Shown: piece after piece, positions 1 through 61,021 of the stretch
How the letters are laid out: the number at the start of each line of letters is the position of its first letter
Position numbering within the stretch: position 1 is the stretch's first letter
Source: a bacterium
GTDB taxonomy: Bacteria; Cyanobacteriota; Vampirovibrionia; Gastranaerophilales; JBAXKC01
NCBI GenBank assembly: GCA_037137535.1
Contig: JBAXKC010000015.1
Span: forward strand, 1 to 61,021
Direction: 5' to 3'
DNA: 61,021 bases
Position numbers and translations under genes: made by a program
The notes under the pieces: generated by a model
The model's input: the letters and a program-made list of their open reading frames with translations, nothing else
Told to the model about the DNA's origin: nothing
The model's database searches: none

Positions 1-64
1 TTCTTTTCTCTATACTACTACTGCGTTTTGTGGGGTATACATTTCTTAATGTTTCTCTTTTCAT
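1..64 (-). CDS. Possible 5' end of a CDS running off the window (MKRETLRNVYPTKRSSSIEKR...)
   Basis: ATG at 64-62 with an open frame to the window edge; divergent from the GT9 gene; no family recognisable. Confidence 0.3.
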   Translation of the reverse strand, partial: MKRETLRNVYPTKRSSSIEKR

Positions 65-229
65 TGATAATACACACTAAATAAATCCACATTATTTTCT
101 TATTCCCATTATTTTTTATATTTAAACGTATTATCTTTGAATAGAGAATAAAATAATTTTAATTATCCCAATATACTGATTTAAAAATTACAACTGGATT
201 ATTAAAGACAATCATATTAAAATCCCTAT

Positions 230-1213
230 ATGAATAAATCTTTAAAAATTTTAATTTTCAGGTTCGGTGCTATTGGTGATGTTGTTCTTTCTACGTCACT
301 ATTTAGAAGCATTAAAAATATTTATCCTGATAGTGAAATACACTTTTTGACGTTTAAAACTCCTGCTATTTTACTAAAAGAAGATCCACAAATAAAAAAA
401 CTCTGGATTGCCGAAGACAGATCTTATAAATACTTAATTAGTCTTGCTAAAGAATTAAAAAAAGAAAATTTTGATATTGTATTTAATTTACATCCTTCTA
501 TAAGAACAAAAATTTTTACATTATTCATTAAAGCTAAAAGAACTCTTCTATATAAAAAAACCTTTAAAAAACATGCTGTTCAAAATTTTGTAGATACGGC
601 AAAGCCTTTACTTAAAAAGATAAAGCCTGAATCAACCATAAAAATTTATTTATCAGAAACAGCTATAAATGAAGCCAATAAACACATTAATAAAGAAAAA
701 TTAAATGTTTGCCTTAATATTGGAGCAACTTTTAGCCGACAAGGAAGAAGATGGTCCATAGACAAATGGAAACAACTTTCATTAGAACTTATTAAAGAGT
801 ATGACTGCGATATAATACTTAGTGGTTCTGAAGAAGACATACCATTTGCTGATGAAGTTTGTTCCGTATCTGAAAGAATTAAATCGTTTTGCGGCAAACT
901 TCCTTTAGAGATTAGTGCAGCTGTTATTTCCTTATGCAATCTTATGGTCTCAGGTGACACAGGGCCTCTTCATATCGCAACTGCTACTGATACAAAATCT
1001 ATTGCACTCTTTGGCTCGATGTCCCCAAAGAGAACAGGACCTTATGGAACTAAACATTTTTCATTAACTTCAAAAATAAAATGTGCACCTTGCAACAAAA
1101 GAAAGTGTAAGTTCATAAAAAAAACAGAATTAAACACACCTTGCATGGAATCAATAACAGTAGAAGAAGTCTTAAATACAATTAAGGCAAATAATTTATT
1201 AATTAAGACCTGA
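230..1213 (+). CDS. Glycosyltransferase family 9 (LPS heptosyltransferase, WaaF/RfaF-like)
   Basis: N-terminal IFRFGAIGDVVL, GDTGPLHIA and CAPC motifs typical of GT9. Confidence 0.9.
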   Translation: MNKSLKILIFRFGAIGDVVLSTSLFRSIKNIYPDSEIHFLTFKTPAILLKEDPQIKKLWIAEDRSYKYLISLAKELKKENFDIVFNLHPSIRTKIFTLFIKAKRTLLYKKTFKKHAVQNFVDTAKPLLKKIKPESTIKIYLSETAINEANKHINKEKLNVCLNIGATFSRQGRRWSIDKWKQLSLELIKEYDCDIILSGSEEDIPFADEVCSVSERIKSFCGKLPLEISAAVISLCNLMVSGDTGPLHIATATDTKSIALFGSMSPKRTGPYGTKHFSLTSKIKCAPCNKRKCKFIKKTELNTPCMESITVEEVLNTIKANNLLIKT

Positions 1214-3641
1214 CAAAATCAGTATTCATTTTCTCTATACTGTCTTTTATAGCCGATATATTAGCGGATGAAAACTTTTTATAGAAGTCTTTTGCAACAT
1301 TTAATAAACTTGAAAGCTCTGCAAATTCTTGAGATGAAGTTATTTTTTGAGCATCGGTACTTCCTAAATAATCGAATTTAAAGCTATCATTTGCAAGAAA
1401 TTTAACTTTTATTATTTCGGCACTTTCTAATGTTTTTATTAATGCCAAAAAGATTCTTGATGAAATACCGAGCTTTGAACAAATTGACTCAGGACTTATT
1501 TCACCATTTTTATTAGCATAAACAAATTTAAGCATACCTGATACTTTTTTTAATAACTCTATTGGTTCTAAAAGAGGTGATGTTTTAGCCGCCATATGAA
1601 TTACGGTTGGGTCAGAATTTTTAATAACTCTTGAAAAAATAGCCATATCAGGAGGCATATCAAGCATTAAAAGATTATTAGCCTTTTTCATGTTACTTCT
1701 GTCAAAGGTAATATGCTTTAATTCTTTATCATTTTCACAAATTGCTCTTGTTTCGGGTGTTTCTGCAAAAACAACAAACTGCTCACCTGACGATTTAACA
1801 TATTCAGAGAAAAATCTTGCCGGCTCAATTTTCTTTCTATGGTCAATCCACTTTATTGCTTCTTCTTTTTTTACAGATATTTCTTCTTTTTTCTCAGCTG
1901 ACGATTCATTACCATCTGAAGCAATATCCTTAATTTCCAACTGAATATAATTTTTACCGCCAAAATTATTTAATTTAAGACAAAAAGCTATTTTTACACA
2001 ATCTCCGGGTTGAAATGGCAATGAAGAAGTTTGCCACCATATTGCATCGTATATTTTTTGATTTTCGTCCTGTAAGAAGATTTTAAGGTGATTATTTGCC
2101 TGACCAATAGTTTTATAATTAACCACTTTTAATGAAGACATTGTAAAAACAGGAGAACTGTTCCCCTCTCCAAAAGGCTCTAGTCGCTCTATTTCTTTTA
2201 TAGTTTTTTCACTTATATCATCAGGCAAAAGCTCTGTATCAACAGAAAGAGGCGGTAATAAAAACTCCTCCTTAAATTTAGAGTTAACAATTTCTGTTAT
2301 TTTTTTTCTAAATGATTCAAAACTGTGCTTTGTTAAGTCAAACATACATCCTGCCGCTAAAGCATGCCCGCCGTAACGTTCAAACATATCTGAAACATCT
2401 GTGAAAATCCTTTGAAGATGTACTCCTTTTATTCCTCGTGCAGAACAAGATGCTTCTGATTTATCCGAATTTATCGAAACAAGAAAACAAGGTCTGCCAT
2501 ATTTTTCAATTAACTTTGATGCAACAATACCGATAACACCGGGATGCCAGTTATTATCGCCTAAAACTATCGCTCTATCTTTATTTAAATCTATTTCTCT
2601 TTTTAACTTCATTTCAGCTTCAAGGAAAGTATTTTCACAAATTTGCTGACGATTTCTATTACAATAATTCAGTTTTTTAACAAGATTATCTATTTCTTCT
2701 TCATCTTCACTTGTTAAAAAATCTACGGCAAGATCAGCTTTTTCTAATCTTCCGGCAGCGTTTATTCTTGGAGCAACGCCAAAAGACATCATCTCTGCTG
2801 AAAAACCGTTATCTAACTTATACCCTGCGGAGTCTAACAATTTTTTCAGACATAAAGGAGGTTTTCTTGATATCAACTGCAAACCTTTTGTTAAAAATGC
2901 CCTATTTTCTCCCAATAAAGGAACAACATCGGCAATAGAGCCTAAAACAACAAGAAAAAGAACTTCTTCGAGATATTCTGATTTATTATGAGTCTCTAAA
3001 ACAGCCTGCGCAAGTTTATAAGCAACACCCACGCCTGCCAGATAAGCAAGATCATTGGGGGTTTCCAGTATTTTAGGATTTATAATTGCAAAAGCAGGAG
3101 GGATTTCATCAGGAGCATCATGGTGATCAGTTATAATTACATCCGCTTTAAAATTATTAACAAGTTTAACTTCTGAAGAATTACTTATTCCACAATCTAC
3201 AGTTATTATTACTTTTGCCTGTCTTGCACTTACAAGTTTTAAAACAGCTGCTGTATTTAAGCCATGCCCCTCTTCAGATCTATCGGGAATATAATAACTT
3301 ACATTTGCACCTAAAAATCTAAAGACTTTAAGAAGTAAAGAAGTGCTTGTAACACCGTCAGCATCAAAGTCACCGTAAATTAAGATATGTTCGCCTGCTT
3401 CAATAGCTTTATTTATTCTCTCAACAGCCTTTTCCATATCAGGAAAATAATTGGGAGAAGATAACAATATTTTTTCGGGAGATAAAAACTTTCCTACTTG
3501 TTCAACACTTTTTATTCCTCTGTTCATAAGCAATCTTGCGACTATTTTTGAGCCGCAAATACTCAAGAACTCTTCGCTTGGCTCTTCTGTATCTCTATAA
3601 ATCCATTTATATTTACTTTTTTCAGAGGACAATGTTGTCAT
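1203..3641 (-). CDS. recJ: Single-stranded-DNA-specific exonuclease RecJ with C-terminal extension
   Basis: YGDFDADG, ITVDCG, ITDHH (DHH), PRINAAGR and GGHALAAG motifs. Confidence 0.96.
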   Translation of the reverse strand: MTTLSSEKSKYKWIYRDTEEPSEEFLSICGSKIVARLLMNRGIKSVEQVGKFLSPEKILLSSPNYFPDMEKAVERINKAIEAGEHILIYGDFDADGVTSTSLLLKVFRFLGANVSYYIPDRSEEGHGLNTAAVLKLVSARQAKVIITVDCGISNSSEVKLVNNFKADVIITDHHDAPDEIPPAFAIINPKILETPNDLAYLAGVGVAYKLAQAVLETHNKSEYLEEVLFLVVLGSIADVVPLLGENRAFLTKGLQLISRKPPLCLKKLLDSAGYKLDNGFSAEMMSFGVAPRINAAGRLEKADLAVDFLTSEDEEEIDNLVKKLNYCNRNRQQICENTFLEAEMKLKREIDLNKDRAIVLGDNNWHPGVIGIVASKLIEKYGRPCFLVSINSDKSEASCSARGIKGVHLQRIFTDVSDMFERYGGHALAAGCMFDLTKHSFESFRKKITEIVNSKFKEEFLLPPLSVDTELLPDDISEKTIKEIERLEPFGEGNSSPVFTMSSLKVVNYKTIGQANNHLKIFLQDENQKIYDAIWWQTSSLPFQPGDCVKIAFCLKLNNFGGKNYIQLEIKDIASDGNESSAEKKEEISVKKEEAIKWIDHRKKIEPARFFSEYVKSSGEQFVVFAETPETRAICENDKELKHITFDRSNMKKANNLLMLDMPPDMAIFSRVIKNSDPTVIHMAAKTSPLLEPIELLKKVSGMLKFVYANKNGEISPESICSKLGISSRIFLALIKTLESAEIIKVKFLANDSFKFDYLGSTDAQKITSSQEFAELSSLLNVAKDFYKKFSSANISAIKDSIEKMNTDFVRS

Positions 3642-3712
3642 ATTCTTACCTTATTACATGTATTGAGATTATACAACAAAAGAATGCTGTAATTTTTGTT
3701 TATGTAGAGTTA

Positions 3713-4489
3713 TTAACACAAATAACCTGATGCATCGGCTCTACACCTGTTACAATGAGATAATTGCCTTATATAAGAAGAACTTTCTTTTCTTACCTTC
3801 TCAATAAGTTCCTCAGAAGGTGCTGAAATATCTTGAAACTTACTGCCTTCAACAGGATAAAACGGCATAATATTATGAGCATAAGCCCTAATTTCAGCAG
3901 CCATTTTTGCAACATCAGCAATCACATCAGTATTAATATTTGGAACAGCAACAGTATTAACCTTTACGCAAACACCCATTTTAACAAGTGCTTTTATTCC
4001 TGCAATCTGATTTTCAATTAACTGCCTCACATCACAATTTAAATATATTTTTTCAGCAACAACAGGATCAACAGTATTTACGGTTACCGTAATAAATTCT
4101 ATTTTAAGCTCTTTTATTAATTCAATATTATCAACAAGAGCATAACCATTCGTGCTTAAACAAAAATTAACATAAGGAAAACAATCCATTACTCCTTTTA
4201 ATGTTTTATAAACCGTCTCAGGTTCAGCTAAAGCCTCCCCAGGCCCTGCAATTCCAATTATGGTTAAAGCAGAATAAGTTTCTACTGCCTTTTGAACAAC
4301 AATAAGTGCTTCTTCAGGTGTTATTATCTTTGCTGTTACACCGGGGCGATTCTCATTTGGACAACTATACAACCTATTACAATAACCACAGCTTAAATTA
4401 CATCTTTTTATTATCGGAAGATGAACTCTAGCATTTTTTTTCTTTGCCTGCTCACTATAACAGGGATGATTTAATATTTTTTTATCCAT
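3713..4489 (-). CDS. Stand-alone NifB-like radical SAM protein (no NifX domain)
   Basis: HPC, CNLSCGYC (CxxxCxxC), ENRPG, IAGPGEAL, CLSTNG and C-terminal HCNRCRADA are NifB-family motifs. Confidence 0.85.
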   Translation of the reverse strand: MDKKILNHPCYSEQAKKKNARVHLPIIKRCNLSCGYCNRLYSCPNENRPGVTAKIITPEEALIVVQKAVETYSALTIIGIAGPGEALAEPETVYKTLKGVMDCFPYVNFCLSTNGYALVDNIELIKELKIEFITVTVNTVDPVVAEKIYLNCDVRQLIENQIAGIKALVKMGVCVKVNTVAVPNINTDVIADVAKMAAEIRAYAHNIMPFYPVEGSKFQDISAPSEELIEKVRKESSSYIRQLSHCNRCRADASGYLC

Positions 4490-4672
4490 ACAACTAAATT
4501 AGAATTATTATTAATTAGAAGTTTATTATTACATAAAACAAAAAAATATATAATAAAGAACATAAAATTAAAAAATAAAGCGACAGCTTACTCAACTTTA
4601 ATAAGTATATTCAATCATAATAACACTCTTACAACTATTTATTAATATTTCTTAATATTCTTATCAAAAAAA

Positions 4673-4706
4673 GCAATTAACGAAAGCATATATACTTTAT
4701 ATATAC
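4673..4706 (+). promoter_or_regulatory. Orphan-gene promoter motif GCAATT-N14-TACTTTATATATAC
   Basis: Both boxes are identical to the motif at 11458-11491; same spacing as other sites in the window. Confidence 0.75.
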
Positions 4707-4758
4707 AGAGTAGGTTTTATATTAAATGCATAAGTAAGTAAAAAGTGAGGTGAATACC

Positions 4759-6450
4759 ATGGCAGTTAGTTTTTCAGATGATTCATATAAAAGACTCCTG
4801 CTACAAAAACAACAAGGAGTTGGTTCTTCAACATCAGGTACAAATAAACCTTCTGAGGATCAGTCAAGAACAACACAACTTCAATCTAAATCGGTATTCA
4901 CAGTAGCTCAAAAGGAAAAAGCAAAACAAGCCGATCAAACTCAAGCAAATTCACAACAAGACACTCTAAAACAAATTGAAGAGTTTCTTAAAAATGGAAA
5001 TAAAAATGGAGTAAAAGGTCAACAACAACCTCAAAATGGTCTTGACCAAATATTAAACATGTTAACGGGTGGACAAAACGGTGCGAATAATATTGCATCA
5101 AGCAATGGATTATCAAATAATACACCTGCAAGCTCAGGAGCTGCAAGCCAATTTTCACCTGCCTCAACCCCAAGTGTTTCAGCAAGCAGCAAAAACCCTT
5201 CTGAATTAAAAAATGGACTTCAAAGTATTGCTAGTGCTTTAGGGCAAAATAATGGAATAATGAATCAAATCAATAATCTAATGAATGGTAAGTCACAAGA
5301 AATGACAGGACTTGACCAAGAAAATCAACAGTTAAGCCAAGATGGACAAACACAACAACAAACTATTCAACAAGCTGATCGAGTTGCTCAAAGACTTCAA
5401 CAAGAACAACAACAACTTCAAACAACTCAACAACAAAAAGGACAAGCGGAACAACAGAAAGCACAACTTGAATCAGGAATTAATCAAGCTAACGGCCAAA
5501 TAGGACAAGCTACAAACTTTATAGGTCAAGCCGTACAAACAATTACTCAAGGCGTACAAATGCTTGCTCAAGGTCAAGCCGCACTTGCAGCAGCTCAAGC
5601 TACAATCTTTGCCGCTCCGGCAGCTATAGCTGCAGCAATGAAAATAATTCAACAAGCTCAACAAATGCAACAACAAGGAAACCAAAATAAAGCTCACGGC
5701 GAACAACAAAAAGCTCAAGCTGAACAGCAGAAAGCACAACTTACACAACAAAAGCAACAAAAAGAACAACAAATACAACAACTTTCACAACAAGAACAGC
5801 AACAAACTCAACAAGTTGCACAAACAACTCAAGAAAATCAGCAAGCTCAAGTACAAAAACAACAAGCTGAGCAAAAATTACAACAAATTCAACAAAAACA
5901 ACAACAACTTGCTCCTAAACTTCAAAAATTACAACAAGAATTAACAACTCTTGAACAATCAAGAAATAATGTTTCAAATGCAATTAATAATCAATCCGGT
6001 TTACAACAACAACTTATAGACGCACTACAAAAATTAACGGGAGATGGAGGACAAGCCCAACAGACTCAAGAAGCACAACAAGACCCGAATCAACAAAATC
6101 AAAACGGTCAACAAAACGCTCAAAATCCGATGGGAGTCTTAGGTGCACTTATGAACTTGTTTGGACAAAATAAAGATCAAGCGTTAGCAGATCAAAACGA
6201 TCCCAATAATCCAAACAACAAAACTAACAACCAAACAGCAAATAACAATAATAAAGTTGATACAAAAACAGCAACAAAACCTGCAGACACATATAACTTA
6301 AAAGTATCTGCAAACATAAGAACTACAACAACTATAAGCCATGTATCACCTACAACTCCTTCAATATCAAATACAACACCGTCAACTTCACCGATATCAA
6401 CAGCTAGTACAACATCTCCTTCAATATTTACAAGAAAAAAACTAGTCTAA
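4759..6450 (+). CDS. Gln-rich coiled-coil protein with a single Ala-rich hydrophobic segment (translocator-like orphan)
   Basis: ORF 4750-6450; ATG at 4759 follows GAGGTG RBS; poly-Q heptads flank QAALAAAQATIFAAPAAIAAAM; S/T-rich tail. Confidence 0.8.
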   Translation: MAVSFSDDSYKRLLLQKQQGVGSSTSGTNKPSEDQSRTTQLQSKSVFTVAQKEKAKQADQTQANSQQDTLKQIEEFLKNGNKNGVKGQQQPQNGLDQILNMLTGGQNGANNIASSNGLSNNTPASSGAASQFSPASTPSVSASSKNPSELKNGLQSIASALGQNNGIMNQINNLMNGKSQEMTGLDQENQQLSQDGQTQQQTIQQADRVAQRLQQEQQQLQTTQQQKGQAEQQKAQLESGINQANGQIGQATNFIGQAVQTITQGVQMLAQGQAALAAAQATIFAAPAAIAAAMKIIQQAQQMQQQGNQNKAHGEQQKAQAEQQKAQLTQQKQQKEQQIQQLSQQEQQQTQQVAQTTQENQQAQVQKQQAEQKLQQIQQKQQQLAPKLQKLQQELTTLEQSRNNVSNAINNQSGLQQQLIDALQKLTGDGGQAQQTQEAQQDPNQQNQNGQQNAQNPMGVLGALMNLFGQNKDQALADQNDPNNPNNKTNNQTANNNNKVDTKTATKPADTYNLKVSANIRTTTTISHVSPTTPSISNTTPSTSPISTASTTSPSIFTRKKLV

Positions 6451-6454
6451 AATC

Positions 6455-6492
6455 AAAAGAGGCTACTCAAAAGTATTTGAGTAGCCTCTTTT
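6455..6492 (+). terminator. Rho-independent terminator
   Basis: AAAAGAGGCTACTCAAA-agta-TTTGAGTAGCCTCTTTT. Confidence 0.85.
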
Positions 6493-6657
6493 ATTCTTAA
6501 AAAAATTAATAAAAACTAGCTATTTACCATTCTTTAACTTCTAATTATAGATAACTTAAATATGATAATTTTAAAAGATTATTTTTACCTAGTTAAAAAA
6601 TTATATTTTTCAATAGAGAGGTTTTTTGTATTACTACCCTCTCGAAAGGAAAAAAAA

Positions 6658-6750
6658 ATGGCAAATAAAAAAATTTGTTTTGAGGTTAAGGAAAATGGGC
6701 AATGGTTCAGAATAATCAATTACAAAAAAAGACAAAAATGGAGTTATTAA
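6658..6750 (+). CDS. Possible 30-aa basic peptide MANKKICFEVKENGQWFRIINYKKRQKWSY
   Basis: AAGGA RBS upstream of ATG 6658 within the 62-aa ORF. Confidence 0.3.
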   Translation: MANKKICFEVKENGQWFRIINYKKRQKWSY

Positions 6751-6805
6751 GTTTAAAGATAAAGGATGCTATAAAATACCTTTTGATAAACCTTGATAAA
6801 TTAGC

Positions 6806-6837
6806 AAAGAGCTTGCCTCTATTGAGGTAAGCTCTTT
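6806..6837. terminator. Terminator downstream of aspA (probably bidirectional)
   Basis: AAAGAGCTTGCCTC-tatt-GAGGTAAGCTCTTT. Confidence 0.75.
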
Positions 6838-6846
6838 TAAATATTA

Positions 6847-8232
6847 TTATCTATAACCCAGAGCTAAAACCGTTTCTGCTGAAGTTAAAAACTCAAATTC
6901 TTCTTCAGTCAGGTAATCATTTTTTATAATAAACTCTTTAAGCGAAATATCCGATTTTTCGTACAATTTCGCTATCTCAGCAACTTTATTATAACCAAGT
7001 CTGCAAACAAGAGCGTTTAAACAAGCCGTACTTGAATTAACCATATTTTTTATATTATCTTCATTTGCGGTTATTCCTTCAATACATCGCTGCCTGAAAA
7101 CATCGCAGCCATTTATAAGAAGTTCAAGACTTTCTAAAAAAGTAAAAGCCAGAAGAGGTGTGTTCTGGTTTAGTTCAAGCTGTCCAAATGCTGCGCAGTT
7201 GTTTATTACCGCATCATTTCCTATGACTTTCATTCCTATTTGAGCAACAAGCTCAGGAATAACAGGATTTACCTTTCCAGGCATAATAGAAGACCCTGCT
7301 TGAACAGGGGGGAGTTTAATCTCACCAAGTCCTGCATAAGGACCGGAGCTTAATAACCTTAAATCATTTGATACTTTCACAAGATTGACGGCTAATGCTT
7401 TTAATATACCGCTTACCTCTGCAAATACATCAAGATTTTGCGTTGAATCAATAAGGTTTTCAGCCCTTGCTAAGCCCATGCCTGTTGAATTTCTTAATTT
7501 ATCTACGACTTTAAAAATATATTTTCTGGGAGCGCCAATTCCTGTACCGACTGCTGTTCCTCCCAGATTAACAACTCTTAAACGCTCTTCGCATTTGTAT
7601 ATTCTCCATCTATCCCTTGCTATCGCCTCAGAATAAGCTGAAAATTCAGAACCAAGAGTTATTAACACCGCATCAGTAAGCTGAGTTCTACCAACTTTTA
7701 CAATATCGGCAAATTCTTTTTCTTTTGACTGAAAAGCATCAAGCAAAGCTATAACTGATTGTTCAAGCTTTCTTAATAAACTAATTGCTGCAACTTTTAA
7801 AGCAGTGGGATAAGTGTCATTTGTTGACTGAAAAATATTTACTGTTTCCACAGGATCAATATATTCATAATCGCCAAACTTTTTACCCGCTAATTCTAAA
7901 GCTCTGTTTGCAATTACTTCATTTACGTTCATATTTAAAGAAGTACCTGCACCGCCTTGAATCGCATCAACAACTATATATTCATTAAGCAAACCTTCTG
8001 AAAGTTCAACACAAGCCATATTAAGAACAGAATATTTTTCTGAATCTATACTTCCAAGCTCATAAGCTGTTTCAAGACATGCCTGTTTGACTAAGCCATA
8101 AGCCTTTATAAACTCAGAAGGTATTTTATATCCTGACACACTAAAGTTTTGCTTTGCTCTATAAGTATGAATGCCCCAATATGCATTATCGGGTATTGAA
8201 ACAGAGCCTAAAAAATCTTTTTCTTCTCTCAT
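6847..8232 (-). CDS. aspA: Aspartate ammonia-lyase (fumarase/aspartase superfamily)
   Basis: GSSIMPGKVNPV signature, QGGAGTS, QSTND. Confidence 0.9.
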   Translation of the reverse strand: MREEKDFLGSVSIPDNAYWGIHTYRAKQNFSVSGYKIPSEFIKAYGLVKQACLETAYELGSIDSEKYSVLNMACVELSEGLLNEYIVVDAIQGGAGTSLNMNVNEVIANRALELAGKKFGDYEYIDPVETVNIFQSTNDTYPTALKVAAISLLRKLEQSVIALLDAFQSKEKEFADIVKVGRTQLTDAVLITLGSEFSAYSEAIARDRWRIYKCEERLRVVNLGGTAVGTGIGAPRKYIFKVVDKLRNSTGMGLARAENLIDSTQNLDVFAEVSGILKALAVNLVKVSNDLRLLSSGPYAGLGEIKLPPVQAGSSIMPGKVNPVIPELVAQIGMKVIGNDAVINNCAAFGQLELNQNTPLLAFTFLESLELLINGCDVFRQRCIEGITANEDNIKNMVNSSTACLNALVCRLGYNKVAEIAKLYEKSDISLKEFIIKNDYLTEEEFEFLTSAETVLALGYR

Positions 8233-8234
8233 AA

Positions 8235-9476
8235 TTACGCCTTTTCAGCAGAAATACATTCTAAATACGCTTCTCTGGCAAGTGGAAAAGGTTTTAACGC
8301 CCTATCAAAAATACCCAGCGAATAAGCAATAGCAAGACCGTAATTTGTTATAGGAACACCGGCTTCTTTTGCTTTCATAATTCTCGTTAAAATTTCTCTT
8401 CTGTTTGTCATACAAGCCCCACAATGAATTATAAGCTTATAATCAGAAATATTCTGAGGGAAATCATGCCCTGCGTAATGTTCAAAATTTATTTTTCCGC
8501 CAACATACTGTGTTATCCATCTCGGTATTTTAACTCTTCCTATATCATCACCAATAGCGTGATGGGTACAAGATTCACAGATTAAAACCTTATCGTTAGG
8601 TTTTAAATGTTCTATTTGAGCCGCCCCACGGGCAAATTCCGTCAAATCGCCTTTTAATCTTGCAAATAATATAGAGAAAGATGTTAACGGAATATTATCG
8701 GGAACATCCGCAGCCACTTTTAAAAAAGCCTGTGAATCTGTTATGACAAGAGCTGGAGGCTTGTTTAACATTGAAAGCGAGTCTCTCAATTCTCTTTCCT
8801 TAACAACCAGACTCATACTGTCATTATCAAGCAAATCTCTTATTGTCTGAACCTGCGGAAGAATTAATCTGCCTTTAGGTGCTTCCATGTCAATAGGAAC
8901 AACAAGAACAGCTATTTCTCCCGAAGAAACAAGGTCTGAAGCTATAGAAGGAGGATTTAAAAAATCATCGGGTGCTTTTTTAATAAGTTCCTGCTTTAAA
9001 TCTAAAACGCCTTCACCTGTTTTTGCTGAAATAATAACAGGTTCGAGATTTTTTTCTTTTAATTTTAATAAAATTTCGTTAGACGGCTGGGCTATATCAC
9101 ATTTATTTATAACAGCTATTACAGGAATTTCTCTTGATTTAAACTCATCATAAAGCCATTCTTCAAAATTATCCCAACCATTATAATCAGCGACAACTAT
9201 CGCAAGGTCAGTTCTGTCAAAAATCTTCTTTGTCTTTTCAACTCTCATTTGACCTAATAAGCCTTCATCATCAACACCTGCTGTATCAACAAATAAAACA
9301 GGACCAAGCGGTAAAAGCTCCATTGATTTTTCAACAGGGTCGGTAGTTGTTCCCGCAATATCAGAAACTATTGAAATATCCTGTTTGGTTAAAGCATTAA
9401 GTATATTTGATTTACCGGCATTTCTTTTTCCAAAAATACCTATATGTAATCTCATTCCTCGGGGAGTTTTTTGCAT
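8235..9476 (-). CDS. hydF: [FeFe]-hydrogenase maturation GTPase HydF
   Basis: GKRNAGKS, GTTTDPV, DTAG, NKCD; CTHH ... HCGAC Fe-S ligands; APKGRLILPQVQ. Confidence 0.95.
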   Translation of the reverse strand: MQKTPRGMRLHIGIFGKRNAGKSNILNALTKQDISIVSDIAGTTTDPVEKSMELLPLGPVLFVDTAGVDDEGLLGQMRVEKTKKIFDRTDLAIVVADYNGWDNFEEWLYDEFKSREIPVIAVINKCDIAQPSNEILLKLKEKNLEPVIISAKTGEGVLDLKQELIKKAPDDFLNPPSIASDLVSSGEIAVLVVPIDMEAPKGRLILPQVQTIRDLLDNDSMSLVVKERELRDSLSMLNKPPALVITDSQAFLKVAADVPDNIPLTSFSILFARLKGDLTEFARGAAQIEHLKPNDKVLICESCTHHAIGDDIGRVKIPRWITQYVGGKINFEHYAGHDFPQNISDYKLIIHCGACMTNRREILTRIMKAKEAGVPITNYGLAIAYSLGIFDRALKPFPLAREAYLECISAEKA

Positions 9477-9603
9477 AACTACTCCTTTTTATCAAATTTT
9501 TGCTAAAATTTTCTTATATTAATTAACATTATTCTAATTTAAAAACATTCTAAACTAAATCCTCTATTAAAATTTTACTACTTTAAAATAAAGAAGGAAT
9601 TTT

Positions 9604-10422
9604 ATGTTTAACTTTTTAAAAAGTATCGGACTCATTTTATTAATTTTAACTTGCTCCAGTTTTTATAATCCCGAAGAAAAAGTAAGTATTTCTGTTTATC
9701 AAGAAGGAATCTATCTTGTATCATTAAATACTTTATTATGTAAAAACTGCATAAAACCCTATGTTTCAAATGGACTGGAAACAGTAAAAACAATAGCCGA
9801 AAAAACAGCCACTCCAATAGCATTAAATGCAGGATTTTTTGATCCGCACAATAAAGAAACTATTTCCTATATTAATAAAAACGGCAAAACACTTGCCAGC
9901 CCTGAAACAAACCAAAATTTAATGCAAAACCCCAATATTCAAAAGTATTTACCACTAATATTAAACCGCAGTGAATTCAGAAGCATGCAATGCCCTAGCG
10001 GTGAAAAATATGACATAACAGCACATAACAAACCTCTTGAGGAAAACTGCACTCTAAACTATTCAATGCAAGCAGGTCCTCAATTATTACCCAATATACA
10101 ACTTGAAAATGAAGCCTTTACAGCATATGAAAATGGAACACTAATAAAAGAATCAGCGAGTGCTTTGCATAAAACAGCAAGAACAGCAGTAGGCATAAAA
10201 GATAACCTTGTAACTTTTGTGATAGTAACAAACCAAAACCCGATGACACTTGAAGAACTGGCAAATTTATTCCAACAGCTGGATTTTCAAAAAGCAATGG
10301 CCTTTGACGGAGGCAGCTCAACCTCGTTATATCTTAAATATGATAAATATGACCTAAATGTTGTTTCCGCTAAAGAAAACACTGCAAGAAAGATAAAATC
10401 AGCAATATTAATAAATCCATAA
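9604..10422 (+). CDS. Exported phosphodiester glycosidase family protein (NAGPA/DUF2233)
   Basis: Signal peptide; LNAGFF, ARTAVG, AMAFDGGSST motifs. Confidence 0.85.
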   Translation: MFNFLKSIGLILLILTCSSFYNPEEKVSISVYQEGIYLVSLNTLLCKNCIKPYVSNGLETVKTIAEKTATPIALNAGFFDPHNKETISYINKNGKTLASPETNQNLMQNPNIQKYLPLILNRSEFRSMQCPSGEKYDITAHNKPLEENCTLNYSMQAGPQLLPNIQLENEAFTAYENGTLIKESASALHKTARTAVGIKDNLVTFVIVTNQNPMTLEELANLFQQLDFQKAMAFDGGSSTSLYLKYDKYDLNVVSAKENTARKIKSAILINP

Positions 10423-11409
10423 TTAAGGTTTAATATAATCCGGCAACGGCTCAAGGCCAAAACTAGTCCTTACACCTTTGTACATACTAAGAAGCAAGGT
10501 TTTCCATTGATTAGAATTAATGTTATTTGTCAGTCTATAAGTTGCCATTGCTTTTTCATATTCATCTACCTTATTGTCACCATTAAAATCAGCAAATTCA
10601 TTAAAAGCCATTCTGTCATAAATGCCTAAAGAATTATTTTTACCAAGAACATTATCTAAAGTTTTACCTAAAGCATTAAAAGAGCCGTCACGATTTGAAA
10701 ACAAATTACTATCAGCAGCTACTGGAGCATCTTTCGGAGTATAAGGTGCTGATGGATCAACAGGAAGCGGTGGAGTATAAGGTAATTGATCTATTGATAA
10801 AGGTCCGCCTGAATGACCTCCGCTATTTGTGGTAGTAACAGTAGTTTTTCTGTATTTTATTGTTGCGTTAAAGTTATCATTACTGAACTTAAAATCATAG
10901 TTTTCAACATCAGTTTTTCTCGTTGAAAGAGGTAACTCTTGTCTTTTAGGTGGTGGGATAAATGCATGTTGAGGCTGAACCATTTGCTGCTGCGGCATTA
11001 CAAGATTAAACACATTTGTATTATTAACTGTATTGTAATTATTCACATTATTTGAATCTGAAACATTATTATTAACGACATTACTCGTATTGTTTGAATT
11101 AATAATATTATTTGTTGTATCAGCACTATTATTTGAATTTACTGCATTATTTGTAGCGAAAAAATTATTATTTGTTTCATTGCCCATATTTATATTATTT
11201 GAGTTTGTCTGTGGAGTATTAAAATTATTGCCATCCAACATACCGGCATAATCATAATTGTTTTTTACAGATGCTTTATCTCTGCTCTGATACTCAAATA
11301 AACCTTCATTATTATTGCTGTTATTACTTACTACACCTTCATTTCTTTTATTCAATGAGGAATAATAAGGATTAAAAGCAGTTTTATTTTGTATTCTATC
11401 ATAGGACAT
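10423..11409 (-). CDS. Asn-rich orphan protein with a C-terminal EF-hand-like loop
   Basis: 328-aa ORF with GGAGGA RBS; low-complexity N-terminal half; DFNGDNKVDEYE loop. Confidence 0.75.
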   Translation of the reverse strand: MSYDRIQNKTAFNPYYSSLNKRNEGVVSNNSNNNEGLFEYQSRDKASVKNNYDYAGMLDGNNFNTPQTNSNNINMGNETNNNFFATNNAVNSNNSADTTNNIINSNNTSNVVNNNVSDSNNVNNYNTVNNTNVFNLVMPQQQMVQPQHAFIPPPKRQELPLSTRKTDVENYDFKFSNDNFNATIKYRKTTVTTTNSGGHSGGPLSIDQLPYTPPLPVDPSAPYTPKDAPVAADSNLFSNRDGSFNALGKTLDNVLGKNNSLGIYDRMAFNEFADFNGDNKVDEYEKAMATYRLTNNINSNQWKTLLLSMYKGVRTSFGLEPLPDYIKP

Positions 11410-11457
11410 TTTTCATTCCTCCTAAACTTTACTTTGAAAATAATAAGCATCACTCTT

Positions 11458-11491
11458 GTATATATAAAGTATATATACACCCATTAATTGC
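11458..11491 (-). promoter_or_regulatory. Orphan-gene promoter motif GCAATT-N14-TACTTTATATATAC
   Basis: Minus strand reads GGGCAATT-aatgggtgtatata-TACTTTATATATAC. Confidence 0.75.
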
Positions 11492-11499
11492 CCATAAAT

Positions 11500-11529
11500 G
11501 AAATGTAAAAGTATATACTTTTACATTTC
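11500..11529. repeat. Perfect 30-bp palindrome GAAATGTAAAAGTATATACTTTTACATTTC
   Basis: Identical to its own reverse complement; lies just upstream of the promoter motif. Confidence 0.85.
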
Positions 11530-11615
11530 GTTACAAAAACAAAACCTCCTTATACCTTGTAATAAAGAGGTTTTAGAAATATTAAAATAGAACTGATTAC
11601 AATTTAATTATAAAT

Positions 11616-12266
11616 TTACACACAACCACAATCAGGCTCATTTTCATGATACAAACCACCACCACATATAATTTCAATAACTCTAAGCAAAAATTGCTTT
11701 GGAGCATCTATTGAATTAAGCAAAAACTCTTTATCACCAAGATGCTTGATTTTCATTATTGCAGGAGCCGTACTATCAGCAGGAACATATAAAGAAGCTA
11801 TTTCACATTTTAATATATCAGGATACTCCTGATCCATAAGGTCTAAAGCCGCATCATGAAAATCACCGTTTAAGGCAAGGATTCTTCCTGTGAAAAGAGG
11901 AGGCATTCCCTCTCTAAAAAGAGCTTGAGGCTGTGTATTACCTCTAGTTGTTAAACTTATGCTATGCCACAAAATATTTACAATGCCAACAGACCTATCG
12001 GCATCAGTTTTACAATAAACGCTTGAATGACTAATGCTTCTTGCTGCAAAACTTTCCTGAAACTGATAAGTTATTTCTTCCATATCCTTTAAAATACGCT
12101 CAAACATCTGACCTGTATTAGTTGTAGCTTCTAAATGCTCCTTATATTGTTTAAACATATGACTTGAAACAAGATTTATTCTTTCTTTAATCATCGATGA
12201 CTTTTTTATTGAAAAAGTTTTATTATTTTCAGTTTTTCTCATATAAAAAACGACCTGCTTTCGCAA
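11616..12266 (-). CDS. Hypothetical protein
   Basis: 216-aa ORF with globular composition; exact start uncertain. Confidence 0.75.
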   Translation of the reverse strand: MRKQVVFYMRKTENNKTFSIKKSSMIKERINLVSSHMFKQYKEHLEATTNTGQMFERILKDMEEITYQFQESFAARSISHSSVYCKTDADRSVGIVNILWHSISLTTRGNTQPQALFREGMPPLFTGRILALNGDFHDAALDLMDQEYPDILKCEIASLYVPADSTAPAIMKIKHLGDKEFLLNSIDAPKQFLLRVIEIICGGGLYHENEPDCGCV

Positions 12267-12532
12267 AATATTTTAATAACATTGAATATACAGAATGTAT
12301 TTTTACCTACAATTACTGCCCTAATATTCTAAAGGGAATTTAATCTTTTGGCAAAGATGTTAAGTTTTAGAAAAAAATACATCAACAGATTAATTTTTAA
12401 TACAAATCTAAACCACATGGACTAGCAAAACACAACAACATTCCACCCTGGGATGGATGATACACTACTTCATATATAGTATTTTAAACTTAAGCAGTAT
12501 AAAAACTGCAATGGGGTGTATAAAATTGGGTT

Positions 12533-13120
12533 ATGGGTATGGAAATAAGCGGACTGGATATTACGCTAAGAAGAATAAGCCAAATAGAATCAAGTATTCA
12601 GGGGCTTGTAGGTGAACCGGCAGAACCGGATGCATTCAAGCAAGTTCTTACTGAAAAACTCAACGGCAATGATTCAAACGTACCTTCCGAATTCTTCATT
12701 AAACCATTTGCCAGTCAGGCAAATACCCCAAAAACCGATTTTGATTCTTATATAAAAAAAGCAGCTCAAGCAAACAACCTAGATCCAAACTTGCTAAAAG
12801 CCGTAATAAAAACAGAATCAGGGTTCAATGCAAACGCCAAATCACCTGTGGGTGCTCAAGGATTAATGCAACTGATGCCCGCAACCGCAAAAAGTATGGG
12901 AGTAGAAAACCCGTTTGACGCAGAACAAAACATTATGGGAGGAGCCAAATATTTAAGCGGATTAATAAAACGATTTGACGGAAAACTGGAAAATGCCTTA
13001 GCGGCATATAACGCAGGGGCTGGAGCAGTAAACAAATACGGAGGCATTCCTCCGTATAAAGAAACTCAAAACTATGTAAAACGTGTGTTAAGTTATCATC
13101 GTGAATTTTCAGGATTCTAA
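12533..13120 (+). CDS. Lytic transglycosylase (SLT domain), flagellum-associated
   Basis: AVIKTESGFN, GAQGLMQLMP, AAYNAG, PPYKETQNYV. Confidence 0.93.
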   Translation: MGMEISGLDITLRRISQIESSIQGLVGEPAEPDAFKQVLTEKLNGNDSNVPSEFFIKPFASQANTPKTDFDSYIKKAAQANNLDPNLLKAVIKTESGFNANAKSPVGAQGLMQLMPATAKSMGVENPFDAEQNIMGGAKYLSGLIKRFDGKLENALAAYNAGAGAVNKYGGIPPYKETQNYVKRVLSYHREFSGF

Positions 13121-13141
13121 GCCGTATAAAAAGGGGAAACA

Positions 13142-13942
13142 ATGGTAAAGGGTATAGATACAGCAGCTCAAGGAATGATGAGCATAATAATGCAGAATGA
13201 TATAAATGCAAATAACCTTGCAAATATCAATACTGCAGGTTTTAAGCAGTCACTTGCTGTATTTAAAAACAATTATGAAGGAAGCGTAAACAGAATAAAT
13301 ACGGTGGGCGGATACCAGCAATATGGCGAAAAACTAGGAACACTCAGCCTTGGTAGCAGCGTAGATGCAAGTGTAATTGATCTTACTCAAGGCAGCTTAA
13401 AACAAACAGGCAACAACATGGATCTTGCAATTCAAGGAAAAGGTTTCTTCACCGTAAAAATGCCTGACGGAACCGAAGCCTATACAAGAAACGGCAGCTT
13501 TGTAAAAAATAAAGACGGATTTATCTCCGACATGAACGGAAATTTACTAATGGGGCAAAAAGGACCAATTTCATTAGCAAATGCAGGAAATACCAATACG
13601 GCCGTTGATGTGAGTCAATTCAAAGTGGATGCAGGCGGTAACGTCTTATATAACAAACAAATTGTAGATAAATTAAAAATAGCTGACTTTAAGGATGTAA
13701 ATTCATTACAACAATATGGAACATCTCTTTTCAAAACTACTCAAACCTCAATAATGCCGACACCGGCTAATAATTTTCAAATATCACAAGGCGCTCTGGA
13801 AGGCTCTAACGCCAACGCAATCGAATGCATGATAAATTCAATGCACGGAGAAAGGACCTACGAATCACTTTCCAAAGTTATACAAACATCGGATAAATCT
13901 ATACAAAAAACAATAAATGACGTAGGCAGGGTAAAAAGATAA
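13142..13942 (+). CDS. flgF: Flagellar basal-body rod protein FlgF/FlhO
   Basis: ANNLANINTAGFK, DLAIQGKGFF, YTRNGSF, LEGSN; precedes flgG. Confidence 0.85.
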   Translation: MVKGIDTAAQGMMSIIMQNDINANNLANINTAGFKQSLAVFKNNYEGSVNRINTVGGYQQYGEKLGTLSLGSSVDASVIDLTQGSLKQTGNNMDLAIQGKGFFTVKMPDGTEAYTRNGSFVKNKDGFISDMNGNLLMGQKGPISLANAGNTNTAVDVSQFKVDAGGNVLYNKQIVDKLKIADFKDVNSLQQYGTSLFKTTQTSIMPTPANNFQISQGALEGSNANAIECMINSMHGERTYESLSKVIQTSDKSIQKTINDVGRVKR

Positions 13943-13970
13943 TTTAACAAGATAAAGGGCAGGAGGAAAA

Positions 13971-14756
13971 ATGTTAAGAGCTTTAACAACAGCGGCAACA
14001 GGAATGATAGCTCAACAACTAAATATAGACGTTATAGCTAACAACCTTGCTAACGTAAATACCACAGGCTATAAGAAATCAAGAGTTGAATTTCAGGATT
14101 TATTATCACAAACAATAAAATCCCCCGGTGCTCTTGTTTCTCAAGGAACAACTCAGCCTGTAGGTATTCAGGTAGGGCTTGGAACAAGAACTTCTGCCAC
14201 ACAAAAAGACTTTACTGAAGGAGTTATGAAATCTACGGGCGGAAAACTTGATATCGCCATTGAAGGTGACGGTTTCATACAAGTTCAAATGGATGACGGA
14301 ACAACAGCTTACACTAGAGACGGCAGTTTAAAAATGGATTCCAGCGGACAATTAGTAACAAGTGACGGTTATCTTGTACAACCACAAATAACTATTCCGC
14401 AAAACGCTTCAGAAGTAACCTTTACTCCCGACGGAAAAGTAGCCGTTACAGTTTCAGGACAAACAGCACAACAGGAAATAGGACAACTTCAACTTGCAAA
14501 GTTTGCTAACCCGTCAGGTCTTCTTTCAATAGGTAAAAACTTATTCACAGAAACAGCAGCATCGGGATCAGCCGTTCAAGGTACAGCAAATCAGGAAGGT
14601 TTTGGTTCTGTTCAACAAGGATTTGTAGAAGGTTCAAACGTTCAGGTAGTAGAAGAACTTATTAACTTAATTCAAGCAGAACGTGCTTTTGAATCAAATT
14701 CTAAAATTATCAAATCAGCCGATAACCTATTACAAACAGTAAACAGATTAGGATAA
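13971..14756 (+). CDS. flgG: Flagellar distal rod protein FlgG
   Basis: MLRALTTAATGM, ANNLANVNTTGYKKSR, EFQDLL, YTRDGS, EGSNVQVVEEL. Confidence 0.95.
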   Translation: MLRALTTAATGMIAQQLNIDVIANNLANVNTTGYKKSRVEFQDLLSQTIKSPGALVSQGTTQPVGIQVGLGTRTSATQKDFTEGVMKSTGGKLDIAIEGDGFIQVQMDDGTTAYTRDGSLKMDSSGQLVTSDGYLVQPQITIPQNASEVTFTPDGKVAVTVSGQTAQQEIGQLQLAKFANPSGLLSIGKNLFTETAASGSAVQGTANQEGFGSVQQGFVEGSNVQVVEELINLIQAERAFESNSKIIKSADNLLQTVNRLG

Positions 14757-14759
14757 TCA

Positions 14760-15473
14760 ATGAATAAAATCTTGAGCATAACGTTAATAACAATTATAAC
14801 CTTGTTTTCAACAGTTTTTAAGGTAAATGCAACTGTTTTAACACAAGGCTATATTTCTCTTGAAATAGGCAAACAGGCTCAAGAAATTATCAAAAGAGAA
14901 ATTAAATCAAATATAAACATAGACATAGATAACTCATACATAAGCAGCGTTGAAGTATATGGAAATAAATACAAAATTCAAGTGCTTTGCAACTCAGAAA
15001 AATTTAACCCTATAACAATTTTTAAAGTAAACATTTTATCAAACGGAAGCCTCGTAAAAACATTCGGTGTTCCGGTCAAAATTTCAATATTTGAAACAGT
15101 AGCAGTAGCGGCAAATAACATATATAGAGGTGAATTCCTTTCTAGCAACAATATTAAATATGAAAACAAAGAAATTAGTTTTATTTACGACAATGTAATG
15201 AAAGAATCCGATACACCCGAAGGCTTTATTGCAAACAAAATATACAGGCAAGGAGAAATAATAGATAAAAGATACATAGCCACTCCGCCAGATGTATTAA
15301 TGCATACCCCGATTTCAATAATATTCAAAAATGATGACATAACTGTTTCACTTGACGGAGAAGCAATGGATAACGGAAAAATCGGAGATTACATAAGAGT
15401 AAACAATAAAACTTATAAAAAGCAATATAAAGGTCAAATCATAGATAACAACACAGTAATGGTAAAACTTTAG
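14760..15473 (+). CDS. flgA: P-ring assembly chaperone FlgA
   Basis: Signal peptide, SAF-like region, C-terminal GEAMDNGKIGDYIRVNN; sits between flgG and flgH. Confidence 0.85.
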   Translation: MNKILSITLITIITLFSTVFKVNATVLTQGYISLEIGKQAQEIIKREIKSNINIDIDNSYISSVEVYGNKYKIQVLCNSEKFNPITIFKVNILSNGSLVKTFGVPVKISIFETVAVAANNIYRGEFLSSNNIKYENKEISFIYDNVMKESDTPEGFIANKIYRQGEIIDKRYIATPPDVLMHTPISIIFKNDDITVSLDGEAMDNGKIGDYIRVNNKTYKKQYKGQIIDNNTVMVKL

Positions 15474-15482
15474 GAAAAAACG

Positions 15483-16115
15483 ATGAAAAATAAATTATTA
15501 ATAATTTTAACTCTAAATATTTTTACCGTTTTATTAACCCAAAGCGTTAATGCTGAATCACTTTTCAGGCTAGGGATAAATCAAAACGCTTTTCCAATAC
15601 AACCTAAATCTCTTTACAGCACAGTAAGGGCAAAGACTATAGGGGATCTGGTTACAATTTTATTAAGCGAAACCTACTCAAACTCAGATGCTGTAACAAT
15701 GAAACTAACAAAAAACAGTTCAACAACCGACAACTTCACCAATAAAATCAACCAGTTAATACCAGGAACAAAACATGACCTCGGCAACTTTACAGGATAC
15801 GGTGGAAACTCAAGTATAAACAACACTTCAACCACATCAAGAGTCTCAACAATGACAAACACAGTAACAGCACAAGTAGTACAGGTCATGCCAAACGGAA
15901 ATCTGGTAGTACAAGGGAAGAAAACAGTCATAAACTCCAAAGAACGTGTTGAATATCTGATAAGTGGAATAATTGACCCAAGATTTATAGACAACACAGG
16001 AAAAATAACTTCAAACTTAGTAGCAAACTTACAAGTAGCCGCAACAGGAAAAGGAGCAGTATCTAAAGGGGAATCAGAAGGAACATTTAACAAACTTATA
16101 AGGGTACTCTTCTAA
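15483..16115 (+). CDS. flgH: Flagellar L-ring protein FlgH
   Basis: RAKTIGDLVTI, VTAQVVQVMPNGNLVVQGKK, SGIIDP. Confidence 0.9.
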   Translation: MKNKLLIILTLNIFTVLLTQSVNAESLFRLGINQNAFPIQPKSLYSTVRAKTIGDLVTILLSETYSNSDAVTMKLTKNSSTTDNFTNKINQLIPGTKHDLGNFTGYGGNSSINNTSTTSRVSTMTNTVTAQVVQVMPNGNLVVQGKKTVINSKERVEYLISGIIDPRFIDNTGKITSNLVANLQVAATGKGAVSKGESEGTFNKLIRVLF

Positions 16116-16136
16116 GAACAAATCAGGGGAAATGGT

Positions 16137-17249
16137 ATGGGGATCAAAAAAGCAATAACATTAATATTAATAGCCGGATTTATAAGCATGGGCTTTAGTT
16201 TTTCACAAGTCAAAGCTGACAGGGTGAGACTAAAGGACATTTCTCACATTGAAGGAGTAAGAGATAACCAAATCGTAGGTTATGGTATTGTTGTGGGTCT
16301 TGCAGGTACAGGAGATAACAGCCGTTCAACACAAATTACAAACCAAACATTAATTTCAAATCTAGGAACTGTAATACAAAACAGTAACGATATCAAAAAA
16401 GGCAATACAGCCGCAGTTATAATAACAGCAACCATCCCACCATTTGCAAAAAATGGCGATAAACTTGATATAACAGTTTCATCTCTTGCTGACGCAAAAA
16501 GCCTTGAAGGCGGTGTACTTGTCCAGACTCAACTCACTGCCGCAAACGGAGAAGTTATAGCAGTGGCACAAGGCCCAATAAGCACAGGTGGAACAGATGT
16601 AGGTGCAAATGGAAGCAGTGTAAGAACAAGCATTGTAACCTCGGGGAGAATACCCGGAGGCGCTATTGTTGAAAGAGATATTAATACAGAAATAGGTGAC
16701 GAACAGGGCTTAAAAATCAATTTAAATCGCTCTGATTTTACAATGGCTGCAAAAGTTGCCCAAACGATAAACGAAAATCTTGCACCTGCAAAAGCTATTG
16801 ATGGAAGCACTATACAAATATCAATCCCGCCAAAATTTGACGATGACAGAATAAGTTTCATATCAATACTTGAAAATCTAACAGTTGCAAATGGTGACAC
16901 AGTTGCAAAAGTAATAATAAACGAAAGAACAGGAACTATCGTAATAGGAAACAACGTAAAACTATTACCTGCTGCTATTGCTCACGGAAACCTCGTTGTT
17001 ACGGTAAGTACAAAAAATGAAGTTTCACAACCAAACGCATACTCAAACGGAACAACAACAGGTGCTCAAAATAGTGATATAACAGTTACAAAAAAACCTG
17101 GAAGATTAATAGAACTACCTGCTAACTCAAATCTTGGTGAACTTGTAAGAACATTAAATGCAATAGGTGTAACACCTTATGACCTTATTTCTGTATTACA
17201 AGCACTAAAAGCTGCAGGAAGCCTTCAAGCCCAGCTTGAAATAATCTAA
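16137..17249 (+). CDS. flgI: Flagellar P-ring protein FlgI
   Basis: RLKDI, GYGIVVGLAGTGD, AKSLEGG, NERTGTIV, LQALKAAGSL. Confidence 0.96.
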   Translation: MGIKKAITLILIAGFISMGFSFSQVKADRVRLKDISHIEGVRDNQIVGYGIVVGLAGTGDNSRSTQITNQTLISNLGTVIQNSNDIKKGNTAAVIITATIPPFAKNGDKLDITVSSLADAKSLEGGVLVQTQLTAANGEVIAVAQGPISTGGTDVGANGSSVRTSIVTSGRIPGGAIVERDINTEIGDEQGLKINLNRSDFTMAAKVAQTINENLAPAKAIDGSTIQISIPPKFDDDRISFISILENLTVANGDTVAKVIINERTGTIVIGNNVKLLPAAIAHGNLVVTVSTKNEVSQPNAYSNGTTTGAQNSDITVTKKPGRLIELPANSNLGELVRTLNAIGVTPYDLISVLQALKAAGSLQAQLEII

Positions 17250-17259
17250 GGAGGATAAA

Positions 17260-17592
17260 ATGGTAAGTTCGATAGACACACAAAGCGTATATAAGTTAAG
17301 TCCTACGGCAATTGAAGGAGCAAACGGTTTTAATTTTAAAAATGTTCCAGCTAATGAAAAAGACCAAAAGTTAAAAGAATCAGCTAAAGACTTTGAAGCA
17401 GTTTTTGTAAATCAATTTATGGAAACAATAAACAGCACAGTAGAAAGATCAGACTTTATGAGTGGAGGACAAGGAGAAGACACATTCAGGTCAATGCTTA
17501 CTCAGGAAATGTCAAAAAATATAGCCAGCAGTCCAACAACATCCTTCGGGCTTGCAGAACAAATATACAGACAAATGAAAGACAGAATCTAA
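17260..17592 (+). CDS. flgJ: FlgJ-like rod-binding protein (no muramidase domain)
   Basis: KLKESAKDFEAVF ... FRSML ... GLAEQIYRQM. Confidence 0.85.
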   Translation: MVSSIDTQSVYKLSPTAIEGANGFNFKNVPANEKDQKLKESAKDFEAVFVNQFMETINSTVERSDFMSGGQGEDTFRSMLTQEMSKNIASSPTTSFGLAEQIYRQMKDRI

Positions 17593-17610
17593 GGGGACAC
17601 TAAGGGGAGT

Positions 17611-17934
17611 TTGAAAATGGTTAACGGGATAAATGGAAATAGTATAAATTCACTTCAGCTTTTAAGAGCTAATCAGGCTTTTAAAAAATATGCTGAAAGT
17701 ACTGTTGAAAAAACAAATGTCAGTGTACCTGATCAGGATGTCAAACTTTCCATTGAAAGCAACAATACAGATAAAATAAAACTTTCAAAAACAGCTCAAG
17801 AAATACAAGCAGAAACAATGAGAAAACAATATATAGAAAAAATTCAACAACACACACAAATGAATGTTTCGGATGAAGACCTTAAATATGCCTTAAAATT
17901 TGGGAGAAGTGTTCTTGTTAACAGACTGGCATAA
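17611..17934 (+). CDS. Divergent FlgM-like protein (positional call)
   Basis: Between flgJ and flgN; DKIKLSKTAQE resembles the FlgM DxVxLS motif; C-terminus atypical. Confidence 0.45.
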   Translation: MKMVNGINGNSINSLQLLRANQAFKKYAESTVEKTNVSVPDQDVKLSIESNNTDKIKLSKTAQEIQAETMRKQYIEKIQQHTQMNVSDEDLKYALKFGRSVLVNRLA

Positions 17935-17962
17935 ACAATAAAAAAATAATCGGGAGGTTGGG

Positions 17963-18463
17963 ATGCAAGAAGTTATAAAAGATTTAGAAAAAATATTAAA
18001 TGCGCAAATATCAGTTTATTCTGATATGGAAAATCATATTTCACAAAAAAAAGAGATTCTTGTGAAAAATGACATCGAAAGCTTAAAAACAGTTGATATT
18101 GAAATAGAAAGACTGGCAAAAACCATTCAAAGTCTTGAAGCAAAACGTGTGCAGGTTTTATCGACACAACCTCATATGCTGAACCAGCCACTTTCCAAAG
18201 TTGCAGAGCTAACCTCTTCACCAAAAGAGAAACAAATAATTTTATCCCTTAAAGACAAACTCATAGATGTAATGCTCCGAGTAAAAAAAGCAAATGATCT
18301 GAATGCAGAACTCATAGCTCATTCAATCAAACTCGTTCAACACACCGCCCTTTTAATAGGAAATGCCTTAAACCCAGAAGGCTCTGCCTATAACAGAAAC
18401 GGTAAAGGGTATAAAAGCAATTCATCAAATAATTCAATAAGTTCAGTTATTCGTGACGTTTAA
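17963..18463 (+). CDS. flgN: Flagellar export chaperone FlgN
   Basis: Helical, with KKEILVKNDIESL ... LEAKR ... ANDLNAELI ... AYNRNG; immediately upstream of flgK. Confidence 0.85.
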   Translation: MQEVIKDLEKILNAQISVYSDMENHISQKKEILVKNDIESLKTVDIEIERLAKTIQSLEAKRVQVLSTQPHMLNQPLSKVAELTSSPKEKQIILSLKDKLIDVMLRVKKANDLNAELIAHSIKLVQHTALLIGNALNPEGSAYNRNGKGYKSNSSNNSISSVIRDV

Positions 18464-18478
18464 TCAGAGGTTAAGGGT

Positions 18479-20125
18479 ATGACATCAAGTTTATTCGGTA
18501 TATATAATGCACACAGATCCCTTCTTATGAATCAGGCGGCACTTAACCTGGTTAACTCAAACATTACCAATATGAATACAGAAGGGTATAGTAAGCAAAG
18601 ACTGGAAATATCACAAAACGTATTAGGCGGATCTGCTCCGGGTACACCGCTTAATGCTGCTCAATCAGGACTTGGTGCATACGTTGATAACATCTCAAGA
18701 AACCGTGATGCATTCCTTGACTCTTATTACAGAAAAGAAACCACTACATTAGGCTATTATTCAGAATTACAAAATAACAATGTAATGCTTGAAGATATAA
18801 CAAACGAACTTTCCAATACAGGTATAAACTCAACTCTTAATGATTTCTATAATGCGGCAAACCAACTTAACTCTAACCCCACAGATACTGTTGCAAGAAC
18901 AGATTTTGCTCAAAAAGCAGAAAATGTAGCGTTAAAACTTAATCACCTTTATGAGCAATTAAACTCATTTAACCAATCAGCAGCAGGAAATCCCGCCGAT
19001 CCCGCAACGTTAGGACAAAGTCAAATAGGAGTCACAGTAACAGAGTTAAATACAAAGTTACAAAACCTTGCAGACTTAAACAATACTATTATTGTTTCAA
19101 CCTCACAAGATATTACTCCTAACGGTCTTCTTGATCAAAGAGACCTACTTCTCGACCAAATATCACAATATATACCCATAACAGTAAAACCAGGAGCAGG
19201 AAATGTTGTAAACGTTTCACTAGGTGGAAATGAACTGGTTTCAGGTCGTGTCTTTACCACAAGACTTGAATATGAACTTACCGATACTGCCCAACAAGGT
19301 AATAACACCACAAATCCTGCCATTATAAAGCTAAAAAACAACACCACAAATAATACCCTTATTCCTAATGCAAATGCAATGCTAAATTCCGGTAAAATTG
19401 GAGCATTACTGGATTTAACAGAAACAAACTCAACAAGTCCAAACAATGTCAACGGTATTTTAGGTCAATTAAATAACCTTGCCAGAACTTTTGCAAAAGA
19501 AGTTAATGATATTCAATTATCAAAAGACGGTAATGACAATACTTTAAGTCTTTCAATGGATAAAACAACATCACCTCCGACACTTACTGAAGCAACCGAT
19601 TATATATTTACTTCATCGGATCCGACAGTAGCTGATGAAGTAACAACTTCAGATAATTACGACAATATTACAGCAGGAAATATAAAACTAAATTCAAATA
19701 TATTATCAGACCCTTATAAAATTGCAGCATCAAAACTGACTTATGACCCTACCGATACAAAATATGCAGATAAAGCTGATTTTATAGCAAAAAATAACAC
19801 ACAAACAGGTGATGGCAGCAACATTATGCTTATATCTCAATTGAGGAATAAAGGCATAACAAGTCTTAATGGTTCAACAACCGAAAATTATGTAAACACT
19901 ATGCTTGGAAAATTCGGAATACAGTCAGGCACAGTGTCAGACAAACTTAACGCTCAAACGGCTGTTGTTGATCAAATAAAACAAAAACGAGAAACTGCTA
20001 TCGGCGTAAACTTAGATGAAGAACTTACTGATATGGTGAAATATCAAAGGTCTTACGAAGCATCTTCAAAAGTATTTAACGTTGTAAATCAAGTCATTCA
20101 AGAAATGATAAAACTGGGGAGTTAA
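18479..20125 (+). CDS. flgK: Hook-associated protein FlgK
   Basis: NITNMNTEGYSKQR, LLDQRDLLLD, GVNLDEELTDMVKYQRSYEASSK. Confidence 0.95.
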   Translation: MTSSLFGIYNAHRSLLMNQAALNLVNSNITNMNTEGYSKQRLEISQNVLGGSAPGTPLNAAQSGLGAYVDNISRNRDAFLDSYYRKETTTLGYYSELQNNNVMLEDITNELSNTGINSTLNDFYNAANQLNSNPTDTVARTDFAQKAENVALKLNHLYEQLNSFNQSAAGNPADPATLGQSQIGVTVTELNTKLQNLADLNNTIIVSTSQDITPNGLLDQRDLLLDQISQYIPITVKPGAGNVVNVSLGGNELVSGRVFTTRLEYELTDTAQQGNNTTNPAIIKLKNNTTNNTLIPNANAMLNSGKIGALLDLTETNSTSPNNVNGILGQLNNLARTFAKEVNDIQLSKDGNDNTLSLSMDKTTSPPTLTEATDYIFTSSDPTVADEVTTSDNYDNITAGNIKLNSNILSDPYKIAASKLTYDPTDTKYADKADFIAKNNTQTGDGSNIMLISQLRNKGITSLNGSTTENYVNTMLGKFGIQSGTVSDKLNAQTAVVDQIKQKRETAIGVNLDEELTDMVKYQRSYEASSKVFNVVNQVIQEMIKLGS

Positions 20126-20140
20126 ACTAGGGGTTGAAAT

Positions 20141-21097
20141 ATGATATATCCAAGAGTCACAAATAAACTTATAAGTGAAAATGTTGTAGACATATTAAAT
20201 ACAAACCGTTCAAAACTTAATCAGTTGAACGAGCAAATAGCAACTGGTAAAAAAATAAGTAAGGCCTCTGACAACCCGACTGGTGCTGTAAGTATTCTTA
20301 CGACAAATACATCTATGAATAAAATTGAAAGCTATAAAAAAAATATAGATAGTGCTTCTTCTGAAATGGATGCTACTGACAGAGCAACATTATCCTTAAT
20401 TGATTCAATTCATAGAGCAAGAGATCTGACATTACAAGCAGCTGATGCATCAAGCGGACCTTCTGAACTGGCTAGTATAAATGATGAGATAAAACAATTA
20501 ACCGAACAAGTGAAAGACATAGCTAATACACAATTTGGCAATAAATATATTTTCGGCGGACTTGTAACAAGCTCTGCTCCTTTTCTAAAAGCAGGCGATA
20601 ACGGTGATGAAGTAAAGTATGTAGGAACAGACTCCACCCAAAACTACCAAAGACAGGTTGAAATCGGAGAAAATATAAAAGTAGACTTAAACGTAGCAGG
20701 TGATAATATTTTTGGACAATATTACACTGATAAGACAACCGACCCCGCTACAACAGTTAGTTCAGGAATTATTGGAACATTAAAAGAACTAAGCAAAGAG
20801 CTTGAAACAACTCCTGCTAATTACGACAATATCCGTTCAAAATTAAATGGGCTTGATGCTTCTCTTTCAAAAACTCTTAACGTTCAAGCCACAGTGGGTG
20901 GAATGATGTCAAGACTTGACATGACAAAAAACAAATTAGAAGAAGATAACGTAACTCTTACAAAATTCAAATCAAATATAGAAGATCTTGATCTTCCAAA
21001 AGCTATTTCTGACTTAAAATTTCAACAGGATTCTCTTCAAGCTTCATTATCTATAAGCGCTAAAGTAATGCAAGCATCATTATTACAATACCTATAA
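20141..21097 (+). CDS. flgL: Hook-associated protein FlgL
   Basis: ATGKKISKASDNP, KYIFGG, C-terminal SLLQYL. Confidence 0.94.
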   Translation: MIYPRVTNKLISENVVDILNTNRSKLNQLNEQIATGKKISKASDNPTGAVSILTTNTSMNKIESYKKNIDSASSEMDATDRATLSLIDSIHRARDLTLQAADASSGPSELASINDEIKQLTEQVKDIANTQFGNKYIFGGLVTSSAPFLKAGDNGDEVKYVGTDSTQNYQRQVEIGENIKVDLNVAGDNIFGQYYTDKTTDPATTVSSGIIGTLKELSKELETTPANYDNIRSKLNGLDASLSKTLNVQATVGGMMSRLDMTKNKLEEDNVTLTKFKSNIEDLDLPKAISDLKFQQDSLQASLSISAKVMQASLLQYL

Positions 21098-21125
21098 TAA
21101 ATTAACCACACCAACCCCATATTTT

Positions 21126-21150
21126 AAGCCGACCAATAAGGTCGGCTTTT
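21126..21150 (+). terminator. Terminator of the flg operon
   Basis: AAGCCGACC-aataa-GGTCGGCTTTTT. Confidence 0.8.
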
Positions 21151-21173
21151 TAATTTTAAATAAATTTTTATTC

Positions 21174-23042
21174 TTAATGATGTTTAAGTAGATTTTCTGC
21201 CTTTTTTAAAAGTGCATCGCTTTTTGTCATTGCAGAGTCAACCGAAGCATTTGAGCCTGTTAGGGAGGATGAAAAAGATTGTGATGCTTTTTTAGCTTCA
21301 GGAAGTCTAACAGCGCTTGGAACATACTCACTTTCTACCTGTTCTGATTTTTCTTTTATTTCTTGATGAACGTCTGAATTTTGCTGAACAGGAACGGCTG
21401 CTTGTGGAGGTACTGATTTAGACTGATTAACAACATTTTCCAGTTTTTTTGCTGATTGATCCACTACAACTTTTTTATCAATTTTATTTTCTGCTTTTTT
21501 AGGTTCTTCTTTTTTTGTAGGTGCGCCTGTAATCATATTAGCAATCTTTTTACAACCCTCTGAAACAAGTGAACCCATTCCGAACCAGAGTATAATAACT
21601 CTTGCAGTTGCACCAAACCATTTTAAAGGTCCTTTTGAATTTACACCAATACTAAGAACTTTTCCGAGTAATTTCAATCCATTCTCAAGTAAACCTTTAG
21701 GTGCAGCGGTTTTAGCCACTTCTGAGATTTTAGCCAATAAGGCTTTTCTTTCAAGTCCTGTATGCTGAATTGCCTCAGAAAGAGCTTTAACTGCATCTTC
21801 ACCAATATTTTTAGATTTTGCAAATTCAACTATTTTCTCTAATGTTTTAGCTTTTTCTGTTCCTGTTTGTTTAGCAGCTTCATTAAATAATTTTTTTACA
21901 CCATCATCAATTTTACCGTTACCTGCTTTTTTAATAGCACCTCTTGCAGTGTTAAGTAACTTCTTCACTTCTGCATCTTTTGATCCCTTTATAAGATGCT
22001 CAAGATTAGTCATTTCAGCAAGGTTTTTATTATCAAGCCCAATATGTCTAAAGCCCATTACAGCGTTAAAGGCTTTTTCAAGAGGTACAAGTAAAAGCAT
22101 ATTACCAATCCAAGTACCAGCAACTTCTTCTGCAAGAACTTTATGTCTATCTTCAGGTTTAGCATCTGCAACAGCTTTTATAGTTTGCCCCATAAATATA
22201 GCATTAAGGACTATACCAAGCTTACTTCCGCCAAACATTTTTGACACAAACATTGATGTATCTGAAAGAGATTTTGCAATAGGACTTTTTAACACAGTAT
22301 TTTCAATGCCGATAGTATTTGTAAGATGAACTCTATTAGCAAGACCTTTTAAACCTTTTAATGAATCATCAACAGTTGTAGGTGCTATTTTAGAAGCGAT
22401 TTCTCCTGCATGTTTTAAAATATCTGCTTTTGATAATTTTTCAACTTCAACGTCTTTTAACTTAACAAAAAGTTCGCCTAGATTAGCTTTTTTTGCAGCT
22501 TCTTCACCAGAATCTTTTAATTTTTTAATAAGTTCCTGATTTATTTCAATAATTTGTCCCTGACTGGATTTATAATTTGTTAAAGCATGATTAAATTTAT
22601 TTGCAATTTCTCCTTCTTTTAAAAATTTAGGAGTTTTATCTTTTATAAAATTTCCAACACTGATTATTGCTTCATCAGCTTTTTTAACTAGAGAGTTTTG
22701 ACTTAAACCATTAAAAATTTTATGCCATGCAGTTTCAGTATAAGAGCCTTTTGAGGCTGTAAGCTGAGTATAAGCAACACCTAATCCACCTGAAAGAGCT
22801 AAACCACCTGCACCATAAGCAGCCATTTTAAGAGGACTGTCTTTTACGCCCTCAAAGGTATCAACGGCAATACCACCCATGTTATTTTGTTGTAAATTCT
22901 GTTTCGCTGTTTCTGAAGATTGATTTGCAGCGTCCTGTAACTTTTTAAGATCGAGATTATTAACTCCGGCATTATTACCGGTAAAAGTATTAAACCTTTT
23001 ATAATTTAGACTATTATTAAGACTATATTGTCCATAAGTCAT
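21174..23042 (-). CDS. Orphan multi-pass membrane protein with an 'NTFTG' leader (paralog of 23174-25063)
   Basis: 622 aa; hydrophobic hairpins; AIFMGQTIKAVADAKPED nearly identical in the neighbour. Confidence 0.8.
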   Translation of the reverse strand: MTYGQYSLNNSLNYKRFNTFTGNNAGVNNLDLKKLQDAANQSSETAKQNLQQNNMGGIAVDTFEGVKDSPLKMAAYGAGGLALSGGLGVAYTQLTASKGSYTETAWHKIFNGLSQNSLVKKADEAIISVGNFIKDKTPKFLKEGEIANKFNHALTNYKSSQGQIIEINQELIKKLKDSGEEAAKKANLGELFVKLKDVEVEKLSKADILKHAGEIASKIAPTTVDDSLKGLKGLANRVHLTNTIGIENTVLKSPIAKSLSDTSMFVSKMFGGSKLGIVLNAIFMGQTIKAVADAKPEDRHKVLAEEVAGTWIGNMLLLVPLEKAFNAVMGFRHIGLDNKNLAEMTNLEHLIKGSKDAEVKKLLNTARGAIKKAGNGKIDDGVKKLFNEAAKQTGTEKAKTLEKIVEFAKSKNIGEDAVKALSEAIQHTGLERKALLAKISEVAKTAAPKGLLENGLKLLGKVLSIGVNSKGPLKWFGATARVIILWFGMGSLVSEGCKKIANMITGAPTKKEEPKKAENKIDKKVVVDQSAKKLENVVNQSKSVPPQAAVPVQQNSDVHQEIKEKSEQVESEYVPSAVRLPEAKKASQSFSSSLTGSNASVDSAMTKSDALLKKAENLLKHH

Positions 23043-23080
23043 TTATTAAAACCCCGGGTTCTTATAGTTACACCTTATAC

Positions 23081-23116
23081 TATATATATAAAAACCAAAC
23101 CATGCAAAAACTTGCC
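23081..23116 (-). promoter_or_regulatory. Orphan-gene promoter motif GCAAGT-N14-GTTTTTATATATA
   Basis: Minus strand reads GGCAAGT-ttttgcatggtttg-GTTTTTATATATATA. Confidence 0.75.
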
Positions 23117-23173
23117 TTTTTTATGAACTTTTGTAAAGTACAATAATGGCTTAATTATTAAACTTTTGAGTTT

Positions 23174-25063
23174 TTAATATTGTTTTAGTAAAGTTTCAGC
23201 TTCTTTTAAAACAGCATTTGTTTTTGACATAGCTGAATCAATAGCGTAAGTTGAACCCGGTCTTAATCTTTTTTGCCCATCATCTCTATATGGACTTGGT
23301 ACATAATCATTTTCATCAACAGGTTCATTTATAACGGCAGGAGAAGCTATTACAGGCACTCTATTTATAATAGGTACTGAAGGGTTAGTGGTCGGTTCTT
23401 TTATCTCTTTTTTTTCAGGGTCTGTTTTCTTCTCTTTTTTATCGGTTTCTTTTTCAGACGGAGCTCCTGTAATTGAATGTGCAAGTTTTTTAAGAACTTC
23501 TGATAGAGCTAAACCAATACCCATATATAGAAGTATAACTCTGCCTGCACCGGTAATAAATCTTACGGGTTGTCCTTGACGAGTACCTACACTCAAGACA
23601 TCACCTATAAACTTAAACACTTTTTCATGCGGTGCAAGATTTTTAGCCAAAACGGAAAGATCCTTTATTTCTTTCATAACAGCTTTTCTCTCGGTAGCTT
23701 TTACATTTCTTATCAGATTTTCAAGCCTTGCCATTTCTTTAAGCTGTTTTTCATTGAGTCCTATATTTCTAAAATTCATAACAGCATTAAAAGCTTTTTC
23801 AATAGGCACAATAAGCAACCAATTACCCACAATATTACTTAATAACTCTTCTAACAGGACTTTGTGTTTATCCTCAGGTTTAGCATCAGAAACAGCCTTT
23901 ATTGTTTGTCCCATAAATACGGCATTCATTAAAACACCAAAAATATTGCCGCCGAATAACTTAAAAACAAACATTGACGTATCAGACAAAGCTTTAGTTA
24001 TTGGGCCTTTAGTTGATATTTCTTTTAAAATATTAACCCTGTTTGACATTCCTTTTAATTCACTAAGAGAAATCTCTGATTTACGTCCAATAACTCCGCC
24101 TATTGAATCGCCTAGCCTTTTAAAGAAGCCCTGTATTCCGCCTTTGCCTGCATCATGAAGAGGCATATCTTTCAAAACATCGGCAATATTTTGAGCTTTA
24201 GTTATTATTTGTTCTTTTGAAAGTGTTTCTAATTTTAATTCTTTAAATATATTCAAAAATAAATCATGAACACCTTCTTTTTTTGAAAGTTCAACAGAAA
24301 TATTTTTAACTTCGTCTACAACTTTCTCTTTTGAAAGATTGTTTTCAAAAATATTTTTAAATAAGTTAAATAACTTTTCATCATTACCTTTTGTATTAAG
24401 CAATAACGGATCAACTTCCGCAGCTTTCTCCATTATTTGTTTTTTAATAAGTTCTTTAACATCACTATCATCAATTAAAGATAACGTAATTTTTTTTATA
24501 TGAAGATTATTATTAGACAATTCAGAAGAAACACCTCTGATTTTTTCTAAAAAATCTTTATGAACCTCAAACAATTGCCCCATAGGTGATTTAAAAGCTG
24601 CTAAACCTTCCTTTAAAGCCTTTACAGCGTTACTTTCTTTTACAGCTTGAGGTATTAAAGATTTAGCCCAATTACCTGTTTTTATAAAATAACCATCAAC
24701 ACTTTTAACAAAAGAATTACCATTTAATTTATTAAAAAATTTAAGCCATGGGGCGTCAGATACTTTATCAGCCCATGTAGTTGTTTTAAACAAAAAGCCA
24801 AAACCACCCGATACGGCAAGACCACCTGTTCCATAAGCAAGCATTTCAACGGGGTTTTGCTTTTCTTTTTCTTGTTTATTTAAAGGGGCACTTGCTAAAC
24901 TCTTTTGTTGTGAATTTTGTTTAACCTTATCAACAGACTTACTTCTTGCTTTATCAAGGATATCTTGAAATTGTTTACTTGAACCGACATAATTACCAGT
25001 AAAAGCTTTAGAATTTTTATAATTTAAATTACTAAAGCGATTATATTGTCCGTAAATCATCAA
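23174..25063 (-). CDS. Orphan multi-pass membrane protein with a 'KAFTG' leader (paralog of 21174-23042)
   Basis: 629 aa; shared YGQY N-terminus, LSDTSMFV.K.FGG and YVPS, plus a DSAM.K C-terminus. Confidence 0.8.
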   Translation of the reverse strand: MMIYGQYNRFSNLNYKNSKAFTGNYVGSSKQFQDILDKARSKSVDKVKQNSQQKSLASAPLNKQEKEKQNPVEMLAYGTGGLAVSGGFGFLFKTTTWADKVSDAPWLKFFNKLNGNSFVKSVDGYFIKTGNWAKSLIPQAVKESNAVKALKEGLAAFKSPMGQLFEVHKDFLEKIRGVSSELSNNNLHIKKITLSLIDDSDVKELIKKQIMEKAAEVDPLLLNTKGNDEKLFNLFKNIFENNLSKEKVVDEVKNISVELSKKEGVHDLFLNIFKELKLETLSKEQIITKAQNIADVLKDMPLHDAGKGGIQGFFKRLGDSIGGVIGRKSEISLSELKGMSNRVNILKEISTKGPITKALSDTSMFVFKLFGGNIFGVLMNAVFMGQTIKAVSDAKPEDKHKVLLEELLSNIVGNWLLIVPIEKAFNAVMNFRNIGLNEKQLKEMARLENLIRNVKATERKAVMKEIKDLSVLAKNLAPHEKVFKFIGDVLSVGTRQGQPVRFITGAGRVILLYMGIGLALSEVLKKLAHSITGAPSEKETDKKEKKTDPEKKEIKEPTTNPSVPIINRVPVIASPAVINEPVDENDYVPSPYRDDGQKRLRPGSTYAIDSAMSKTNAVLKEAETLLKQY

Positions 25064-25127
25064 AAGATCCCCGATTTATATAAGATAAAATCAATACACA
25101 ATTATATTGATATATTACATTCAATAA

Positions 25128-25157
25128 TATAAAAACAAAAAACAATTATAAATTACC
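25128..25157 (-). promoter_or_regulatory. Orphan-gene promoter motif GTAATT-N14-GTTTTTATA
   Basis: Minus strand reads GGTAATT-tataattgtttttt-GTTTTTATA. Confidence 0.7.
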
Positions 25158-25192
25158 TATTTTATTAAAAATATATAATTTAAAGTTATATT

Positions 25193-25573
25193 TTATTCCC
25201 TTGAATCAAAAATAACAGGATCTTTAGTCAATTTTATTCTATATGCCAAAGCCATTTTATTGTTTATTTTATTCTGATTCATTGCTTTTTTCAAATCGGC
25301 ATGCTTTTCAGTCATAACAGCCATATTTTGAGCTTCAAGATCTTTTATTTTTTTTAAAGCATTATTTATGTAAGTTTTTTGTTGTTCTGTATAATCAATA
25401 TCTGAAAGTATTTGCCCCATTGCTTCTACCAAAGAAGCACGCTCAACAACAGCAGCTTCAACTTCAACAGCAGATTCTTCTTTATTCAAAAGATCTCTTA
25501 TATGACAAGTTTGTTTATACAACTCAGCATATATATTCATAAATTTATCAAAACAGTTATTCATAAAACTCAA
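25193..25573 (-). CDS. FliT-like small helical protein
   Basis: Overlaps the fliS stop (ATGA); VVERASLVE and AYR patterns are FliT-like. Confidence 0.55.
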   Translation of the reverse strand: MSFMNNCFDKFMNIYAELYKQTCHIRDLLNKEESAVEVEAAVVERASLVEAMGQILSDIDYTEQQKTYINNALKKIKDLEAQNMAVMTEKHADLKKAMNQNKINNKMALAYRIKLTKDPVIFDSRE

Positions 25574-25986
25574 GCTGACTTTATAGTACCTGAAGAACCG
25601 GGCTGACCTTTATCCTTTGAAGCAATTTTAATTGCTTCTTCCCAAGTAGTTTTTAAATCCTTAAGAAAACCTAAAACTTCATCTATAATGACTACATCTT
25701 TTTTCATGTTTGCCTGAACAAGTCTAAAATGCATATATTCATACAAATTATAAAGATTCTGAGCAACCTCTCCACCCTTTTTCATGTCGAGAGTATTCAT
25801 AAACTCCGCTAAAATCTTTTGCGCAGCAATAATATTATTATGACTTTCCTGAATATCTTTACATTGAATAGCTATCTTAGCTTTATTCAAAAATTGAATA
25901 GCCCCATCATATAACATAATAAGAAGCTTTTCAGGACTTGCTGTTTTAACTTGCGTCTGCTGATATTGCTTTAAATACGGGTTCAT
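25570..25986 (-). CDS. fliS: Flagellin export chaperone FliS
   Basis: YQQTQVKTASPEKLLIMLYDGAI ... LYNLYEYM ... LKTTW. Confidence 0.95.
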   Translation of the reverse strand: MNPYLKQYQQTQVKTASPEKLLIMLYDGAIQFLNKAKIAIQCKDIQESHNNIIAAQKILAEFMNTLDMKKGGEVAQNLYNLYEYMHFRLVQANMKKDVVIIDEVLGFLKDLKTTWEEAIKIASKDKGQPGSSGTIKSA

Positions 25987-26075
25987 CTAAACACCTTTTT
26001 ATTCGCCTGCTAATAAAGACCCTATTATTATTTTATATCTTTTCTAAAATAATATCTCATCTAAATAAACTATTT

Positions 26076-26489
26076 TTATATTTGTTCGTCAACTAAAAGA
26101 CCTGACGGGTTGCGAGTTTTTGAAACTAATTTCATAAGCGCATCTGGTGCTATTGTTTCTACAACATTTCCATTTCTTTGATCAATTAATTCTACCATAT
26201 AACTTGAATTATTGAGCCTTACTTTATATTTATTCAAACCTATTTCAACAGGTGATATTTTTTTTTCCAGGCCAACCTTATCACTTTTGTCATCGTCAAC
26301 ATATCGACCTTGAAGATCTCTTTTTTCGTTATCTTTTCTTTCTTTGTCTGCTTCTGTTCCCTGACTGTTTTCAATTTTTTTTATAACAGTTTCAGCCTCA
26401 ACCTTTGAAGAACGTTCAGTCTGAATGGCCAATTCTCCCGGTGTCATAAATCGATAATTACCGAGATTTGTAAAGGATAAACCTTCCAT
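26076..26489 (-). CDS. flaG: FlaG-like protein
   Basis: VELIDQRNGNVVETIAP ... GLLVDEQI C-terminus typical of FlaG. Confidence 0.7.
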   Translation of the reverse strand: MEGLSFTNLGNYRFMTPGELAIQTERSSKVEAETVIKKIENSQGTEADKERKDNEKRDLQGRYVDDDKSDKVGLEKKISPVEIGLNKYKVRLNNSSYMVELIDQRNGNVVETIAPDALMKLVSKTRNPSGLLVDEQI

Positions 26490-26499
26490 AAATCAATCC

Positions 26500-27195
26500 C
26501 TATCTTGCTTTTAGCAATGCAAGTATTGTATCGCCATCAAGAGCTTTTGACTGAAAATCTTTAACTTTTTCCATATTACCAAGAATAAAAGAACTTGTTT
26601 TATCCATAACCTCTGAGGCTTTAGCATTATCAGCTATAGGAGGATTTGAGTTATCTTTAGAAGTTTGAACAAAATCAAAAACAGCTTTCATATTTTCTTC
26701 AATATTATTTTGTATTGTACTTACATCACTATAAGCTTGTGTTAAAACCTTATCAGGTTGATCAGAAGAAGACATATTTTCTTTAATTTTATTTAACACA
26801 CCAACAAAACCAACGGTATTGTCAGGCAAAGAAGAAGTATCGCCTGATGAAAAACCTTGAGTTTTTGTTAAACTATTATCAATACTTTTTAAAAAATCGT
26901 CTTGTTTTAATTCTTTCTCATCTGAATTTTGATAATCAGATATACTTTTCTTAACTTCATCTATATTTTGAAGCGTATTTTGAGCAGAACTTACATAATT
27001 CTGCGAGGACTCAAGACTTGTTCTATACTCTTGAGTATTAACATCCAGTTTATCGCTGATTTTAACATTATCAGCTACGTTAGTATCAGTTTTTTGACTT
27101 AAAAACTGTTCTAATTTTGGAGCACTGCTAAATTGCACCTCAATCTTTTGAGGCAAAACAGGATTTGTATAGATCCTATTACTGCTATTTACCAT
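26500..27195 (-). CDS. Degenerate flagellin-like protein
   Basis: C-terminus IADNAKASEVMDKTSSFIL...FQSKALDGDTILALLK resembles the flagellin D0 C-terminus; occupies the fliC position; canonical N-terminus absent. Confidence 0.5.
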   Translation of the reverse strand: MVNSSNRIYTNPVLPQKIEVQFSSAPKLEQFLSQKTDTNVADNVKISDKLDVNTQEYRTSLESSQNYVSSAQNTLQNIDEVKKSISDYQNSDEKELKQDDFLKSIDNSLTKTQGFSSGDTSSLPDNTVGFVGVLNKIKENMSSSDQPDKVLTQAYSDVSTIQNNIEENMKAVFDFVQTSKDNSNPPIADNAKASEVMDKTSSFILGNMEKVKDFQSKALDGDTILALLKAR

Positions 27196-27236
27196 ATACG
27201 TCCCTGCGATTTTTTTTACATATCCTTTTTTATATA

Positions 27237-27263
27237 ATACCCTAGTTTTAAAAAAATAAAACC
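27237..27263 (-). promoter_or_regulatory. SigB/cyanobacterial-SigF-type promoter GGTTTTA-N14-GGGTAT
   Basis: Fits the GTTTaa-N12-14-GGGTAT consensus, about 40 nt upstream of the flagellin-like ATG. Confidence 0.55.
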
Positions 27264-27504
27264 TAAGTATGACAAAATGTAAAAAAATAATAAAATATAG
27301 ATTTTTTGTTAATAAAAATACTATTTATTGTTAAACTAATGAAAGCTTTAAGGTATAATTGAACTTAGACAATAATATTTATTTCTATAAAACTAATAGG
27401 TTTCATTTTTTAAAATTATCTAAAGTAAAAGCATGATTTTAAAAAAGCAACTCAATAATATAATTAATATAACTGTATTTTGCTCTTTTTTAAGGGAGAA
27501 ACTT

Positions 27505-28254
27505 ATGAATCAAGGTAAAAAAAATATATTTAAAAAGTTTATTCAGGGCATACTTGATCTTCCGCTCTGGGTTAAACAAATAGTTTACCTTGAACTTAAA
27601 GAAGAATTTGAATCAGACTCTTCAAAAAGAAGCTTAAACTTTATAAAAAAAGATGACTGCTTACAAACATACATACCCAGATTAACCTTTATAGGCAAAA
27701 AAGAACTGGAAACAAAAGCTAAAAAACTTCAACCCGTAATCTATAAATTCATTGAAGATGTAACTTCAGAATTAAGCGTAATTGAAATAGCAAGTAATAA
27801 TGGCTGGAGCCTTGCTGAAACAGCCTCATGTATTATTATGGCTATGAACAATGAATTATTAATTAATCCTGAATCAGTTATAGTAAAAGGAACTGCTTTA
27901 TATCTAAGCGGTAAAATCAGACTTGGTGAATACTTCGTTAAACTTGGAAAAATAACAATAGAACAACTTGACGAAGCACTAAGAACTCAAAAATATATAG
28001 AGGAAACTATTGGTGATAAAACAGGCTTAGCTGAAGTATTAATAAATCTTGGTTATGTTACAAAAGATGATACCGAAGCCATTCTTCTTTTAAAAGACGA
28101 AGGCAGTAAACGCTACAACTCTAATAATGACTCAAATCTTAATTTAGCAGGAAGTTGCGATGAAACAACAAAACTAAGAGAACAATTAACAAAAATATCT
28201 AAAGAAAATATGCAGCTTAAAGAGCAAATCAAAAAAATATTAAAAATAGGATAA
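27505..28254 (+). CDS. Protein with an MshEN-type c-di-GMP-binding motif and a C-terminal coiled coil
   Basis: RLGEYFVKLGKITIEQLDEALRTQ ... LAEVLINLGYV; GGGAG RBS before ATG 27505. Confidence 0.75.
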   Translation: MNQGKKNIFKKFIQGILDLPLWVKQIVYLELKEEFESDSSKRSLNFIKKDDCLQTYIPRLTFIGKKELETKAKKLQPVIYKFIEDVTSELSVIEIASNNGWSLAETASCIIMAMNNELLINPESVIVKGTALYLSGKIRLGEYFVKLGKITIEQLDEALRTQKYIEETIGDKTGLAEVLINLGYVTKDDTEAILLLKDEGSKRYNSNNDSNLNLAGSCDETTKLREQLTKISKENMQLKEQIKKILKIG

Positions 28255-28256
28255 AA

Positions 28257-29237
28257 ATGAAACCGACAATACTCGTACAATCAATAAGAAATAACCTTGT
28301 TGAAAGAGAACATGCCGGTTTTATAATATGCATGGATTTAAACAAAAACATTATTTTTCAAAAAGGAAATCCTGAAAATTACAAATGTTTTTTAAGGTCT
28401 TGCGCAAAACCTTTTCAAGCTCTTCCGATAATATTATCAGATACTTATAATCATTACGGATTAACGAAATCGGAATTAGCTGCATGTTGTGCATCACATA
28501 CAGGAAGCAAAACACATACAGAAACAGTTGAAGGTATTCTAAATAAAACAGGTTTAACTAAATATGCCCTAATGTGTGGAATACACGAACCTTTAGACAA
28601 AAAGACAAAATTAAACCTACTAAAAAACAACTTACCTGCAACTGAGCTTCATAATAATTGTTCAGGAAAACATGCAGGAATGCTTGCTGTTTGCAAAAAA
28701 CAAGGTTGGGATATAGAAAATTATATAGAGACTAACCATCCTCTACAAAAATGGATAAAAGAAATAACAAAAAACTACTGCAATATAAATAACGAACAAT
28801 ATTATGAAACTCTTGACGGATGCGGAACACCTGTCGGAGGAATGACTCTTGAAAAAATGACAGAAGGTTTTTTAAATTTACTCAAAACCAAAGAAGGTAA
28901 GATTATAATTGATGCTTTTATCAATAATCCAATACTTATTGGAGGAGAAGACAGAATTGACAGTCTTATAATAAAAGAGTCCTATTCTAATTTAATGGCA
29001 AAAGTTGGAGCAGAAGGACTTTGTATAGTATTAAATAAAAAACTCAAACAATGCCTTCTGGTTAAAATAATGGACTCAAATATGCAAGCAAGAAGCATTG
29101 CTTTATTAGAAACACTAAAACAGTTAAACTGGCTAAATAAAGAAATATTTACAAAAACTGAAATAAAAAATATACATAATCCTGAATTAACAACATTACA
29201 GGGTTATAAAACTGGTGAGATAAAAGCTGTATTTTAA
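28257..29237 (+). CDS. L-asparaginase II (Rhizobium etli/AnsA type)
   Basis: RSCAKPFQ, CASH, NNCSGKHAGML, DGCG, AKVGAEG. Confidence 0.9.
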   Translation: MKPTILVQSIRNNLVEREHAGFIICMDLNKNIIFQKGNPENYKCFLRSCAKPFQALPIILSDTYNHYGLTKSELAACCASHTGSKTHTETVEGILNKTGLTKYALMCGIHEPLDKKTKLNLLKNNLPATELHNNCSGKHAGMLAVCKKQGWDIENYIETNHPLQKWIKEITKNYCNINNEQYYETLDGCGTPVGGMTLEKMTEGFLNLLKTKEGKIIIDAFINNPILIGGEDRIDSLIIKESYSNLMAKVGAEGLCIVLNKKLKQCLLVKIMDSNMQARSIALLETLKQLNWLNKEIFTKTEIKNIHNPELTTLQGYKTGEIKAVF

Positions 29238-29317
29238 AAAATAAAAATTTAGATAAAATAATCCCCCTTTTGGAGAAAAAGGGGGGAATAAATCGAATCT
29301 AAATTGTTAAAGGATTT

Positions 29318-29917
29318 CTAGCCAAAGGTTTTGAATGTCATATCAATGTTTTTATCAATTACTTTTTTAACTGCGTCTATTTCTGTTTGAACTTCGGTGT
29401 GTTGTGTGTCTATGTTCTTAAGATCTAATTCAAGTCTTTTATCTTTTGACTGAAGTTCAGCTGTTAATGCTTCATATTTAGAACTAGCAGCTGCATCATC
29501 TTCTGTTTTTAATCTGTCTTGAATAGCACAATTAGGATCTGTTATCCAATCAACTTTTTTATCTTTATCATTTTCTGTTGGAGGGTTTTTATATTTTAAA
29601 TAAACAGTACTATTTCTAAGACTTGCTTCAAGCTTATCAGATGCAAGAGTCGCCGGAACAGTTGAATCATCTAATGCATAATAAGGAACTAAATTAACTG
29701 TTGCTAAGTTTGCAACTGTTAATGGGATTGAATTACCGTCCATATTTTTTATTTCAAGAATTCTATTATTTAATCCTTCATTGAAGGCTGTTGCTAATGC
29801 TTCCTGTTGATAAGAAAGCATTGTTCTTTCATTATTAACAATTTGCCCTCTATATTCAATATCACTCTTCCGTCCGGTGAGTGTAAGCATTCTGCCTTGA
29901 CTTGCTGCTAAACCCAT
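29318..29917 (-). CDS. 'MGLAASQGR' family coiled-coil orphan protein, paralog 1
   Basis: Conserved N- and C-terminal helices shared with the three copies at 44.9-47.1 kb; AAGGAG RBS. Confidence 0.85.
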   Translation of the reverse strand: MGLAASQGRMLTLTGRKSDIEYRGQIVNNERTMLSYQQEALATAFNEGLNNRILEIKNMDGNSIPLTVANLATVNLVPYYALDDSTVPATLASDKLEASLRNSTVYLKYKNPPTENDKDKKVDWITDPNCAIQDRLKTEDDAAASSKYEALTAELQSKDKRLELDLKNIDTQHTEVQTEIDAVKKVIDKNIDMTFKTFG

Positions 29918-29994
29918 AGCGTGTCTCCTTTGTCCTTATTAGATTCGATTCTTACCTACACCCAAAATTTACATCCATTCGATTTATATTTATG

Positions 29995-30022
29995 TTATCG
30001 ACCGTTTTATGTATTGACTTTA
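29995..30022 (-). promoter_or_regulatory. Sigma28 (FliA/SigD)-type promoter TAAA-N16-GTCGATAA
   Basis: Close to the TAAA-N15/16-GCCGATAA consensus; upstream of paralog 1. Confidence 0.75.
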
Positions 30023-30121
30023 ACTTTTAACCAGCTTTGTCAATTTAAATTTACAAAAATTAACAAATAAAACAAAATTTTTTTATTATGCTATTCACGA
30101 TACACTATAAAGGATTTGTAA

Positions 30122-31015
30122 ATGAATATACCGACAATGATGCCGCTAAAAGCCACACTTAATAAACCAGATTACAAAAAAGCAACACAAAGTTTAAAAG
30201 CAACCGAAGAAAATAAAACTCAAACTTTACCTTATTTCGCTTATAAATCTAATTTTTTATCTTTTAAAGGAAATGATGATAATATTCAATTAAGAAAAGA
30301 AGTTGATCAGCTTAAACAAGAATTAAACTTTTTAAGGTCTGAGTTTAATGAATTTAAAAATAAATTTGAACCGTCAAACAATAATGAAAAAACAGAAACA
30401 CCAAGAAAATCAAAATTTATTAGTACTAATGCTCAAATTGCATACGATGAAATAGTTACACCTATGATTGAAAATTCACTAACAAAGGATGAAGACAGAA
30501 ACACCTTAGAAAAATACAAAGAAAACGAAAAATTTTTAAAAATAGTACAATCGTATCCAAATATTAACAAATTTTTAAAAGAAATAAGAGAAAAAGAAAA
30601 AATGTCCCTTAATTTATTAAAGGCAAACTTAAGTTCCTTTATGATTTGGGAATTTATTCTTGCTAAACCTAGAGTTTTACTTGAATTAAATACAATCGGA
30701 ACTAAATATGAAAATGCCGATATCTATAAAGATATGAAAAAAGAAATGGAAAGAGATTATTATGGCAGATCTTCAAGATTTGGAGATGTTTCACTTTCCG
30801 AAGTATGGCTGAAAAAACTCGGAAACGATCCTTCTAAAATGTCAGACGAAGATAAAATAACACGTCTTATTAATACTTCAGGCGGTGAAAAGAAAATGCT
30901 AAAAGAAGAAACAATAAAAATAGCAAGGGAAACCCCTCTAGCCGTCAAAAAAATGGCTGAACTTATGGATACATGTTTTGATAATTATATAGAGACCTAC
31001 AAAATAAAAGATTAA
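30122..31015 (+). CDS. Orphan protein with an 'LSFKG' leader and a coiled coil
   Basis: 297 aa; disordered leader ending in SNFLSFKG. Confidence 0.75.
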   Translation: MNIPTMMPLKATLNKPDYKKATQSLKATEENKTQTLPYFAYKSNFLSFKGNDDNIQLRKEVDQLKQELNFLRSEFNEFKNKFEPSNNNEKTETPRKSKFISTNAQIAYDEIVTPMIENSLTKDEDRNTLEKYKENEKFLKIVQSYPNINKFLKEIREKEKMSLNLLKANLSSFMIWEFILAKPRVLLELNTIGTKYENADIYKDMKKEMERDYYGRSSRFGDVSLSEVWLKKLGNDPSKMSDEDKITRLINTSGGEKKMLKEETIKIARETPLAVKKMAELMDTCFDNYIETYKIKD

Positions 31016-31776
31016 CTATTTTTCCATTCTGGTTTTCTTTTCTCTATAAAACTACTTATTCCCTCTTTATAATCTTCTAATCCTAGAAGTTCTTCTAAAT
31101 AGGCTTTTTCAGCTTGTATTAATTTCTCTTTAAATTCATTTAAATGAATATTTTTAAAGGTTTTTAAAGTTAAAGAAAGAACACTTCTACTGTTTTTTGT
31201 TATTTTTTCAATAAAAGAATTAACTTCTTCATCAAAAGTATCTTCTTTGAAAATATGATTCACAAGCCCTGCTTCATAGGCCGTTTGTGCATTTATTTTA
31301 TCACCTGTAAATATGTATTCAATTGCTTTTTTATTTGAAGTCAAATAAGGAAGTAAAACCATTGAAACAGGAGGAAAACAACCTAAAGTTATTTCACTGT
31401 GACTAAAACTAGCCTGTTCTGACGCAATTACAAAATCGCTGAATAAAGCCAATTCAGCTCCACCACCGTAACAACCACCTTTTACTACTGATAATAAAGG
31501 TATTTGCAAATCAAGCAAGGTAAAAAACACTTTATGAAAAGCTATTATCATAGGTATTGTATTTTCTAAAGAATGGTCAGTAATACTGACACCTGCCGAA
31601 AAAGCTTTGCCTTCCGCCTTTAGAACCAAAAGTTTTAAATCCTTATCGTTTGATAAATCTTCAAACATTTTATTTAAATAATTCAAATCTTCTATATTTA
31701 AAATATTTAATGGCGGTTTATTTAATACAATAATGGCATAATTATCATTTTTTTTTACTTTTATAAAATTATTCAT
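31012..31776 (-). CDS. Enoyl-CoA hydratase/isomerase (cyclohexadienoyl-CoA hydratase Dch-like)
   Basis: PPLNILNI, FSAGVSI, GGGAEL, EITLGCFPP; ATG at 31776 coupled to the upstream stop. Confidence 0.8.
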   Translation of the reverse strand: MNNFIKVKKNDNYAIIVLNKPPLNILNIEDLNYLNKMFEDLSNDKDLKLLVLKAEGKAFSAGVSITDHSLENTIPMIIAFHKVFFTLLDLQIPLLSVVKGGCYGGGAELALFSDFVIASEQASFSHSEITLGCFPPVSMVLLPYLTSNKKAIEYIFTGDKINAQTAYEAGLVNHIFKEDTFDEEVNSFIEKITKNSRSVLSLTLKTFKNIHLNEFKEKLIQAEKAYLEELLGLEDYKEGISSFIEKRKPEWKNS

Positions 31777-32726
31777 AGTTTTGTTCCACATTTACCGCAA
31801 AATTCAAATTCTTCAGGAAGATATTTTGTCTGACATTCGCTACATTCTTTTAAATTAGCTCCCCATAGAGATTCTGAAGAAAGTCCACTTTTTGCACGTT
31901 CTCTCAATTTAATATAATCAGGTTTTCTTTTTTCAACAAAACCTTGCATTCCTTCATGTGTTTCATAGGAAGAAAAATGCACGCTTAACCAATCCCTTGC
32001 ATGACCTATTGTTTGATTCCATGCAAAATCTTTCCAGAAGTTTAATTGTTGCTTTGTATATCTTGTACATTCAGGAAATTTATTTAAAAGTTTTTCTACA
32101 ACTTCATCAACTTTTTCATCAAGTTCTTCCATAGGTACGACATAATTTATCAAGCCCCATTCTTTTGCCTGTTGAGCTGATATTGGCTCATTAAGCATAA
32201 GAATTTCTCTAGCTCTTCTATCTCCAACCATTAAAGGTAATATTTGAGTAGCTCCACCTGCGGCAACACTTCCTACGCTCGTTCCAACCTGCCTGATAGT
32301 TACATGTTCAGCTGCAATTGCAAAATCACAAGAAAGGTTTATCTCATTACCTCCACCTGTAACCATACCGTTTAATCTTGCAATGGTCGGTTTTCCACTA
32401 TTTCTTAAAAGATCATGAAACTGATTAAAAACACCCATCCACTTCCAGAAATCTCTTGGACGCTTTATAAACTCACCTGCGTATTCTTTTACATCTCCAC
32501 CTGTGCAAAAAGCCTTTTCACCTGCTCCTGTTATTACAATAACAGCTATACCATCATCCCAAACAGCGTCTTGAAGGGCTTTTATCATTTCTTTTAACGT
32601 TATTATGCTGTAAGCATTATAAACTTGAGGTCTATTTATTGTAATAGTAGCCTTCCAGCCTTTTTTATCATAAATTATTTCATTAAATTCAAAGTCTGAT
32701 GCTTTTTTAGCCTTAAAAAAATCCAT
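31773..32726 (-). CDS. Ring-opening crotonase (Oah/BadI/MenB subgroup) with a C-terminal zinc ribbon
   Basis: FCTGGDVKE, GGGNE, QVGTSVGSVAAGGATQ; CSEC ... FCGKCG. Confidence 0.8.
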   Translation of the reverse strand: MDFFKAKKASDFEFNEIIYDKKGWKATITINRPQVYNAYSIITLKEMIKALQDAVWDDGIAVIVITGAGEKAFCTGGDVKEYAGEFIKRPRDFWKWMGVFNQFHDLLRNSGKPTIARLNGMVTGGGNEINLSCDFAIAAEHVTIRQVGTSVGSVAAGGATQILPLMVGDRRAREILMLNEPISAQQAKEWGLINYVVPMEELDEKVDEVVEKLLNKFPECTRYTKQQLNFWKDFAWNQTIGHARDWLSVHFSSYETHEGMQGFVEKRKPDYIKLRERAKSGLSSESLWGANLKECSECQTKYLPEEFEFCGKCGTKL

Positions 32727-32990
32727 AAATTAAACCTCTTTTCGATTTTTCTAATTATACCAATATTAAAACTTATTTGATATTAGTTAATTTGTATCAC
32801 TAAAAACACCGTTATTATTAGCTTTATAACATTGGTTCAACTCAAAAAGGTCTATGGTGTAGACCATTGGATTTATTTTAAGGCTGTAAACCCTATGGTC
32901 GATGATTTAAGTTAGCTATTAATTTAATCTATTTATAGTATTGTGAACGAGTTTCATAATCAAAAATCATTATTTTAAAGGGGTAAGGGG

Positions 32991-34241
32991 ATGAATATTA
33001 ATAGAAGCAAGATACTTTTAGGGGTGGCAGTAGGGTTTATTTTTGGAACTCTTCCTGTGTTTGCTTATGAAGGAGCAATTCTTTCTGAAATAGAAATTAA
33101 TCCTTATAATGAATCAAATTATCAGTTTATTTTAAAAACCGATAAAAAAATACCTATTCAGAAAATTATATCCTCTGATAACAAGGTTATTCTTAAATTA
33201 AAACATACTAGACCTGCTAAATTTGTTAATACTGTCTATAATACTTCTTCTGTTGATAATATTATCATTCAACCTTCCTCAGATGATGAAGTTAAAATCT
33301 ACATTGAAGGAATGAATGCGGCTCAAAGTTATATTTCACTGGAAACAGCTGACAACGGATTAGACTTTATGCCTCCCGTACAGACAGCTGCTACTGATAC
33401 TCAACCCCCAATTGCAAAAGCGTCAGTAGTTAATACAAGCCAAAAGGCCGTTCCGACAAATACAAATATTAAAGCAGCGCCAACTTCAACACCTGTAAAC
33501 GTAGAACCTAAGAATTTAAATGAACAAATACCTGAAAATGTAGTACAAGTGAATAACAAACCTGACTTTAAACCAGCTATAGTCATGCCGGAAGCAACAA
33601 GTGAAGAAAAAAACAACATAAAACAAACAGAAGGCGGTTCTCACTTAGGATTATTAAAGAAAATTTTTGGTTCTTCGTTAATTGATAATATTATAAGAGG
33701 TTTAGCTCTTTTAGTCATTATGTTAGGAGCTTTCAAGTTCTTAAAACCAAGAGAAAAACAAGTTAAAATCAACCTTAACTCAAACCACAACATAAAAGAC
33801 AGAGAAGCTGACTTATTTAAACAACTAAACAACAGCAGAGGTTTAATAGGTTCAAGTTTAAAATCATCCTACGACAAGCAAACACCATTAAAAAGAAACA
33901 CATCTTCGGTTAATTACGGACTAAAAGAATATCAAAACAGTCAAGTTGCACCAAAATCAATGGGATTAAAATCACCTCCAAGATTTTCAGCAGAAGATAT
34001 AGGGTTCAAACCATCACTAAGTCATGACGTTTCTCTAGGATTAAACAGAACTAAAAAAGCCTCAATCAACACTCAAACAAGACAACCAGCCTCAAGAGTT
34101 ACGCAAAATGACATAAACTCGGCAAAAGTAAATATCGACAATGTAAAATTCTTAGAAACAATGGCAGGTATTTATGAAAAAAGTGGAAGAACTGATTTAG
34201 CTTCAGGAATCCAAAGCAGTTTAAGAAAAACAAACAGATAA
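32991..34241 (+). CDS. Envelope protein with an AMIN-like N-terminal domain and one TM helix
   Basis: Signal peptide (VFA-YE), beta-rich N-domain, P/T-rich linker, TM GLALLVIMLGAF. Confidence 0.65.
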   Translation: MNINRSKILLGVAVGFIFGTLPVFAYEGAILSEIEINPYNESNYQFILKTDKKIPIQKIISSDNKVILKLKHTRPAKFVNTVYNTSSVDNIIIQPSSDDEVKIYIEGMNAAQSYISLETADNGLDFMPPVQTAATDTQPPIAKASVVNTSQKAVPTNTNIKAAPTSTPVNVEPKNLNEQIPENVVQVNNKPDFKPAIVMPEATSEEKNNIKQTEGGSHLGLLKKIFGSSLIDNIIRGLALLVIMLGAFKFLKPREKQVKINLNSNHNIKDREADLFKQLNNSRGLIGSSLKSSYDKQTPLKRNTSSVNYGLKEYQNSQVAPKSMGLKSPPRFSAEDIGFKPSLSHDVSLGLNRTKKASINTQTRQPASRVTQNDINSAKVNIDNVKFLETMAGIYEKSGRTDLASGIQSSLRKTNR

Positions 34242-34297
34242 TAGATAACAAAAAAATCTCTCTTTTAAAAAGAGAGATTTTTTATTGTGATTTAATA

Positions 34298-34621
34298 TTA
34301 TTGTTTTTCTTTATGATTAAAGCTATTTTTTATCTTATTAAAAATACTTGGACCATAAGTAACAACTACACCTATTGCTAATCCCGAAGCAACAGAGCTT
34401 ATTATATTTCTTACCATTGAACCTTTTGTTAATTCCTTTAATTGTTCGGGAGTGAAAGAATCTTTCATTTTATTTCTTAAAGAACGTGAATTTAACTCAT
34501 AAGCTACAGCATTTACTTTAGCAGCTGTTAATCCTATAAGAACAGCTTTTTGTGGGGACGGCTTACTTTGAGTTTCAGGCTTTTTTATTAATTGTGTATC
34601 ACTTTTAAAACTTATATTCAT
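34298..34621 (-). CDS. Small orphan membrane protein with an 'MNISFKS' start
   Basis: AAGGAG RBS before ATG 34621 (the longer ORF start overlaps the promoter motif); two hydrophobic segments. Confidence 0.75.
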   Translation of the reverse strand: MNISFKSDTQLIKKPETQSKPSPQKAVLIGLTAAKVNAVAYELNSRSLRNKMKDSFTPEQLKELTKGSMVRNIISSVASGLAIGVVVTYGPSIFNKIKNSFNHKEKQ

Positions 34622-34652
34622 TGATTGGCTCCTTTGTTTTAGACTTTTTTTA

Positions 34653-34681
34653 TATAAAAACAAAAAGTTCTAAATAAATGA
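34653..34681 (-). promoter_or_regulatory. Orphan-gene promoter motif TCATTT-N14-GTTTTTATATA
   Basis: Same spacing as the other sites; weaker upstream box. Confidence 0.55.
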
Positions 34682-34785
34682 CAGTATAGTCTTAGATAAC
34701 CATACTGTCAATTTATATTAATAATAAAAACTAAAGAAGAATATCTGTTAGTTATATAGATTTTTGCCTAATTTAAAAATCTATA

Positions 34786-35415
34786 TTATTCTTTCGTTTC
34801 AAACTTATCTTGTAATTCTTTTCCATATTCAAAATATTTGGTAAAATCACTATTTTTAAAATCATCAAGATTTATTTGTTTACCCTCTTGTTCTTTCATT
34901 TCACAAAAACCTAAAACGGCTAACCCTTTTTTATTAGTAAAGTACATAGATGAATCATCAGTATCATAAGAACTTTTTTCATTTAAAGAATTATCAAATT
35001 TGTCAAAATCCTGAACATTAGTATTATAAATTTTACTTATTGCATAAGAAGTTACGTTACTTATTGCTTTAATACTCGCATTACAATCAGTAAGACATGT
35101 ACAATAAGCCTGTGTCGCCTCCATTGCTTTATTACTGAGTTCTATTGCCTTTAAACTTTCTCTTACTTGTTTTTCACCTTTAAATGATATTTTATTTAGT
35201 TCTATATTATGAATTGTGTTTACATCTTTATTTGATGATTTTAAATTTATATAATTAATTGAGAGGTTTCTTGTGGCTATTGATGTTTTTGAATCAATTA
35301 AACCATTATTACTTAATTGAGCTTTATTTTCAGTTTTATTATTTATTAAAACTTCTTTGCTTTTTACATTTTTTGTTAAAATATTAGTATTTGTATTTCG
35401 ATTAAGAGTTATCAT
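34786..35415 (-). CDS. Orphan leader-bearing protein A (MITLNR ... ISFKG)
   Basis: About 90-aa N-terminus and about 35-aa C-terminus nearly identical to 35469-36074. Confidence 0.8.
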   Translation of the reverse strand: MITLNRNTNTNILTKNVKSKEVLINNKTENKAQLSNNGLIDSKTSIATRNLSINYINLKSSNKDVNTIHNIELNKISFKGEKQVRESLKAIELSNKAMEATQAYCTCLTDCNASIKAISNVTSYAISKIYNTNVQDFDKFDNSLNEKSSYDTDDSSMYFTNKKGLAVLGFCEMKEQEGKQINLDDFKNSDFTKYFEYGKELQDKFETKE

Positions 35416-35468
35416 TTTTTATTCCATTATTCTATATTTACGCTATTTATTAACTTATTTATTTTTAA

Positions 35469-36074
35469 TTATTGTTTATTTTTAAATTTTTCTTTTAATT
35501 CTTTTCCATATTCATGATATTTTGAAAAATCACTATTTTTAAAATCATCCAAATTTATTTTTTTATCATCTTGTTCTTTCATTTCACAAAAACCTAAAAC
35601 AGCTAAAGCAGAAAACTCAACAAAAATTGGATCTAATAATAATAATGAATCTATCAAATTAGAAGAGAAACTACCTTCGGTATTATAAATTTTAGTTATT
35701 TTATTAAACAACTCACTAATTGTTTGATATTTGAGTGCAGGACCTAAACCTGGTGGTATCAAACTACTTTCACTCATTCGTGAATAAATTAAAGCCTTTT
35801 CTATTACCTTCAAACTTTCTCTTACTTGTTTTTCACCTTTAAATGATATTTTATTGGACTCTACATTATGAATTGTGTTTACATCTTTTTTTGACGACTT
35901 TAAATTAATATAATTAATTGAGAGGTTTCTTGCGGCTATTGATGTTTTTGAATCAATTAAACCATTATTACTTAATTGAGCTTTATTTTCAGTTTTATTA
36001 TTTATTAAAACTTCTTTGCTTTTTACGTTTTTTGTTAAAATATTAACATTTGTATTTCTATTAAGAGTAATCAT
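35469..36074 (-). CDS. Orphan leader-bearing protein B (MITLNR ... ISFKG)
   Basis: Tandem paralog of 34786-35415 with a divergent central region. Confidence 0.8.
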   Translation of the reverse strand: MITLNRNTNVNILTKNVKSKEVLINNKTENKAQLSNNGLIDSKTSIAARNLSINYINLKSSKKDVNTIHNVESNKISFKGEKQVRESLKVIEKALIYSRMSESSLIPPGLGPALKYQTISELFNKITKIYNTEGSFSSNLIDSLLLLDPIFVEFSALAVLGFCEMKEQDDKKINLDDFKNSDFSKYHEYGKELKEKFKNKQ

Positions 36075-36164
36075 TATGTTTCCTTTTTACACATATAGAT
36101 TATTTAAAAAGAATACTAGTAGATAAAAGTATAATAATATTCACTAGTAAAGTTTATAAATAAG

Positions 36165-36956
36165 TTATTTAGCGTTTTTTAAATCTTTTGGACCAAAAGA
36201 TTTAGGTAATAGATTTTTTAAGGTTTCAATTTGTAATGGAGTATCTGGAATTACAGTTCCTAAAATAATTTTAGCATTTTCTTCATTATTAAATTCTTCA
36301 ATAACTTGTCGACAAGCTCCACAAGGAGAAGCAGGTTCAGGTGCTTCTTTTACCACAATAGCTAAACCTGCTATTTGTACTGCACTACCATCTTTATTAT
36401 GCCCCTCATTTGCTACCATGTTAAATAAAGCCACTCTTTCAGCACAAACAGTAAGACCATAACTAGAATTTTCTACATTACAACCTTTGTAAATTTTTCC
36501 GTTCTCGCTTATTACAGCTGCACCAACATGATAATTAGAATAAGGCGCATAAGATTTATCAGTTTGTTTTATGGAAATATCAAATAGTAATCTAGCTACT
36601 TTATCATCTATCATATCAGGTGTTATTTTGCCTACTGTTTTTATTTTTTTATCAAGTATAGCTTGCAATTCTTTTTCAGGATTATAATTAACTTCAGGTT
36701 TTATAGCAGAATCAATTGTTGAAGAAACAGCAATTCCCTCTACAGCAGCAAGAAACTCTCTTCTTGTCATATTTTCGCCTGTAAATTTAACATTTGTTGA
36801 ATAGTAAGCTTGTAAATTAGGTAAATTAAATTTAGATAGATTATGTTTATCTATACTTTTTTTTATAATTAACGGACTTAATTCTTTTTTTTTAATATTT
36901 TCTAATAATTTTGTCTTATTATTTATCATGGAATTTCGCTCATTAATATTTATCAT
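36165..36956 (-). CDS. cdd: Cytidine deaminase with an N-terminal extension of about 120 aa
   Basis: SYAPYSNYHVGAA, GCNVEN, CAE and PCGACRQ (Cys-type CDA); leader contains NLQAYY..NVKFTG. Confidence 0.88.
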   Translation of the reverse strand: MININERNSMINNKTKLLENIKKKELSPLIIKKSIDKHNLSKFNLPNLQAYYSTNVKFTGENMTRREFLAAVEGIAVSSTIDSAIKPEVNYNPEKELQAILDKKIKTVGKITPDMIDDKVARLLFDISIKQTDKSYAPYSNYHVGAAVISENGKIYKGCNVENSSYGLTVCAERVALFNMVANEGHNKDGSAVQIAGLAIVVKEAPEPASPCGACRQVIEEFNNEENAKIILGTVIPDTPLQIETLKNLLPKSFGPKDLKNAK

Positions 36957-37050
36957 AAATCCTCTTTTTTAAATCATATTAACTTACTTAAATTAAAAGA
37001 CCCTAATTTAGAGCCTTTTAATGTTTATTAAAATATAAAATTAATATTTT

Positions 37051-37473
37051 TTATTTTACATCATCATTCTTTTTTTCTAATTGCTTTACTTTTTCTCTTA
37101 AACACATACCATCTAAAATAAAATAACCCATTATGGCTTTACAAACATTACCAATGGTCTCTTTTAAAAGCTTTTTGTTTTTTTCAATGTTTTCACTTAA
37201 TACTTCTGGTGTTTTTTCAACAATTTTAGCAAACGATTTATTTAAATTCTGTTTATTTCTAATAGCTTCTTCTGCAACTAAACCTAGAAAAAGTAAAGTA
37301 CCTCCATTTCTCACATATTCAAAATTTCTAAGATTAATATCATTAAGTTGTTTTTTATCTTGTATTTGTCTATTAGGTTGAGTTGATAATACATCCTTAT
37401 TTGATTTAGTAATATCATTCTGAATAGTAGATTTAAAAGTTGGAGTATTAGTCTTAAAGGTTGAAATGTTCAT
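37051..37473 (-). CDS. Small orphan membrane-hairpin protein with a 'PTFKS' leader
   Basis: 140 aa; AGGAG RBS; two hydrophobic segments. Confidence 0.7.
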   Translation of the reverse strand: MNISTFKTNTPTFKSTIQNDITKSNKDVLSTQPNRQIQDKKQLNDINLRNFEYVRNGGTLLFLGLVAEEAIRNKQNLNKSFAKIVEKTPEVLSENIEKNKKLLKETIGNVCKAIMGYFILDGMCLREKVKQLEKKNDDVK

Positions 37474-37482
37474 TTTTTCTCC

Positions 37483-38398
37483 TTATTTCTTTTGTTTAGT
37501 TTTCCAATAATCAATAATGTAATCTTTATTAGCGTTTGCTTCTTTAGCATATTTTGATATTTCTTCTGGAGTCATTTGTTCTATATCAAGACCTCTTTCT
37601 TTTGTTATCTCCATCAATCCAGTAAAAATAACACCCAATGTAGTTGTCGTTCCATAAGCTACAGCTGCATTAGCTGCATTTCCAAAACCAGGGAACCAAG
37701 ATATAAATTTTACAGCAATTTGAGGACCAACAACAGATAAAACAGCTGGTCCAGAGACAGCGGTCATAACATTTTTAATATTTTTAATTCCATAAACTGC
37801 TGCAATTCCAGCACACATAGCACCTTGTATTGTAGTTACAGCTGCAGTATCAAGTACACCTGTTTGAGCTAAAGAACCAGCTGTTGCTGATGCTGATACA
37901 GCAGCTGCTTGACAAACAGCAAGTGATTTTAATAATCTTTCATTTCTCATATCTTCTCTTACACCTAAAAATGAAAGTTTTTCACTTTTATTCTGTTTTA
38001 CTGGAATCAAAGCAACATCTTTACCAACCTGCATTATCTCTTTTAAAGATGTAATTTCTTTTTCTTCTTCTTCTGTTGTTGCATTTTTTAATGATAAATC
38101 TAATGCTTTTATAGTATAATCAATTGAAGGAAGTAAATCTTTTGATTTTAAAATTTTTCCTTCAAACTCATGTTCAATAGACTGTCCTTCTTTAATAAAC
38201 TTCGTTTCATCTATTTGTTCTACCGAGGATTTAAAATTAATTTGATTAAGTTGTAAATTTCTAACAGCCATAGATGCTTTAGAATCAACTAAAGCACTTG
38301 ATGACAAACCAGCTTTATTTTCAATACTATTTAAAGCTATTGTTTGTTTGTTTGTTTGTTTCACGACTAAAAGTCAATCCTTTGTTAAGGGTAATCAT
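37483..38398 (-). pseudogene. Leader-bearing DUF697/YcjF-like membrane protein, frameshifted at an (AAAC)5 tract
   Basis: AGGAG RBS plus ATG 38398 gives MITLNKGLTFSRETNKQTNNSFK* (stop at 38327-38329); removing one AAAC fuses it to the 293-aa ORF; leader homologous to 34786/35469. Confidence 0.75.
38342..38361. repeat. Tetranucleotide SSR (GTTT)5, read as (AAAC)5 on the coding strand
   Basis: Directly visible; lies in the 5' coding region. Confidence 0.95.
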
Positions 38399-38420
38399 TT
38401 CTTTGCTCCTAATTACTTAA

Positions 38421-38452
38421 TATATATAAAACCAAAAGTTTCAAACAATTGA
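38421..38452 (-). promoter_or_regulatory. Orphan-gene promoter motif TCAATT-N13-GGTTTTATATATA
   Basis: Heads the 38398-34786 orphan array. Confidence 0.65.
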
Positions 38453-38523
38453 TAGTATAATCGGCTAATATTTTAGAGTCAAATAAAACATATTATTATA
38501 TTAAGTTTAATTTATATTATTAA

Positions 38524-39819
38524 TTAAAACGAAAGAAGAATACCTGCTATAGTAGCAGAGAGATAAGAAGCCATTGTTCCGCAAACTAGAGCTTTTAATC
38601 CTATCTTAGCAAGGTCTTTTGCTCTTGTAGGAGCTAGTTGACCAATACCGCCAATCTGTATTGCAACAGAACTAAGGTTTGCAAATCCGCAAAGAGCAAA
38701 AGTAGCAATTGCTATTGATTTAGGTGAAAGAGTAGCGGCTGCCGTTCCTTTTATTGCAGGTAACAAATCAAGATAAGCTACAAATTCATTTAATACAAGT
38801 TTTGTTCCCATAAGTTGTCCGACAAAACCCGCATCTTTCCACGGAACACCCATAAGCCAAGCAAATATAGAGAATACACTTCCAATAATGCCCTTTAAGC
38901 TTATATGAGTAACATCAACACCAATAAAACCAAGATTTACACCCATATGTCCCATTACAAGACCAAGTTTAGCAACGCTTGCATCGAACATATTTATTAC
39001 GGCAACAAAACCTATAAGCATAGCTATTACGTTAATTGATATTTTCATACCGTCACTTGCCCCATGAGCAAGAGCATCAATAACGTTAATGGAATTATTT
39101 TCCACATGCAGTTTAATCTCACCCTTTGTTTCAGATTTTTCTGTTTCGGGATAAACCATCTTTGCTATAACAAGAGCACCAGGAGCTGCCATAATGCTTG
39201 CGGTTAAAAGATATTGAGCAGGAATACCCATACTTATGTAAACAGCCATAACTCCGCCTGAAATACAAGCAAAACTCCCTGCCATGGATGCCATAAGTTC
39301 TGACATTGTCATACCTGGAACATAAGGTTTTATAAGAATTTGAGCTTCAACTTGTCCGACAAAAACACTTCCTGCATTAGAAAGAGCTTCACTTCCACTA
39401 ACACCCATAAGTTTTAAAACAACCTTAGCTATTATTGATATAAAAAATTGCATTATTCCTAAGTGATAAGCAAGACTGACAAGAGCTGAAACAAAAATAA
39501 TTGTAGGAGCTACTTTAAATACAAAGATAAAATCATTACCCGCTCCAAAAGCATGTGTAAGCAAATGATTATTCATAAGAGGCCCAAATACAAATTCTCC
39601 GCCCTTATCTGAAAATTTCAAAAGAGTTGTTATAAGTGCGCCTGCTTTTGAAAAAATAGTTGAACCTATTTGAGTTTTTAAAACAAAAAGTGCTAAAAGT
39701 AATTGTATTAATAAACCTGATCCTATAATTCTCCAATTAATAGCTTTTCTGTTGTTAGATAACAAATAAGCAATACCAAGTATTGCAATAACTCCAAAAA
39801 TTCCGGAAAATTTATCCAC
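38524..39819 (-). CDS. nupC: NupC/CNT family nucleoside transporter
   Basis: LSNNRKAINWR, FVGQVEA, KLVLNEFVAY, FALCGFANLSS. Confidence 0.94.
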   Translation of the reverse strand: MDKFSGIFGVIAILGIAYLLSNNRKAINWRIIGSGLLIQLLLALFVLKTQIGSTIFSKAGALITTLLKFSDKGGEFVFGPLMNNHLLTHAFGAGNDFIFVFKVAPTIIFVSALVSLAYHLGIMQFFISIIAKVVLKLMGVSGSEALSNAGSVFVGQVEAQILIKPYVPGMTMSELMASMAGSFACISGGVMAVYISMGIPAQYLLTASIMAAPGALVIAKMVYPETEKSETKGEIKLHVENNSINVIDALAHGASDGMKISINVIAMLIGFVAVINMFDASVAKLGLVMGHMGVNLGFIGVDVTHISLKGIIGSVFSIFAWLMGVPWKDAGFVGQLMGTKLVLNEFVAYLDLLPAIKGTAAATLSPKSIAIATFALCGFANLSSVAIQIGGIGQLAPTRAKDLAKIGLKALVCGTMASYLSATIAGILLSF

Positions 39820-39985
39820 AAATAACCCCCTTAAACTCTCATTGCTATATTTTGATTTTACAGGAAATTTTTATTTTTATAAACAAAAATAAATCACTTA
39901 TGCATAAAGTTTAAAAAGTAAATTAATGAATAGAAAAAATAAAAAAATCTGATAAATTTATCAGATTTTTTATAAATTTTAATTT

Positions 39986-40090
39986 TTAATAATTATCTTT
40001 TCGTATCGGTATAGGTTGTAAAAGATTTTGCCTGCCAGAATAACATCCTAATAAAAGAGTAGCCGTCGTTATAATTAAAACTGTTAGCAT
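39986..40090 (-). CDS. Small hydrophobic protein or lipopeptide MLTVLIITTATLLLGCYSGRQNLLQPIPIRKDNY (34 aa; not in the ORF track)
   Basis: TAATG coupling to the upstream gene, AAGGAG RBS, LLG-C lipobox-like motif, followed by a hairpin at 39941-39970. Confidence 0.55.
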   Translation of the reverse strand: MLTVLIITTATLLLGCYSGRQNLLQPIPIRKDNY

Positions 40091-40827
40091 TAAGTCTCTC
40101 CTTGTAAGTCGTTCATTGTTAAAATATTTTTCACATAAAAAACGTTGTCTTTTCTTATGACGTCTATTAACCTGTTTAGTTCATTTTTAACTTCGGTTGT
40201 CTTGTATTTTATAGTTAAAACACTAACTATTTCGGCAACTTTTTCCCTTATTTGATACTCCTTATTATTTATAAAAACATCACTTATGTTTATTAACTGT
40301 TTTAATGTTTCTTCAGTTAAAGTCAAATCCTCTCGCTTTATTATTTCTCTTATAGCTGATAAAGACCAGTATAGTTGAGTCATTGTTAAATCATTTAACT
40401 TACCGAACAATTCGTCTAATACAAATAGAGGATTATCAATATATTTTAATATATTAATCGTATTTCTGCAAACATTGGGAGTTGTGCCATTCAAGGTATC
40501 TATAAAAGCATTTAAGCTGTAAGTATCACTGAATAAATCAATAAACAAGGACTTTTTCAACAACTCACCAAGCAAATATGTTGATATATCTAAAACTCTA
40601 TTTCTTTTATAGGATATACATTTTTTTAAAAATAATAAATCTTCTTCTGTTTTTAATTCTTCTATTTTTAATAATTTAATTAATAATTCTTCTTCTGAGG
40701 GATTTTCTTTTAATTCAAAATAAATGCTATTATTTAGTAACAGGACAGAAGCATTAACCTTAACATCAATATCTTCTGATGCTAAATCATTTAGAATTAA
40801 ATCTGTTTTATTATCTAAATTATTCAT
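40090..40827 (-). CDS. HEAT/ARM-like helical repeat protein
   Basis: Leu-rich amphipathic repeats (EDIDVKVNAS, EYQIREKVAE, DNVFYVK). Confidence 0.65.
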   Translation of the reverse strand: MNNLDNKTDLILNDLASEDIDVKVNASVLLLNNSIYFELKENPSEEELLIKLLKIEELKTEEDLLFLKKCISYKRNRVLDISTYLLGELLKKSLFIDLFSDTYSLNAFIDTLNGTTPNVCRNTINILKYIDNPLFVLDELFGKLNDLTMTQLYWSLSAIREIIKREDLTLTEETLKQLINISDVFINNKEYQIREKVAEIVSVLTIKYKTTEVKNELNRLIDVIRKDNVFYVKNILTMNDLQGET

Positions 40828-40931
40828 TTTCTAATACTTTTGGGGGTATAATCACAACCAAAAAATCTCTAAAATTATATTACATTTATAATAATTATAT
40901 TATACAAACAAAATTATGAGGAGAATAAAAT

Positions 40932-41117
40932 ATGAAATCATGGGGTGTAGTGGATTTTTTCAAAGATCTGGTATTCCAACAAAATAGCGATTATGTGGGT
41001 CTTAGCCGATTAAAAAACACAGAAGAAAATACTCCCAAAATGCCATCAATACCAAAAAAGGCAAGAAAAGACGTAAAAATATCCGACCTTATGAAAGGCA
41101 ATATCTCTGATTATTAA
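40932..41117 (+). CDS. Small hypothetical protein (61 aa)
   Basis: GAGGAG RBS; followed by a bidirectional hairpin. Confidence 0.7.
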   Translation: MKSWGVVDFFKDLVFQQNSDYVGLSRLKNTEENTPKMPSIPKKARKDVKISDLMKGNISDY

Positions 41118-41154
41118 CAAAAATAAAGGAGTCAATTAAGACTCCTTTATTTTT

Positions 41155-42186
41155 TTATTGGTACATTTTCATTATAGTTTTAACATTTTTAAGCGTTTCA
41201 CTTGCTTTAAATCTGGCTTTCTCGCTGCCTTCTATAAGTAATTTATTTATATAATCAGGATTTTGTTCTAATTCCGCTCTTTTTTCTCTTACAGATCTAA
41301 ATTTATTATTAATAATAGTGGCTATTTCTCTTTTGCAATCAGCGCAACCTCTAATAGCATTTACACATTCATTCTTCATTCTTTCTTGAGTTTCTTTATC
41401 TGCGAAAATAGAATAATAAGGACAGATTACTTCACAGTCTTCAGGATGTCCTGGATCTGTTTTTCTAAGCCTTGATCTATCTGTAACAGCACTCATTATT
41501 TTTTTAGTTGTTACTTCTTCCGAATCAGCAATCTTTATATCGTTATTAAAAGATTTACCCATTTTTTGACCATCAACACCTTTAATAAGAGGTGTTTCAG
41601 TTAATCGTGGATGTGGCTCGTTAAAATAATCTGTTTTATAAAGATAATTAAATCTTCTTGTTATATCCCTTGTTAATTCAAGGTGAGCAATCTGATCATG
41701 CCCAACAGGAACCAGCGAAGCATTAAAAGTAATTATATCAGCTGTCATTAAAACAGGGTAACCTAATAATCCATAATTAAGTAAACCTGATATATTTTGT
41801 TGTCCTTCATTATCTTCATGATCTTTTCTTAAGATTTTAACCATGTCTTTTAAAGTAGGATCTCTTTCTACCCAATTTTGAGGGGTTATCATACTTAAGT
41901 AAAGATGAATTTCAGCTGTTTCAGGTACTAAAGACTGTATATAAACAGTTGATTGCTCTGGATTTATCCCGCTTGCAATCCAATCGAGAGCTACATTAAC
42001 TATATTTTCTTTTAAATCTTCTGTTTTGTCATATTTAGTTGTTAAAGCATGCCAGTCTGCAATTGAGAAGAAACATTCATATTCATTTTGAAAATCTATC
42101 CAGTTTCTAAGTACTCCCATATAATGTCCTAAATGAAGTTTTCCTGTAGGACGCATTCCCGACATTATACGTTTTTTATCGCTCAT
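41155..42186 (-). CDS. trpS: Tryptophan--tRNA ligase
   Basis: SGMRPTGKLHLGH, YPVLMTADI, VPVGHDQ, KMGKS. Confidence 0.96.
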   Translation of the reverse strand: MSDKKRIMSGMRPTGKLHLGHYMGVLRNWIDFQNEYECFFSIADWHALTTKYDKTEDLKENIVNVALDWIASGINPEQSTVYIQSLVPETAEIHLYLSMITPQNWVERDPTLKDMVKILRKDHEDNEGQQNISGLLNYGLLGYPVLMTADIITFNASLVPVGHDQIAHLELTRDITRRFNYLYKTDYFNEPHPRLTETPLIKGVDGQKMGKSFNNDIKIADSEEVTTKKIMSAVTDRSRLRKTDPGHPEDCEVICPYYSIFADKETQERMKNECVNAIRGCADCKREIATIINNKFRSVREKRAELEQNPDYINKLLIEGSEKARFKASETLKNVKTIMKMYQ

Positions 42187-42397
42187 TACAAAAGCTCCTT
42201 TAACTAAATTTTATTCTATATAAAATCTATTCTAATTAAAAAATAAAACATAATCTTCTATTGATGATTTTTAATATTAACTTTAATTAAGTATTTTAGT
42301 TCATATTTTAATTATTATTAAAAAACTTAACAATTAAAATTCAGCTAAAATAGACGTGTTTTGTAGAGATTAGATAAATACAGCAAGAAATTGTTTA

Positions 42398-42427
42398 GCA
42401 ATTTTTATTATAATTTTGTTTTTTATA
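42398..42427 (+). promoter_or_regulatory. Orphan-gene promoter motif GCAATT-N14-GTTTTTTATA
   Basis: About 155 nt upstream of ORF 42584; one extra T. Confidence 0.5.
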
Positions 42428-42583
42428 AGTAAGTAGATAAAATTAATAATAGGGGTTTTTATTTACTGTTTTTAAAGAGGTTATGTTTAATTACAACCGT
42501 TTTAATTTAATAAATCGGCCGGCTTATTGAAATAAAATTGTTAGGTTGTAAAATGGGAAGATTATTATAGGATATGGGTGTAA

Positions 42584-42949
42584 ATGAATAGCTTTAATTT
42601 TAATACTAATTTCAAAGCCTATAAAAGTTGTGAGAGTTCTTTAGATTACGCTTTAGATGTTTTCTGTACTTCAAAAACAGGAAGTGTATTTGATTGCGTG
42701 GCTCCATTAAAACATTCAACAGCAAACTCTGCAACTTCAAGAAAACTTAAAAACATGTTTCGAGCTATAGATCAAAAAATAACTTTATTTGACGTAGCAA
42801 CAAGTCAAAATAGTTGTTCTTCTGATGTTACAAATAAGGCAACAGACCTTTTAATGGAACTTAGAGAAACTAATGATCCATATAGAAAACAAGAAGTTAT
42901 GGATAAAGTTGACAACTTTTTTGAAAATGTAAAAAAAGGTAATCTTTAA
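42584..42949 (+). CDS. Orphan protein with a 'TNFKA' leader
   Basis: 121 aa; begins MNSFNFNTNFKA. Confidence 0.7.
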   Translation: MNSFNFNTNFKAYKSCESSLDYALDVFCTSKTGSVFDCVAPLKHSTANSATSRKLKNMFRAIDQKITLFDVATSQNSCSSDVTNKATDLLMELRETNDPYRKQEVMDKVDNFFENVKKGNL

Positions 42950-42987
42950 ACAATAAAAAACTGCTTAAACAAATAAGCAGTTTTTTA

Positions 42988-43311
42988 TTACTTTATTTTC
43001 TTTATCGAAGAATAACTTGAATGTATTTTACTAAGAAGTAATGTTTTAGAAGCATCTACTGTAAAAACACCACAAATTATTATAAGAGCTGTTATTATCC
43101 AACTTAATAACAAACTCGTCCAAAAATTATCCTTTTTTTTAAAAGAATATCCACATTTACAACTATCATTTGAAGTTAAATTCTTTCTATTGCAATTAGG
43201 ACATTTAAAATCAAGAATAATCCCATTTTGCTCAAAATAATAACCATCCATAAAAGATTTAACATATATAACATTTTCACAAGAATAATAATTCTTATTA
43301 TTTTTTATCAT
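42988..43311 (-). CDS. Zinc-ribbon membrane protein
   Basis: CPNC ... CKCG followed by one TM helix; start uncertain. Confidence 0.6.
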   Translation of the reverse strand: MIKNNKNYYSCENVIYVKSFMDGYYFEQNGIILDFKCPNCNRKNLTSNDSCKCGYSFKKKDNFWTSLLLSWIITALIIICGVFTVDASKTLLLSKIHSSYSSIKKIK

Positions 43312-43547
43312 TTTAATGCCTAAAAATTCCCCAACTGCTAGAAATATAAAACACTATATTGTGTTCTATATCATCCATACGTTTAATAAAAAAATTCCTA
43401 TTGGGCTAAATTGTAGCTATTTAATTTCAAATACGCTTTTTTATAAATTAAAGATAAATATTATAACAGTAGACTTTTTTGCAATGAAAAAACATATTTT
43501 AAAATCTATATTATTAATAATGAGAGCTATTTTATGAGGTATGAATA

Positions 43548-43763
43548 ATGTTTAATGATTATTCTGCAATAGAAAAAAATATTGATAATATTGATAAAAA
43601 AACAAAAAAAAGAAATGAAGCAGGAAGGTCATTAAACAGATATATTGATCAGCTTAAATTTCATTTTGAATTAACCGATAACGATGTATTAAGTGTTTTA
43701 AATTTAATAATAAAAAACAGAAAAGAAAACTCCAGTAAAAAATGGTGGCAGTTATGGAAATAA
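43548..43763 (+). CDS. Small hypothetical protein
   Basis: GAGGT RBS; ends in KKWWQLWK. Confidence 0.6.
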   Translation: MFNDYSAIEKNIDNIDKKTKKRNEAGRSLNRYIDQLKFHFELTDNDVLSVLNLIIKNRKENSSKKWWQLWK

Positions 43764-43819
43764 AAAGGTAATATAATAAAAGAATTACTGTTTTTATATT
43801 CTATTAAATAGGGGAAAAA

Positions 43820-44422
43820 ATGGCAGAAAAAATTAATGTAGAACTTGATCAAAAATTCATTCAAAATTTATTTGGATTAGCTGACCTTAATCCTCCTTCA
43901 GAAATAAATAGCGATAATTTAAATAATGCAATAAGTATTATAAAAACAAAATTCAATAACTTAGCTCTTTCTTCAGGAGGAATGGGTGGAGTAAAAACCC
44001 CTAGTACGGAAACAGTCAAAAATGCATATATGGCTAATGAACCCTCTAATGTTGTCAGACCTAAGTCTATTCTTATTGTCGATGATCTTGGAATTATAAC
44101 TTATCAACTTGAAGTTATGTTTAAAAAACTGGGATTTGATGTTTGTATCTCTCAAGAAATTTATGATGCAATAGATAAATTCAAAAAACAGGATTTTGGT
44201 TATGCAATCATAGATTTGTTTATACCTACAGAACGTGAAGGCTTTATATTACTGGATGAACTAAAAAAATTAACTTTATTATGCAAGTTAAACACCAAAA
44301 TAATAGTAATGACTGCCTCCTCCAAATCAGAATATCAAACAAAATGCACAAACAGAGGAGCGGATGTTTACGTTGAAAAAGCTCCGGGATGGCAGAAAAA
44401 ACTTGTGGAAGTATGTCAATAA
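43820..44422 (+). CDS. Response regulator (C-terminal receiver domain with an N-terminal extension)
   Basis: ILIVDD, IIDLFIP, IIVMTA, GADVYVEK. Confidence 0.85.
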   Translation: MAEKINVELDQKFIQNLFGLADLNPPSEINSDNLNNAISIIKTKFNNLALSSGGMGGVKTPSTETVKNAYMANEPSNVVRPKSILIVDDLGIITYQLEVMFKKLGFDVCISQEIYDAIDKFKKQDFGYAIIDLFIPTEREGFILLDELKKLTLLCKLNTKIIVMTASSKSEYQTKCTNRGADVYVEKAPGWQKKLVEVCQ

Positions 44423-44434
44423 AAAGGTTTTAAG

Positions 44435-44653
44435 ATGCAATTAAATAATAAAAAATGTCCCTTTAAATTAGAAAAATGTTCCAACGAATGTTCGTTATAC
44501 ATAGATCCTGAAGAACTAAATGAAACTGTAAAAAACAAACTGGCAAGTTTAGGTGTAATAGACAGGAAATCAGGTATTTGTTCATTTAAAAATATGGCTC
44601 TTGCTATGAGTCGAACTATATTTGAAAACAATCATAACTCTTCTTGCCGCTAA
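44435..44653 (+). CDS. Small Cys-rich (putative Zn-binding) protein
   Basis: CPF...C..ECSLY ... CSF. Confidence 0.7.
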   Translation: MQLNNKKCPFKLEKCSNECSLYIDPEELNETVKNKLASLGVIDRKSGICSFKNMALAMSRTIFENNHNSSCR

Positions 44654-44787
44654 AAATATATACAATTAATCTTTAAAAAACCGATAAGTATATACTATTA
44701 AAGTATTATATTATCGGTTTTTTTTGCTATTTAAACATAAAAACCTTAAATCAACTAACTATAAGGACTTTGTAAAGCTTTGTTACG

Positions 44788-44832
44788 AATATATACTAAT
44801 TACGCAATTAGTATATATTGAATGTTTTTATA
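44788..44832 (+). promoter_or_regulatory. Orphan-gene promoter motif GCAATT-N14-GTTTTTATA overlapped by a perfect 14-bp inverted repeat
   Basis: AATATATACTAATT-acgc-AATTAGTATATATT (44788-44819); motif at 44804-44832; duplicated at 46418-46462. Confidence 0.75.
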
Positions 44833-44881
44833 TATATGTAAGGTAAATGTGAATTTAATAAAAAGCATAAGGAGATATATT

Positions 44882-45466
44882 ATGGGTTTAGCTGCTAGTC
44901 AAGGTAGAATGCTTACTCTTACTTCAAGAAAAAGTGACCTAGAATACAGAGCTCAAATTATCAGTAACAGAAGAATTATGCTTTCTATGCAAACCAGTGA
45001 ATTATCAAGACAATACTCAGAAGCTTTAAATAACAGAATTATGAAAGTTAAAACTGATGGACAAGAATTACCTCTTTCTGTTGCTAACTTAACTTTAGTT
45101 AATATGAAAGCTGTTTACGCTGATGGTTCTGCTGTTCCCGATAAAACAGCTTCTAATGTTCTTGAAGAAGGTTTAAGAAATGGCGTCATATCTATGCAAT
45201 ACATTAACAAACCTGCTGATGCTGAAACAAATAATGTTGACTGGAAAACTTCTACTCTTATTAACGATAATCTAAACACAGCTGATGATGCGGCTGCTAA
45301 CGGTAAATATGAATACCTTAGCGCTCAACTTCAAGCTCAAGACAAACAAATGGAACTTGAATTGAAAAACGTTGAAACTATGCACAAAGCTGTTGAAACT
45401 GAAACTGAATCTGTTAAAAAGGTTGTTGATAAAAACATCGAAATGACATTCAAAGCTTTCTCTTAA
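44882..45466 (+). CDS. 'MGLAASQGR' family protein, paralog 2a
   Basis: AAGGAG RBS before ATG 44882; 194 aa. Confidence 0.88.
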   Translation: MGLAASQGRMLTLTSRKSDLEYRAQIISNRRIMLSMQTSELSRQYSEALNNRIMKVKTDGQELPLSVANLTLVNMKAVYADGSAVPDKTASNVLEEGLRNGVISMQYINKPADAETNNVDWKTSTLINDNLNTADDAAANGKYEYLSAQLQAQDKQMELELKNVETMHKAVETETESVKKVVDKNIEMTFKAFS

Positions 45467-45502
45467 TTTATTAATTTTTCACATTTTCTTACTTTTTATT
45501 TT

Positions 45503-45534
45503 AAGACTCTTCTTTTGAAGAGTCTTTTTTTTTT
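45503..45534 (+). terminator. Rho-independent terminator
   Basis: AAGACTCTTC-tttt-GAAGAGTCTT followed by a T-tract; duplicated at 47133-47162. Confidence 0.85.
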
Positions 45535-45577
45535 GTTACATTTTTGTAAAGAAAGATATAAAATAATTATTTATCCT

Positions 45578-45605
45578 TAAAGTTTATAGATCAATTAGTC
45601 GATAT
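45578..45605 (+). promoter_or_regulatory. Sigma28 (FliA/SigD)-type promoter TAAAGTTT-N12-GTCGATAT
   Basis: Near-consensus sigma28 promoter upstream of paralog 3. Confidence 0.8.
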
Positions 45606-45682
45606 AAGTAAAATAAAATTAAATAAATGAAGATTAAAAAAATTCTACTATTTTTTAATCTTCACTTAAAAGGAGAAGCGCT

Positions 45683-46267
45683 ATGGGTTTAGCTGCTAGC
45701 CAAGGGAGAATGCTTACCCTTGATGGAAGAAAAAGTGACTTAGAGTATAGAGCTCAAACAATAAGTAATAGAAGAATTATGATTTCTATGCAAACCGGTG
45801 AATTGGCAAGAAATTATTCTGAAGCTTTAAATAATAGAATTATGAAAGTTAAGACTGACGGACAAGAATTACCTTTGTCAATTGCTAATTTAACCTTAGT
45901 TAATATGAAACCTGTTTATGCTGACGGCTCAGCAGTCCCTGACAAAACTGCTTCTGATGTTTTAGAAGAAGGTTTAAGAAATGGTGTCATAACTATGCAA
46001 TACATTAATAAACCCGCTGATGCTAAAACAAACGAAGTTGACTGGAAAACTTCTACTCTAATAAGTGATAACCTAAATACTGCTGATGACGCAGCTGCTA
46101 ACGGTAAATACGAATACCTTAGCGCAGAGTTCCAAGCAAAAGACAAACAAATGGAACTTGAGCTGAAAAACGTTGAAACTATGCACAAAGCTGTTGAAAC
46201 GGAAATGGAATCCGTTAAAAAAGTTGTCGATAAAAACATTGAAATGACATTCAAAGCTTTTTCATAA
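45683..46267 (+). CDS. 'MGLAASQGR' family protein, paralog 3
   Basis: About 90% identical to paralog 2 at protein level; AAGGAG RBS. Confidence 0.88.
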   Translation: MGLAASQGRMLTLDGRKSDLEYRAQTISNRRIMISMQTGELARNYSEALNNRIMKVKTDGQELPLSIANLTLVNMKPVYADGSAVPDKTASDVLEEGLRNGVITMQYINKPADAKTNEVDWKTSTLISDNLNTADDAAANGKYEYLSAEFQAKDKQMELELKNVETMHKAVETEMESVKKVVDKNIEMTFKAFS

Positions 46268-47162
46268 CTCTTCTTGCCGCTAAAAATATATACAATTAAT
46301 CTTTAAAAAACCGATAAGTATATACTATTAAAGTATTATATTATCGGTTTTTTTTGCTATTTAAACATAAAAACCTTAAATCAACTAACTATAAGGACTT
46401 TGTAAAGCTTTGTTACGAATATATACTAATTACGCAATTAGTATATATTGAATGTTTTTATATATATGTAAGGTAAATGTGAATTTAATAAAAAGCATAA
46501 GGAGATATATTATGGGTTTAGCTGCTAGTCAAGGTAGAATGCTTACTCTTACTTCAAGAAAAAGTGACCTAGAATACAGAGCTCAAATTATCAGTAACAG
46601 AAGAATTATGCTTTCTATGCAAACCAGTGAATTATCAAGACAATACTCAGAAGCTTTAAATAACAGAATTATGAAAGTTAAAACTGATGGACAAGAATTA
46701 CCTCTTTCTGTTGCTAACTTAACTTTAGTTAATATGAAAGCTGTTTACGCTGATGGTTCTGCTGTTCCCGATAAAACAGCTTCTAATGTTCTTGAAGAAG
46801 GTTTAAGAAATGGCGTCATATCTATGCAATACATTAACAAACCTGCTGATGCTGAAACAAATAATGTTGACTGGAAAACTTCTACTCTTATTAACGATAA
46901 TCTAAACACAGCTGATGATGCGGCTGCTAACGGTAAATATGAATACCTTAGCGCTCAACTTCAAGCTCAAGACAAACAAATGGAACTTGAATTGAAAAAC
47001 GTTGAAACTATGCACAAAGCTGTTGAAACTGAAACTGAATCTGTTAAAAAGGTTGTTGATAAAAACATCGAAATGACATTCAAAGCTTTCTCTTAATTTA
47101 TTAATTTTTCACATTTTCTTACTTTTTATTTTAAGACTCTTCTTTTGAAGAGTCTTTTTTTT
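46262..47162 (+). repeat. About 900-bp direct repeat, copy 2
   Basis: Begins at TCATAA, overlapping the stop codon of paralog 3. Confidence 0.93.
46512..47096 (+). CDS. 'MGLAASQGR' family protein, paralog 2b (identical to 2a)
   Basis: Identical translation to 44882-45466. Confidence 0.88.
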   Translation: MGLAASQGRMLTLTSRKSDLEYRAQIISNRRIMLSMQTSELSRQYSEALNNRIMKVKTDGQELPLSVANLTLVNMKAVYADGSAVPDKTASNVLEEGLRNGVISMQYINKPADAETNNVDWKTSTLINDNLNTADDAAANGKYEYLSAQLQAQDKQMELELKNVETMHKAVETETESVKKVVDKNIEMTFKAFS

Positions 47163-47257
47163 GTTAATAAAACTTAATTATATTTATAAACTAATAATTC
47201 CCTAATACTTTTTAAATAAACTCTATAATATTAAATATATTATAGAGTTAGGGTAAA

Positions 47258-47851
47258 ATGTCAGTTTTAAGTATAACAAGCTTCAACTATAAAAATAATT
47301 ATAAGAATAATTCAAATAATTCTATTAATTACAGAAAAATTAATACCTTATCTAAAGATACGGTAAGTTTTGGAAATATAAATAAAGTGGCAAATGATAC
47401 TATAAAACTAACACCTATTGCTAAAACAGCATTATGGTTCTCAAAAAATTGCGGAGAAACTTCGAATATAGTAATAAATGCTTTAGGTAAAGGTTTATTA
47501 GCGCCATTAGTCGTTCTTTTTAACCCTATTGTTAAACAAGATAAGGAAACCAAACAATACTCGGCCTTAAAACTTGCTATAGATGCATCAATAATGCTTG
47601 TTGGACAGATAGGTATAAATTCTGCAACAAGTAAAACACTTGATAATTTAGCTCATAATAAAAAACTTGGTGAAAATTTCAATAAAGAATTATCAAAAGA
47701 TGCATTAAAAAAACTTCAAATATTAAAGGATCGCTCAAGTTTTGCTTTAACATTTGCCGCTTTACCTTTTATGTGTATATTAATAAATAAAGTAACACCA
47801 GGAATTATAAAAGCAATAAAGCCTGAGGTTGCAACAAGTAATAAAAAATGA
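47258..47851 (+). CDS. Orphan membrane protein with a 'DTVSFG' leader
   Basis: N/K-rich leader ending in KDTVSFG; three hydrophobic segments. Confidence 0.75.
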   Translation: MSVLSITSFNYKNNYKNNSNNSINYRKINTLSKDTVSFGNINKVANDTIKLTPIAKTALWFSKNCGETSNIVINALGKGLLAPLVVLFNPIVKQDKETKQYSALKLAIDASIMLVGQIGINSATSKTLDNLAHNKKLGENFNKELSKDALKKLQILKDRSSFALTFAALPFMCILINKVTPGIIKAIKPEVATSNKK

Positions 47852-48465
47852 AAATTTTACCTCAAGTACAACAAACAATAACAAGAAACTTTGAAAATGG
47901 TGTTAAAAATTTTGCTAACAGCAAATTAATGACAAATCATATTGAAACAGTTTTATCAAATGAAACAGCTGCCGCTAAAGCACTAATAGTAGCCAACGTT
48001 GCAAGAGATACTGTTAATTACTCTATGTATTTTAATCAATCTTTAAATAATAAAAAAATACCTGAAGATAAAAGAAAATACATAGCTGCTTTTGATATGG
48101 CTAACGGTCTTCTTGTTTGTGCAAGCCAAATAGGACTTGGTTTTCTTTTTACAAACAAAAAACTAAATGACAACATAACAAAAAAACTATTTGGAAACCT
48201 TAATGAAACAGCTCCTAATTTATTCAATAAATGTAAAAAAGGCTATATAGTTGTATCTTCACTTATTATTTCAAGTTTAATAGCTAAAAGAGTAATAGTT
48301 CCTTTTATAGCATCCCCTTTAGCAGAATCAATAAAAACTAAATTTCTTAAAGACGATAAAACAAATGAAAAAATACCCCCTATAAACTATGCAGATTCAT
48401 TCCAATATGCAAAACCGCTAATAACTTATAGAGGAAAAAACAAGTTAACAAGTAAAACAAACTAA
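47848..48465 (+). CDS. Orphan membrane protein, distant paralog of 47258-47851
   Basis: ATGA-coupled; similar helix-(PEDKRKY)-helix architecture. Confidence 0.7.
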   Translation: MKILPQVQQTITRNFENGVKNFANSKLMTNHIETVLSNETAAAKALIVANVARDTVNYSMYFNQSLNNKKIPEDKRKYIAAFDMANGLLVCASQIGLGFLFTNKKLNDNITKKLFGNLNETAPNLFNKCKKGYIVVSSLIISSLIAKRVIVPFIASPLAESIKTKFLKDDKTNEKIPPINYADSFQYAKPLITYRGKNKLTSKTN

Positions 48466-49103
48466 CTATTATACTTACAGGATGGACACAATATATCATC
48501 ACCTGTTTTAAAACCTGTTACGGTTATACCGCAATCCCTACAACTGGGAAAACCTTTATTCTTTCGCCAAACTTGAGTTTTAATATCCTTAAGAGCCGTT
48601 TCGTAAATCTTAGATCTTATATCATCATCAGGATATAAGTCTTTATTAATAGCAAGAAGTAATGAAGCAATTATAAAATCAGGCACAACAACAGAATTTA
48701 ATTCCTGTAATGTAGGCACCCCGGTAAATACATTATAAGAACTTTGGTTTATATATTGATCATCATATTGAACGAAATCAGTCCAATATTTAGCACTTAT
48801 AGAACAATTAGTAACATTAAAACCTAATGAATAAGCAGATACAGCTATTTTTTTTAAAATTTGGTGCTTATGTATTAAAAATTCCTGACAAACCACTGAA
48901 CTTTTAGCAGTTAAAAGTAATGTATCTCCAGCGGTAGAGGTTTTAACTCCCATTAGTTTAGTATTTTCTTTAAAAATATCACCAACTATATCAGCCCATA
49001 TATTTTTTAAAGCTGTTTCTCTTAAACCTCTTTCAAGGTCAATATTCTTTGAATATTTAGAGATAAGGCTACTTAAACTGGAAAAAGAGCTATATTTTTT
49101 CAT
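48462..49103 (-). CDS. DciA/DUF721 family helicase-loader-like protein with a C-terminal Zn ribbon
   Basis: W.DIVG, SSVVCQEF...K..IL.KI; CRDC ... CPSC; follows recF. Confidence 0.75.
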   Translation of the reverse strand: MKKYSSFSSLSSLISKYSKNIDLERGLRETALKNIWADIVGDIFKENTKLMGVKTSTAGDTLLLTAKSSVVCQEFLIHKHQILKKIAVSAYSLGFNVTNCSISAKYWTDFVQYDDQYINQSSYNVFTGVPTLQELNSVVVPDFIIASLLLAINKDLYPDDDIRSKIYETALKDIKTQVWRKNKGFPSCRDCGITVTGFKTGDDILCPSCKYNS

Positions 49104-49111
49104 AAAGAGTC

Positions 49112-50266
49112 CTAACTATTATCTGTAATTGTTCCTGCATCAATATTATAAACCATAACATCCTTTAAAAAAGGTTGGTCAAAGTTATTAATATCAGTTG
49201 TGGTTATCACAAATTGAATATCATTGCCTATTGATTCCAATAAATAATTTTGCCTTGTTTTGTCTAATTCGGCTAAAACGTCATCTAATAATAAAATTGG
49301 AGTTTCTGAAATTATTTTTTTTATAAAATCAAGCTCTGATAATTTTAATGAAAGAACAACAGTTCTTTGCTGTCCTTGAGAGGCAAATTTTAAAGCATCG
49401 ATTCCGTTTATATATAGTTCAAGATCATCTCTATGAGGTCCTACAAGAGTTTGAGCCCTTAATATTTCGTCATTTTTTCTAACTTCAAGCAATTCTTTAA
49501 ATTTAACAGCTATTTGATCAGGAGAAAGGATTTTACCCTCTTGAAAATCAAAAGATCCAAAAATATTTGAATTATATTTTAGATTTAAATTTTCTTTGCC
49601 TTTTGAAATAATCTCATGTTTTATTTTTGCTTGTTTTTGAATTTCAGTCAAAAATTTCAAACGTAAATGAATTATATTGCTTCCTGTAATAGCCAGCTGT
49701 TCATTCCAAACGCTTAAAGTATCAGAAAAACTGCCAATTGATGAGGGGGTTGCCTGTAAAGTCTTTAAAAGGTTATTACGTTGCACCCTTATTTTATTAA
49801 AAGTCGATAATCTTTCGCTATACATTGGGTATAACTGCACAATTGCATTATCAAGCCACTTTCTTCTATCAGAAGGAGCTCCCCTTAATATAGACAAATC
49901 ATCAACACTAAAACTTACGGCAACAATATTACCCAAAAAAAGTGAAGATTTATTTTTTTTTATACCATTTACTTTTAAAATTTTAGGCTTTGGCGGATTT
50001 ATAATTATTTCTAAAAGACTTTCAGAATAAGACTTTTCAACTTCGCATTTTATTCTGGCAAAGGGTTCATTCCATAAAACAAGCTCACTATCATGATTTA
50101 TCCGAGGTGATGATAAGTGAGAGAGAAATAAAATCGATTCTAAGAGGTTTGTTTTTCCTTGAGCATTTTCACCTATTAAAATAGTTTTCTGCGCCTTAAA
50201 ATCGATGCTGGCCATCTTATAATTTCTAAAATTTACAAGTTCGAGATGTTTCAAAAACATGATCAA
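49112..50266 (-). CDS. recF: DNA replication and repair protein RecF
   Basis: FRNY, GENAQGKTNLLE, GPHRDD, SQGQQR, LLLDDVLAELD. Confidence 0.97.
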   Translation of the reverse strand: MIMFLKHLELVNFRNYKMASIDFKAQKTILIGENAQGKTNLLESILFLSHLSSPRINHDSELVLWNEPFARIKCEVEKSYSESLLEIIINPPKPKILKVNGIKKNKSSLFLGNIVAVSFSVDDLSILRGAPSDRRKWLDNAIVQLYPMYSERLSTFNKIRVQRNNLLKTLQATPSSIGSFSDTLSVWNEQLAITGSNIIHLRLKFLTEIQKQAKIKHEIISKGKENLNLKYNSNIFGSFDFQEGKILSPDQIAVKFKELLEVRKNDEILRAQTLVGPHRDDLELYINGIDALKFASQGQQRTVVLSLKLSELDFIKKIISETPILLLDDVLAELDKTRQNYLLESIGNDIQFVITTTDINNFDQPFLKDVMVYNIDAGTITDNS

Positions 50267-50326
50267 ATGTTCTTATTTTTTTTAAATTAACCTATTTTTT
50301 TTAAACTAAAAAAAGAAAATGAACTT

Positions 50327-51439
50327 TTATCTGACTTGAACAGGCATAATCAGACATAAGAAATTATCTTGATCATCAGACTTAAATAATGCTGATGATA
50401 GAGCTCCTCCAAGTTCAACTTTAACTCTGTCAGTTTCTATAACTTTTAAAGCATCTAAGACATACTTGTAATTAAAAGCTATAACTATTTCTTCAGAGCT
50501 GTATTCAACATCAATGCAATCGGATGAATCCCCAAGCTCAGGAGTATCAGCTGAAAAAGTTAAAGAATTATCGAAAAAAGTCATTTTTATAATGCTGGTT
50601 CTCTCATTTACCATTGTTGCAGTTCTTTCTAAAGCTTCAATAACTGCATCCTTTTCTGCATAAGCAAATATGGAATATGAAGAAGGTATCAGCTGTTGAT
50701 ATTTAGGATATTGTCCTTCTAATAATCTTGATGTTATACATCTATCGGTTAATTTGAATAAAATTTGTCCGCTTTTAATTGTAATTTTCACATCTTCATC
50801 TGTTGAGCCTGTTAAAATTCTTGTAAACTCTACAAGAGTTCTGGAAGGTATAACAACTTTATATTCTTTATGTTCAGGGTTATTAACCTCTTTAATGACT
50901 CTTGCTAATCTATTTCCGTCAGTTGCAGCCATTTCAAGACTATTTTCTGAAAGCTGAAAATAAATACCGCTTAAAATATTATTTCCGTCATAATTGGCAA
51001 CAGCAAAAACACTTTGTTTAACTGCTTTTAGAAGAGTTTCAATATTTACGTCTATGAAATCATCCGATTCAGGCTGAACTATAAGAGGAAATTCGCTGCT
51101 TGATATGCCTATAAGGTCAAATTTAGCATTTCCGCAAGTTATTTTAGTTAAATTATTTTCTGGGGAAAGTTCAAAATTCACAGGTTTATTTGGAAGTTTA
51201 GAAACAATTTCAAAAAGTTTTTTAGCAGGAAGAGTAATACTGCCTTGTTCAATAATTGTTGCTGAAACTTTAACTTCTATCGAAATATCAAGATCTGTAG
51301 CGCAAAATCTAATTAATTCTTCACTTACCGTTTCTACAAGAACATTAGATAAGACAGGTTGAATAGCTCTTGTTGCTACAGCTTTAATTACTGCATTAAG
51401 TCCATTTTGTATATTTTCTTTTTGAACTGTAAATTTCAT
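50327..51439 (-). CDS. dnaN: DNA polymerase III beta clamp
   Basis: PVLSNVL, ATDLD, AATDGNRLA, SRLLEGQYP, LIMPVQ. Confidence 0.97.
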   Translation of the reverse strand: MKFTVQKENIQNGLNAVIKAVATRAIQPVLSNVLVETVSEELIRFCATDLDISIEVKVSATIIEQGSITLPAKKLFEIVSKLPNKPVNFELSPENNLTKITCGNAKFDLIGISSSEFPLIVQPESDDFIDVNIETLLKAVKQSVFAVANYDGNNILSGIYFQLSENSLEMAATDGNRLARVIKEVNNPEHKEYKVVIPSRTLVEFTRILTGSTDEDVKITIKSGQILFKLTDRCITSRLLEGQYPKYQQLIPSSYSIFAYAEKDAVIEALERTATMVNERTSIIKMTFFDNSLTFSADTPELGDSSDCIDVEYSSEEIVIAFNYKYVLDALKVIETDRVKVELGGALSSALFKSDDQDNFLCLIMPVQVR

Positions 51440-51474
51440 TTTTTAATCCCTCTCCCTGAATGAACGTTTATTCA

Positions 51475-51714
51475 TTTAATAATTTATTATTATTATTTAA
51501 TATATATAAAAATATTTAAATTTAGTAGTAGTAGTATAAGCAAAAAACCTGTAGAAAAACTCTGAAAACCTTACAGCATAAAAAAACAGCTTGTTCAAAA
51601 GCTGTTCATTAAATGTCAATAAAAGTAAAGTTTTTATACAGATGCTATTTTGTCTACAAAAGTTTTCTACAGTTTTCTACAGGTTGTCTACAAGTTTTCT
51701 ACAGGTTTTCTACA
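51475..51714. other. Probable replication origin oriC (AT-rich DUE, DnaA-trios, variant DnaA boxes)
   Basis: Upstream of dnaN: AT-only tract 51475-51522; (TAG)4TA at 51523-51536; TT(T/G)TCTACA boxes at 51550(-), 51650, 51663, 51673, 51684, 51695 and 51706, plus TTTTATACA at 51632. Confidence 0.85.
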
Positions 51715-51718
51715 AAAA

Positions 51719-51932
51719 CATGGAATAGCACTATAAGCTATTATCCCAAAACGCCTATAGTTCATGTATTTGATCTCATTCATTCATGAAATTTACAGAT
51801 ATATATATAGTTTTGATAGTTAAAACATGCAGAAATTAATAACCTCATGCGTTTTACCACACTGAATCATGTTAAATCCTTTTCAGTCATGTTTTTCTAT
51901 TATTTGAATCATGGATATCATTGCACACCATG
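51719..51932. repeat. Phased array of nine CATG sites flanking oriC
   Basis: CATG at 51719, 51763, 51785, 51826, 51846, 51868, 51888, 51910 and 51929. Confidence 0.85.
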
Positions 51933-52107
51933 GATTTTAGTATAAATGGTTTCTAGTTTTTAAAGTATATCAAACCTTTTGACTATAACCTTATTACATT
52001 ATTAATTATACTAAAATACTTGATAGAGTAAATAAACTATTTGTTTGATATTTAAAACAGCATACTATTAGTGTTGTTGTGTAGATTAAAACTTTATGAC
52101 TCTTTGT

Positions 52108-52413
52108 TCATAGGTTTTTATAGAAATCACTAGCTTTTAAATTGTGTATCCATTTGGTAAAGCTGTGTTGTTCATAACTTAAAGCAAAGTTATATAAGGA
52201 TTCTAATAGTATTTTCCCACTATTTGTTTTTCCTATTAACATATAGTTACCTTTTTTGTCCTTAATAAAAGCTATTTCGTGGTTAATTACCCTTTCTATG
52301 TTATTTTCTGGTTTTTTTGAAAGTTTTAATTTTAACCACTTAGAAAGCAGCAAAACCGGAGGTATATCGCTACTTACTGTTTTTAGGTATTCGGAAAAAG
52401 CTTTTATTATCAT
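52108..52413 (-). CDS. Hypothetical protein (101 aa), coupled to proA and adjacent to oriC
   Basis: ATGA overlap with the proA stop. Confidence 0.75.
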   Translation of the reverse strand: MIIKAFSEYLKTVSSDIPPVLLLSKWLKLKLSKKPENNIERVINHEIAFIKDKKGNYMLIGKTNSGKILLESLYNFALSYEQHSFTKWIHNLKASDFYKNL

Positions 52414-53723
52414 TTTATTTTTGTGTGTTTGAATTTTTTTCCTGCGTAACCTGAGTATTCTGATACAGTTTGACCGTTTCCAAATAGTTTATATTTGTAT
52501 ATAACAAGACCTTCAAGTCCTACAGGACCTCTTGCGTGAGTTTTATTAGTGCTTATTCCAACTTCAGCTCCGAGTCCATATCTAAATCCGTCTGCAAATC
52601 TTGTTGAAACATTGTGATAAACACCTGCTGAGTCAACTAAATTCATAAATATTTCTATGTTTTCTTTATTTTCGGTAATTATGCAGTCTGTATGACCTGA
52701 GCCATAATTATTTATATGTTCGATTGCTTCGTAAATATCTTTCACAACTTTTATTGAAACAGTTTTATCGCTATATTCTGTTTTCCAGTCGTCTTCTGTT
52801 GCAGTAATTATATTAGATACAAGATCTTGTACTGTTTTATCACCTTTTACAGTTACTTCTTTTTCTCTTAATTCTCTTATCAGGCAAGGTAAATAGTTTT
52901 TGGCTATATTTTCGTGAACAAGAATTGTTTCTACTGCATTACAAGCTGAAGGGTACTGTATTTTTGAATCTAAAGTTATTTTTATCGACTTAGCTAAATC
53001 TGCCATTTCATCTGTATAAATATGGCAAATACCGTCAGCATGTCCTAATACAGGTATTTTTGTATTTTCTTGAATGTATTTAACCAGCGAATTTCCGCCT
53101 CTTGGTATTATAAGGTCTATAAATTTATCCATTTTAAGCATTTCAGCAACATCTTCTCTTGTTTTTAAAAGATTTATTGCATTTTTTGGAAATTCAGGAA
53201 TGAAATTCAAAGCTTCGGTTATGACTTCAATTAAAATTTTATTTGTATTAAAAGCTTCTATTCCTCCCTTTAGTAAAACAGCGTTTGATGATTTAACTGC
53301 AAGAGCAACAATTTGAGGCACAACATCAGGTCGTGATTCAAATATAACGCCTATAACCCCTAAAGGACAACTTACTTTGTATAATTCAAGATCTTGATCA
53401 AGTTCTACGGCTCCAATTATTTTATTTACAGGATCTTCTAATTTTGCAACATCGTAGATACCTTGTATCATTATTTTTATCTTATCTTCATCAAGTTTTA
53501 GCCTGCTATATAAGGAGGTTGAAAGATTACCTTTTTCCACCATATTTTGAGCTTCATTAAGGTCAAGCTCGTTAGCTGCTATAATTTTTTCTTTATTTTT
53601 TTCTATATTTAAAGCAATAGCTTCAAGCGCTCTGTTTTTTATTTCTGTATCTAAAGATGCCAGCTTATAAGAAGCATTTTTCGCATTTTTAGCCGTTGTT
53701 TCTATGTTTAATACTACCGACAT
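52410..53723 (-). CDS. proA: Gamma-glutamyl phosphate reductase
   Basis: PLGVIGVIFESRP, IIPRGG, SACNAVET, STRFADG, HARGPVGL. Confidence 0.97.
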   Translation of the reverse strand: MSVVLNIETTAKNAKNASYKLASLDTEIKNRALEAIALNIEKNKEKIIAANELDLNEAQNMVEKGNLSTSLYSRLKLDEDKIKIMIQGIYDVAKLEDPVNKIIGAVELDQDLELYKVSCPLGVIGVIFESRPDVVPQIVALAVKSSNAVLLKGGIEAFNTNKILIEVITEALNFIPEFPKNAINLLKTREDVAEMLKMDKFIDLIIPRGGNSLVKYIQENTKIPVLGHADGICHIYTDEMADLAKSIKITLDSKIQYPSACNAVETILVHENIAKNYLPCLIRELREKEVTVKGDKTVQDLVSNIITATEDDWKTEYSDKTVSIKVVKDIYEAIEHINNYGSGHTDCIITENKENIEIFMNLVDSAGVYHNVSTRFADGFRYGLGAEVGISTNKTHARGPVGLEGLVIYKYKLFGNGQTVSEYSGYAGKKFKHTKIK

Positions 53724-53731
53724 AATAACCT

Positions 53732-54880
53732 CTATAAAATCACTATATTATCCCTAGTCATGACTGCGTCATAATTTTTGTGTCCAAGAATTTCTTCTAT
53801 TTCATCTGAGTGTTTACCTTTTATCTTTATACATTCAGAACTTGTATAATTTACGATACCTTTTGCAAATTCATTTTCATTATCATCAATAATGCTTACA
53901 ACATCGCCTTTTTTAAATTCATTTATAATTTCAGTAATTCCTGCAGATAACAAGCTTGCATTTTTATTAATTAAAGCTTTTTTAGCTCCTTCATTTATTT
54001 TTATACCGCCGCTTATGTTTGTTGCGTAGGCAATCCATCTTTTTTTACCTGAAAGGTTTTCAATTGGGAGGAAAACTGTTCCTATGTTTTCTCCGTTGAA
54101 TAGTTTTTCTATGGATTTTTCTTTTTTACCGTTTATTATTACAGCATAACCTCCTGAGTGAGTGGCAACTTTAGCAGCATCAAGTTTTGTTTTCATACCG
54201 CCTCTGCCTTTTTTTGAGGCTTCAAAACCTAAAGCTTCTATTTCGGGAGTAACTTCTTTTACCATTGCTATTACATTTGCATTTTTGTTTATTCTAGGGT
54301 CATCATCATAAAGACCGTCAACGTCTGACATAATTACTAAAAGGTCAGCATCAAGTTTGCTCATAACAATAGCTGAAAGTTTATCGTTATCTCCAAAACA
54401 TACCTTAATACCTTCCAAGTTATAACTTTCAAGTTCACTTGTAGAAATGGTATCGTTTTCGTTTATTATAGGGATAACCCCCATCTCTATAAGAGTGTTA
54501 AGAGTACTTCTAAGGTTTAAGTATTTTTTTCGATTAGAAAAATCTTCACCAGTTATTAAAACTTGAGCCGTTAAAATGGAAAATTTATTAAAACCTTCTT
54601 CATATATTGACATTAATTGACCTTGACCTACTGAAGCACAAGCCTGTTTTAACGTAACAAGTTCAGGTTTTTCTTTTAATCCTAATTTTTTAGCTCCTAA
54701 GCCTACGGCTCCAGAGGTTACTATTATTATTTCTTTGTTTTGGTTCTTTAAATCTGAAAGAGATTCAATAAAAGAGTATATTCTTGACATTGCAAGATTT
54801 CCGTCATCTCTTGTGAGTACGTTTGTGCCAAGTTTAAATACTATACGCTTTGCTTTTTTTAAATTTTCTCTAAATTTCAT
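53732..54880 (-). CDS. proB: Glutamate 5-kinase with PUA domain
   Basis: VFKLGT, VTSGAV, INEND, FGDNDKLSA, GGMKTKL. Confidence 0.97.
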   Translation of the reverse strand: MKFRENLKKAKRIVFKLGTNVLTRDDGNLAMSRIYSFIESLSDLKNQNKEIIIVTSGAVGLGAKKLGLKEKPELVTLKQACASVGQGQLMSIYEEGFNKFSILTAQVLITGEDFSNRKKYLNLRSTLNTLIEMGVIPIINENDTISTSELESYNLEGIKVCFGDNDKLSAIVMSKLDADLLVIMSDVDGLYDDDPRINKNANVIAMVKEVTPEIEALGFEASKKGRGGMKTKLDAAKVATHSGGYAVIINGKKEKSIEKLFNGENIGTVFLPIENLSGKKRWIAYATNISGGIKINEGAKKALINKNASLLSAGITEIINEFKKGDVVSIIDDNENEFAKGIVNYTSSECIKIKGKHSDEIEEILGHKNYDAVMTRDNIVIL

Positions 54881-55062
54881 CTTTTCTACATAAAAATTAT
54901 TGAACGTAATAAAATAATACTACTTTAAGCCCTATAAAGTGGAATTCTGGTTTTATTTTAATAAATATTAACAAAGAGCTTTAATTTTTTATAAAAAACA
55001 ATAAATATTAAAAAACTTCTTAATTTAGAGTTAAGAAGTTTTTTAATATATTATATTTATTG

Positions 55063-55911
55063 TCAACCCAGCATTAGAGCAGCAAAGCCAAGTTGTTTAT
55101 CTTTATAATTAGCATCGTATTTTCCGTCTGCTACATATTTACCGCCCGAGTATTTGTCTGTGCCTGATAATACGTATGGAGAGGCAACTCCTTTTTTCTC
55201 ATAGCCTACACCATTATAAAGTTCTGCAAATGCACACCATTCTGGTACTGATTGAGGCATTTTACCGCCTACTTTAGGAAGTTCACGTTTTATTGCATCT
55301 ACGGCTGCATCTTCCCAATTATTGAAATTTATGCCTGCCGGTACGTTTTTAGTCGGTGAACCTAATTTATCGCCATTATGTAGATAAGTTGTAAAGTCAC
55401 AGCCACCTTCTCTACAATGTATAGCCCAGATAGCTTTTGAAACCATTGGTATTAATTGTTCAGGAACTCCAAGTTTTCTTGCTACACCTTCGTATTTCCC
55501 TTTATTTTGTTCAAAAATCTGTTTAAATTTAGCGAGTTCATTTTTTTGCGTTCCACTAAGGTTTAATTGCATATTTTGAAGAATACCTTCATATTTTTTG
55601 GCTCTACTATCGTTTGATGCTGAAGTCATTGGCATATGGGCAGCGTTAGCAATATTTGTAACGCTATTAGCATTATTAAAAGGATTAGCTGTTCCTGTTG
55701 TATTTGTAGGCATTGCCGATAGACCGCCTAAAATAGCATCTGTTTGAGCCTGTATTGATCTAGCCTGAGCATAGACAGAATTTGATTGAGAAGCTTGAGT
55801 AAAAACACTTGCGCTTGCCAATTGAGGATTTTGAGCAGGAGTTGCGGTTTTAACTCCATTTGCTTGAGCATATTTAGCATAATTTGAGTAAATTTCTTGA
55901 ATTGTAGTCAT
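55063..55911 (-). CDS. Lysozyme-like (COG5526-type) peptidoglycan hydrolase with a disordered N-terminal leader and no signal peptide
   Basis: AIHCRE, FTTYLHNGD, ELYNGVGY, SPYVLSGT, GKYVADG, DKQLG. Confidence 0.8.
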   Translation of the reverse strand: MTTIQEIYSNYAKYAQANGVKTATPAQNPQLASASVFTQASQSNSVYAQARSIQAQTDAILGGLSAMPTNTTGTANPFNNANSVTNIANAAHMPMTSASNDSRAKKYEGILQNMQLNLSGTQKNELAKFKQIFEQNKGKYEGVARKLGVPEQLIPMVSKAIWAIHCREGGCDFTTYLHNGDKLGSPTKNVPAGINFNNWEDAAVDAIKRELPKVGGKMPQSVPEWCAFAELYNGVGYEKKGVASPYVLSGTDKYSGGKYVADGKYDANYKDKQLGFAALMLG

Positions 55912-55944
55912 TTGTCAAAACCTACTTTTAATACCTCTTATTAG

Positions 55945-55974
55945 TATAAAAACATTTTGACTTTAAGAATTGCC
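55945..55974 (-). promoter_or_regulatory. Orphan-gene promoter motif GCAATT-N14-GTTTTTATA
   Basis: Minus strand reads GGCAATT-cttaaagtcaaaat-GTTTTTATA. Confidence 0.8.
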
Positions 55975-56065
55975 TATTTTTTTTATTTTTTAAGTTTTTC
56001 TTGTATAAAAACGGTGTATTTTATAACATGAAATTAAAGTATAAAATCAAAATGAGGTGTATCTT

Positions 56066-57331
56066 ATGTCAAAACCTATGACCATTACCGAAAAAATACT
56101 TGCGGAGCATGCAGGTTTAGAAAGTGTTTCACCTGGTGATTTAATATCTGCTAAGGTTGATATTACCCTTGCAAATGATATAACAGGACCTGTTTCTATA
56201 AATGAATTTAAAAAAATAGGTGTAGATAAAGTTTTTGACTCAGAAAGAGTTGTTTTTGTTCCTGATCATTTTACGCCTAATAAAGATATAAAATCGGCTC
56301 AAAATGCAAAAATGGTTAGAGAATTTGCAAAAACACAAAAATTAAAACATTATTTTGAAATAGGAAGAGTTGGCATTGAGCATACATTATTACCTGATAA
56401 TGGAATAGTAGGTCCCGGTGATATTGTTATCGGCGCTGATAGTCATACTTGTACTTATGGTGCTATAGGTGCTTTTTCAACAGGGGTTGGTTCTACTGAT
56501 TTATCTTGTGCTATGGCTTCAGGTGAAACATGGTTTAAAGTTCCTGAATCTATAAAAGTTATTTTTAACGGTAAATTAAATAAATGGGTTAGCGGTAAAG
56601 ATTTAATTCTGCATCTTATTGGAGATATAGGGGTTGATGGCGCTTTATATAAATCATTAGAATTTTGCGGGTCTACTATAGAAGAACTTAGTATTGACGG
56701 TAGATTTACAATGTGTAATATGGCGATAGAGGCAGGAGCTAAAAACGGTATTATTGCTCCAGACTCTATTACTGAAGAGTTTGTAAAAAACAGAGCTTTA
56801 AGACCTTATAAGTTTTATAAAAGTGATGAAGATGCTGTTTATTCAAGAGTTATAGAATATGATGCTTCAACAATTGAACCGACTGTTGCCTTTCCTCATC
56901 TTCCTGAAAATACAAGACCTATTTCACAAGTTGGTGATGTAAAAATAGATCAAGCTGTTATAGGGAGCTGTACAAACGGAAGATTATCAGATTTAGCTGT
57001 TACTGCTGAAATATTAAAAGGCAGAAAAATTCATGAAGATGTCAGATTAATAGTTTTCCCTGGTACACAGGAAATTTATCTTGAAGCTATAAATAAAGGT
57101 TATATACAAACTATAATTGAAGCAGGGGGTGCTGTAAGCACACCAACATGTGGTCCTTGTTTGGGAGGTCATATGGGAGTTTTAGCTGAAGGAGAAAGAT
57201 CTATCTCAACTACAAACAGAAACTTTGTTGGTAGAATGGGGCATCCTAAATCAGAGGTTTATCTTTCAAGTCCTGCAATAGCTGCGGCAAGTGCTGTACT
57301 TGGAAAAATAGCTTCACCTGAAAGCTTATAG
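56066..57331 (+). CDS. leuC: 3-isopropylmalate dehydratase large subunit (LeuC/HacA type)
   Basis: [40 protein letters not shown] at 56066 after GAGGT. Confidence 0.92.
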
Positions 57332-57507
57332 CAATAAATATCATTATAAATTAGCCCTTCTTTATAGAGGGGCTTTTGTTTTTTTATGTTAATTTTTATT
57401 AACTTATATTTTTTATTCTACAAATGATAGCAATTTTAGGTGTTTGTTTTTATTTTATTATAAGTAGTATAAGTTTTTGTTTATATAAAAAGAGGCAATC
57501 ACTCTTA

Positions 57508-58770
57508 ATGACAACCCCAATTTTAAACAGACAATTACCAATAAATAATATAGCTGCTAACCCTTTAGGTGAGCAGAAAGTACCTGTTGTTCCCACAAAT
57601 CAACAGGTTGTTCCTGTCCAATCTAAAACTGAACCTGTTAATAATCCAAAGTTGACAGGTCCGGTTAAAGATACTGTAATTTTAAATACAAAAACTGCAG
57701 CACAGCCTACTGTTATTAATACAGCTGTGGATTCAACTCAAAAAAATATAGATCCAGAGCAACTGTCTCTGCCTAAACCCGATGAGGTAAAGGCACAGGT
57801 GAAAAGGCCTATGAATGTTGGAGTTGTTAATCCTGGTGTTCCTTCAAGTTATGCGGAAGGTAAAAATACTGAACCTCAGATAGATCCTAAAATGCTGGCA
57901 CAGGCGGGTATTAATACTAATGACCCTCAACAGTTGGCGGCTTTAGGTCTTTCTCCCGAACAGATGAGAGAATTAGCAACTAATGTTCAGAAAAATGGAA
58001 AAGCAGGAATTAACTCAATAATACAAGCCGGAGGAGTTGCTTTAGTAGCTGTAACAGGTCTTGTTATGTCTTTTACTACAAAAGGTAAGGCTTTTGCTAA
58101 AAATCTATGGAATAAAATCCAGCAATCAGGCTTTATAGGCGATGTTGTAAATAATGTTAAATCTACTTGTAATGACTTAAAAACAAAAACATCTAATCTT
58201 TTTTCTGATGTTACAAAGTGGAATAGCCCTGTAACTGTTTGTTTAGAGGATAAACATCCTGGAATTGAGCATTTGAGCTTAACAAAATATTTTTCTGATT
58301 TGAATGATTTAATAAAAAAGACTCCATTAAGTTCCTCTCACTTTCGCCCTATCAATATAAGATTTATGAATAATCAATCTATGGCTAAAGATGAAATAGA
58401 AAATGCTATAAAGCACGTCTGGACAATTGGTGAACATTTTTCTGGTTTAGATGATATAACGCCAAGGTTTAAGATAACTATGGAAGGCTTTGGTGGTGGT
58501 CTTGAAAATTGGGCAAATTATTGTTTTCATAATTCTAAAAATGTAGATGATTTTATTGAGCAAATAAAACACATACCTTGTACGGACGGTAGTACTATGA
58601 GTTTGCTTGACCATATTCAAACAGTAGAATTATCTGCCGCCGAACCTAATTCATTGATGAGTGGTTTATTTAAGAATAGAAATAGAATTGGTGTTAATCT
58701 GGGACAACATATGCCTGTTAATGAAAGAGGCGGTTGGTTATCGGCTTTTGCTAACTGGTTTAGACTTTAA
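57508..58770 (+). CDS. Orphan protein with a long P/N/Q-rich leader, one TM helix and an unknown C-terminal domain
   Basis: ATG 57508 after AGAGG; KDTVIL motif; TM GGVALVAVTGLVMSF. Confidence 0.75.
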   Translation: MTTPILNRQLPINNIAANPLGEQKVPVVPTNQQVVPVQSKTEPVNNPKLTGPVKDTVILNTKTAAQPTVINTAVDSTQKNIDPEQLSLPKPDEVKAQVKRPMNVGVVNPGVPSSYAEGKNTEPQIDPKMLAQAGINTNDPQQLAALGLSPEQMRELATNVQKNGKAGINSIIQAGGVALVAVTGLVMSFTTKGKAFAKNLWNKIQQSGFIGDVVNNVKSTCNDLKTKTSNLFSDVTKWNSPVTVCLEDKHPGIEHLSLTKYFSDLNDLIKKTPLSSSHFRPINIRFMNNQSMAKDEIENAIKHVWTIGEHFSGLDDITPRFKITMEGFGGGLENWANYCFHNSKNVDDFIEQIKHIPCTDGSTMSLLDHIQTVELSAAEPNSLMSGLFKNRNRIGVNLGQHMPVNERGGWLSAFANWFRL

Positions 58771-58774
58771 AAAC

Positions 58775-58836
58775 AAAAAATAAATGCGACCGTAGGCCGC
58801 ATCAGTCAAGAAAGGAATGGTTAGACTATTAACAGG
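58775..58836 (-). ncRNA. Candidate small RNA of about 60 nt
   Basis: TTGCCA-N17-AATAAT promoter with TGn (58841-58869), CCAUUCCUUUC segment, AUGCGGCC-uac-GGUCGCAU hairpin plus U-tract. Confidence 0.5.
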
Positions 58837-58908
58837 TTTTATTATTACACATTACGCATGATGTGGCAAAATGTGTAGTATTTTGTAATATTTCTTAATA
58901 AGTAAAAC

Positions 58909-58934
58909 AAAAGCCCCTATTTCTAGGGGCTTTT
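58909..58934 (-). terminator. Terminator of deaD
   Basis: AAAAGCCCCTA-tttc-TAGGGGCTTTT. Confidence 0.8.
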
Positions 58935-58940
58935 GACTGT

Positions 58941-60659
58941 TTATTTTTTAAATGGTTTTTTGCCTGAATCGTTTGGTTTTCCTTTTCCTTTGCTTCTTGA
59001 AGGTTTATTTCTATCTACAAAGGTTTTTTCTCTTTTTTCAGAAGGAGTAAAGAAGGGTTTGTTTCTTTCAGGTGATTGAGGAGCGCCATCTTCTCTTTTT
59101 TCTGAGGCTCTAAACCCTCTGCCATCTCTTCTTGGTCTATCGTTTGAATCTTCTCTTCTGCTAAAGCTTCCTGATTCGTCTCTTCTAGGTCTGTCATTGG
59201 AATCTTCTCTTCTGCCGAAATTATTTCTTCTTCCGGAATTTTCGTTTCTTCCGAAACCGCCTCTGTTTCCAAAGCCACCTCTATTACCGAATCCGCCGCC
59301 TCTTGGTGAACCTTTTCTTTCTTCTCTTCCAGGTTCATCAAGGTTGACATGAGGATCAAAACTTTCGTTTTCTTTTTCCATTGCCATTTTTAGTAAAGAA
59401 GCAGCAATATCAAGAGCTGTGTATTCTTCACCCATTAAGAATTCAATTTGATTAACATATTTGCTTAGATGTCCTTTTTCTATACATTCCTGTATGTTGG
59501 TAGCAAAGGTGTTTAATCTTGTTGTTTCAAGTTCATCAATGGTTGGTAATTTTTGACGATTAATTTGAATACCGTTGTTTCTTTCAATTCTTTTTAAGTT
59601 GTATATTTGTTTTCCGACTATAAATGTAAACGCTATACCTGCTTTACCTGCACGGCCGGTTCTTCCTATTCTGTGGATGTAGTCTTCTTCATCACGAGGT
59701 AAATCATAGTTGAAAACTGCTTCTACGTTGTTTACATCAATACCTCTACCAGCTACGTCAGTAGCAACAAGTATTTCAACAGTTCCGTTTCTAAAACCGT
59801 TCATTACTCTGTCACGATGATTTTGGCTCATATCACCATGAAGAGCATCAGCAAAGTATCCACGAGTTTTTAAAACATCAACTAAATTATCAACCTGACT
59901 TTTTGTATTACAGAAAACAAGTGCAAGTTTAACATTATGAATATCTAATAAACGAGCAAGAGCTTCAGGTTTATTTTTTTCTTGAATTTCAAAATAAACT
60001 TGTTGAATATTAGGTTTGCTTAATTTTTTATGGGTAACGTTTACGATAACAGGATCATTTTGATATTTTTTAGTTAAAGACAAAATATCATCAGCCATTG
60101 TAGCTGAGAATAAAATGGTTTGTCTTTCTTCACTTGTATCTTTAATAATAAATTCCATGTCTTCTCTGAAGCCCATATCGAGCATTTCATCCGCTTCATC
60201 AAGAACAACAGTATGAACTGAGTTCATTCTTATAGAACCTCTTTTGATGTGGTCCATTGTTCTTCCCGGTGTTCCAATTATTATTTGAGTCCCTTTTCTA
60301 AGAGCGCTAAGCTGTCTATCGATAGGTTGACCGCCATAAACAGGAGTTACAAAAATATTTTCTTTGTATTTCAATAATTTACGAAATTCCTGTGAAACTT
60401 GAATTACAAGTTCTCTGGTAGGACATAATATTAAAGCCTGAAGGTTTTTGCTTGAGGTATCAATTTTTTCAATTACAGGAATAGCAAAAGCAGCTGTTTT
60501 ACCTGTACCTGTTTGAGCTTGACCAATTATATCTTTACCTGCAAGGATATGTGGTATAGCTTCGGACTGAATAGGAGATGCCTCTTCAAATCCCATATCC
60601 TTTACCGCATTAAGGATTTCTTCTGATAAGTTGAGTTCTTCAAATCTAAGTTTTGTCAT
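58941..60659 (-). CDS. deaD: DEAD-box RNA helicase (DeaD/CshA)
   Basis: AQTGTGKT, PTREL, DEAD, SAT, HRIGRTGRAG; R/G-rich repetitive tail. Confidence 0.95.
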   Translation of the reverse strand: MTKLRFEELNLSEEILNAVKDMGFEEASPIQSEAIPHILAGKDIIGQAQTGTGKTAAFAIPVIEKIDTSSKNLQALILCPTRELVIQVSQEFRKLLKYKENIFVTPVYGGQPIDRQLSALRKGTQIIIGTPGRTMDHIKRGSIRMNSVHTVVLDEADEMLDMGFREDMEFIIKDTSEERQTILFSATMADDILSLTKKYQNDPVIVNVTHKKLSKPNIQQVYFEIQEKNKPEALARLLDIHNVKLALVFCNTKSQVDNLVDVLKTRGYFADALHGDMSQNHRDRVMNGFRNGTVEILVATDVAGRGIDVNNVEAVFNYDLPRDEEDYIHRIGRTGRAGKAGIAFTFIVGKQIYNLKRIERNNGIQINRQKLPTIDELETTRLNTFATNIQECIEKGHLSKYVNQIEFLMGEEYTALDIAASLLKMAMEKENESFDPHVNLDEPGREERKGSPRGGGFGNRGGFGNRGGFGRNENSGRRNNFGRREDSNDRPRRDESGSFSRREDSNDRPRRDGRGFRASEKREDGAPQSPERNKPFFTPSEKREKTFVDRNKPSRSKGKGKPNDSGKKPFKK

Positions 60660-61021
60660 GTTTGCTTCTTTCTGATACTTTTAATGCCCTCACACAATCC
60701 TAGAATGTAAGAGAGCATGTGATTACATTAAAGGTTAAAAAATTCGCTTTACATAAGTATATTACAGATATAGAAAGAAAAATAACTAATTTTTAAAAAT
60801 CAGGTTACATAAGTTCAAGTTTTTAGTGAATTATTTGTTTTTTTTAATAATATCTGTTGAAATAAATCTTGTTTCAATAAAGTAAAACCCTTATATTTTT
60901 TTGCTATTAACAAATGTAAATATAATTCAGTTATTGTAATTAATCTTTGAATAACTGTATTCCCTTTTATTTAGGCTCTAGACTAGCGTGATTAACATGC
61001 TAGGATAAAATAATGAAGAAT

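Follow-up and report, generated by a model that had tools for sequence, protein, structure and literature searches.

Approximately 154 proteins of this genome (5.7%, or about 1 in 20) carry the same short, phenylalanine-centered N-terminal tag in front of bodies that fall into 134 unrelated BLAST families. The tag is real, N-terminus-specific, modular, under selection, translated, and partly co-regulated. It is a genome-wide trait, and the flagellar locus of the window (the whole 61,021-nucleotide stretch of DNA that was analyzed) is not its center. No published description of the tag was found in the literature.

The gene set comprised 2713 proteins, with genes and starts taken from a crude in-house caller. 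The first-pass annotation had described the motif by a loose pattern, and this matched 280 of the 2713 proteins, barely more than chance (mean of 226 and range of 206–262 in 20 shuffles), and 10 of the 65 proteins in the window. The enrichment that it had anticipated held for a tighter core. An unbiased comparison of words in the first 100 residues with those in the rest returned VSF (90 vs. 33.6), ISF (112 vs. 61.3), and SFKG (24 vs. 5.0), and the core [IVL][SA]F[KTSGAQR][GAS] occurred 129 times in residues 1–100 compared with 29.4 ± 5.3 in 50 shuffles that preserve the composition of each N-terminus (maximum 44). Beyond residue 100, its frequency was at chance level (63 vs. 60.8). Because this core was picked post hoc on data already seen, a held-out test was run: models from odd contigs found 27 sites when applied to even contigs, where the interior rate predicts 7.3 and shuffles gave 5.3 (maximum 12), and training on even contigs found 26 sites against 7.7 and 7.0, respectively.

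Most carriers are orphans: singletons account for 98 of the 154, and among the 90 carriers that were scanned, 60 have no Pfam family. The tagged set also includes second copies of housekeeping enzymes, as the tagged guanylate kinase, starch synthase, DHH phosphoesterase, cytidine deaminase, and Ski2-like helicase have leaderless paralogues that are 26%–46% identical, and a near-complete glycogen pathway is tagged (starch synthase, four GH13, GH77, and three NTP-transferases). Sec-like N-termini are depleted (7/154 vs. 316/2449 other proteins), which bears out the claim that leader-bearing proteins lack a Sec signal. No hydrophobic segment at all is present in 98 carriers, hydrophobic segments lie C-terminal of the tag in 49, and hairpin-type proteins are mildly enriched (40/154 vs. 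435/2449). Positions 2–7 of the tagged leaders are poor in D/E (2.8% vs. 9.6%) and rich in N (22% vs. 9.5%), and the distance from the start to the phenylalanine is below 30 residues in 86 carriers and below 20 in 62. The tag has no twin arginine, Cys, Gly-Phe cleavage context, or Gly-Gly, and no leader matched a Pfam or NCBIfam model.

The core is maintained by selection, as orthologues of three families keep it while the rest of the leader has diverged. Among three orthologues of 30122..31015 (52%–64% identical), F45, L46, F48, K49, and G50 are invariant and the surrounding leader is variable; in four orthologues of the cytidine deaminase, the leaders have diverged except for h-x-F-[KG]-[GN], which is likewise retained. 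Modularity is evident in the neighbors 34786..35415 and 35469..36074, which match at 84 of 90 leader residues and at no more than 13 of the 110 that follow. In a structure model of the tagged kinase (mean pLDDT of 74.9), residues 1–46 fall below a pLDDT of 50 and the leader does not dock in cis.

Within the window, the observation behind the first-pass annotation was confirmed, and all 11 of its motif strings translate exactly in the ORFs to which it had assigned them (Table 1). Eight of these ORFs score at least 12 on a position matrix; 21174..23042, 36165..36956, and the weak 42584..42949 score lower. By the same matrix, 8 of 65 window proteins are tagged where 3.7 are expected (p = 0.029), a mild enrichment only. 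Two orphans do lie between the fliS and flgL operons. The first of these (21174..23042) belongs to no Pfam or NCBIfam family. Homologues occur in 10 of 40 relatives, and about half of these homologues, no more, have F-x-G in the leader. RNA-library contigs span 21166–23069 over this orphan and 37069–37762 over orphan 37051..37473. The cytidine deaminase cargo was identified correctly (Pfam PF00383 and NCBIfam TIGR01354); its leaderless paralogue (C16_12001) is 44% identical, and a Tat-like twin-arginine stretch lies C-terminal of its tag. Orphan 37483..38364 has a likewise tagged paralogue (C1_192806), and the LS.DT.SF context of 47258..47851 recurs in the tagged guanylate kinase family. The proposed lysozyme (55063..55911) and DUF697-like domain could not be substantiated, with no match in Pfam (E ≤ 5), NCBIfam (E ≤ 0.1), or PDB sequences (E ≤ 1). 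Moreover, 55063..55911, which had been described as leader-bearing, and the ORF at 4759 both lack the motif (matrix scores of −0.2 and 1.9). In the flagellar block, SLT was named by Pfam and FlgL by a Flagellin_N match, and the remaining names (FlgF, FlgG, FlgA, FlgH, FlgI, FlgJ-like, FlgM, FlgN, and FlgK) were taken from translations and paralogy to Pfam-annotated rod genes; in the late operon, FliS and FlaG match Pfam and FlgN matches NCBIfam weakly (E of 0.0026).

Table 1. Tagged proteins, promoter-like boxes, and flagellar context in the window.
Feature	Coordinates	Strand	Motif and position	Matrix score	Promoter score
Flagellar rod/ring/hook-associated block (context, outside the tagged set)	12533..21097	+			
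622-aa orphan between flgL and fliS operon	21174..23042	-	NTFTG 22977-22991	11.0	
Promoter-like box upstream of 21174-23042	23088..23117	-	AGGCAAG-N17-TTTTTAT		29.7
628-aa paralogue of 21174..23042	23174..25060	-	KAFTG 24995-25009	16.6	
Promoter-like box upstream of 23174-25060	25129..25158	-	AGGTAAT-N17-TTTTTAT		27.4
Late flagellar operon (231-aa protein, FlaG, FliS, 123-aa FlgN-like; context)	25193..27195	-			
297-aa orphan	30122..31015	+	LSFKG 30257-30271	14.8	
107-aa protein, single C-terminal hydrophobic segment	34298..34621	-	ISFKS 34601-34615 (residues 3-7)	13.3	
209-aa orphan	34786..35415	-	ISFKG 35176-35190	17.3	
201-aa orphan, N-terminal module as in 34786-35415	35469..36074	-	ISFKG 35835-35849	17.1	
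Cytidine deaminase, ~120-residue N-extension, domain residues 124-223	36165..36956	-	VKFTG 36777-36791	9.9	
140-aa orphan	37051..37473	-	PTFKS 37429-37443	12.0	
293-aa orphan	37483..38364	-	INFKS 38227-38241	14.4	
121-aa orphan, doubtful member	42584..42949	+	TNFKA 42605-42619	5.0	
197-aa protein, one hydrophobic segment	47258..47851	+	VSFGN 47363-47377, LSKDT before	15.4	
282-aa Q/A/N/S-rich protein, untagged, promoter set only	55063..55911	-		−0.2	30.5
Promoter-like box upstream of 55063-55911	55946..55975	-	AGGCAAT-N17-TTTTTAT		

Part of the tagged set is co-regulated. A promoter of the AGGCAAT type precedes 50 genes, 16 of which are tagged (odds of 8.6, p = 5e-9). Only these 16 of the 154 tagged genes possess it, and the tagged set is therefore not one regulon, contrary to the dedicated regulon that had been proposed. 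The common promoter claimed for the window was recovered at 21174, 23174, and 55063; it is weak at 4759 (8.4) and absent from the remaining window ORFs. Also in the promoter set are paralogues from one family in which the remaining copies bear a sigma-28-like box, and the genome encodes one true FliA/WhiG sigma factor together with two weaker relatives, one adjoining flhB-2. In the Synechocystis pilA1 promoter, which depends on the group 3 sigma factor SigF, the elements are TAGGC at −32 and GGTAA at −12 (NAR 2008, PMC2532724). The upstream box identified here, [T/A]AGGCAAT, contains the word of that −32 element, while the downstream box is TGTTTTTAT in place of GGTAA.

From these features we infer that the tag is a targeting signal, and we tentatively hypothesize a modular N-terminal address tag that a sorting or export machine reads in the cytoplasm, with a type III gate as the first candidate. 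A polar, disordered leader of 3 to ~90 residues, rich in Asn/Gln/Ser/Thr and poor in acidic residues, ends in a brief, strand-like core of the form [Val/Ile/Leu]-[Ser/Ala]-Phe-[Lys/Thr/Ser/Gly]-[Gly/Ala/Ser]. This lineage has placed the tag on ~150 unrelated proteins, which comprise orphans, membrane proteins of small size, and additional copies of enzymes of the cytoplasm. Recognition would most likely occur in the cytoplasm, possibly by a flagellar-type export gate on whose FlhA-type cytoplasmic ring the Phe core would dock. That this gate is the reader and that tagged proteins leave the cell is our guess, and the flagellar type III reading is circumstantial. Predation or host interaction, which the first-pass annotation had suggested, would be purely speculative.

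The type III route ranks first because it is the sole secretion machine with N-terminal signals that was found, and because of a docking prediction. The genome carries two full-length FlhA genes, both accompanied by a separate core gene set, and four proteins consisting only of FlhA-C; the VipB (type VI) and VirB4 (type IV) families have no match in the genome, and the only sheath gene lies inside a prophage. The hook protein FlgE (VGFKG) and one rod paralogue score 17.8 and 13.3 on the tag matrix. Residues 1–60 of the tagged kinase were predicted to dock on residues 345–704 of FlhA-2 with a score of 0.46 (runs of 0.46, 0.43, and 0.52, with at least 42% contact agreement and partner pLDDT of at least 43), graded as 'weak support', a pass that by the calibration of the tool is 'more often wrong than right' for any guess without good prior odds; the best of three controls scored 0.00. 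Of 157 solved complexes, 116 attain the mark, as do 2 of 215 mismatched pairs, and scores of 0.60 or less cover 18 of the 157 and both passing mismatches, counts that are only rough here because own alignments were used. Several results count against this route. Tagged genes do not cluster within three genes of the 63 listed flagellar/T3SS genes (5 vs. 7.0 expected, p = 0.84; 4 vs. 4.9 at a stricter threshold), at odds with a set arranged around a modified flagellar locus. The expected co-occurrence with export gates failed in 400-kb samples of relatives carrying the same gates, which show no expansion of the tag (G001, 4 vs. 5.2; G044, 4 vs. 4.8); G028 (6 vs. 3.8) and G015 (7 vs. 4.0) contain typical instances only. 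Short of a family-level search, no genes for a needle or a translocon came to light, several cargos require ATP or sugar nucleotides, and the anchors of the tagged VanY carboxypeptidase and amidase would already provide membrane placement. The earlier interpretation is supported for a modular, Sec-less leader on unrelated, mostly orphan proteins but not for a single flagellar-centered regulon.

A possible, albeit rather unlikely, alternative is that the tag serves as a short linear motif within the cytoplasm and that its carriers are never exported. It might dock them on a hub such as the cell pole, the division site, or a storage granule, or label them for transfer to chaperones or for conditional proteolysis, and its action would be the same whether it sits on a soluble enzyme or on the cytoplasmic tail of a membrane protein. 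In the tagged VanY and Amidase_3 proteins, an anchor sits between the tag and the catalytic domain, and the tag would therefore stay on the cytoplasmic side; the Tat-like stretch after the tag of the deaminase points the same way. The ATP- and nucleotide-sugar-dependent cargos and the whole glycogen set would fit a common intracellular site, and the disordered leader without docking in cis and the lack of clustering between secretion genes and tagged genes are also consistent with it. However, relatives would be expected to retain a docking or degron motif with a housekeeping role, whereas the expansion is lineage-specific, and no candidate hub was found. Most carriers are fast-evolving orphans and N-terminal modules are shuffled among unrelated bodies, traits seen more typically in proteins of the outer cell interface.

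An export or maturation signal with a reader other than the type III gate appears improbable. The leader could be a propeptide cut at or beside the phenylalanine by a dedicated protease, a signal for one of two peptidase-domain ABC exporters, or a label for some other, unknown route, for instance vesicles. A hydrophobic residue, Ser/Ala, and Phe followed by small residues may resemble a protease site, two C39-peptidase ABC transporters with adjoining outer-membrane and adaptor genes are encoded, and removal of the leader would leave several carriers with a normal basic-plus-hydrophobic signal at the start and would bring the Tat-like stretch of the deaminase to the N-terminus. Against this, 98 carriers lack any hydrophobic segment, and cargos of 800–1500 residues are unlike known substrates of C39-peptidase-type ABC exporters. 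Gly precedes the small residue of the core in only 16% of cases and the tag is thus not a double-glycine leader, while ribosomal protein L27 without an N-terminal extension gives no sign of Prp-type Phe-Ala processing. An artefact of this AT-rich genome (G+C of ~24%–36%), through over-extended starts, ribosome-binding sites read as protein, or Asn/Lys/Ile-rich composition, would accord with the crude gene calls and the near-chance loose pattern, but it is close to refuted and we give it hardly any weight. Composition-preserving shuffles fall far below the observed count and the held-out halves agree, frame 0 is the best-scoring frame of the leader DNA in 88 of 89 cases, and an SD-like word lies inside 17 of 154 motifs with an in-frame start downstream in only 1 of the 17. 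Moreover, the same leaders and motif recur in public metagenomes whose genes were called independently, and the residues that replace one another at each position of the motif are chemically similar.

Like Sec, Tat, lipoprotein, prepilin, and double-glycine leaders, the tag resembles an N-terminal address label, but 98 of its 154 carriers have no hydrophobic core. For the preferred type III reading, early flagellar subunits are a close comparison, and their gate-recognition motif has the form F-x-x-x-hydrophobic. The tag lacks defining features of this known early signal: it shows no hydrophobic preference at +4 (45/154, or 29%, vs. 33% background). Its carriers are not axial proteins, although the hook protein of this genome scores well on the tag matrix. 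The rod/hook signal combines a hydrophobic extreme N-terminus with a gate-recognition motif that docks on FlhB-C and requires 19–30 or more residues from the start (eLife 2022, PMC8983047). Like the tag, it is N-terminal, uncleaved, and unchaperoned, with a short Phe-centered motif in a disordered stretch; more than half of the tag motifs lie nearer the start than those 19–30 residues.

Chlamydial Inc membrane proteins are a further comparison, as a few per cent of the proteome here are also orphan, clustered, and partly hairpin-membrane proteins. Chlamydia is reported to secrete glycogen enzymes into the inclusion by type III secretion (eLife 2016, PMC4829429). Signal-peptide-less enzymes of glycogen metabolism with N-terminal signals are common to both, but no consensus motif is known for the chlamydial signals, and the present tag has a consensus core in a flagellated freshwater bacterium with no demonstrated host. 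Finally, terminal reassortment is known among type III effectors. Although just a few such pairs are found here and an effector role of the carriers is putative, one N-terminal module likewise precedes unrelated bodies in 34786/35469.

The short phenylalanine motif that the first-pass annotation had described in the leaders of at least 11 orphan ORFs holds up across the source genome, where it is stronger than is visible from the window alone. This genome, of which the window is contig C15, comprises 2.95 Mb in 81 contigs of 24-36% G+C; the protein Atlas assigns it to the Melainabacteria, the sequencing runs containing the window are labelled as freshwater metagenomes, and every proteome count given here is based on 2713 genes from a purpose-written codon-usage caller (87% coding). 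All 11 motif strings are present at the positions reported in the window ORFs; the pattern as first phrased is too loose, matching 280 of the 2713 proteins within the first 100 residues versus 226 (206-262) in 20 shuffles. An unbiased count of N-terminal words showed enrichment of VSF (90 versus 33.6) and SFKG (24 versus 5.0), and of ISF, LSF, and SFT as well. Residues 1-100 contain the narrower core [IVL][SA]F[KTSGAQR][GAS] 129 times, compared with 29.4 +/- 5.3 in shuffles; beyond residue 100 its count is at expectation (63 versus 60.8), the density having fallen from 7.7-8.1 per 10,000 residues at positions 1-20 to approximately 1. As this core was picked post hoc, matrices seeded with VSF and SFT were trained on half of the contigs for a held-out test, which at the strict threshold returned 27 sites versus 7.3 from the interior rate and 5.3 from shuffles (maximum 12); the reverse test returned 26 versus 7.7 and 7.0, respectively. 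A whole-genome matrix marks 154 proteins (5.7%) at a score of at least 12, with an estimated false-discovery rate of approximately 8%, and these are referred to here as tagged. Eight of the 11 window ORFs pass, ORF 21174 (11.0) and the cytidine deaminase (9.9) are borderline, and ORF 42584 (5.0) is doubtful. Chance is surely behind some members, such as ribosomal and biosynthetic proteins.

The tag ends a polar leader in which Asn is raised 2.4-fold and Gln 1.75-fold, and in which Asp/Glu, Cys, Trp, and Gly are scarce. Leaders frequently open with M-[I/L/N]-[N/I]-N, and many tag sites lie in the context LS.D[T/E]VSF. For LS.DT.SF, resemblance to a TonB box or to the FliM N-terminus was considered and set aside. 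Around the Phe, the matrix has V/I/L at -2 (87%), S/A at -1 (67%), K/T/S/G at +1, and G/A/S at +2 (74%); the Phe itself has a median position of 25, falling at or before residue 10 in 22 of the 154 proteins and at or after residue 60 in 24. No hydrophobic segment is present in 98 tagged proteins; 40 contain one or two away from the N-terminus, and nine contain three or more. A motif common to the C-termini of tagged proteins was looked for and none was found. That the tag is an artefact is most improbable: frame 0 is the best-scoring frame of the leader DNA in 88 of 89 cases, and a start-codon or ribosome-binding-site origin was rejected, as a Shine-Dalgarno-like word in the motif with a later start codon occurs in 1 of 154. 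AlphaFold2 places residues 1-46 of a tagged guanylate kinase at pLDDT <50, with the motif undocked on the enzyme body.

By BLAST, the tagged proteins group into 134 families and 98 of the proteins have no paralogue; the motif thus cannot be explained by descent of a single shared domain. Among 90 tagged proteins scanned together, 60 have no Pfam family, as is the case for the window orphans; the Pfam scans cover 124 of the 154 proteins. Recognizable carriers include starch and glycogen enzymes (starch synthase, GH13 enzymes, GH77 glucanotransferase, and three NTP-transferases with long extensions), nucleotide and RNA enzymes (two DHH phosphoesterases, the guanylate kinase, the window's cytidine deaminase, a poly(A)-polymerase-type enzyme, and a DEAD/DSHCT helicase), and wall-active enzymes (M15, VanY, and Amidase_3), together with AAA ATPases and M16, FHA, HEAT, and pentapeptide proteins. 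A NupC-type nucleoside transporter gene adjoins that of the deaminase. For five tagged enzymes, the genome also encodes a shorter paralogue that has no leader (26-46% identical), a pattern that would be expected of a second copy sent elsewhere. Tagged genes also tend to be neighbors, with 15 adjacent pairs versus 2.3 for the 82 cleaner regex carriers (maximum 11 in 1000 permutations), and the unrelated bodies of ORFs 34786 and 35469 have a common leader module, identical at 84 of 90 positions in the leader versus 13 of 110 after it. The 622- and 629-residue orphans were considered as divergent FliD and rejected, as FliD is encoded elsewhere; the AlphaFold2 model of the former (mean pLDDT 44.4, pTM 0.31) is too poor for a fold search.

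Conservation in public metagenome relatives centers on the tag. The four closest relatives of the deaminase (53-60% identical) keep I-M-F-G-N or I-I-P-F-K-G while their leaders have diverged; in six relatives of the tagged kinase, the starting ML.S..G.N is retained together with LS.DT.SF or IAFKG; and F-L...[S/T]-F-K-G is invariant in three relatives of orphan ORF 30122. Against one-genome-per-species contigs, the nearest matches to the tagged kinase are ordinary kinases only (31-35% identical).

The first-pass annotation had further proposed a single regulon, of which a subset stands: approximately one-tenth of the tagged set is co-regulated rather than the whole, because just 16 promoter-box genes are tagged. 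The element [T/A]AGG[C/T]AAT-N17-TTTTTAT lies upstream of ORFs 21174, 23174, and 55063, the last untagged. Within the window alone the two-box pattern is not above chance (2 versus 0.95), and genome-wide its matrix marks 50 genes in sense versus 16 in the antisense control, with 16 of the 50 tagged (odds 8.6, p 5e-9). According to PMC2532724, the cyanobacterial SigF promoter has TAGGC at -32 and GGTAA at -12; the -32 word matches our upstream box (15 seed sites, AGGCAA in 14 and AGGTAA in one), whereas the -12 word differs from our downstream box, TTTT[A/T]T. A sigma-28-like box, TAAAGT-N14-GTCGATA, occurs twice in the window versus 0 expected (29996-30022 and 45578-45604), and only before 29318-29917 and 45683-46267, both untagged, which does not amount to a sigma-28 regulon of tagged genes. 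Contigs of two RNA libraries, probably from the source sample, cover 21166-23069, almost exactly ORF 21174, and parts of 37069-38483, although such contigs cannot prove transcription; likewise, that much of 23336-25336 and 30673-33340 is uncovered says nothing on expression. The upstream end of the 21166-23069 contig is 19 bases downstream of the promoter-like box, and a transcript start is not inferable from contigs.

The two genes behind the sigma-28-like boxes belong to a family of approximately 194 residues with four copies in the window, of which the other two have the AGGCAAT-type box and are included in that promoter set. As the family is split between both box types, the AGGCAAT-type promoter class is tied loosely to motility regulation. 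The family matches nothing in Pfam, NCBIfam, or PDB, its Atlas clusters are confined to Melainabacteria, and it probably represents an undescribed protein linked to the flagellum. Across the entire protein and the 130 bases read upstream, the copies at 44822-45466 and 46452-47096 show no difference; flanking 45683-46267 as they do, their sequences point to a recent tandem duplication.

Two full flagellar-type core gene sets are present in the genome. Most families of the class possess both FlhA types (FHIPEP model scores of approximately 880 and 710 bits), although some have the lower-scoring type only and one large-genome family has none (one weak match in 15). Moreover, the genome encodes four stand-alone FlhA C-domain proteins, and one or two such proteins occur in each of 40 relatives searched. 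Other export-related genes comprise three secretins, a Tad-like cluster, two C39 exporters, and TatC. A contractile injection system was rejected, as the sole sheath gene lies in a Mu/P2-like myovirus prophage on contig C35, with tape measure, baseplate, portal, and terminase genes; family searches of the genome for VipB and VirB4 gave no match. With gates present, and VipB, VirB4, and a non-prophage sheath missing, a type III gate is the sole known N-terminal-signal secretion machine on hand.

Locations of the genes and gene sets discussed (C, contigs of the source genome; L055, a locus in relative G015). The four copies of the ~194-residue family start MGLAASQGRMLTL; the four stand-alone FlhA C-domain proteins span positions ~300-655 of FHIPEP.
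Feature	Location	Content or remark
ORF 21174	window, 21174-23042(-)	
ORF 23174	window, 23174-25060(-)	
ORF 30122	window, 30122-31015(+)	
Cytidine deaminase	window, 36165-36956(-)	
NupC-type nucleoside transporter	window, 38524-39819	
ORF 55063	window, 55063-55911(-)	
~194-residue family	window, 29318-29917(-)	
~194-residue family	window, 44882-45466(+)	
~194-residue family	window, 45683-46267(+)	
~194-residue family	window, 46512-47096(+)	
Set 1	C3, 62058-67096	FliPQR-FlhB-FlhA
Set 1	C36, 1706-8066	FliF-FliI
Set 1	window, 12533-21097	rod/ring/hook-associated genes
Set 2	C13, 60-10372	FlgBC, two FlgF/G-like genes, FliE, FliF, FliH, FlhA, FliI
Set 2	C7, 21484-25501	FliPQR
Set 2	C21, 47278-49069	FlhB and divergent sigma
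Further locus	C9, 75529-77703	listed alongside the C13, C7, and C21 loci in the two-set observation
FlhA C-domain protein	C2, 107687-109057	
FlhA C-domain protein	C34, 182-1675	
FlhA C-domain protein	C27, 25204-26991	
FlhA C-domain protein	C60, 3193-4599	
FliD	C34, 23689-24408	
Tad-like pilus cluster	C7, 29640-36694	two TadB/C-like genes, ATPase, response-regulator-like gene, secretin, CpaB-like gene; ~4 kb from second FliPQR; named from translations and Secretin/T2SSE matches
FlhA-C-only gene of G015	L055, 13538-15019	heads operon with FliJ-, FliK-, FlgD-, and FlgE-like genes
FliK-like protein of G015	L055, 11349-12938(-)	starts MSVLSESNILDLSFKA

We tentatively rank first the reading of the tag as an export or sorting label recognized by a flagellar-type gate. 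The conserved N-T-V-G-F-K-G of the hook protein scores 17.8 on the tag matrix. Leader residues 1-60 of the tagged kinase were docked, with custom alignments, against the C-domain of FlhA-2, the sole receptor candidate folded; the predicted contact scores 0.46 (runs 0.46, 0.43, and 0.52) versus 0.00 for the best of three controls, a value read as 'weak support'. Of 157 solved complexes, 116 reached the docking mark, as did 2 of 215 mismatched pairs; scores of 0.60 or under account for only 18 of the 157 and for both passing mismatches. The runs share at least 42% of contacts, with a partner pLDDT of at least 43. As a single case that may be due to chance, the FliK-like protein of G015, a bona fide type III substrate, starts with a tag-like string.

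The first-pass annotation had taken this further, to effectors exported via a repurposed flagellar type III system and encoded around a modified flagellar locus. Clustering there is not borne out, with 5 tagged genes versus 7.0 expected within three genes of flagellar genes. Nor does the tag follow the gates in five relatives sampled as one 400-kb stretch per genome, which could miss clusters: G001 and G044, with both gates, are at chance, as is G093, with no gate. Typical instances appear in only two of the five (G028, 6 versus 3.8; G015, 7 versus 4.0), and one in G015 lies beside the second flagellar-type gene set. The proposed mechanism is one of at least three readings that fit the observation. 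Ranked second, a docking or turnover motif that acts in the cytoplasm only is possible if rather unlikely; ranked third, a signal for another export or processing route seems distinctly improbable.

It is unlikely, though conceivable, that this is the first type III-type signal defined by a consensus motif, with approximately 150 tagged proteins sent out via one of two gates. Under this boldest form of the flagellar-type reading, extra stand-alone FlhA-C rings would assist that gate, and the cargo would include a complete glycogen pathway together with enzymes acting on nucleotides, hydrolases of the cell wall, and small hairpin proteins of the membrane. To our knowledge, bacterial type III substrates are notorious for N-terminal signals that lack a consensus, and bacteria seldom carry motif-defined tags on soluble proteins; here, a short motif marks approximately 5.7% of the proteome, apparently retargeted copies of core enzymes included. 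No description of such an N-terminal tag was found in those parts of the literature that were searched. The boldest reading, if true, would imply that the bacterium lives, in a manner so far unrecognized, with a host, prey, or partner cell, or that it has a private compartment outside the cytoplasm. If the tag serves export or sorting, the secretome of an uncultured lineage could be read from sequence, a new element would be added to the biology of non-photosynthetic cyanobacterial relatives, and a compact, portable label would be available for testing; the leader peptide, a Phe-to-Ala change, and the FlhA-C paralogues offer direct experimental handles.

Compared with known leaders, the tag does not resemble a Sec signal peptide, as an uncharged hydrophobic segment starting before residue 12 is found in 7 of 154 tagged versus 316 of 2449 other proteins. 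A Tat-like twin-arginine stretch (MTRREFLAAVEG...) was seen by eye in one carrier, the deaminase, at residues ~62-85 after the tag, and is absent from its four closest relatives; TatC is present in the genome. Type IV prepilin leaders differ, with Gly at -1 in 9% of tag sites (Ser/Ala 67%) and 98 of the 154 proteins free of a hydrophobic segment, as do the double-glycine leaders of C39 ABC exporters, with Gly at +1 in 16% of sites (Lys/Thr/Ser 63%). Prp/L27-type Phe-Ala processing was rejected, as L27 carries no extension. The early flagellar gate-recognition motif does not fit either, a hydrophobic residue standing at Phe+4 in 45 of 154 (29%) versus 33% for other N-terminal Phe. According to PMC8983047, early flagellar subunit signals require 19-30 or more residues before the motif, and the Phe lies before position 20 in 62 and before position 30 in 86 of the 154. 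Early flagellar subunit signals also have small non-polar residues at positions ~2-7, where in the tagged leaders A/V/I/L are present without enrichment (28.5% tagged versus 30.4% in other proteins). Injectisome-type type III effectors carry a signal in the first ~25 residues that is disordered, polar, and acid-poor, and has no hydrophobic core. Tagged leaders agree with this description at positions 2-7, in D/E (2.8% versus 9.6%) and S/T (16.8% versus 12.7%), and the single kinase model, with its leader below pLDDT 50, is consistent with the disorder. Finally, chlamydial Inc-like proteins carry paired hydrophobic segments soon after the signal; 40 of the 154 tagged proteins, versus 435 of 2449 others, have one or two non-N-terminal hydrophobic segments.

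Follow-up and report, generated by a model that had tools for sequence, protein, structure and literature searches.

Complementary 5' and 3' untranslated regions in two MGLAASQGR-family genes of an uncultured Melainabacteria-like bacterium: a possible lineage-specific mRNA fold-back

The stretch of DNA analysed here, hereafter the window, is a 61 kb segment (GCA_037137535.1 JBAXKC010000015.1:1-61021) from an uncultured Melainabacteria-like bacterium whose genome has a GC content of 31%. The lineage is a freshwater one, made up of uncultured, non-photosynthetic relatives of the cyanobacteria. Four paralogs of the MGLAASQGR protein family lie within the window: P1 on the minus strand (29318..29917, 199 amino acids), and P2 (44882..45466, 194 amino acids), P3 (45683..46267) and P4 (46512..47096) on the plus strand. 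P1 and P2 were identified from the ORF list and by tblastn, and P2 is also covered by RNA-library contigs. P3 is 86% identical to P2 at the nucleotide level in the coding sequence only, with unrelated untranslated regions (UTRs). The P4 locus, coding sequence included, is a 100% identical copy of the P2 locus over 901 nt (44632-45532 = 46262-47162), and P4 is not independent of P2 because it sits in this exact 901-bp duplicate. Thus, where the original prediction spoke of two paralogs, the two named are real but the window holds four, one of them an exact copy.

The family is multi-copy and variable, abundant, and uncharacterised. Of 41 related genomes searched, 40 have it, at up to 57 matches each, and the genus and family of the window's bacterium have no other representative among the 41. 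No Pfam or NCBIfam model matched the proteins, their Atlas neighbours are hypothetical Melainabacteria proteins, and a PDB fold search gave no match (best E 0.08, to generic coiled-coil hairpins). In the predicted structure of the 194-199 amino acid ORFs, the N- and C-terminal parts form a long helical hairpin and the middle is beta-rich. We rejected the possibility that the family is flagellin itself, as the genome has seven Flagellin_N matches of its own. Proteins P0003-P0005 are 72-76% identical. A metagenome scan with P2 returned four loci only, each distant in whole-protein match.

At P1, a perfect inverted repeat of 12 nt (29291-29302/29939-29950, 100% complementary) places a 5' UTR arm, GAAUCGAAUCUAA (29939..29951, positions -34 to -22 from the AUG, minus strand; pairing probability about 0.9 in the fold), opposite a 3' UTR arm, UUAGAUUCGAUUU (29290..29302, minus strand), that lies between the stop codon and the terminator. 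The arm duplex has a predicted energy of -14.2 kcal/mol. The Shine-Dalgarno (SD) sequence AAAGGA (29926..29931) is predicted to pair with an anti-SD-like UCCUUU (29309..29314) at +4 to +9 after the stop codon, in a 6-bp helix of -6.1 kcal/mol. Together with the adjoining 13-bp helix, this 3' UTR pairing is predicted to cover the P1 SD with a probability of about 0.9. A second perfect repeat (29288-29298/29977-29987, 11 nt, 100% complementary) provides an alternative 5' partner, AUAAAUCGAAU (29977..29987, minus strand), whose helix of -9.9 kcal/mol competes for 29288-29298. Its probable position at the 5' end of the P1 mRNA follows from the placement of a putative upstream promoter motif, TAAAGT-N-GTCGATAA (29995..30022, minus strand), found by pattern scan and similar to the sigma-28 consensus. 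An intrinsic terminator stem is predicted at 29263..29285 on the minus strand, directly 3' of the 3' arm.

At P2, the 5' UTR arm (44838..44862, plus strand; probability about 0.9) faces a 3' UTR arm that begins directly after the stop codon (45467..45492) and is followed directly by a predicted intrinsic terminator (45503..45526). The arm duplex is predicted at -17.2 kcal/mol and consists of three helices separated by small internal loops: 6 bp (44838-44843 with 45487-45492), 9 bp (44845-44853 with 45478-45486) and 8 bp (44855-44862 with 45467-45474), with asymmetric bulges and one G-U pair. A conserved upstream element (TTGTTAC..ATATATAC..TGTTTTTATATA..GTAAG; 44781..44842, plus strand), recovered by nhmmer (E 6.6e-11) and aligned with six homologous loci, is probably the P2 promoter. 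The P4 arms (46468-46492 and 47097-47122, plus strand) are those of the copied P2 locus. All of the sequences, coordinates and complementarities quoted in the original prediction for P1 and P2 were verified, among them the 12-bp inverted repeat, the UCCUUU-AAAGGA pairing and the alternative partner in P1.

When the full-length transcripts were folded, the minimum free energy structures contained 34 pairs between 5' and 3' UTR in P1 and 23 in P2, each with probabilities of about 0.8-0.9, and the UTR-UTR duplexes had energies of -21.4 and -19.1 kcal/mol, respectively. Pairing of the P2 SD with the 3' UTR had probability 0 in the full-length fold. The closed-loop mRNA proposed earlier is thus predicted thermodynamically for full-length P1 and P2, but it is absent from P3 and from most homologues.

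P3 lacks comparable 5'-3' pairing. Its co-fold gain (ddG, defined below) is -8.5, a value reached by 138 of 812 genes, and 29/150 and 86/150 dinucleotide shuffles reach its score. The gene does have a 7-bp SD helix with its 3' UTR (probability about 0.7), a local 5' UTR hairpin with 18-nt arms that are 94% complementary (45624..45668, plus strand; inverted-repeat search), and a putative upstream sigma-28-like promoter motif (45578..45605, plus strand), again by pattern scan. Such a motif precedes three of the seven family genes of this genome in the pattern scan. Pairing is absent too from the family genes on contigs C8 and C9; for a further family gene, on contig C62, shuffles reach the ddG in 1/150 and 5/150 cases. 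The arms of P1 and P2 had been described as unrelated. They do differ between the two genes, but their 5' UTRs can be aligned starting at about -31, sharing GAAT(C/T)TAATAA, and a GAAT(Y)TAA core is present in both; the C/T difference in the aligned 5' arms (GAAT[C/T]TAA) has a compensatory G/A counterpart in the 3' arms.

For comparison across the genome we used the co-fold gain, ddG, between the region from -70 to +15 and that from 15 nt before the stop codon to +70, with local hairpins allowed to compete. This measure replaced plain RNAduplex energies because GC-rich terminator arms confound the latter. P1 scored -24.9 and P2 -17.8, against a mean of -5.7 (sd 3.4) for 817 genes of the genome, ranking 2nd and 6th/7th; among 812 non-family genes, one scored as low as P1 and four as low as P2. 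The fold-versus-shuffle check proposed originally gave a clear result, in that dinucleotide shuffles of the 3' or 5' flank reached the P1 value in 0/150 and 0/150 cases and the P2 value in 1/150 and 1/150, and the genome controls were also beaten. The tail of the distribution is only modestly heavier than that of outer flanks at ddG <= -15 (14/817 genes versus 10/785), and at <= -17.8 the counts are 7/817 and 2/785, with an outer-flank minimum of -26.0. Strand asymmetry was absent: of 18 genes with a minimum of sense and antisense <= -15, nine were stronger in sense and nine in antisense, therefore nothing marks the repeat as an RNA-level rather than a DNA-level feature.

The lowest ddG values in the genome belong to a flagellin gene on contig C11 (-26.4), to P1, and then to genes behind the TGTTTTTATATA element that also precedes P2. 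Four of these extreme genes are unrelated to the family and encode low-complexity proteins. Among non-family genes, ddG <= -15 was found for 4/15 with the strict TGTTTTTATATA motif versus 7/797 without it (p = 2.3e-5), the motif class having been defined only after its appearance among the top genes. Within the TGTTTTTATATA class, cognate pairs averaged -10.7 and non-cognate pairs -7.3 (permutation p = 1e-4, with P2 and P4 both counted), and values <= -15 occurred in 0/32 outer, untranscribed flanks versus 6/34 inner flanks of the motif genes. The association was not replicated in seven other genomes (G002, G003, G006, G008, G016, G020 and G039; 50 usable genes from about 115 loci), where ddG <= -15 was reached by 1/48 non-family TGTTTTTATATA genes versus 28/1000, and the mean for those 48 genes was -6.66 versus -6.76.

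To see how far the pairing extends beyond this genome, we compared 75 homologues. The bulk of the distribution was unshifted, with cognate UTR pairs at -6.99 and non-cognate pairs at -6.15 (Mann-Whitney p = 0.22, mean rank 0.48); for the first 25 homologues the values were -5.71 and -6.06. The tail was heavier, with ddG <= -15 in 5/75 versus 43/2400 (p = 0.015), and one homologue reached -33.2 with 37 predicted pairs; non-cognate family pairs go as low as -28.9. No pairing was seen in the closest homologues retrieved (L002, L003, L005, L006 and L042, at about 44-52% amino acid identity). With an nhmmer profile built on the upstream element, 13 of the 75 were classed as carriers, at -7.9 versus -6.8 for the others (p = 0.31), and family 3' UTRs showed no enrichment in anti-SD-like words (20/81 versus 162/812, p = 0.19), the word in the P1 3' UTR notwithstanding. 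The 5'-3' pairing is a lineage- or gene-specific trait that is not conserved across the protein family. The original argument, that pairing is retained while the sequence differs, applies to two independent genes only and fails in P3 and in the bulk of the homologues. A lack of UTR complementarity in homologues had been named in advance as evidence against the idea, and such a lack is largely what the 75 homologues display.

RNA-library contigs cover the P1 5' arm (29450-29973) and the P2 coding sequence with part of both arms (44848-45485); stretches of the window without RNA contigs carry no information. With ends at 44848 and 45485, the predicted P2 duplex would carry a 3' overhang of 2 nt, although contig ends are unreliable: the 44848 end bears an adapter-like loose end, and the contig from the other RNA run (44910-45392) does not reproduce either end. 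Were the 5' end at 44848, as the one contig suggests, the P2 arm duplex would weaken to -8.9 kcal/mol. Strain variation in the sequencing runs gave no UTR differences; the differences seen were confined to the coding sequence and came from contigs resembling P3. Genes for RNase III, at 92731-93372 of contig C2, and for RNase Y are present in the genome, and a search with TIGR00649 found no match for RNase J.

Chance complementarity is a serious rival explanation, if on balance the less likely one: the UTRs are short and AT-rich, in a 31% GC genome, and the best repeats were picked from 61 kb. These same stretches contain many perfect inverted repeats of 9-10 nt, a pair of paralogs with partly homologous leaders does not amount to two independent draws, and both the outer flanks and the non-cognate family pairs come close to the genomic tail or reach extreme values. 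P3 and the genes on C8 and C9 do not pair, nor do 70 of the 75 homologues at <= -15, and the motif genes of other genomes gave no replication. What chance accounts for poorly is the position of P1 and P2 among the 817 genes together with shuffles that reach them 0-1 times in 150, and a non-random set of extreme genes that combines two paralogs with four more behind one promoter element. The within-class permutation also points away from chance, as does the layout of the arms, which take up almost all of the 3' UTR and run antiparallel to, and in register with, the leader.

The same complementarity would serve equally well if a stable fragment of 3' UTR plus terminator acted in trans on its own or paralogous leaders. 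The 3' arms lie directly before strong terminators, the usual anatomy of 3'-UTR-derived small RNAs, and the GAAT(Y)TAA core is common to P1 and P2; but the best complementarity is cognate and not between paralogs, and no separate 3' fragment is seen among the RNA contigs, the single contig extending into the P2 3' arm being continuous with the coding sequence. We consider this improbable. A DNA-level feature, either recombination sites of an invertible, phase-variable cassette or paired protein-binding sites, would suit repeats that flank the ribosome binding site (RBS) and coding sequence with promoter and terminator outside, that are mostly Watson-Crick without overall strand bias (P2 antisense -17.9, sense -17.8), and that belong to a multi-copy, variable family, as phase-variable surface proteins often do. 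The asymmetric bulges and G-U pair of the P2 arms fit such sites badly, and since each locus has arms of its own sequence, a common recombinase or regulator site is disfavored. Recombinase families found no match among 15 neighbouring ORFs, and contigs from two DNA runs contain no strand-changing joint at either locus, with 44621-45532 spanned collinearly, a weak check since contigs drop rare variants. This reading is accordingly given very little weight. Finally, full-length hok mRNA folds back with its two ends paired, and a type I toxin mRNA of this kind, folded back and inert until 3' processing, had been offered as an analogy. The likeness is formal and confined to the 5'-3' pairing. The size and nature of the ORFs effectively rule this reading out: at 194-199 amino acids, with a helical hairpin and beta-rich middle predicted, they show no toxin features and belong to a family found in 40/41 genomes; ORF and promoter scans revealed no small hydrophobic ORF or antisense gene.

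Our preferred reading, to which we assign a probability of roughly 45%, is a fold-back between 5' and 3' UTR that is specific to this lineage and akin to those of icaR and hbs. The analysis establishes the complementarity, its statistical excess within the genome and the predicted folds; that the duplex forms in vivo, and what it would do there, is inferred. In P1 and in P2/P4 nearly the whole short 3' UTR, from stop codon to terminator, is complementary to the 5' UTR, therefore the transcript could close as a panhandle, looping out the coding region. The P1 duplex would span the SD, and a mutually exclusive helix could instead join that 3' segment to the very start of the mRNA; the P2 duplex would span the leader's first 25 nt and leave the SD free, so that one mechanism may not fit both genes. 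The most likely role would be cis control of mRNA fate, either by keeping RNases off the 5' end and leader, as in Bacillus subtilis hbs, or by masking the RBS and presenting RNase III with a double-stranded target, as in Staphylococcus aureus icaR. A regulatory role is no more than plausible because the sister copy and most relatives lack the pairing.

In icaR, according to PMC3868564, a UCCCCUG motif, single in a long 3' UTR (over 100 nt), pairs with the SD region of the same mRNA, blocking initiation and creating an RNase III substrate. The P1 UCCUUU-AAAGGA helix with its adjoining 13-bp helix, in a genome that has RNase III, resembles that arrangement. By contrast, the 3' UTRs here are about 30-35 nt and almost entirely paired, the P2 duplex leaves the SD untouched, and there is no conservation of the trait among homologues; a conserved 3' UTR motif of the icaR type was found neither through pairing in the 75 homologues (p = 0.22) nor through anti-SD-like words (20/81 versus 162/812). 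For the B. subtilis hbs mRNA, PMC5737220 describes a 5'/3'-UTR interaction with helices of matching size (12-15 bp). Helices of this type are predicted in the full-length folds of P1 (13 bp) and P2 (6+9+8 bp), and RNase Y is present here, but RNase J, which completes the hbs pathway in that account, was not found with TIGR00649. A 2025 preprint by Gill et al. (PMC12697547) on long-range anti-SD folding in bacterial mRNAs reports that the RBS can be paired, effectively in vivo, by pyrimidine-rich sequences located hundreds of nucleotides further 3', with reduced translation and increased decay; such words are depleted from genes in that work, whereas P1 carries one in its 3' UTR.

A wider set of panhandle mRNAs, comprising two MGLAASQ-family genes, four TGTTTTTATATA-promoter genes for low-complexity proteins and one flagellin gene, is a doubtful extension that we think unlikely to hold. 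Each short 3' UTR would essentially be the reverse complement of its leader, and RNase III trimming might leave paired, protected ends, or the message might stay silent until opened. Any argument from conservation between paralogs weakens given the exact duplicate, the partly homologous leaders and the real homologues. Very few bacterial 5'-3' UTR interactions are documented (for example icaR, PMC3868564, and hbs, PMC5737220), and none is known to us outside Firmicutes. If the fold-back works, it would add a further case, in an uncultured non-photosynthetic relative of the cyanobacteria, and the pairing would touch flagellin as well as an abundant uncharacterised protein family. Pairing of mRNA ends might then prove a more general and fast-evolving means of tuning stability or translation.

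The contig belongs to a genome of 2.95 Mb with 31% GC, and the ORF list gives four gene copies starting MGLAASQGR within the window: P1 (29318-29917, minus strand), and P2 (44882-45466), P3 (45683-46267) and P4 (46512-47096), all three on the plus strand. Three shorter family members of 95-119 aa, here called C9, C62 and C8, lie on the contigs of those names. Because 44632-45532 and 46262-47162 are 100% identical over 901 nt, P4 is not independent of P2; the exact 901-bp duplication comprises a P3-type 3' UTR and terminator plus the entire P2 locus. P2 and P3 share 86% nucleotide identity, confined to the stretch from one base 5' of the ATG through the stop codon, and their UTRs are unrelated; the homology thus ends exactly at the borders of the coding sequence, which looks as though the UTR sets had recombined separately from the coding sequences. 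Elsewhere in the window, two tandem paralogs (MITLNRNTN...) occupy 34786-36074, where, in a contig from one DNA run, 34885 is followed by 35569 with 683 nt skipped; in this variant the two copies are fused or one is deleted. Homologues of the window's proteins carry the source labels Candidatus Gastranaerophilales or Melainabacteria, and the sequencing runs containing this DNA are freshwater metagenomes.

Every sequence quoted in the original prediction, which proposed that the ends of these mRNAs are complementary, was found in its place. For P1, a repeat search returned inverted repeats of 12 nt (29291-29302/29939-29950) and 11 nt (29288-29298/29977-29987), both 100% complementary. The minimum-energy structure of the full-length P1 transcript contains 34 pairs linking the 5' UTR with the 3' UTR, with probabilities of about 0.8-0.9, including a 13-bp helix and pairing of the Shine-Dalgarno (SD) sequence AAAGGA with UCCUUU. 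The P2 fold has 23 UTR-UTR pairs, joining 44838-44862 to 45467-45492 with a probability of about 0.9, and its SD is unpaired; the P3 fold has only seven, between the SD and UCUUCUU directly after the stop codon. The UTR-UTR duplex energies are -21.4, -19.1 and -10.3 kcal/mol for P1, P2 and P3, respectively, and the 3' arms are followed by intrinsic terminators. Just 5' of the SD, the P3 leader has a local hairpin at 45624-45668 (18-nt arms, 94% complementary), so that P3 may rely on a local fold to shield its 5' region, a task for which P1 and P2 would employ the 3' UTR.

In two independent genes, P1 and P2, the complementarity is genuine and stands out statistically. We scored it as ddG, the gain in folding energy from letting the 5' end (-70 to +15) and the 3' end (-15 to +70 relative to the stop) pair, relative to each folded alone; since joint and separate folds are compared, terminators and leader hairpins can compete. 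The genome background, from 817 genes with intergenic flanks, has a mean of -5.7 and a standard deviation of 3.4. Only 1 of 812 non-family genes has a ddG as low as that of P1 (-24.9), and 4 are as low as P2 and P4 (-17.8); the corresponding counts are 30 for C62 (-12.2), 138 for P3 (-8.5), 167 for C8 (-7.9) and 340 for C9 (-6.0). Among 150 dinucleotide shuffles each of the 3' and the 5' flank, none matched P1, one and one matched P2, and one and five matched C62; P3, C9 and C8 were often equalled. From these ranks and shuffle counts, the pairing of P1 and P2 is better than that of shuffled UTRs. Caution is needed, as these AT-rich stretches often contain perfect inverted repeats of 9-10 nt and the tail at or below -15 is not much lighter in outer untranscribed flanks (10/785) than in genes (14/817); at or below -17.8, the genome-wide counts are 2/785 and 7/817.

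The suggestion that an unrelated sequence performs the same pairing in P1 and P2 survives in part. Upstream of a common core the arms differ on both sides, but the leaders align from about -31 and have GAAT(C/T)TAATAA in common, the helices occupy the same place in the leader, and within this core the C/T difference has its counterpart in G/A in the 3' arms. Judged from this alignment, the two helices are not fully independent; a single old helix that evolved by compensatory changes would leave such a pattern, seen here in one comparison of two paralogs.

No Pfam or NCBIfam model covers the uncharacterised MGLAASQ family; 40 of 41 related genomes contain it, a single genome having up to 57 matches. 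Its members have conserved N-terminal (~55 aa) and C-terminal (~75 aa) helices around a middle of 0 to ~600 aa; in an AlphaFold model (pLDDT 80.6) a beta-rich insert separates long helices at the two termini, giving a predicted helical hairpin that carries a tip domain, and a PDB fold search with this structure gave nothing significant (best E 0.08). In related genomes, the gene after the short members (~100-135 aa) is a conserved one starting MSYKNDHLL. The pairing is no conserved trait of the family. Among 75 complete homologues with flanks from other genomes, the mean ddG was -6.99 for ends from the same gene (cognate) and -6.15 for 2400 non-cognate combinations (Mann-Whitney p = 0.22, mean rank 0.48), and the nearest homologues obtainable (~44-52% identity) gave no pairing signal. 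Only the tail is heavier, with 5/75 homologues at or below -15 versus 43/2400 non-cognate pairs (p = 0.015); one metagenomic homologue, for which 37 pairs are predicted, is as low as -33.2, and in a few others the leader, including the SD, is predicted to pair with the 3' UTR. The 3' UTRs of the family show no enrichment of anti-SD-like words (20/81 versus 162/812). By this comparison, the expectation that homologues would keep the pairing largely fails.

Two kinds of upstream element precede family genes. The first, TAAA-N15/16-G(C/T)CGATA(A/T), a sigma-28-like motif, lies 5' of P1, P3, C9 and about 30 of the 75 homologues; as TAAA-N15/16-GCCGATAA it occurs at 29995-30022 (P1, minus strand), 45578-45605 (P3, plus strand) and 24103-24129 of contig C9. 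FliA and CsrA genes and seven Flagellin_N matches occur in the genome, and the family may be part of the late flagellar regulon. The second element, conserved over ~60 nt and ending TGTTTTTATATA..GTAAG, lies 5' of P2/P4, C62 and several homologues; its form TTGTAAC..ATATATACTTTTTATG..TGTTTTTATATA..GTAAG lies at 44781-44842 and 46411-46472 and on contigs C8, C12, C20 and others. Many of the genes that follow it encode low-complexity, N/Q-rich proteins without known family, and it probably serves an unknown regulon as promoter. Inside the P2 copy, a 13-bp perfect palindrome, ATATATACTAATT / AATTAGTATATAT (44788-44819), looks like an operator.

The strongest complementarity in the genome belongs to a flagellin gene (contig C11, 19609-20460; ddG -26.4), in which UCCCUGU and CUUCUUACU of the 3' UTR pair with the SD-proximal leader. 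P1 is next, followed by three genes whose low-complexity products match no Pfam family, with P2/P4 in between; the second element is present at several of these lowest-ddG genes. Other flagellin leaders have GGA-loop hairpins, of a kind that binds CsrA. Outside the family, 4/15 genes that have the strict motif of the second element are at or below -15 versus 7/797 without it (p = 2.3e-5), the class having been picked after it was noticed among the lowest-ddG genes. Within the class, cognate ends average -10.7 and non-cognate ends -7.3 (permutation p = 1e-4, P2 and P4 both counted), and 0/32 outer flanks are at or below -15. Replication in seven other genomes failed, with 1/48 non-family genes carrying the 12-mer at or below -15 versus 28/1000 non-cognate pairs, and equal means. 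The 12-mer itself is several-fold enriched over a reversed control in six of these seven (for example, 67 versus 20 and 33 versus 4 in G003 and G016) and is not enriched in G002. Part of the evidence for a wider phenomenon comes from this genome only, and conservation gives no support.

The reading we favour, at a probability of roughly 0.45, is a fold-back in cis of the 5' UTR onto the 3' UTR, of the kind outlined for the icaR mRNA of S. aureus and the hbs mRNA of B. subtilis. In P1 it would mask the SD, and the same 3' segment can instead pair with the inferred 5' end in an 11-bp helix (-9.9 versus -14.2 kcal/mol for the main helix), an alternative that could act as a switch. In P2 the helix would hide the 5' end and leave the SD free; were 44848 the true 5' end, its energy would drop to -8.9 kcal/mol. 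Genes for RNase III and RNase Y are present, and a TIGR00649 search found no RNase J. Chance complementarity, with the untranscribed flanks and the bulk of the homologues on its side and the ranks and shuffles of P1 and P2 against it, is less likely but a serious rival; a trans-acting 3' UTR fragment is improbable, and a hok-like system scarcely credible.

It is improbable that the repeats act at the DNA level, for example as an invertible switch, instead of as RNA helices: the arms differ between loci, those of P2 have asymmetric bulges, 0/15 neighbouring ORFs match a recombinase family and, a weak point, the DNA contigs contain no inversion joint. Between the two levels as such, nothing decides. 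The lower of the sense and antisense ddG is at or below -15 in 18 genes, and since the sense strand is stronger in only 9 of them, G-U pairs give no strand signal. RNA-library contigs span 44848-45485 (P2) and 29450-29973 (P1), so parts of the arms are present in RNA. One such contig (depth 45) runs from an adapter-like loose end at 44848 to 45485, positions that would leave a 2-nt 3' overhang on the predicted P2 duplex, the geometry of RNase III products. As contig ends are not RNA ends, this is a lead at most, and the P2 contig of a second RNA run (44910-45392) did not reproduce them. Should the cis fold-back hold, these genes would add to a known kind of regulation.

Follow-up and report, generated by a model that had tools for sequence, protein, structure and literature searches.

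The principal finding of this study is that the window, i.e. the whole 61,021-nucleotide stretch of DNA analysed here, encodes four members of an unannotated protein family that is found only in genomes with a flagellar-type export gate. The family occurs in 100 of the 201 genomes of the class sample, and all 100 of these encode FlhA (related genomes in these counts are not independent). Our preferred, still tentative interpretation is that the family members are late, sigma-28-controlled substrates of the flagellar-type type III export apparatus, with a helical hairpin for export and assembly and an exposed insert. On this view, most family genes would be transcribed by FliA (sigma-28); the determinants of export and assembly would reside in the hairpin, and the insert would be exposed on the outside of the cell, as part of a polymer or of a free secreted protein. 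In flagellated species, the source organism among them, the family would leave the cell together with flagellin, and it would be the main cargo in the flagellin-less gut lineage, where only the export gate, MS ring, proximal rod and FliA are retained. We infer passage through the type III gate, an extracellular location and polymerisation, and in gut species the family may be the secreted cargo of "leftover" flagellar export machines.

All four genes of about 195 codons pointed out in an earlier note on this DNA were recovered in the ORF list, with products of 194–199 aa. The 199-aa gene lies on the reverse strand (29318-29917), and three genes of 194 aa lie on the forward strand: gene A (44882-45466), gene B (45683-46267; 86% DNA identity to A) and gene A' (46512-47096; DNA identical to A). 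A 901-bp perfect direct repeat on the forward strand has its first copy, comprising promoter, gene A and a terminator-like hairpin, at 44632-45532 and its second copy at 46262-47162. By reading, the hairpin is formed by AAGACTCTTC and GAAGAGTCTT, followed by a T run, 3' of gene A (45503-45535, forward strand). The ORF lister started genes A and A' at upstream ATGs (44822 and 46452); their conserved MGLAASQ beginnings, each preceded by a good ribosome-binding site, correspond to starts at 44882 and 46512. Identity between the 199-aa protein and the other three is 56%, and the alignment of all four contains 95 invariant columns clustered at both termini, which bears out the description of conserved ends around a variable centre. 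AAGGAGA-type sites were read directly upstream of the family genes, in keeping with the strong ribosome binding claimed before, and no hydrophobic N-terminal signal was seen on inspection.

The family comprises 3,877 clusters at 50% identity, for which Pfam and NCBIfam gave nothing above cut-off, and all reliably labelled matches are from Vampirovibrionia (Melainabacteria). For the 199-aa protein, AF2 on a 65-sequence alignment gave a model with a mean pLDDT of 93.8, in which a helix (residues 3-49), an alpha/beta insert (52-136) and a second helix (141-198) follow one another. The model confidently predicts that the N- and C-terminal helices pair as a long antiparallel hairpin with the variable domain inserted at its tip, so that the proposal of helical termini around a variable centre, and the terminal hairpin on which it depended, both stand. 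A 421-aa relative (pLDDT 76.9) has the same hairpin in its AF2 model; its insert is beta-rich and about 310 aa long. Lengths in the family range from about 95 to more than 600 aa, a variation that resides wholly in the middle: short members (95–119 aa) are a bare hairpin, and one 663-aa cluster in ESM-Atlas carries GLUG repeats. There is also a conserved operon of two hairpin proteins and a Gly-rich protein with hydrophobic stretches. In composition the family resembles exported axial proteins, being enriched in Q, T, D and A and poor in Cys, His and Pro; Cys content is 0.38% against a background of 1.01%, and 127 of 249 members are free of Cys, compared to 121 of 1,261 background ORFs.

Both near-consensus sigma-28 promoters proposed for the window were confirmed as promoter-like sites of the form TAAA-N16-GTCGATA, TAAAGTCAATACATAAAACGGTCGATA upstream of the 29318 gene (29996-30022, reverse strand) and TAAAGTTTATAGATCAATTAGTCGATA upstream of gene B (45578-45604, forward strand). 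A 16-nt spacer and a GTCGATA box are common to the two sites, each of which ends 78 nt short of its gene's ATG. Such sites exceed chance, as TAAA-N15/16-G[CT]CGATA occurs 32 times in the 2.95-Mb source genome, compared to 8–17 times in five shuffles, and three of the occurrences are located just before family genes (53–78 nt upstream of 3 of 8, including 2 of the 4 in the window). Further upstream of the 29318 gene is TTTGTTAATTTTTGTAAAT (30049-30067, reverse strand), which by eye resembles a GTTAMCA...TGTWAMCA element found upstream of the -35 in homologues. Comparable upstream elements are CTTTGTAAAGCTTTGTTACG before gene A (44768-44787, forward strand, by reading) and TTGTTACATTTTTGTAAAG before gene B (45533-45551, forward strand). 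The former doubles as a possible sigma-70 -35 (TTGTAA, by reading), 16 nt before TATACT.

The other two genes, A and A', had been assigned to a novel GCAATT motif and hence to a second sigma programme. The element is real, a palindrome TATATACTAATTACGCAATTAGTATATA before gene A (44790-44817, forward strand) that is repeated before A' (46420-46447), but its novelty is less certain. Its sequence can be aligned to the spacer and -10 in the sigma-28 promoter of gene B, CAATTAGT being common to both and followed by CGATA in B and by ATATA in A. Two promoter types thus exist, of which the GCAATT type is not clearly a separate motif, as it looks like a diverged version of the sigma-28 site of gene B. 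Of 60 window genes, 9 have GCAATT in the 150 nt upstream, where about 3.7 would be expected; the 13-mer around it has no further close relative in the window, 28 sites with up to 3 mismatches being present and 27 expected.

Conservation of sigma-28 promoters in homologues, which the earlier reading presupposed, was found across 78 loci of other genomes. In the 150 nt before the gene, a strict sigma-28 pattern was present for 24 of 98 family genes but for only 3 of 727 neighbouring genes, and a loose pattern gave 32 of 98 vs 5 of 727. In G153, a complete genome without flagellin, 10 of the 11 family genes are preceded by TAAAG and, after a spacer of about 15 nt, by a CG box; of these ten sites, five fit a strict pattern, three a loose one, and two are identical copies recognised by eye only. 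Promoters of the TAAA-N15/16-GCCGATAA type at a suitable distance were thus found, as matches to the consensus. FliA itself, as a TIGR02479 match above the curated cut-off, is encoded by the source genome and by 99 of the 100 class-sample genomes that carry the family. Judged from these sequence patterns, the link between the family and sigma-28 is real. The motif is missing from about two thirds of the 98 genes, including the closest relatives of the 29318 gene (L036-L044).

All 48 genomes of a flagellin-less lineage in the order Gastranaerophilales (f2) carry the family and FliA, and none of the 48 has flagellin. Their apparatus genes are flagellar in type (FliE, FliF, FliH, FlhA, FlgB, FlgC): the lineage carries FliE-FliF-FliH-FlhA, and a search of five of its genomes for rod-type proteins gave two in four genomes and a single one in the fifth. 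FliS, proposed earlier as a local partner, was not found in five searched genomes of this lineage, all of which carry the family, and so cannot be its general chaperone. Conversely, the family is absent despite FlhA and FliA from the flagellated lineage f5 (0/30) and from f7 (0/9), f8 (0/12) and f11 (0/1), and five genomes from these lineages gave no match even at E up to 1; it is therefore not obligatory in either export system. The expectation that the family would track flagellin has to be abandoned. Neither export apparatus genes nor other secretion genes are consistently found beside family genes. About 11 paralogues, with inserts from 0 to more than 500 aa, occur in one 1.9-Mb genome.

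Genome papers since 2013 contain accounts in which most Gastranaerophilales retain only part of the flagellar gene set, the gut members mostly a set unable to build a flagellum (PMC3787301, PMC4040986), and a 2026 preprint postulates a secretion role for this remnant (10.64898/2026.04.24.720558). The flagellin-less system resembles the remnant described for MEL.A1 in PMC3787301, where export gate, MS ring and rod are kept, and filament, cap and junction proteins and L/P rings are missing. The portions of the literature cited here name no cargo for such systems; the family is a candidate cargo rather than a known component, and a concrete one, with late-type promoters and present in every such genome sampled. 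If the export reading is correct, a flagellar export machine would have been turned to non-flagellar cargo independently in the sister lineage of the photosynthetic cyanobacteria, and the hairpin would be a new scaffold for the display of variable domains. If not, the family is still a defined member of the sigma-28 regulon, and its 3,877 clusters merit a family entry of their own. The hypothesis is testable at the bench, as Vampirovibrio chlorellavorus, a species already grown in co-culture, has a member of the family.

A difficulty for the export reading is the route across the outer membrane, as L and P ring genes are lacking in the flagellin-less lineage according to PMC3787301. Other observations that speak against export are the family N-terminus, modelled as helical from residue 3 where classical substrates are disordered, the lack of flagellar homology and of a consistent export-gene neighbour, the lineages that have FlhA and FliA but not the family, and the many genes without the sigma-28 motif.

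An intracellular role is, in our view, unlikely. The proteins would then be cytoplasmic or membrane-proximal coiled-coil members of the sigma-28 regulon, acting as adaptor, regulator or scaffold at the gate or motor, with the hairpin as docking module and the insert as a variable domain for sensing or binding. Sigma-28 regulons of other bacteria do include chemotaxis and motor proteins of the cytoplasm, and the absence of a signal peptide and the early start of the first helix suit such a role. Four extra ORFs in the source genome, which have only the FlhA C-terminal domain, are possible partners. The best structural neighbours are also intracellular hairpins, among them CT398 (Z 12.3), HP0958 (Z 11.7), FliJ (Z 10.1), chemoreceptor signalling domains and PspA, but these matches are generic and remain within the helical noise. 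CT398/CdsZ, HP0958/FlgZ and FliJ are coiled-coil hairpins that partner the export gate, in a type III export context as proposed for the family, but they are single-copy and have no insert at the tip; CT398 and HP0958 carry a zinc ribbon. A set of some 11 paralogues whose inserts are hypervariable is more in line with diversifying selection of the surface type than with a housekeeping adaptor, and the GLUG repeats in some inserts and the Cys/His/Pro-poor, Q/T-rich composition likewise speak against this reading.

It is less probable still that the proteins reach the surface or the medium by a non-flagellar route (vesicles, lysis, a type VII-like or other system), with sigma-28 control reflecting co-regulation only. 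The short members and the operon with a Gly-rich protein recall WXG100/LXG-type hairpin sets, the hairpin superimposes on EsxAB (Z 9.9) and on the TelA-LXG complex (Z 10.8), both generic and below the helical noise level, and several lineages with FlhA do not have the family. Set against this are the presence of FlhA in every family-positive genome, the absence of Pfam matches to WXG100 or LXG, the lack of other secretion genes conserved beside family genes, and the two membranes that PMC3787301 attributes to these organisms.

The earlier reading of the family as a non-canonical flagellin or flagellin-like axial subunit is only partly supported. The likeness to FliC is one of organisation: paired conserved terminal helices flanking a hypervariable domain, multiple paralogues in a genome, promoters of the sigma-28 type, no signal peptide and low Cys. 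Neither sequence nor profile comparison relates the family to flagellin, rod or hook proteins. Comparison of the family alignment with the six flagellins and FlgL of the source genome by hhalign gave a probability of 0.1%, and hmmscan of the four proteins at E up to 1 found no Flagellin_N (PF00669), Flagellin_C (PF00700), Flg_bb_rod (PF00460) or Flg_bbr_C (PF06429), while the same profile library detected both axial motifs in FlgF, FlgG and FlgK of the window. A PDB sequence search gave nothing below E 0.1.

Structural leads to axial proteins are weak. In the PDB, the 421-aa member has only flagellar axial proteins among its ten best Foldseek matches, first the hook protein FlgE (E 6.1e-4, prob 0.44) and after it flagellins, with TM-scores of 0.13–0.20 and rmsd of 18–36 A. 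VIA, as a second look, aligned only the hairpin (about 100–115 residues, Z 7–9.3), and unrelated coiled-coil hairpins (SMC, moesin, PspA, chemoreceptors) scored higher (Z 10–12), all of these values falling short of the noise level that the tool states for helical models. The Foldseek comparison suggested in the note gave matches to a generic antiparallel hairpin only. That the proteins are true flagellins or hook-associated proteins that have drifted beyond recognition is very improbable: the order of elements is that of flagellin, with the variable domain at the far end, and the nearest named ESM-Atlas clusters are flagellins (score 0.75), but the profile results oppose it, the family has a single long hairpin rather than D0 plus D1, its members may be as short as 95 aa, and it is uncoupled from flagellin and FliS and missing from some flagellated lineages.

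A more specific form of the export reading, which we regard as rather doubtful, is that the family stands in for flagellin functionally without being homologous to it, polymerised on or released from a flagellum-derived machine of rod and export gate only. About a dozen variable-headed paralogues would then provide flagellin-less gut Melainabacteria with a surface or secreted repertoire for dealing with a host or with other microbes, and their "degenerate flagellum" would be a working secretion organelle with identified cargo.

Under the export reading, the needle, filament and tip proteins of injectisomes would be close parallels. SctF/PrgI, EspA and IpaD/SipD are small helix-loop-helix hairpins, that of IpaD with an inserted domain. 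Their export is through a type III gate, and they form polymers on a rod-like base, a likeness that for the family we infer; the flagellin-less system, too, has a rod and lacks hook and filament genes. The host apparatus differs in being flagellar in type, with regulation by sigma-28, and the four proteins gave no Pfam match. IpaD is the top Foldseek match, although only at E 0.08 and TM 0.21, and the IpaB coiled coil superimposes on the hairpin with Z 11.7, a value within the helical noise.

All four genes of the family that the earlier note described are present in the window: a gene for a 199-aa protein at 29318-29917 on the minus strand and, on the plus strand, genes A (44882-45466), B (45683-46267) and A' (46512-47096), each encoding 194 aa. 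An AAGGAGA-type ribosome-binding site precedes each of them, and none of the four products has a hydrophobic N-terminus on inspection, in agreement with the claim that signal peptides are absent. When all four are aligned, the 199-aa protein shares 56% identity with the other three, and the 95 invariant columns gather towards both ends, within ~50 residues of the start and ~60 of the end. Genes A and A' are identical: each lies in one copy of a 901-bp direct repeat (44632-45532 and 46262-47162, a perfect match) that flanks gene B, which has 86% DNA identity to both. As the assembly is of the metagenome type, with 81 contigs, the repeat could represent a recent duplication, a gene conversion or an assembly effect. 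A small Cys-rich ORF of 72 aa is a conserved neighbour, found ahead of family genes in two genomes (44435-44653 in the window, and L036:391-618 at another locus). The window also holds two adjacent paralogues (34786-35415 and 35469-36074; 209 and 201 aa) that are nearly identical over their N-terminal ~95 aa and then diverge.

As far as our searches reach, this protein family is large and undescribed. The window proteins gave no match above cut-off in Pfam or NCBIfam, and no description was found in the literature searched, which did not extend to the supplementary gene tables of the cited papers. A word-indexed search returned 344 relatives, and a full profile search 3,877 clusters (50% identity) at E <= 0.001, 3,000 of them with E <= 1e-10; the "15 or more matches per genome" obtained in the class sample described below are alignment stretches and not gene copies. 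The reliably labelled records are all from Vampirovibrionia, including Vampirovibrio chlorellavorus NCIMB 11383, and V. chlorellavorus has a member of 109 aa (L085); the relatives of the window genome carry the labels Gastranaerophilales or Melainabacteria, which denote this class. Typical family genes also occur in bins labelled Gammaproteobacteria, Muribaculaceae or Oculatellaceae (loci L038, L049, L062, L069, L074, L084, L086, L091, L093, L094, L099, L104, L106 and L110), which are probably mislabelled.

Conservation of the family termini reaches to the very first and the very last residue, while the middle ranges from almost nothing, in proteins of 95-119 aa, to several hundred residues. 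In the window genome, which is of low GC content (~30%), the family numbers eight: besides the four window genes there are three bare hairpins, of 109, 119 and 95 aa, and a divergent form of 106 aa. An N-terminal DNA pattern identified 11 family genes in a complete flagellin-less genome (G153), with none in a reversed control. No Pfam domain was detected in the inserts of 24 long members; the ESM Atlas holds a 663-aa family cluster with GLUG repeats. Cysteine makes up 0.38% of residues in the family vs 1.01% in the background, and is missing altogether from 127 of 249 members vs 121 of 1,261 background ORFs (150-450 aa). The family is also low in His, Pro, Phe and Ile and high in Gln, Thr, Asp and Ala, a composition that resembles that of exported axial proteins, part of this bias being common to coiled coils in general.

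The sigma-28-type promoter sites postulated for two of the window genes are supported by comparison with other genomes. The pattern TAAA-N15/16-G[CT]CGATA occurs 32 times in the window genome vs 8-17 times in five shuffles, and three of the matches lie 53-78 nt upstream of family genes, namely 29318, 45683 and a hairpin gene on contig 9. The two window sites have an unusual form in common, with a 16-nt spacer and a GTCGATA box, and end exactly 78 nt before the ATG. At 78 loci taken from other genomes, 24 of 98 family genes have a sigma-28-like site in the 150 nt upstream by a strict pattern (32 by a loose one), vs 3 (or 5) of 727 other genes at the same loci; no such site was found for the closest relatives of gene 29318 (L036-L044). 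In G153, a TAAAG and a CG box ~15 nt apart lie 50-85 nt upstream of 10 of the 11 family genes, five of these fitting a strict pattern, three a loose one and two, identical copies with GTCGTCA, being recognised by eye only, while the eleventh, which heads a conserved operon, has a TATAAT-like box instead. A strict scan of this genome for GCCGATA/GTCGATA is barely above the control (8 vs 4) and touches one family gene only; in its lineage the boxes vary, GCCGTA and ACCGATA being examples. Many family promoters of the flagellin-less lineage (L135-L145) and of the window carry, ~30 nt upstream of the -35 box, an element GTTAMCA-N4-5-TGTWAMCA, possibly the site of a regulator or an UP-like element; similar strings were read by eye at 30049-30067 (minus strand), 44768-44787 and 45533-45551. 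The window genome also has near-perfect sigma-28 consensus sites (TAAAGTTTT...TGCCGATA) without an ORF of >=45 aa within 350 nt downstream (C4:50434, 50595, 50756; C1:105794; C4:111169; C22:34963; C9:31778), the first three being repeated at 161-nt spacing on contig 4; small RNAs or very small proteins may be expressed from these sites.

Genes A and A', which are preceded by the palindrome TATATACTAATTACGCAATTAGTATATA, had been assigned a novel GCAATT motif. Such a motif seems unnecessary there, as the A promoter can be aligned with the sigma-28 promoter of gene B: CAATTAGT is common to both, the next letters are CGATA in B but ATATA in A, and A has no counterpart of B's TAAAG. We read the A/A' promoter as a diverged sigma-28 promoter in which neither sigma-28 box would have survived and a TATA-rich -10 box of sigma-70-like type would have arisen, which makes it probable that near-identical proteins are expressed under two programmes, as had been proposed. 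GCAATT itself is mildly over-represented, occurring upstream of 9 of 60 window genes where ~3.7 would be expected.

Searches for the family, flagellin, FlhA and FliA were run on a class sample of 201 genomes; the counts by lineage given next leave out the window genome, which has all four. All four are found together in every genome of lineages f3 (2/2), f6 (19/19) and f12 (5/5), and in f10 (25/25, with FliA in 24/25). In f2, a gut lineage, the family, FlhA and FliA are each present in 48/48 genomes and flagellin in 0/48. The family is missing from the flagellated lineages f5 (0/30; flagellin 30/30, FlhA 29/30, FliA 28/30) and f11 (0/1; the other three 1/1). Both family and flagellin are missing from f7 (0/9; FlhA 9/9, FliA 7/9), f8 (0/12; FlhA and FliA 12/12), f4 (0/47; FlhA 1/47, FliA 0/47) and f9 (0/2 for all four). 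Either of the two, family or flagellin, can thus be present without the other. The sampled genomes are mutually related, and what is seen corresponds to a few clades and not to 200 independent observations. The family falls inside the set of genomes with a type III export gate (100 of 100 family-positive genomes) and, with one exception, FliA (99 of 100). It is not obligatory for such systems, as f5, f7, f8 and f11 do without it; in five genomes of these lineages nothing was found even at E <= 1.

Of the possible explanations we tentatively favour, as the most economical, that family members are cargo of a type III gate of flagellar type, made late and under sigma-28 control, in which the hairpin would serve as the export and assembly module and the insert would be exposed. 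Its strongest support is the promoter enrichment, together with the fact that FliA, export gate and rod are all kept beside the family in 48/48 flagellin-less genomes sampled. The main weaknesses are that neither homology nor a specific match in fold was found, that several lineages have gate and FliA but not the family, that no outer-membrane route is known in the ringless lineage, and that export is inferred and not directly seen. A late type III cargo with a flagellin-like layout is a known kind of thing; new, if true, would be the non-homologous scaffold, put to use by a flagellar apparatus in reduced form. A bolder version, in which the family replaces flagellin and makes the remnant a working secretion organelle, is possible but doubtful.

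The window itself carries a late/outer flagellar block (~12.5-27 kb: SLT, FlgF, FlgG, FlgA, FlgH, FlgI, rod-binding protein, FlgN, FlgK, FlgL, FliS and FlaG). Between flgL and fliS, the usual place of fliD, lie two minus-strand ORFs (21174-23042 and 23174-25063; 622 and 629 aa) without a Pfam match. FliS was found in none of five flagellin-less, family-carrying genomes searched. FlhA bit scores fall into two groups across the class sample, ~850-897 bits in flagellated lineages and ~706-750 bits as the only type in f2, f7 and f8, both types being present in f5 and in the window genome (878.9 and 706.3 bits). The lower-scoring type belongs, in the latter, to a second flagellar-type basal-body and export set on contig 13 (60-10372; L115), with two FlgF/G-like proteins, FlgB, FlgC, an SLT transglycosylase, FliE, FliF, a 313-aa protein without assignment, FliH, FlhA and a FliI-type ATPase. 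Four further ORFs of this genome (467-599 aa; contigs 2, 34, 27 and 60) match the C-terminal half of FlhA only. The equivalent cluster in f2 reads FliE-FliF-(one protein without assignment)-FliH-FlhA, with one or two rod-type proteins per genome only. Linkage of the family to FlhA was considered and rejected: a family operon lies ~8-10 kb from FliE-FlhA in f2, where the genomes are close kin, and is unlinked in the window genome. The f2 gene set matches what part of PMC3787301 describes for MEL.A1, which has no filament, no cap, no hook-filament junction and no L/P rings. Only a subset of flagellar genes is reported for 6 of 9 Gastranaerophilales genomes in a section of PMC4040986, and passages of a 2026 preprint (10.64898/2026.04.24.720558) give a complete set for ~25%, the rest retaining, for instance, flhB, fliI and flgG, "postulated" for secretion.

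An AlphaFold2 model of the 199-aa protein (65-row alignment; mean pLDDT 93.8) has a helix at 3-49, a small alpha/beta domain at 52-136 and a helix at 141-198. Searched as a whole against the PDB with Foldseek it gave nothing at E <= 0.001, the best match being IpaD (E 0.08, TM 0.21). A VIA-wide search matched it to generic antiparallel hairpins (CT398, HP0958, Rad50/SMC, moesin, the IpaB coiled coil, PspA, chemoreceptors, FliJ, LXG and EsxAB) at Z 10-12.3, all below the noise level of Z ~13 stated for helical models. Such a hairpin might also be pictured as a cytoplasmic adaptor or regulator inside the sigma-28 regulon, an alternative that shares the promoter evidence and that we consider rather unlikely, the composition being that noted for exported axial proteins. 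Less likely still is export by another route, no secretion genes having been found next to the family genes at the 78 loci. That the family is a flagellin diverged beyond recognition is very improbable, since hhalign against the six canonical flagellins of the window genome and FlgL gave a probability of 0.1%.

These six flagellins are encoded on other contigs, so that "the" flagellin of the organism is not to be sought in this family. The likeness lies in layout, a terminal helix pair with an inserted variable part, and this much of the flagellin-like subunit proposed earlier stands; no homology to flagellin was found. The model of a 421-aa relative from the flagellin-less lineage repeats the hairpin, here with a beta-rich insert of ~310 aa (pLDDT 76.9). 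The ten best Foldseek matches of this whole model are all flagellar axial proteins, headed by the hook protein FlgE (7cbm_DA; E 6.1e-4, prob 0.44) and followed by flagellins and junction proteins, at TM-scores of only 0.13-0.20. In the VIA-wide search and a second look with VIA the hairpin was the only part aligned, reaching Z 7-9.3 over ~100-115 residues against flagellin helices in the latter. Flagellin clusters are the nearest named families in the ESM Atlas (score 0.75, by the tool's grading a lead only). These comparisons indicate agreement in layout and are not evidence of common descent. Influenza haemagglutinin HA2, the best PDB sequence match (E 0.1), was judged to be due to chance. 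A four-copy complex prediction for the 109-aa paralogue (42-row alignment, without controls) scored 0.10 (mark 0.42) and has no bearing either way.

Neighbours at the 78 loci are mostly housekeeping genes, with TPR proteins and asparaginase II in addition. A conserved operon, recurring in f2 and at 13 of these loci, is headed by a hairpin gene. Next comes a Gly-rich protein of ~270-300 aa, which has a C-terminal helix like that of the family besides hydrophobic stretches, and beyond it lie one or two small proteins and a divergent hairpin; Pfam found nothing in the partners p299, p79 and p94. Downstream of two family genes, an 837-aa protein (L036:4327-6840) has a weak, sub-threshold match (E 9.2e-6; 25.5 bits vs a cut-off of 26.1) to NolX, a type III translocon-associated family. 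Finally, 30 proteins of the window genome have a motif [ILV][SN]FK[GS] in their first 100 residues, where it is ~6x more common than further along; it could be a sorting or export tag; five of the 30, without a Pfam family, are encoded on the window contig (30122-31015, 34298-34663, 34786-35415, 35469-36074 and 37483-38364).
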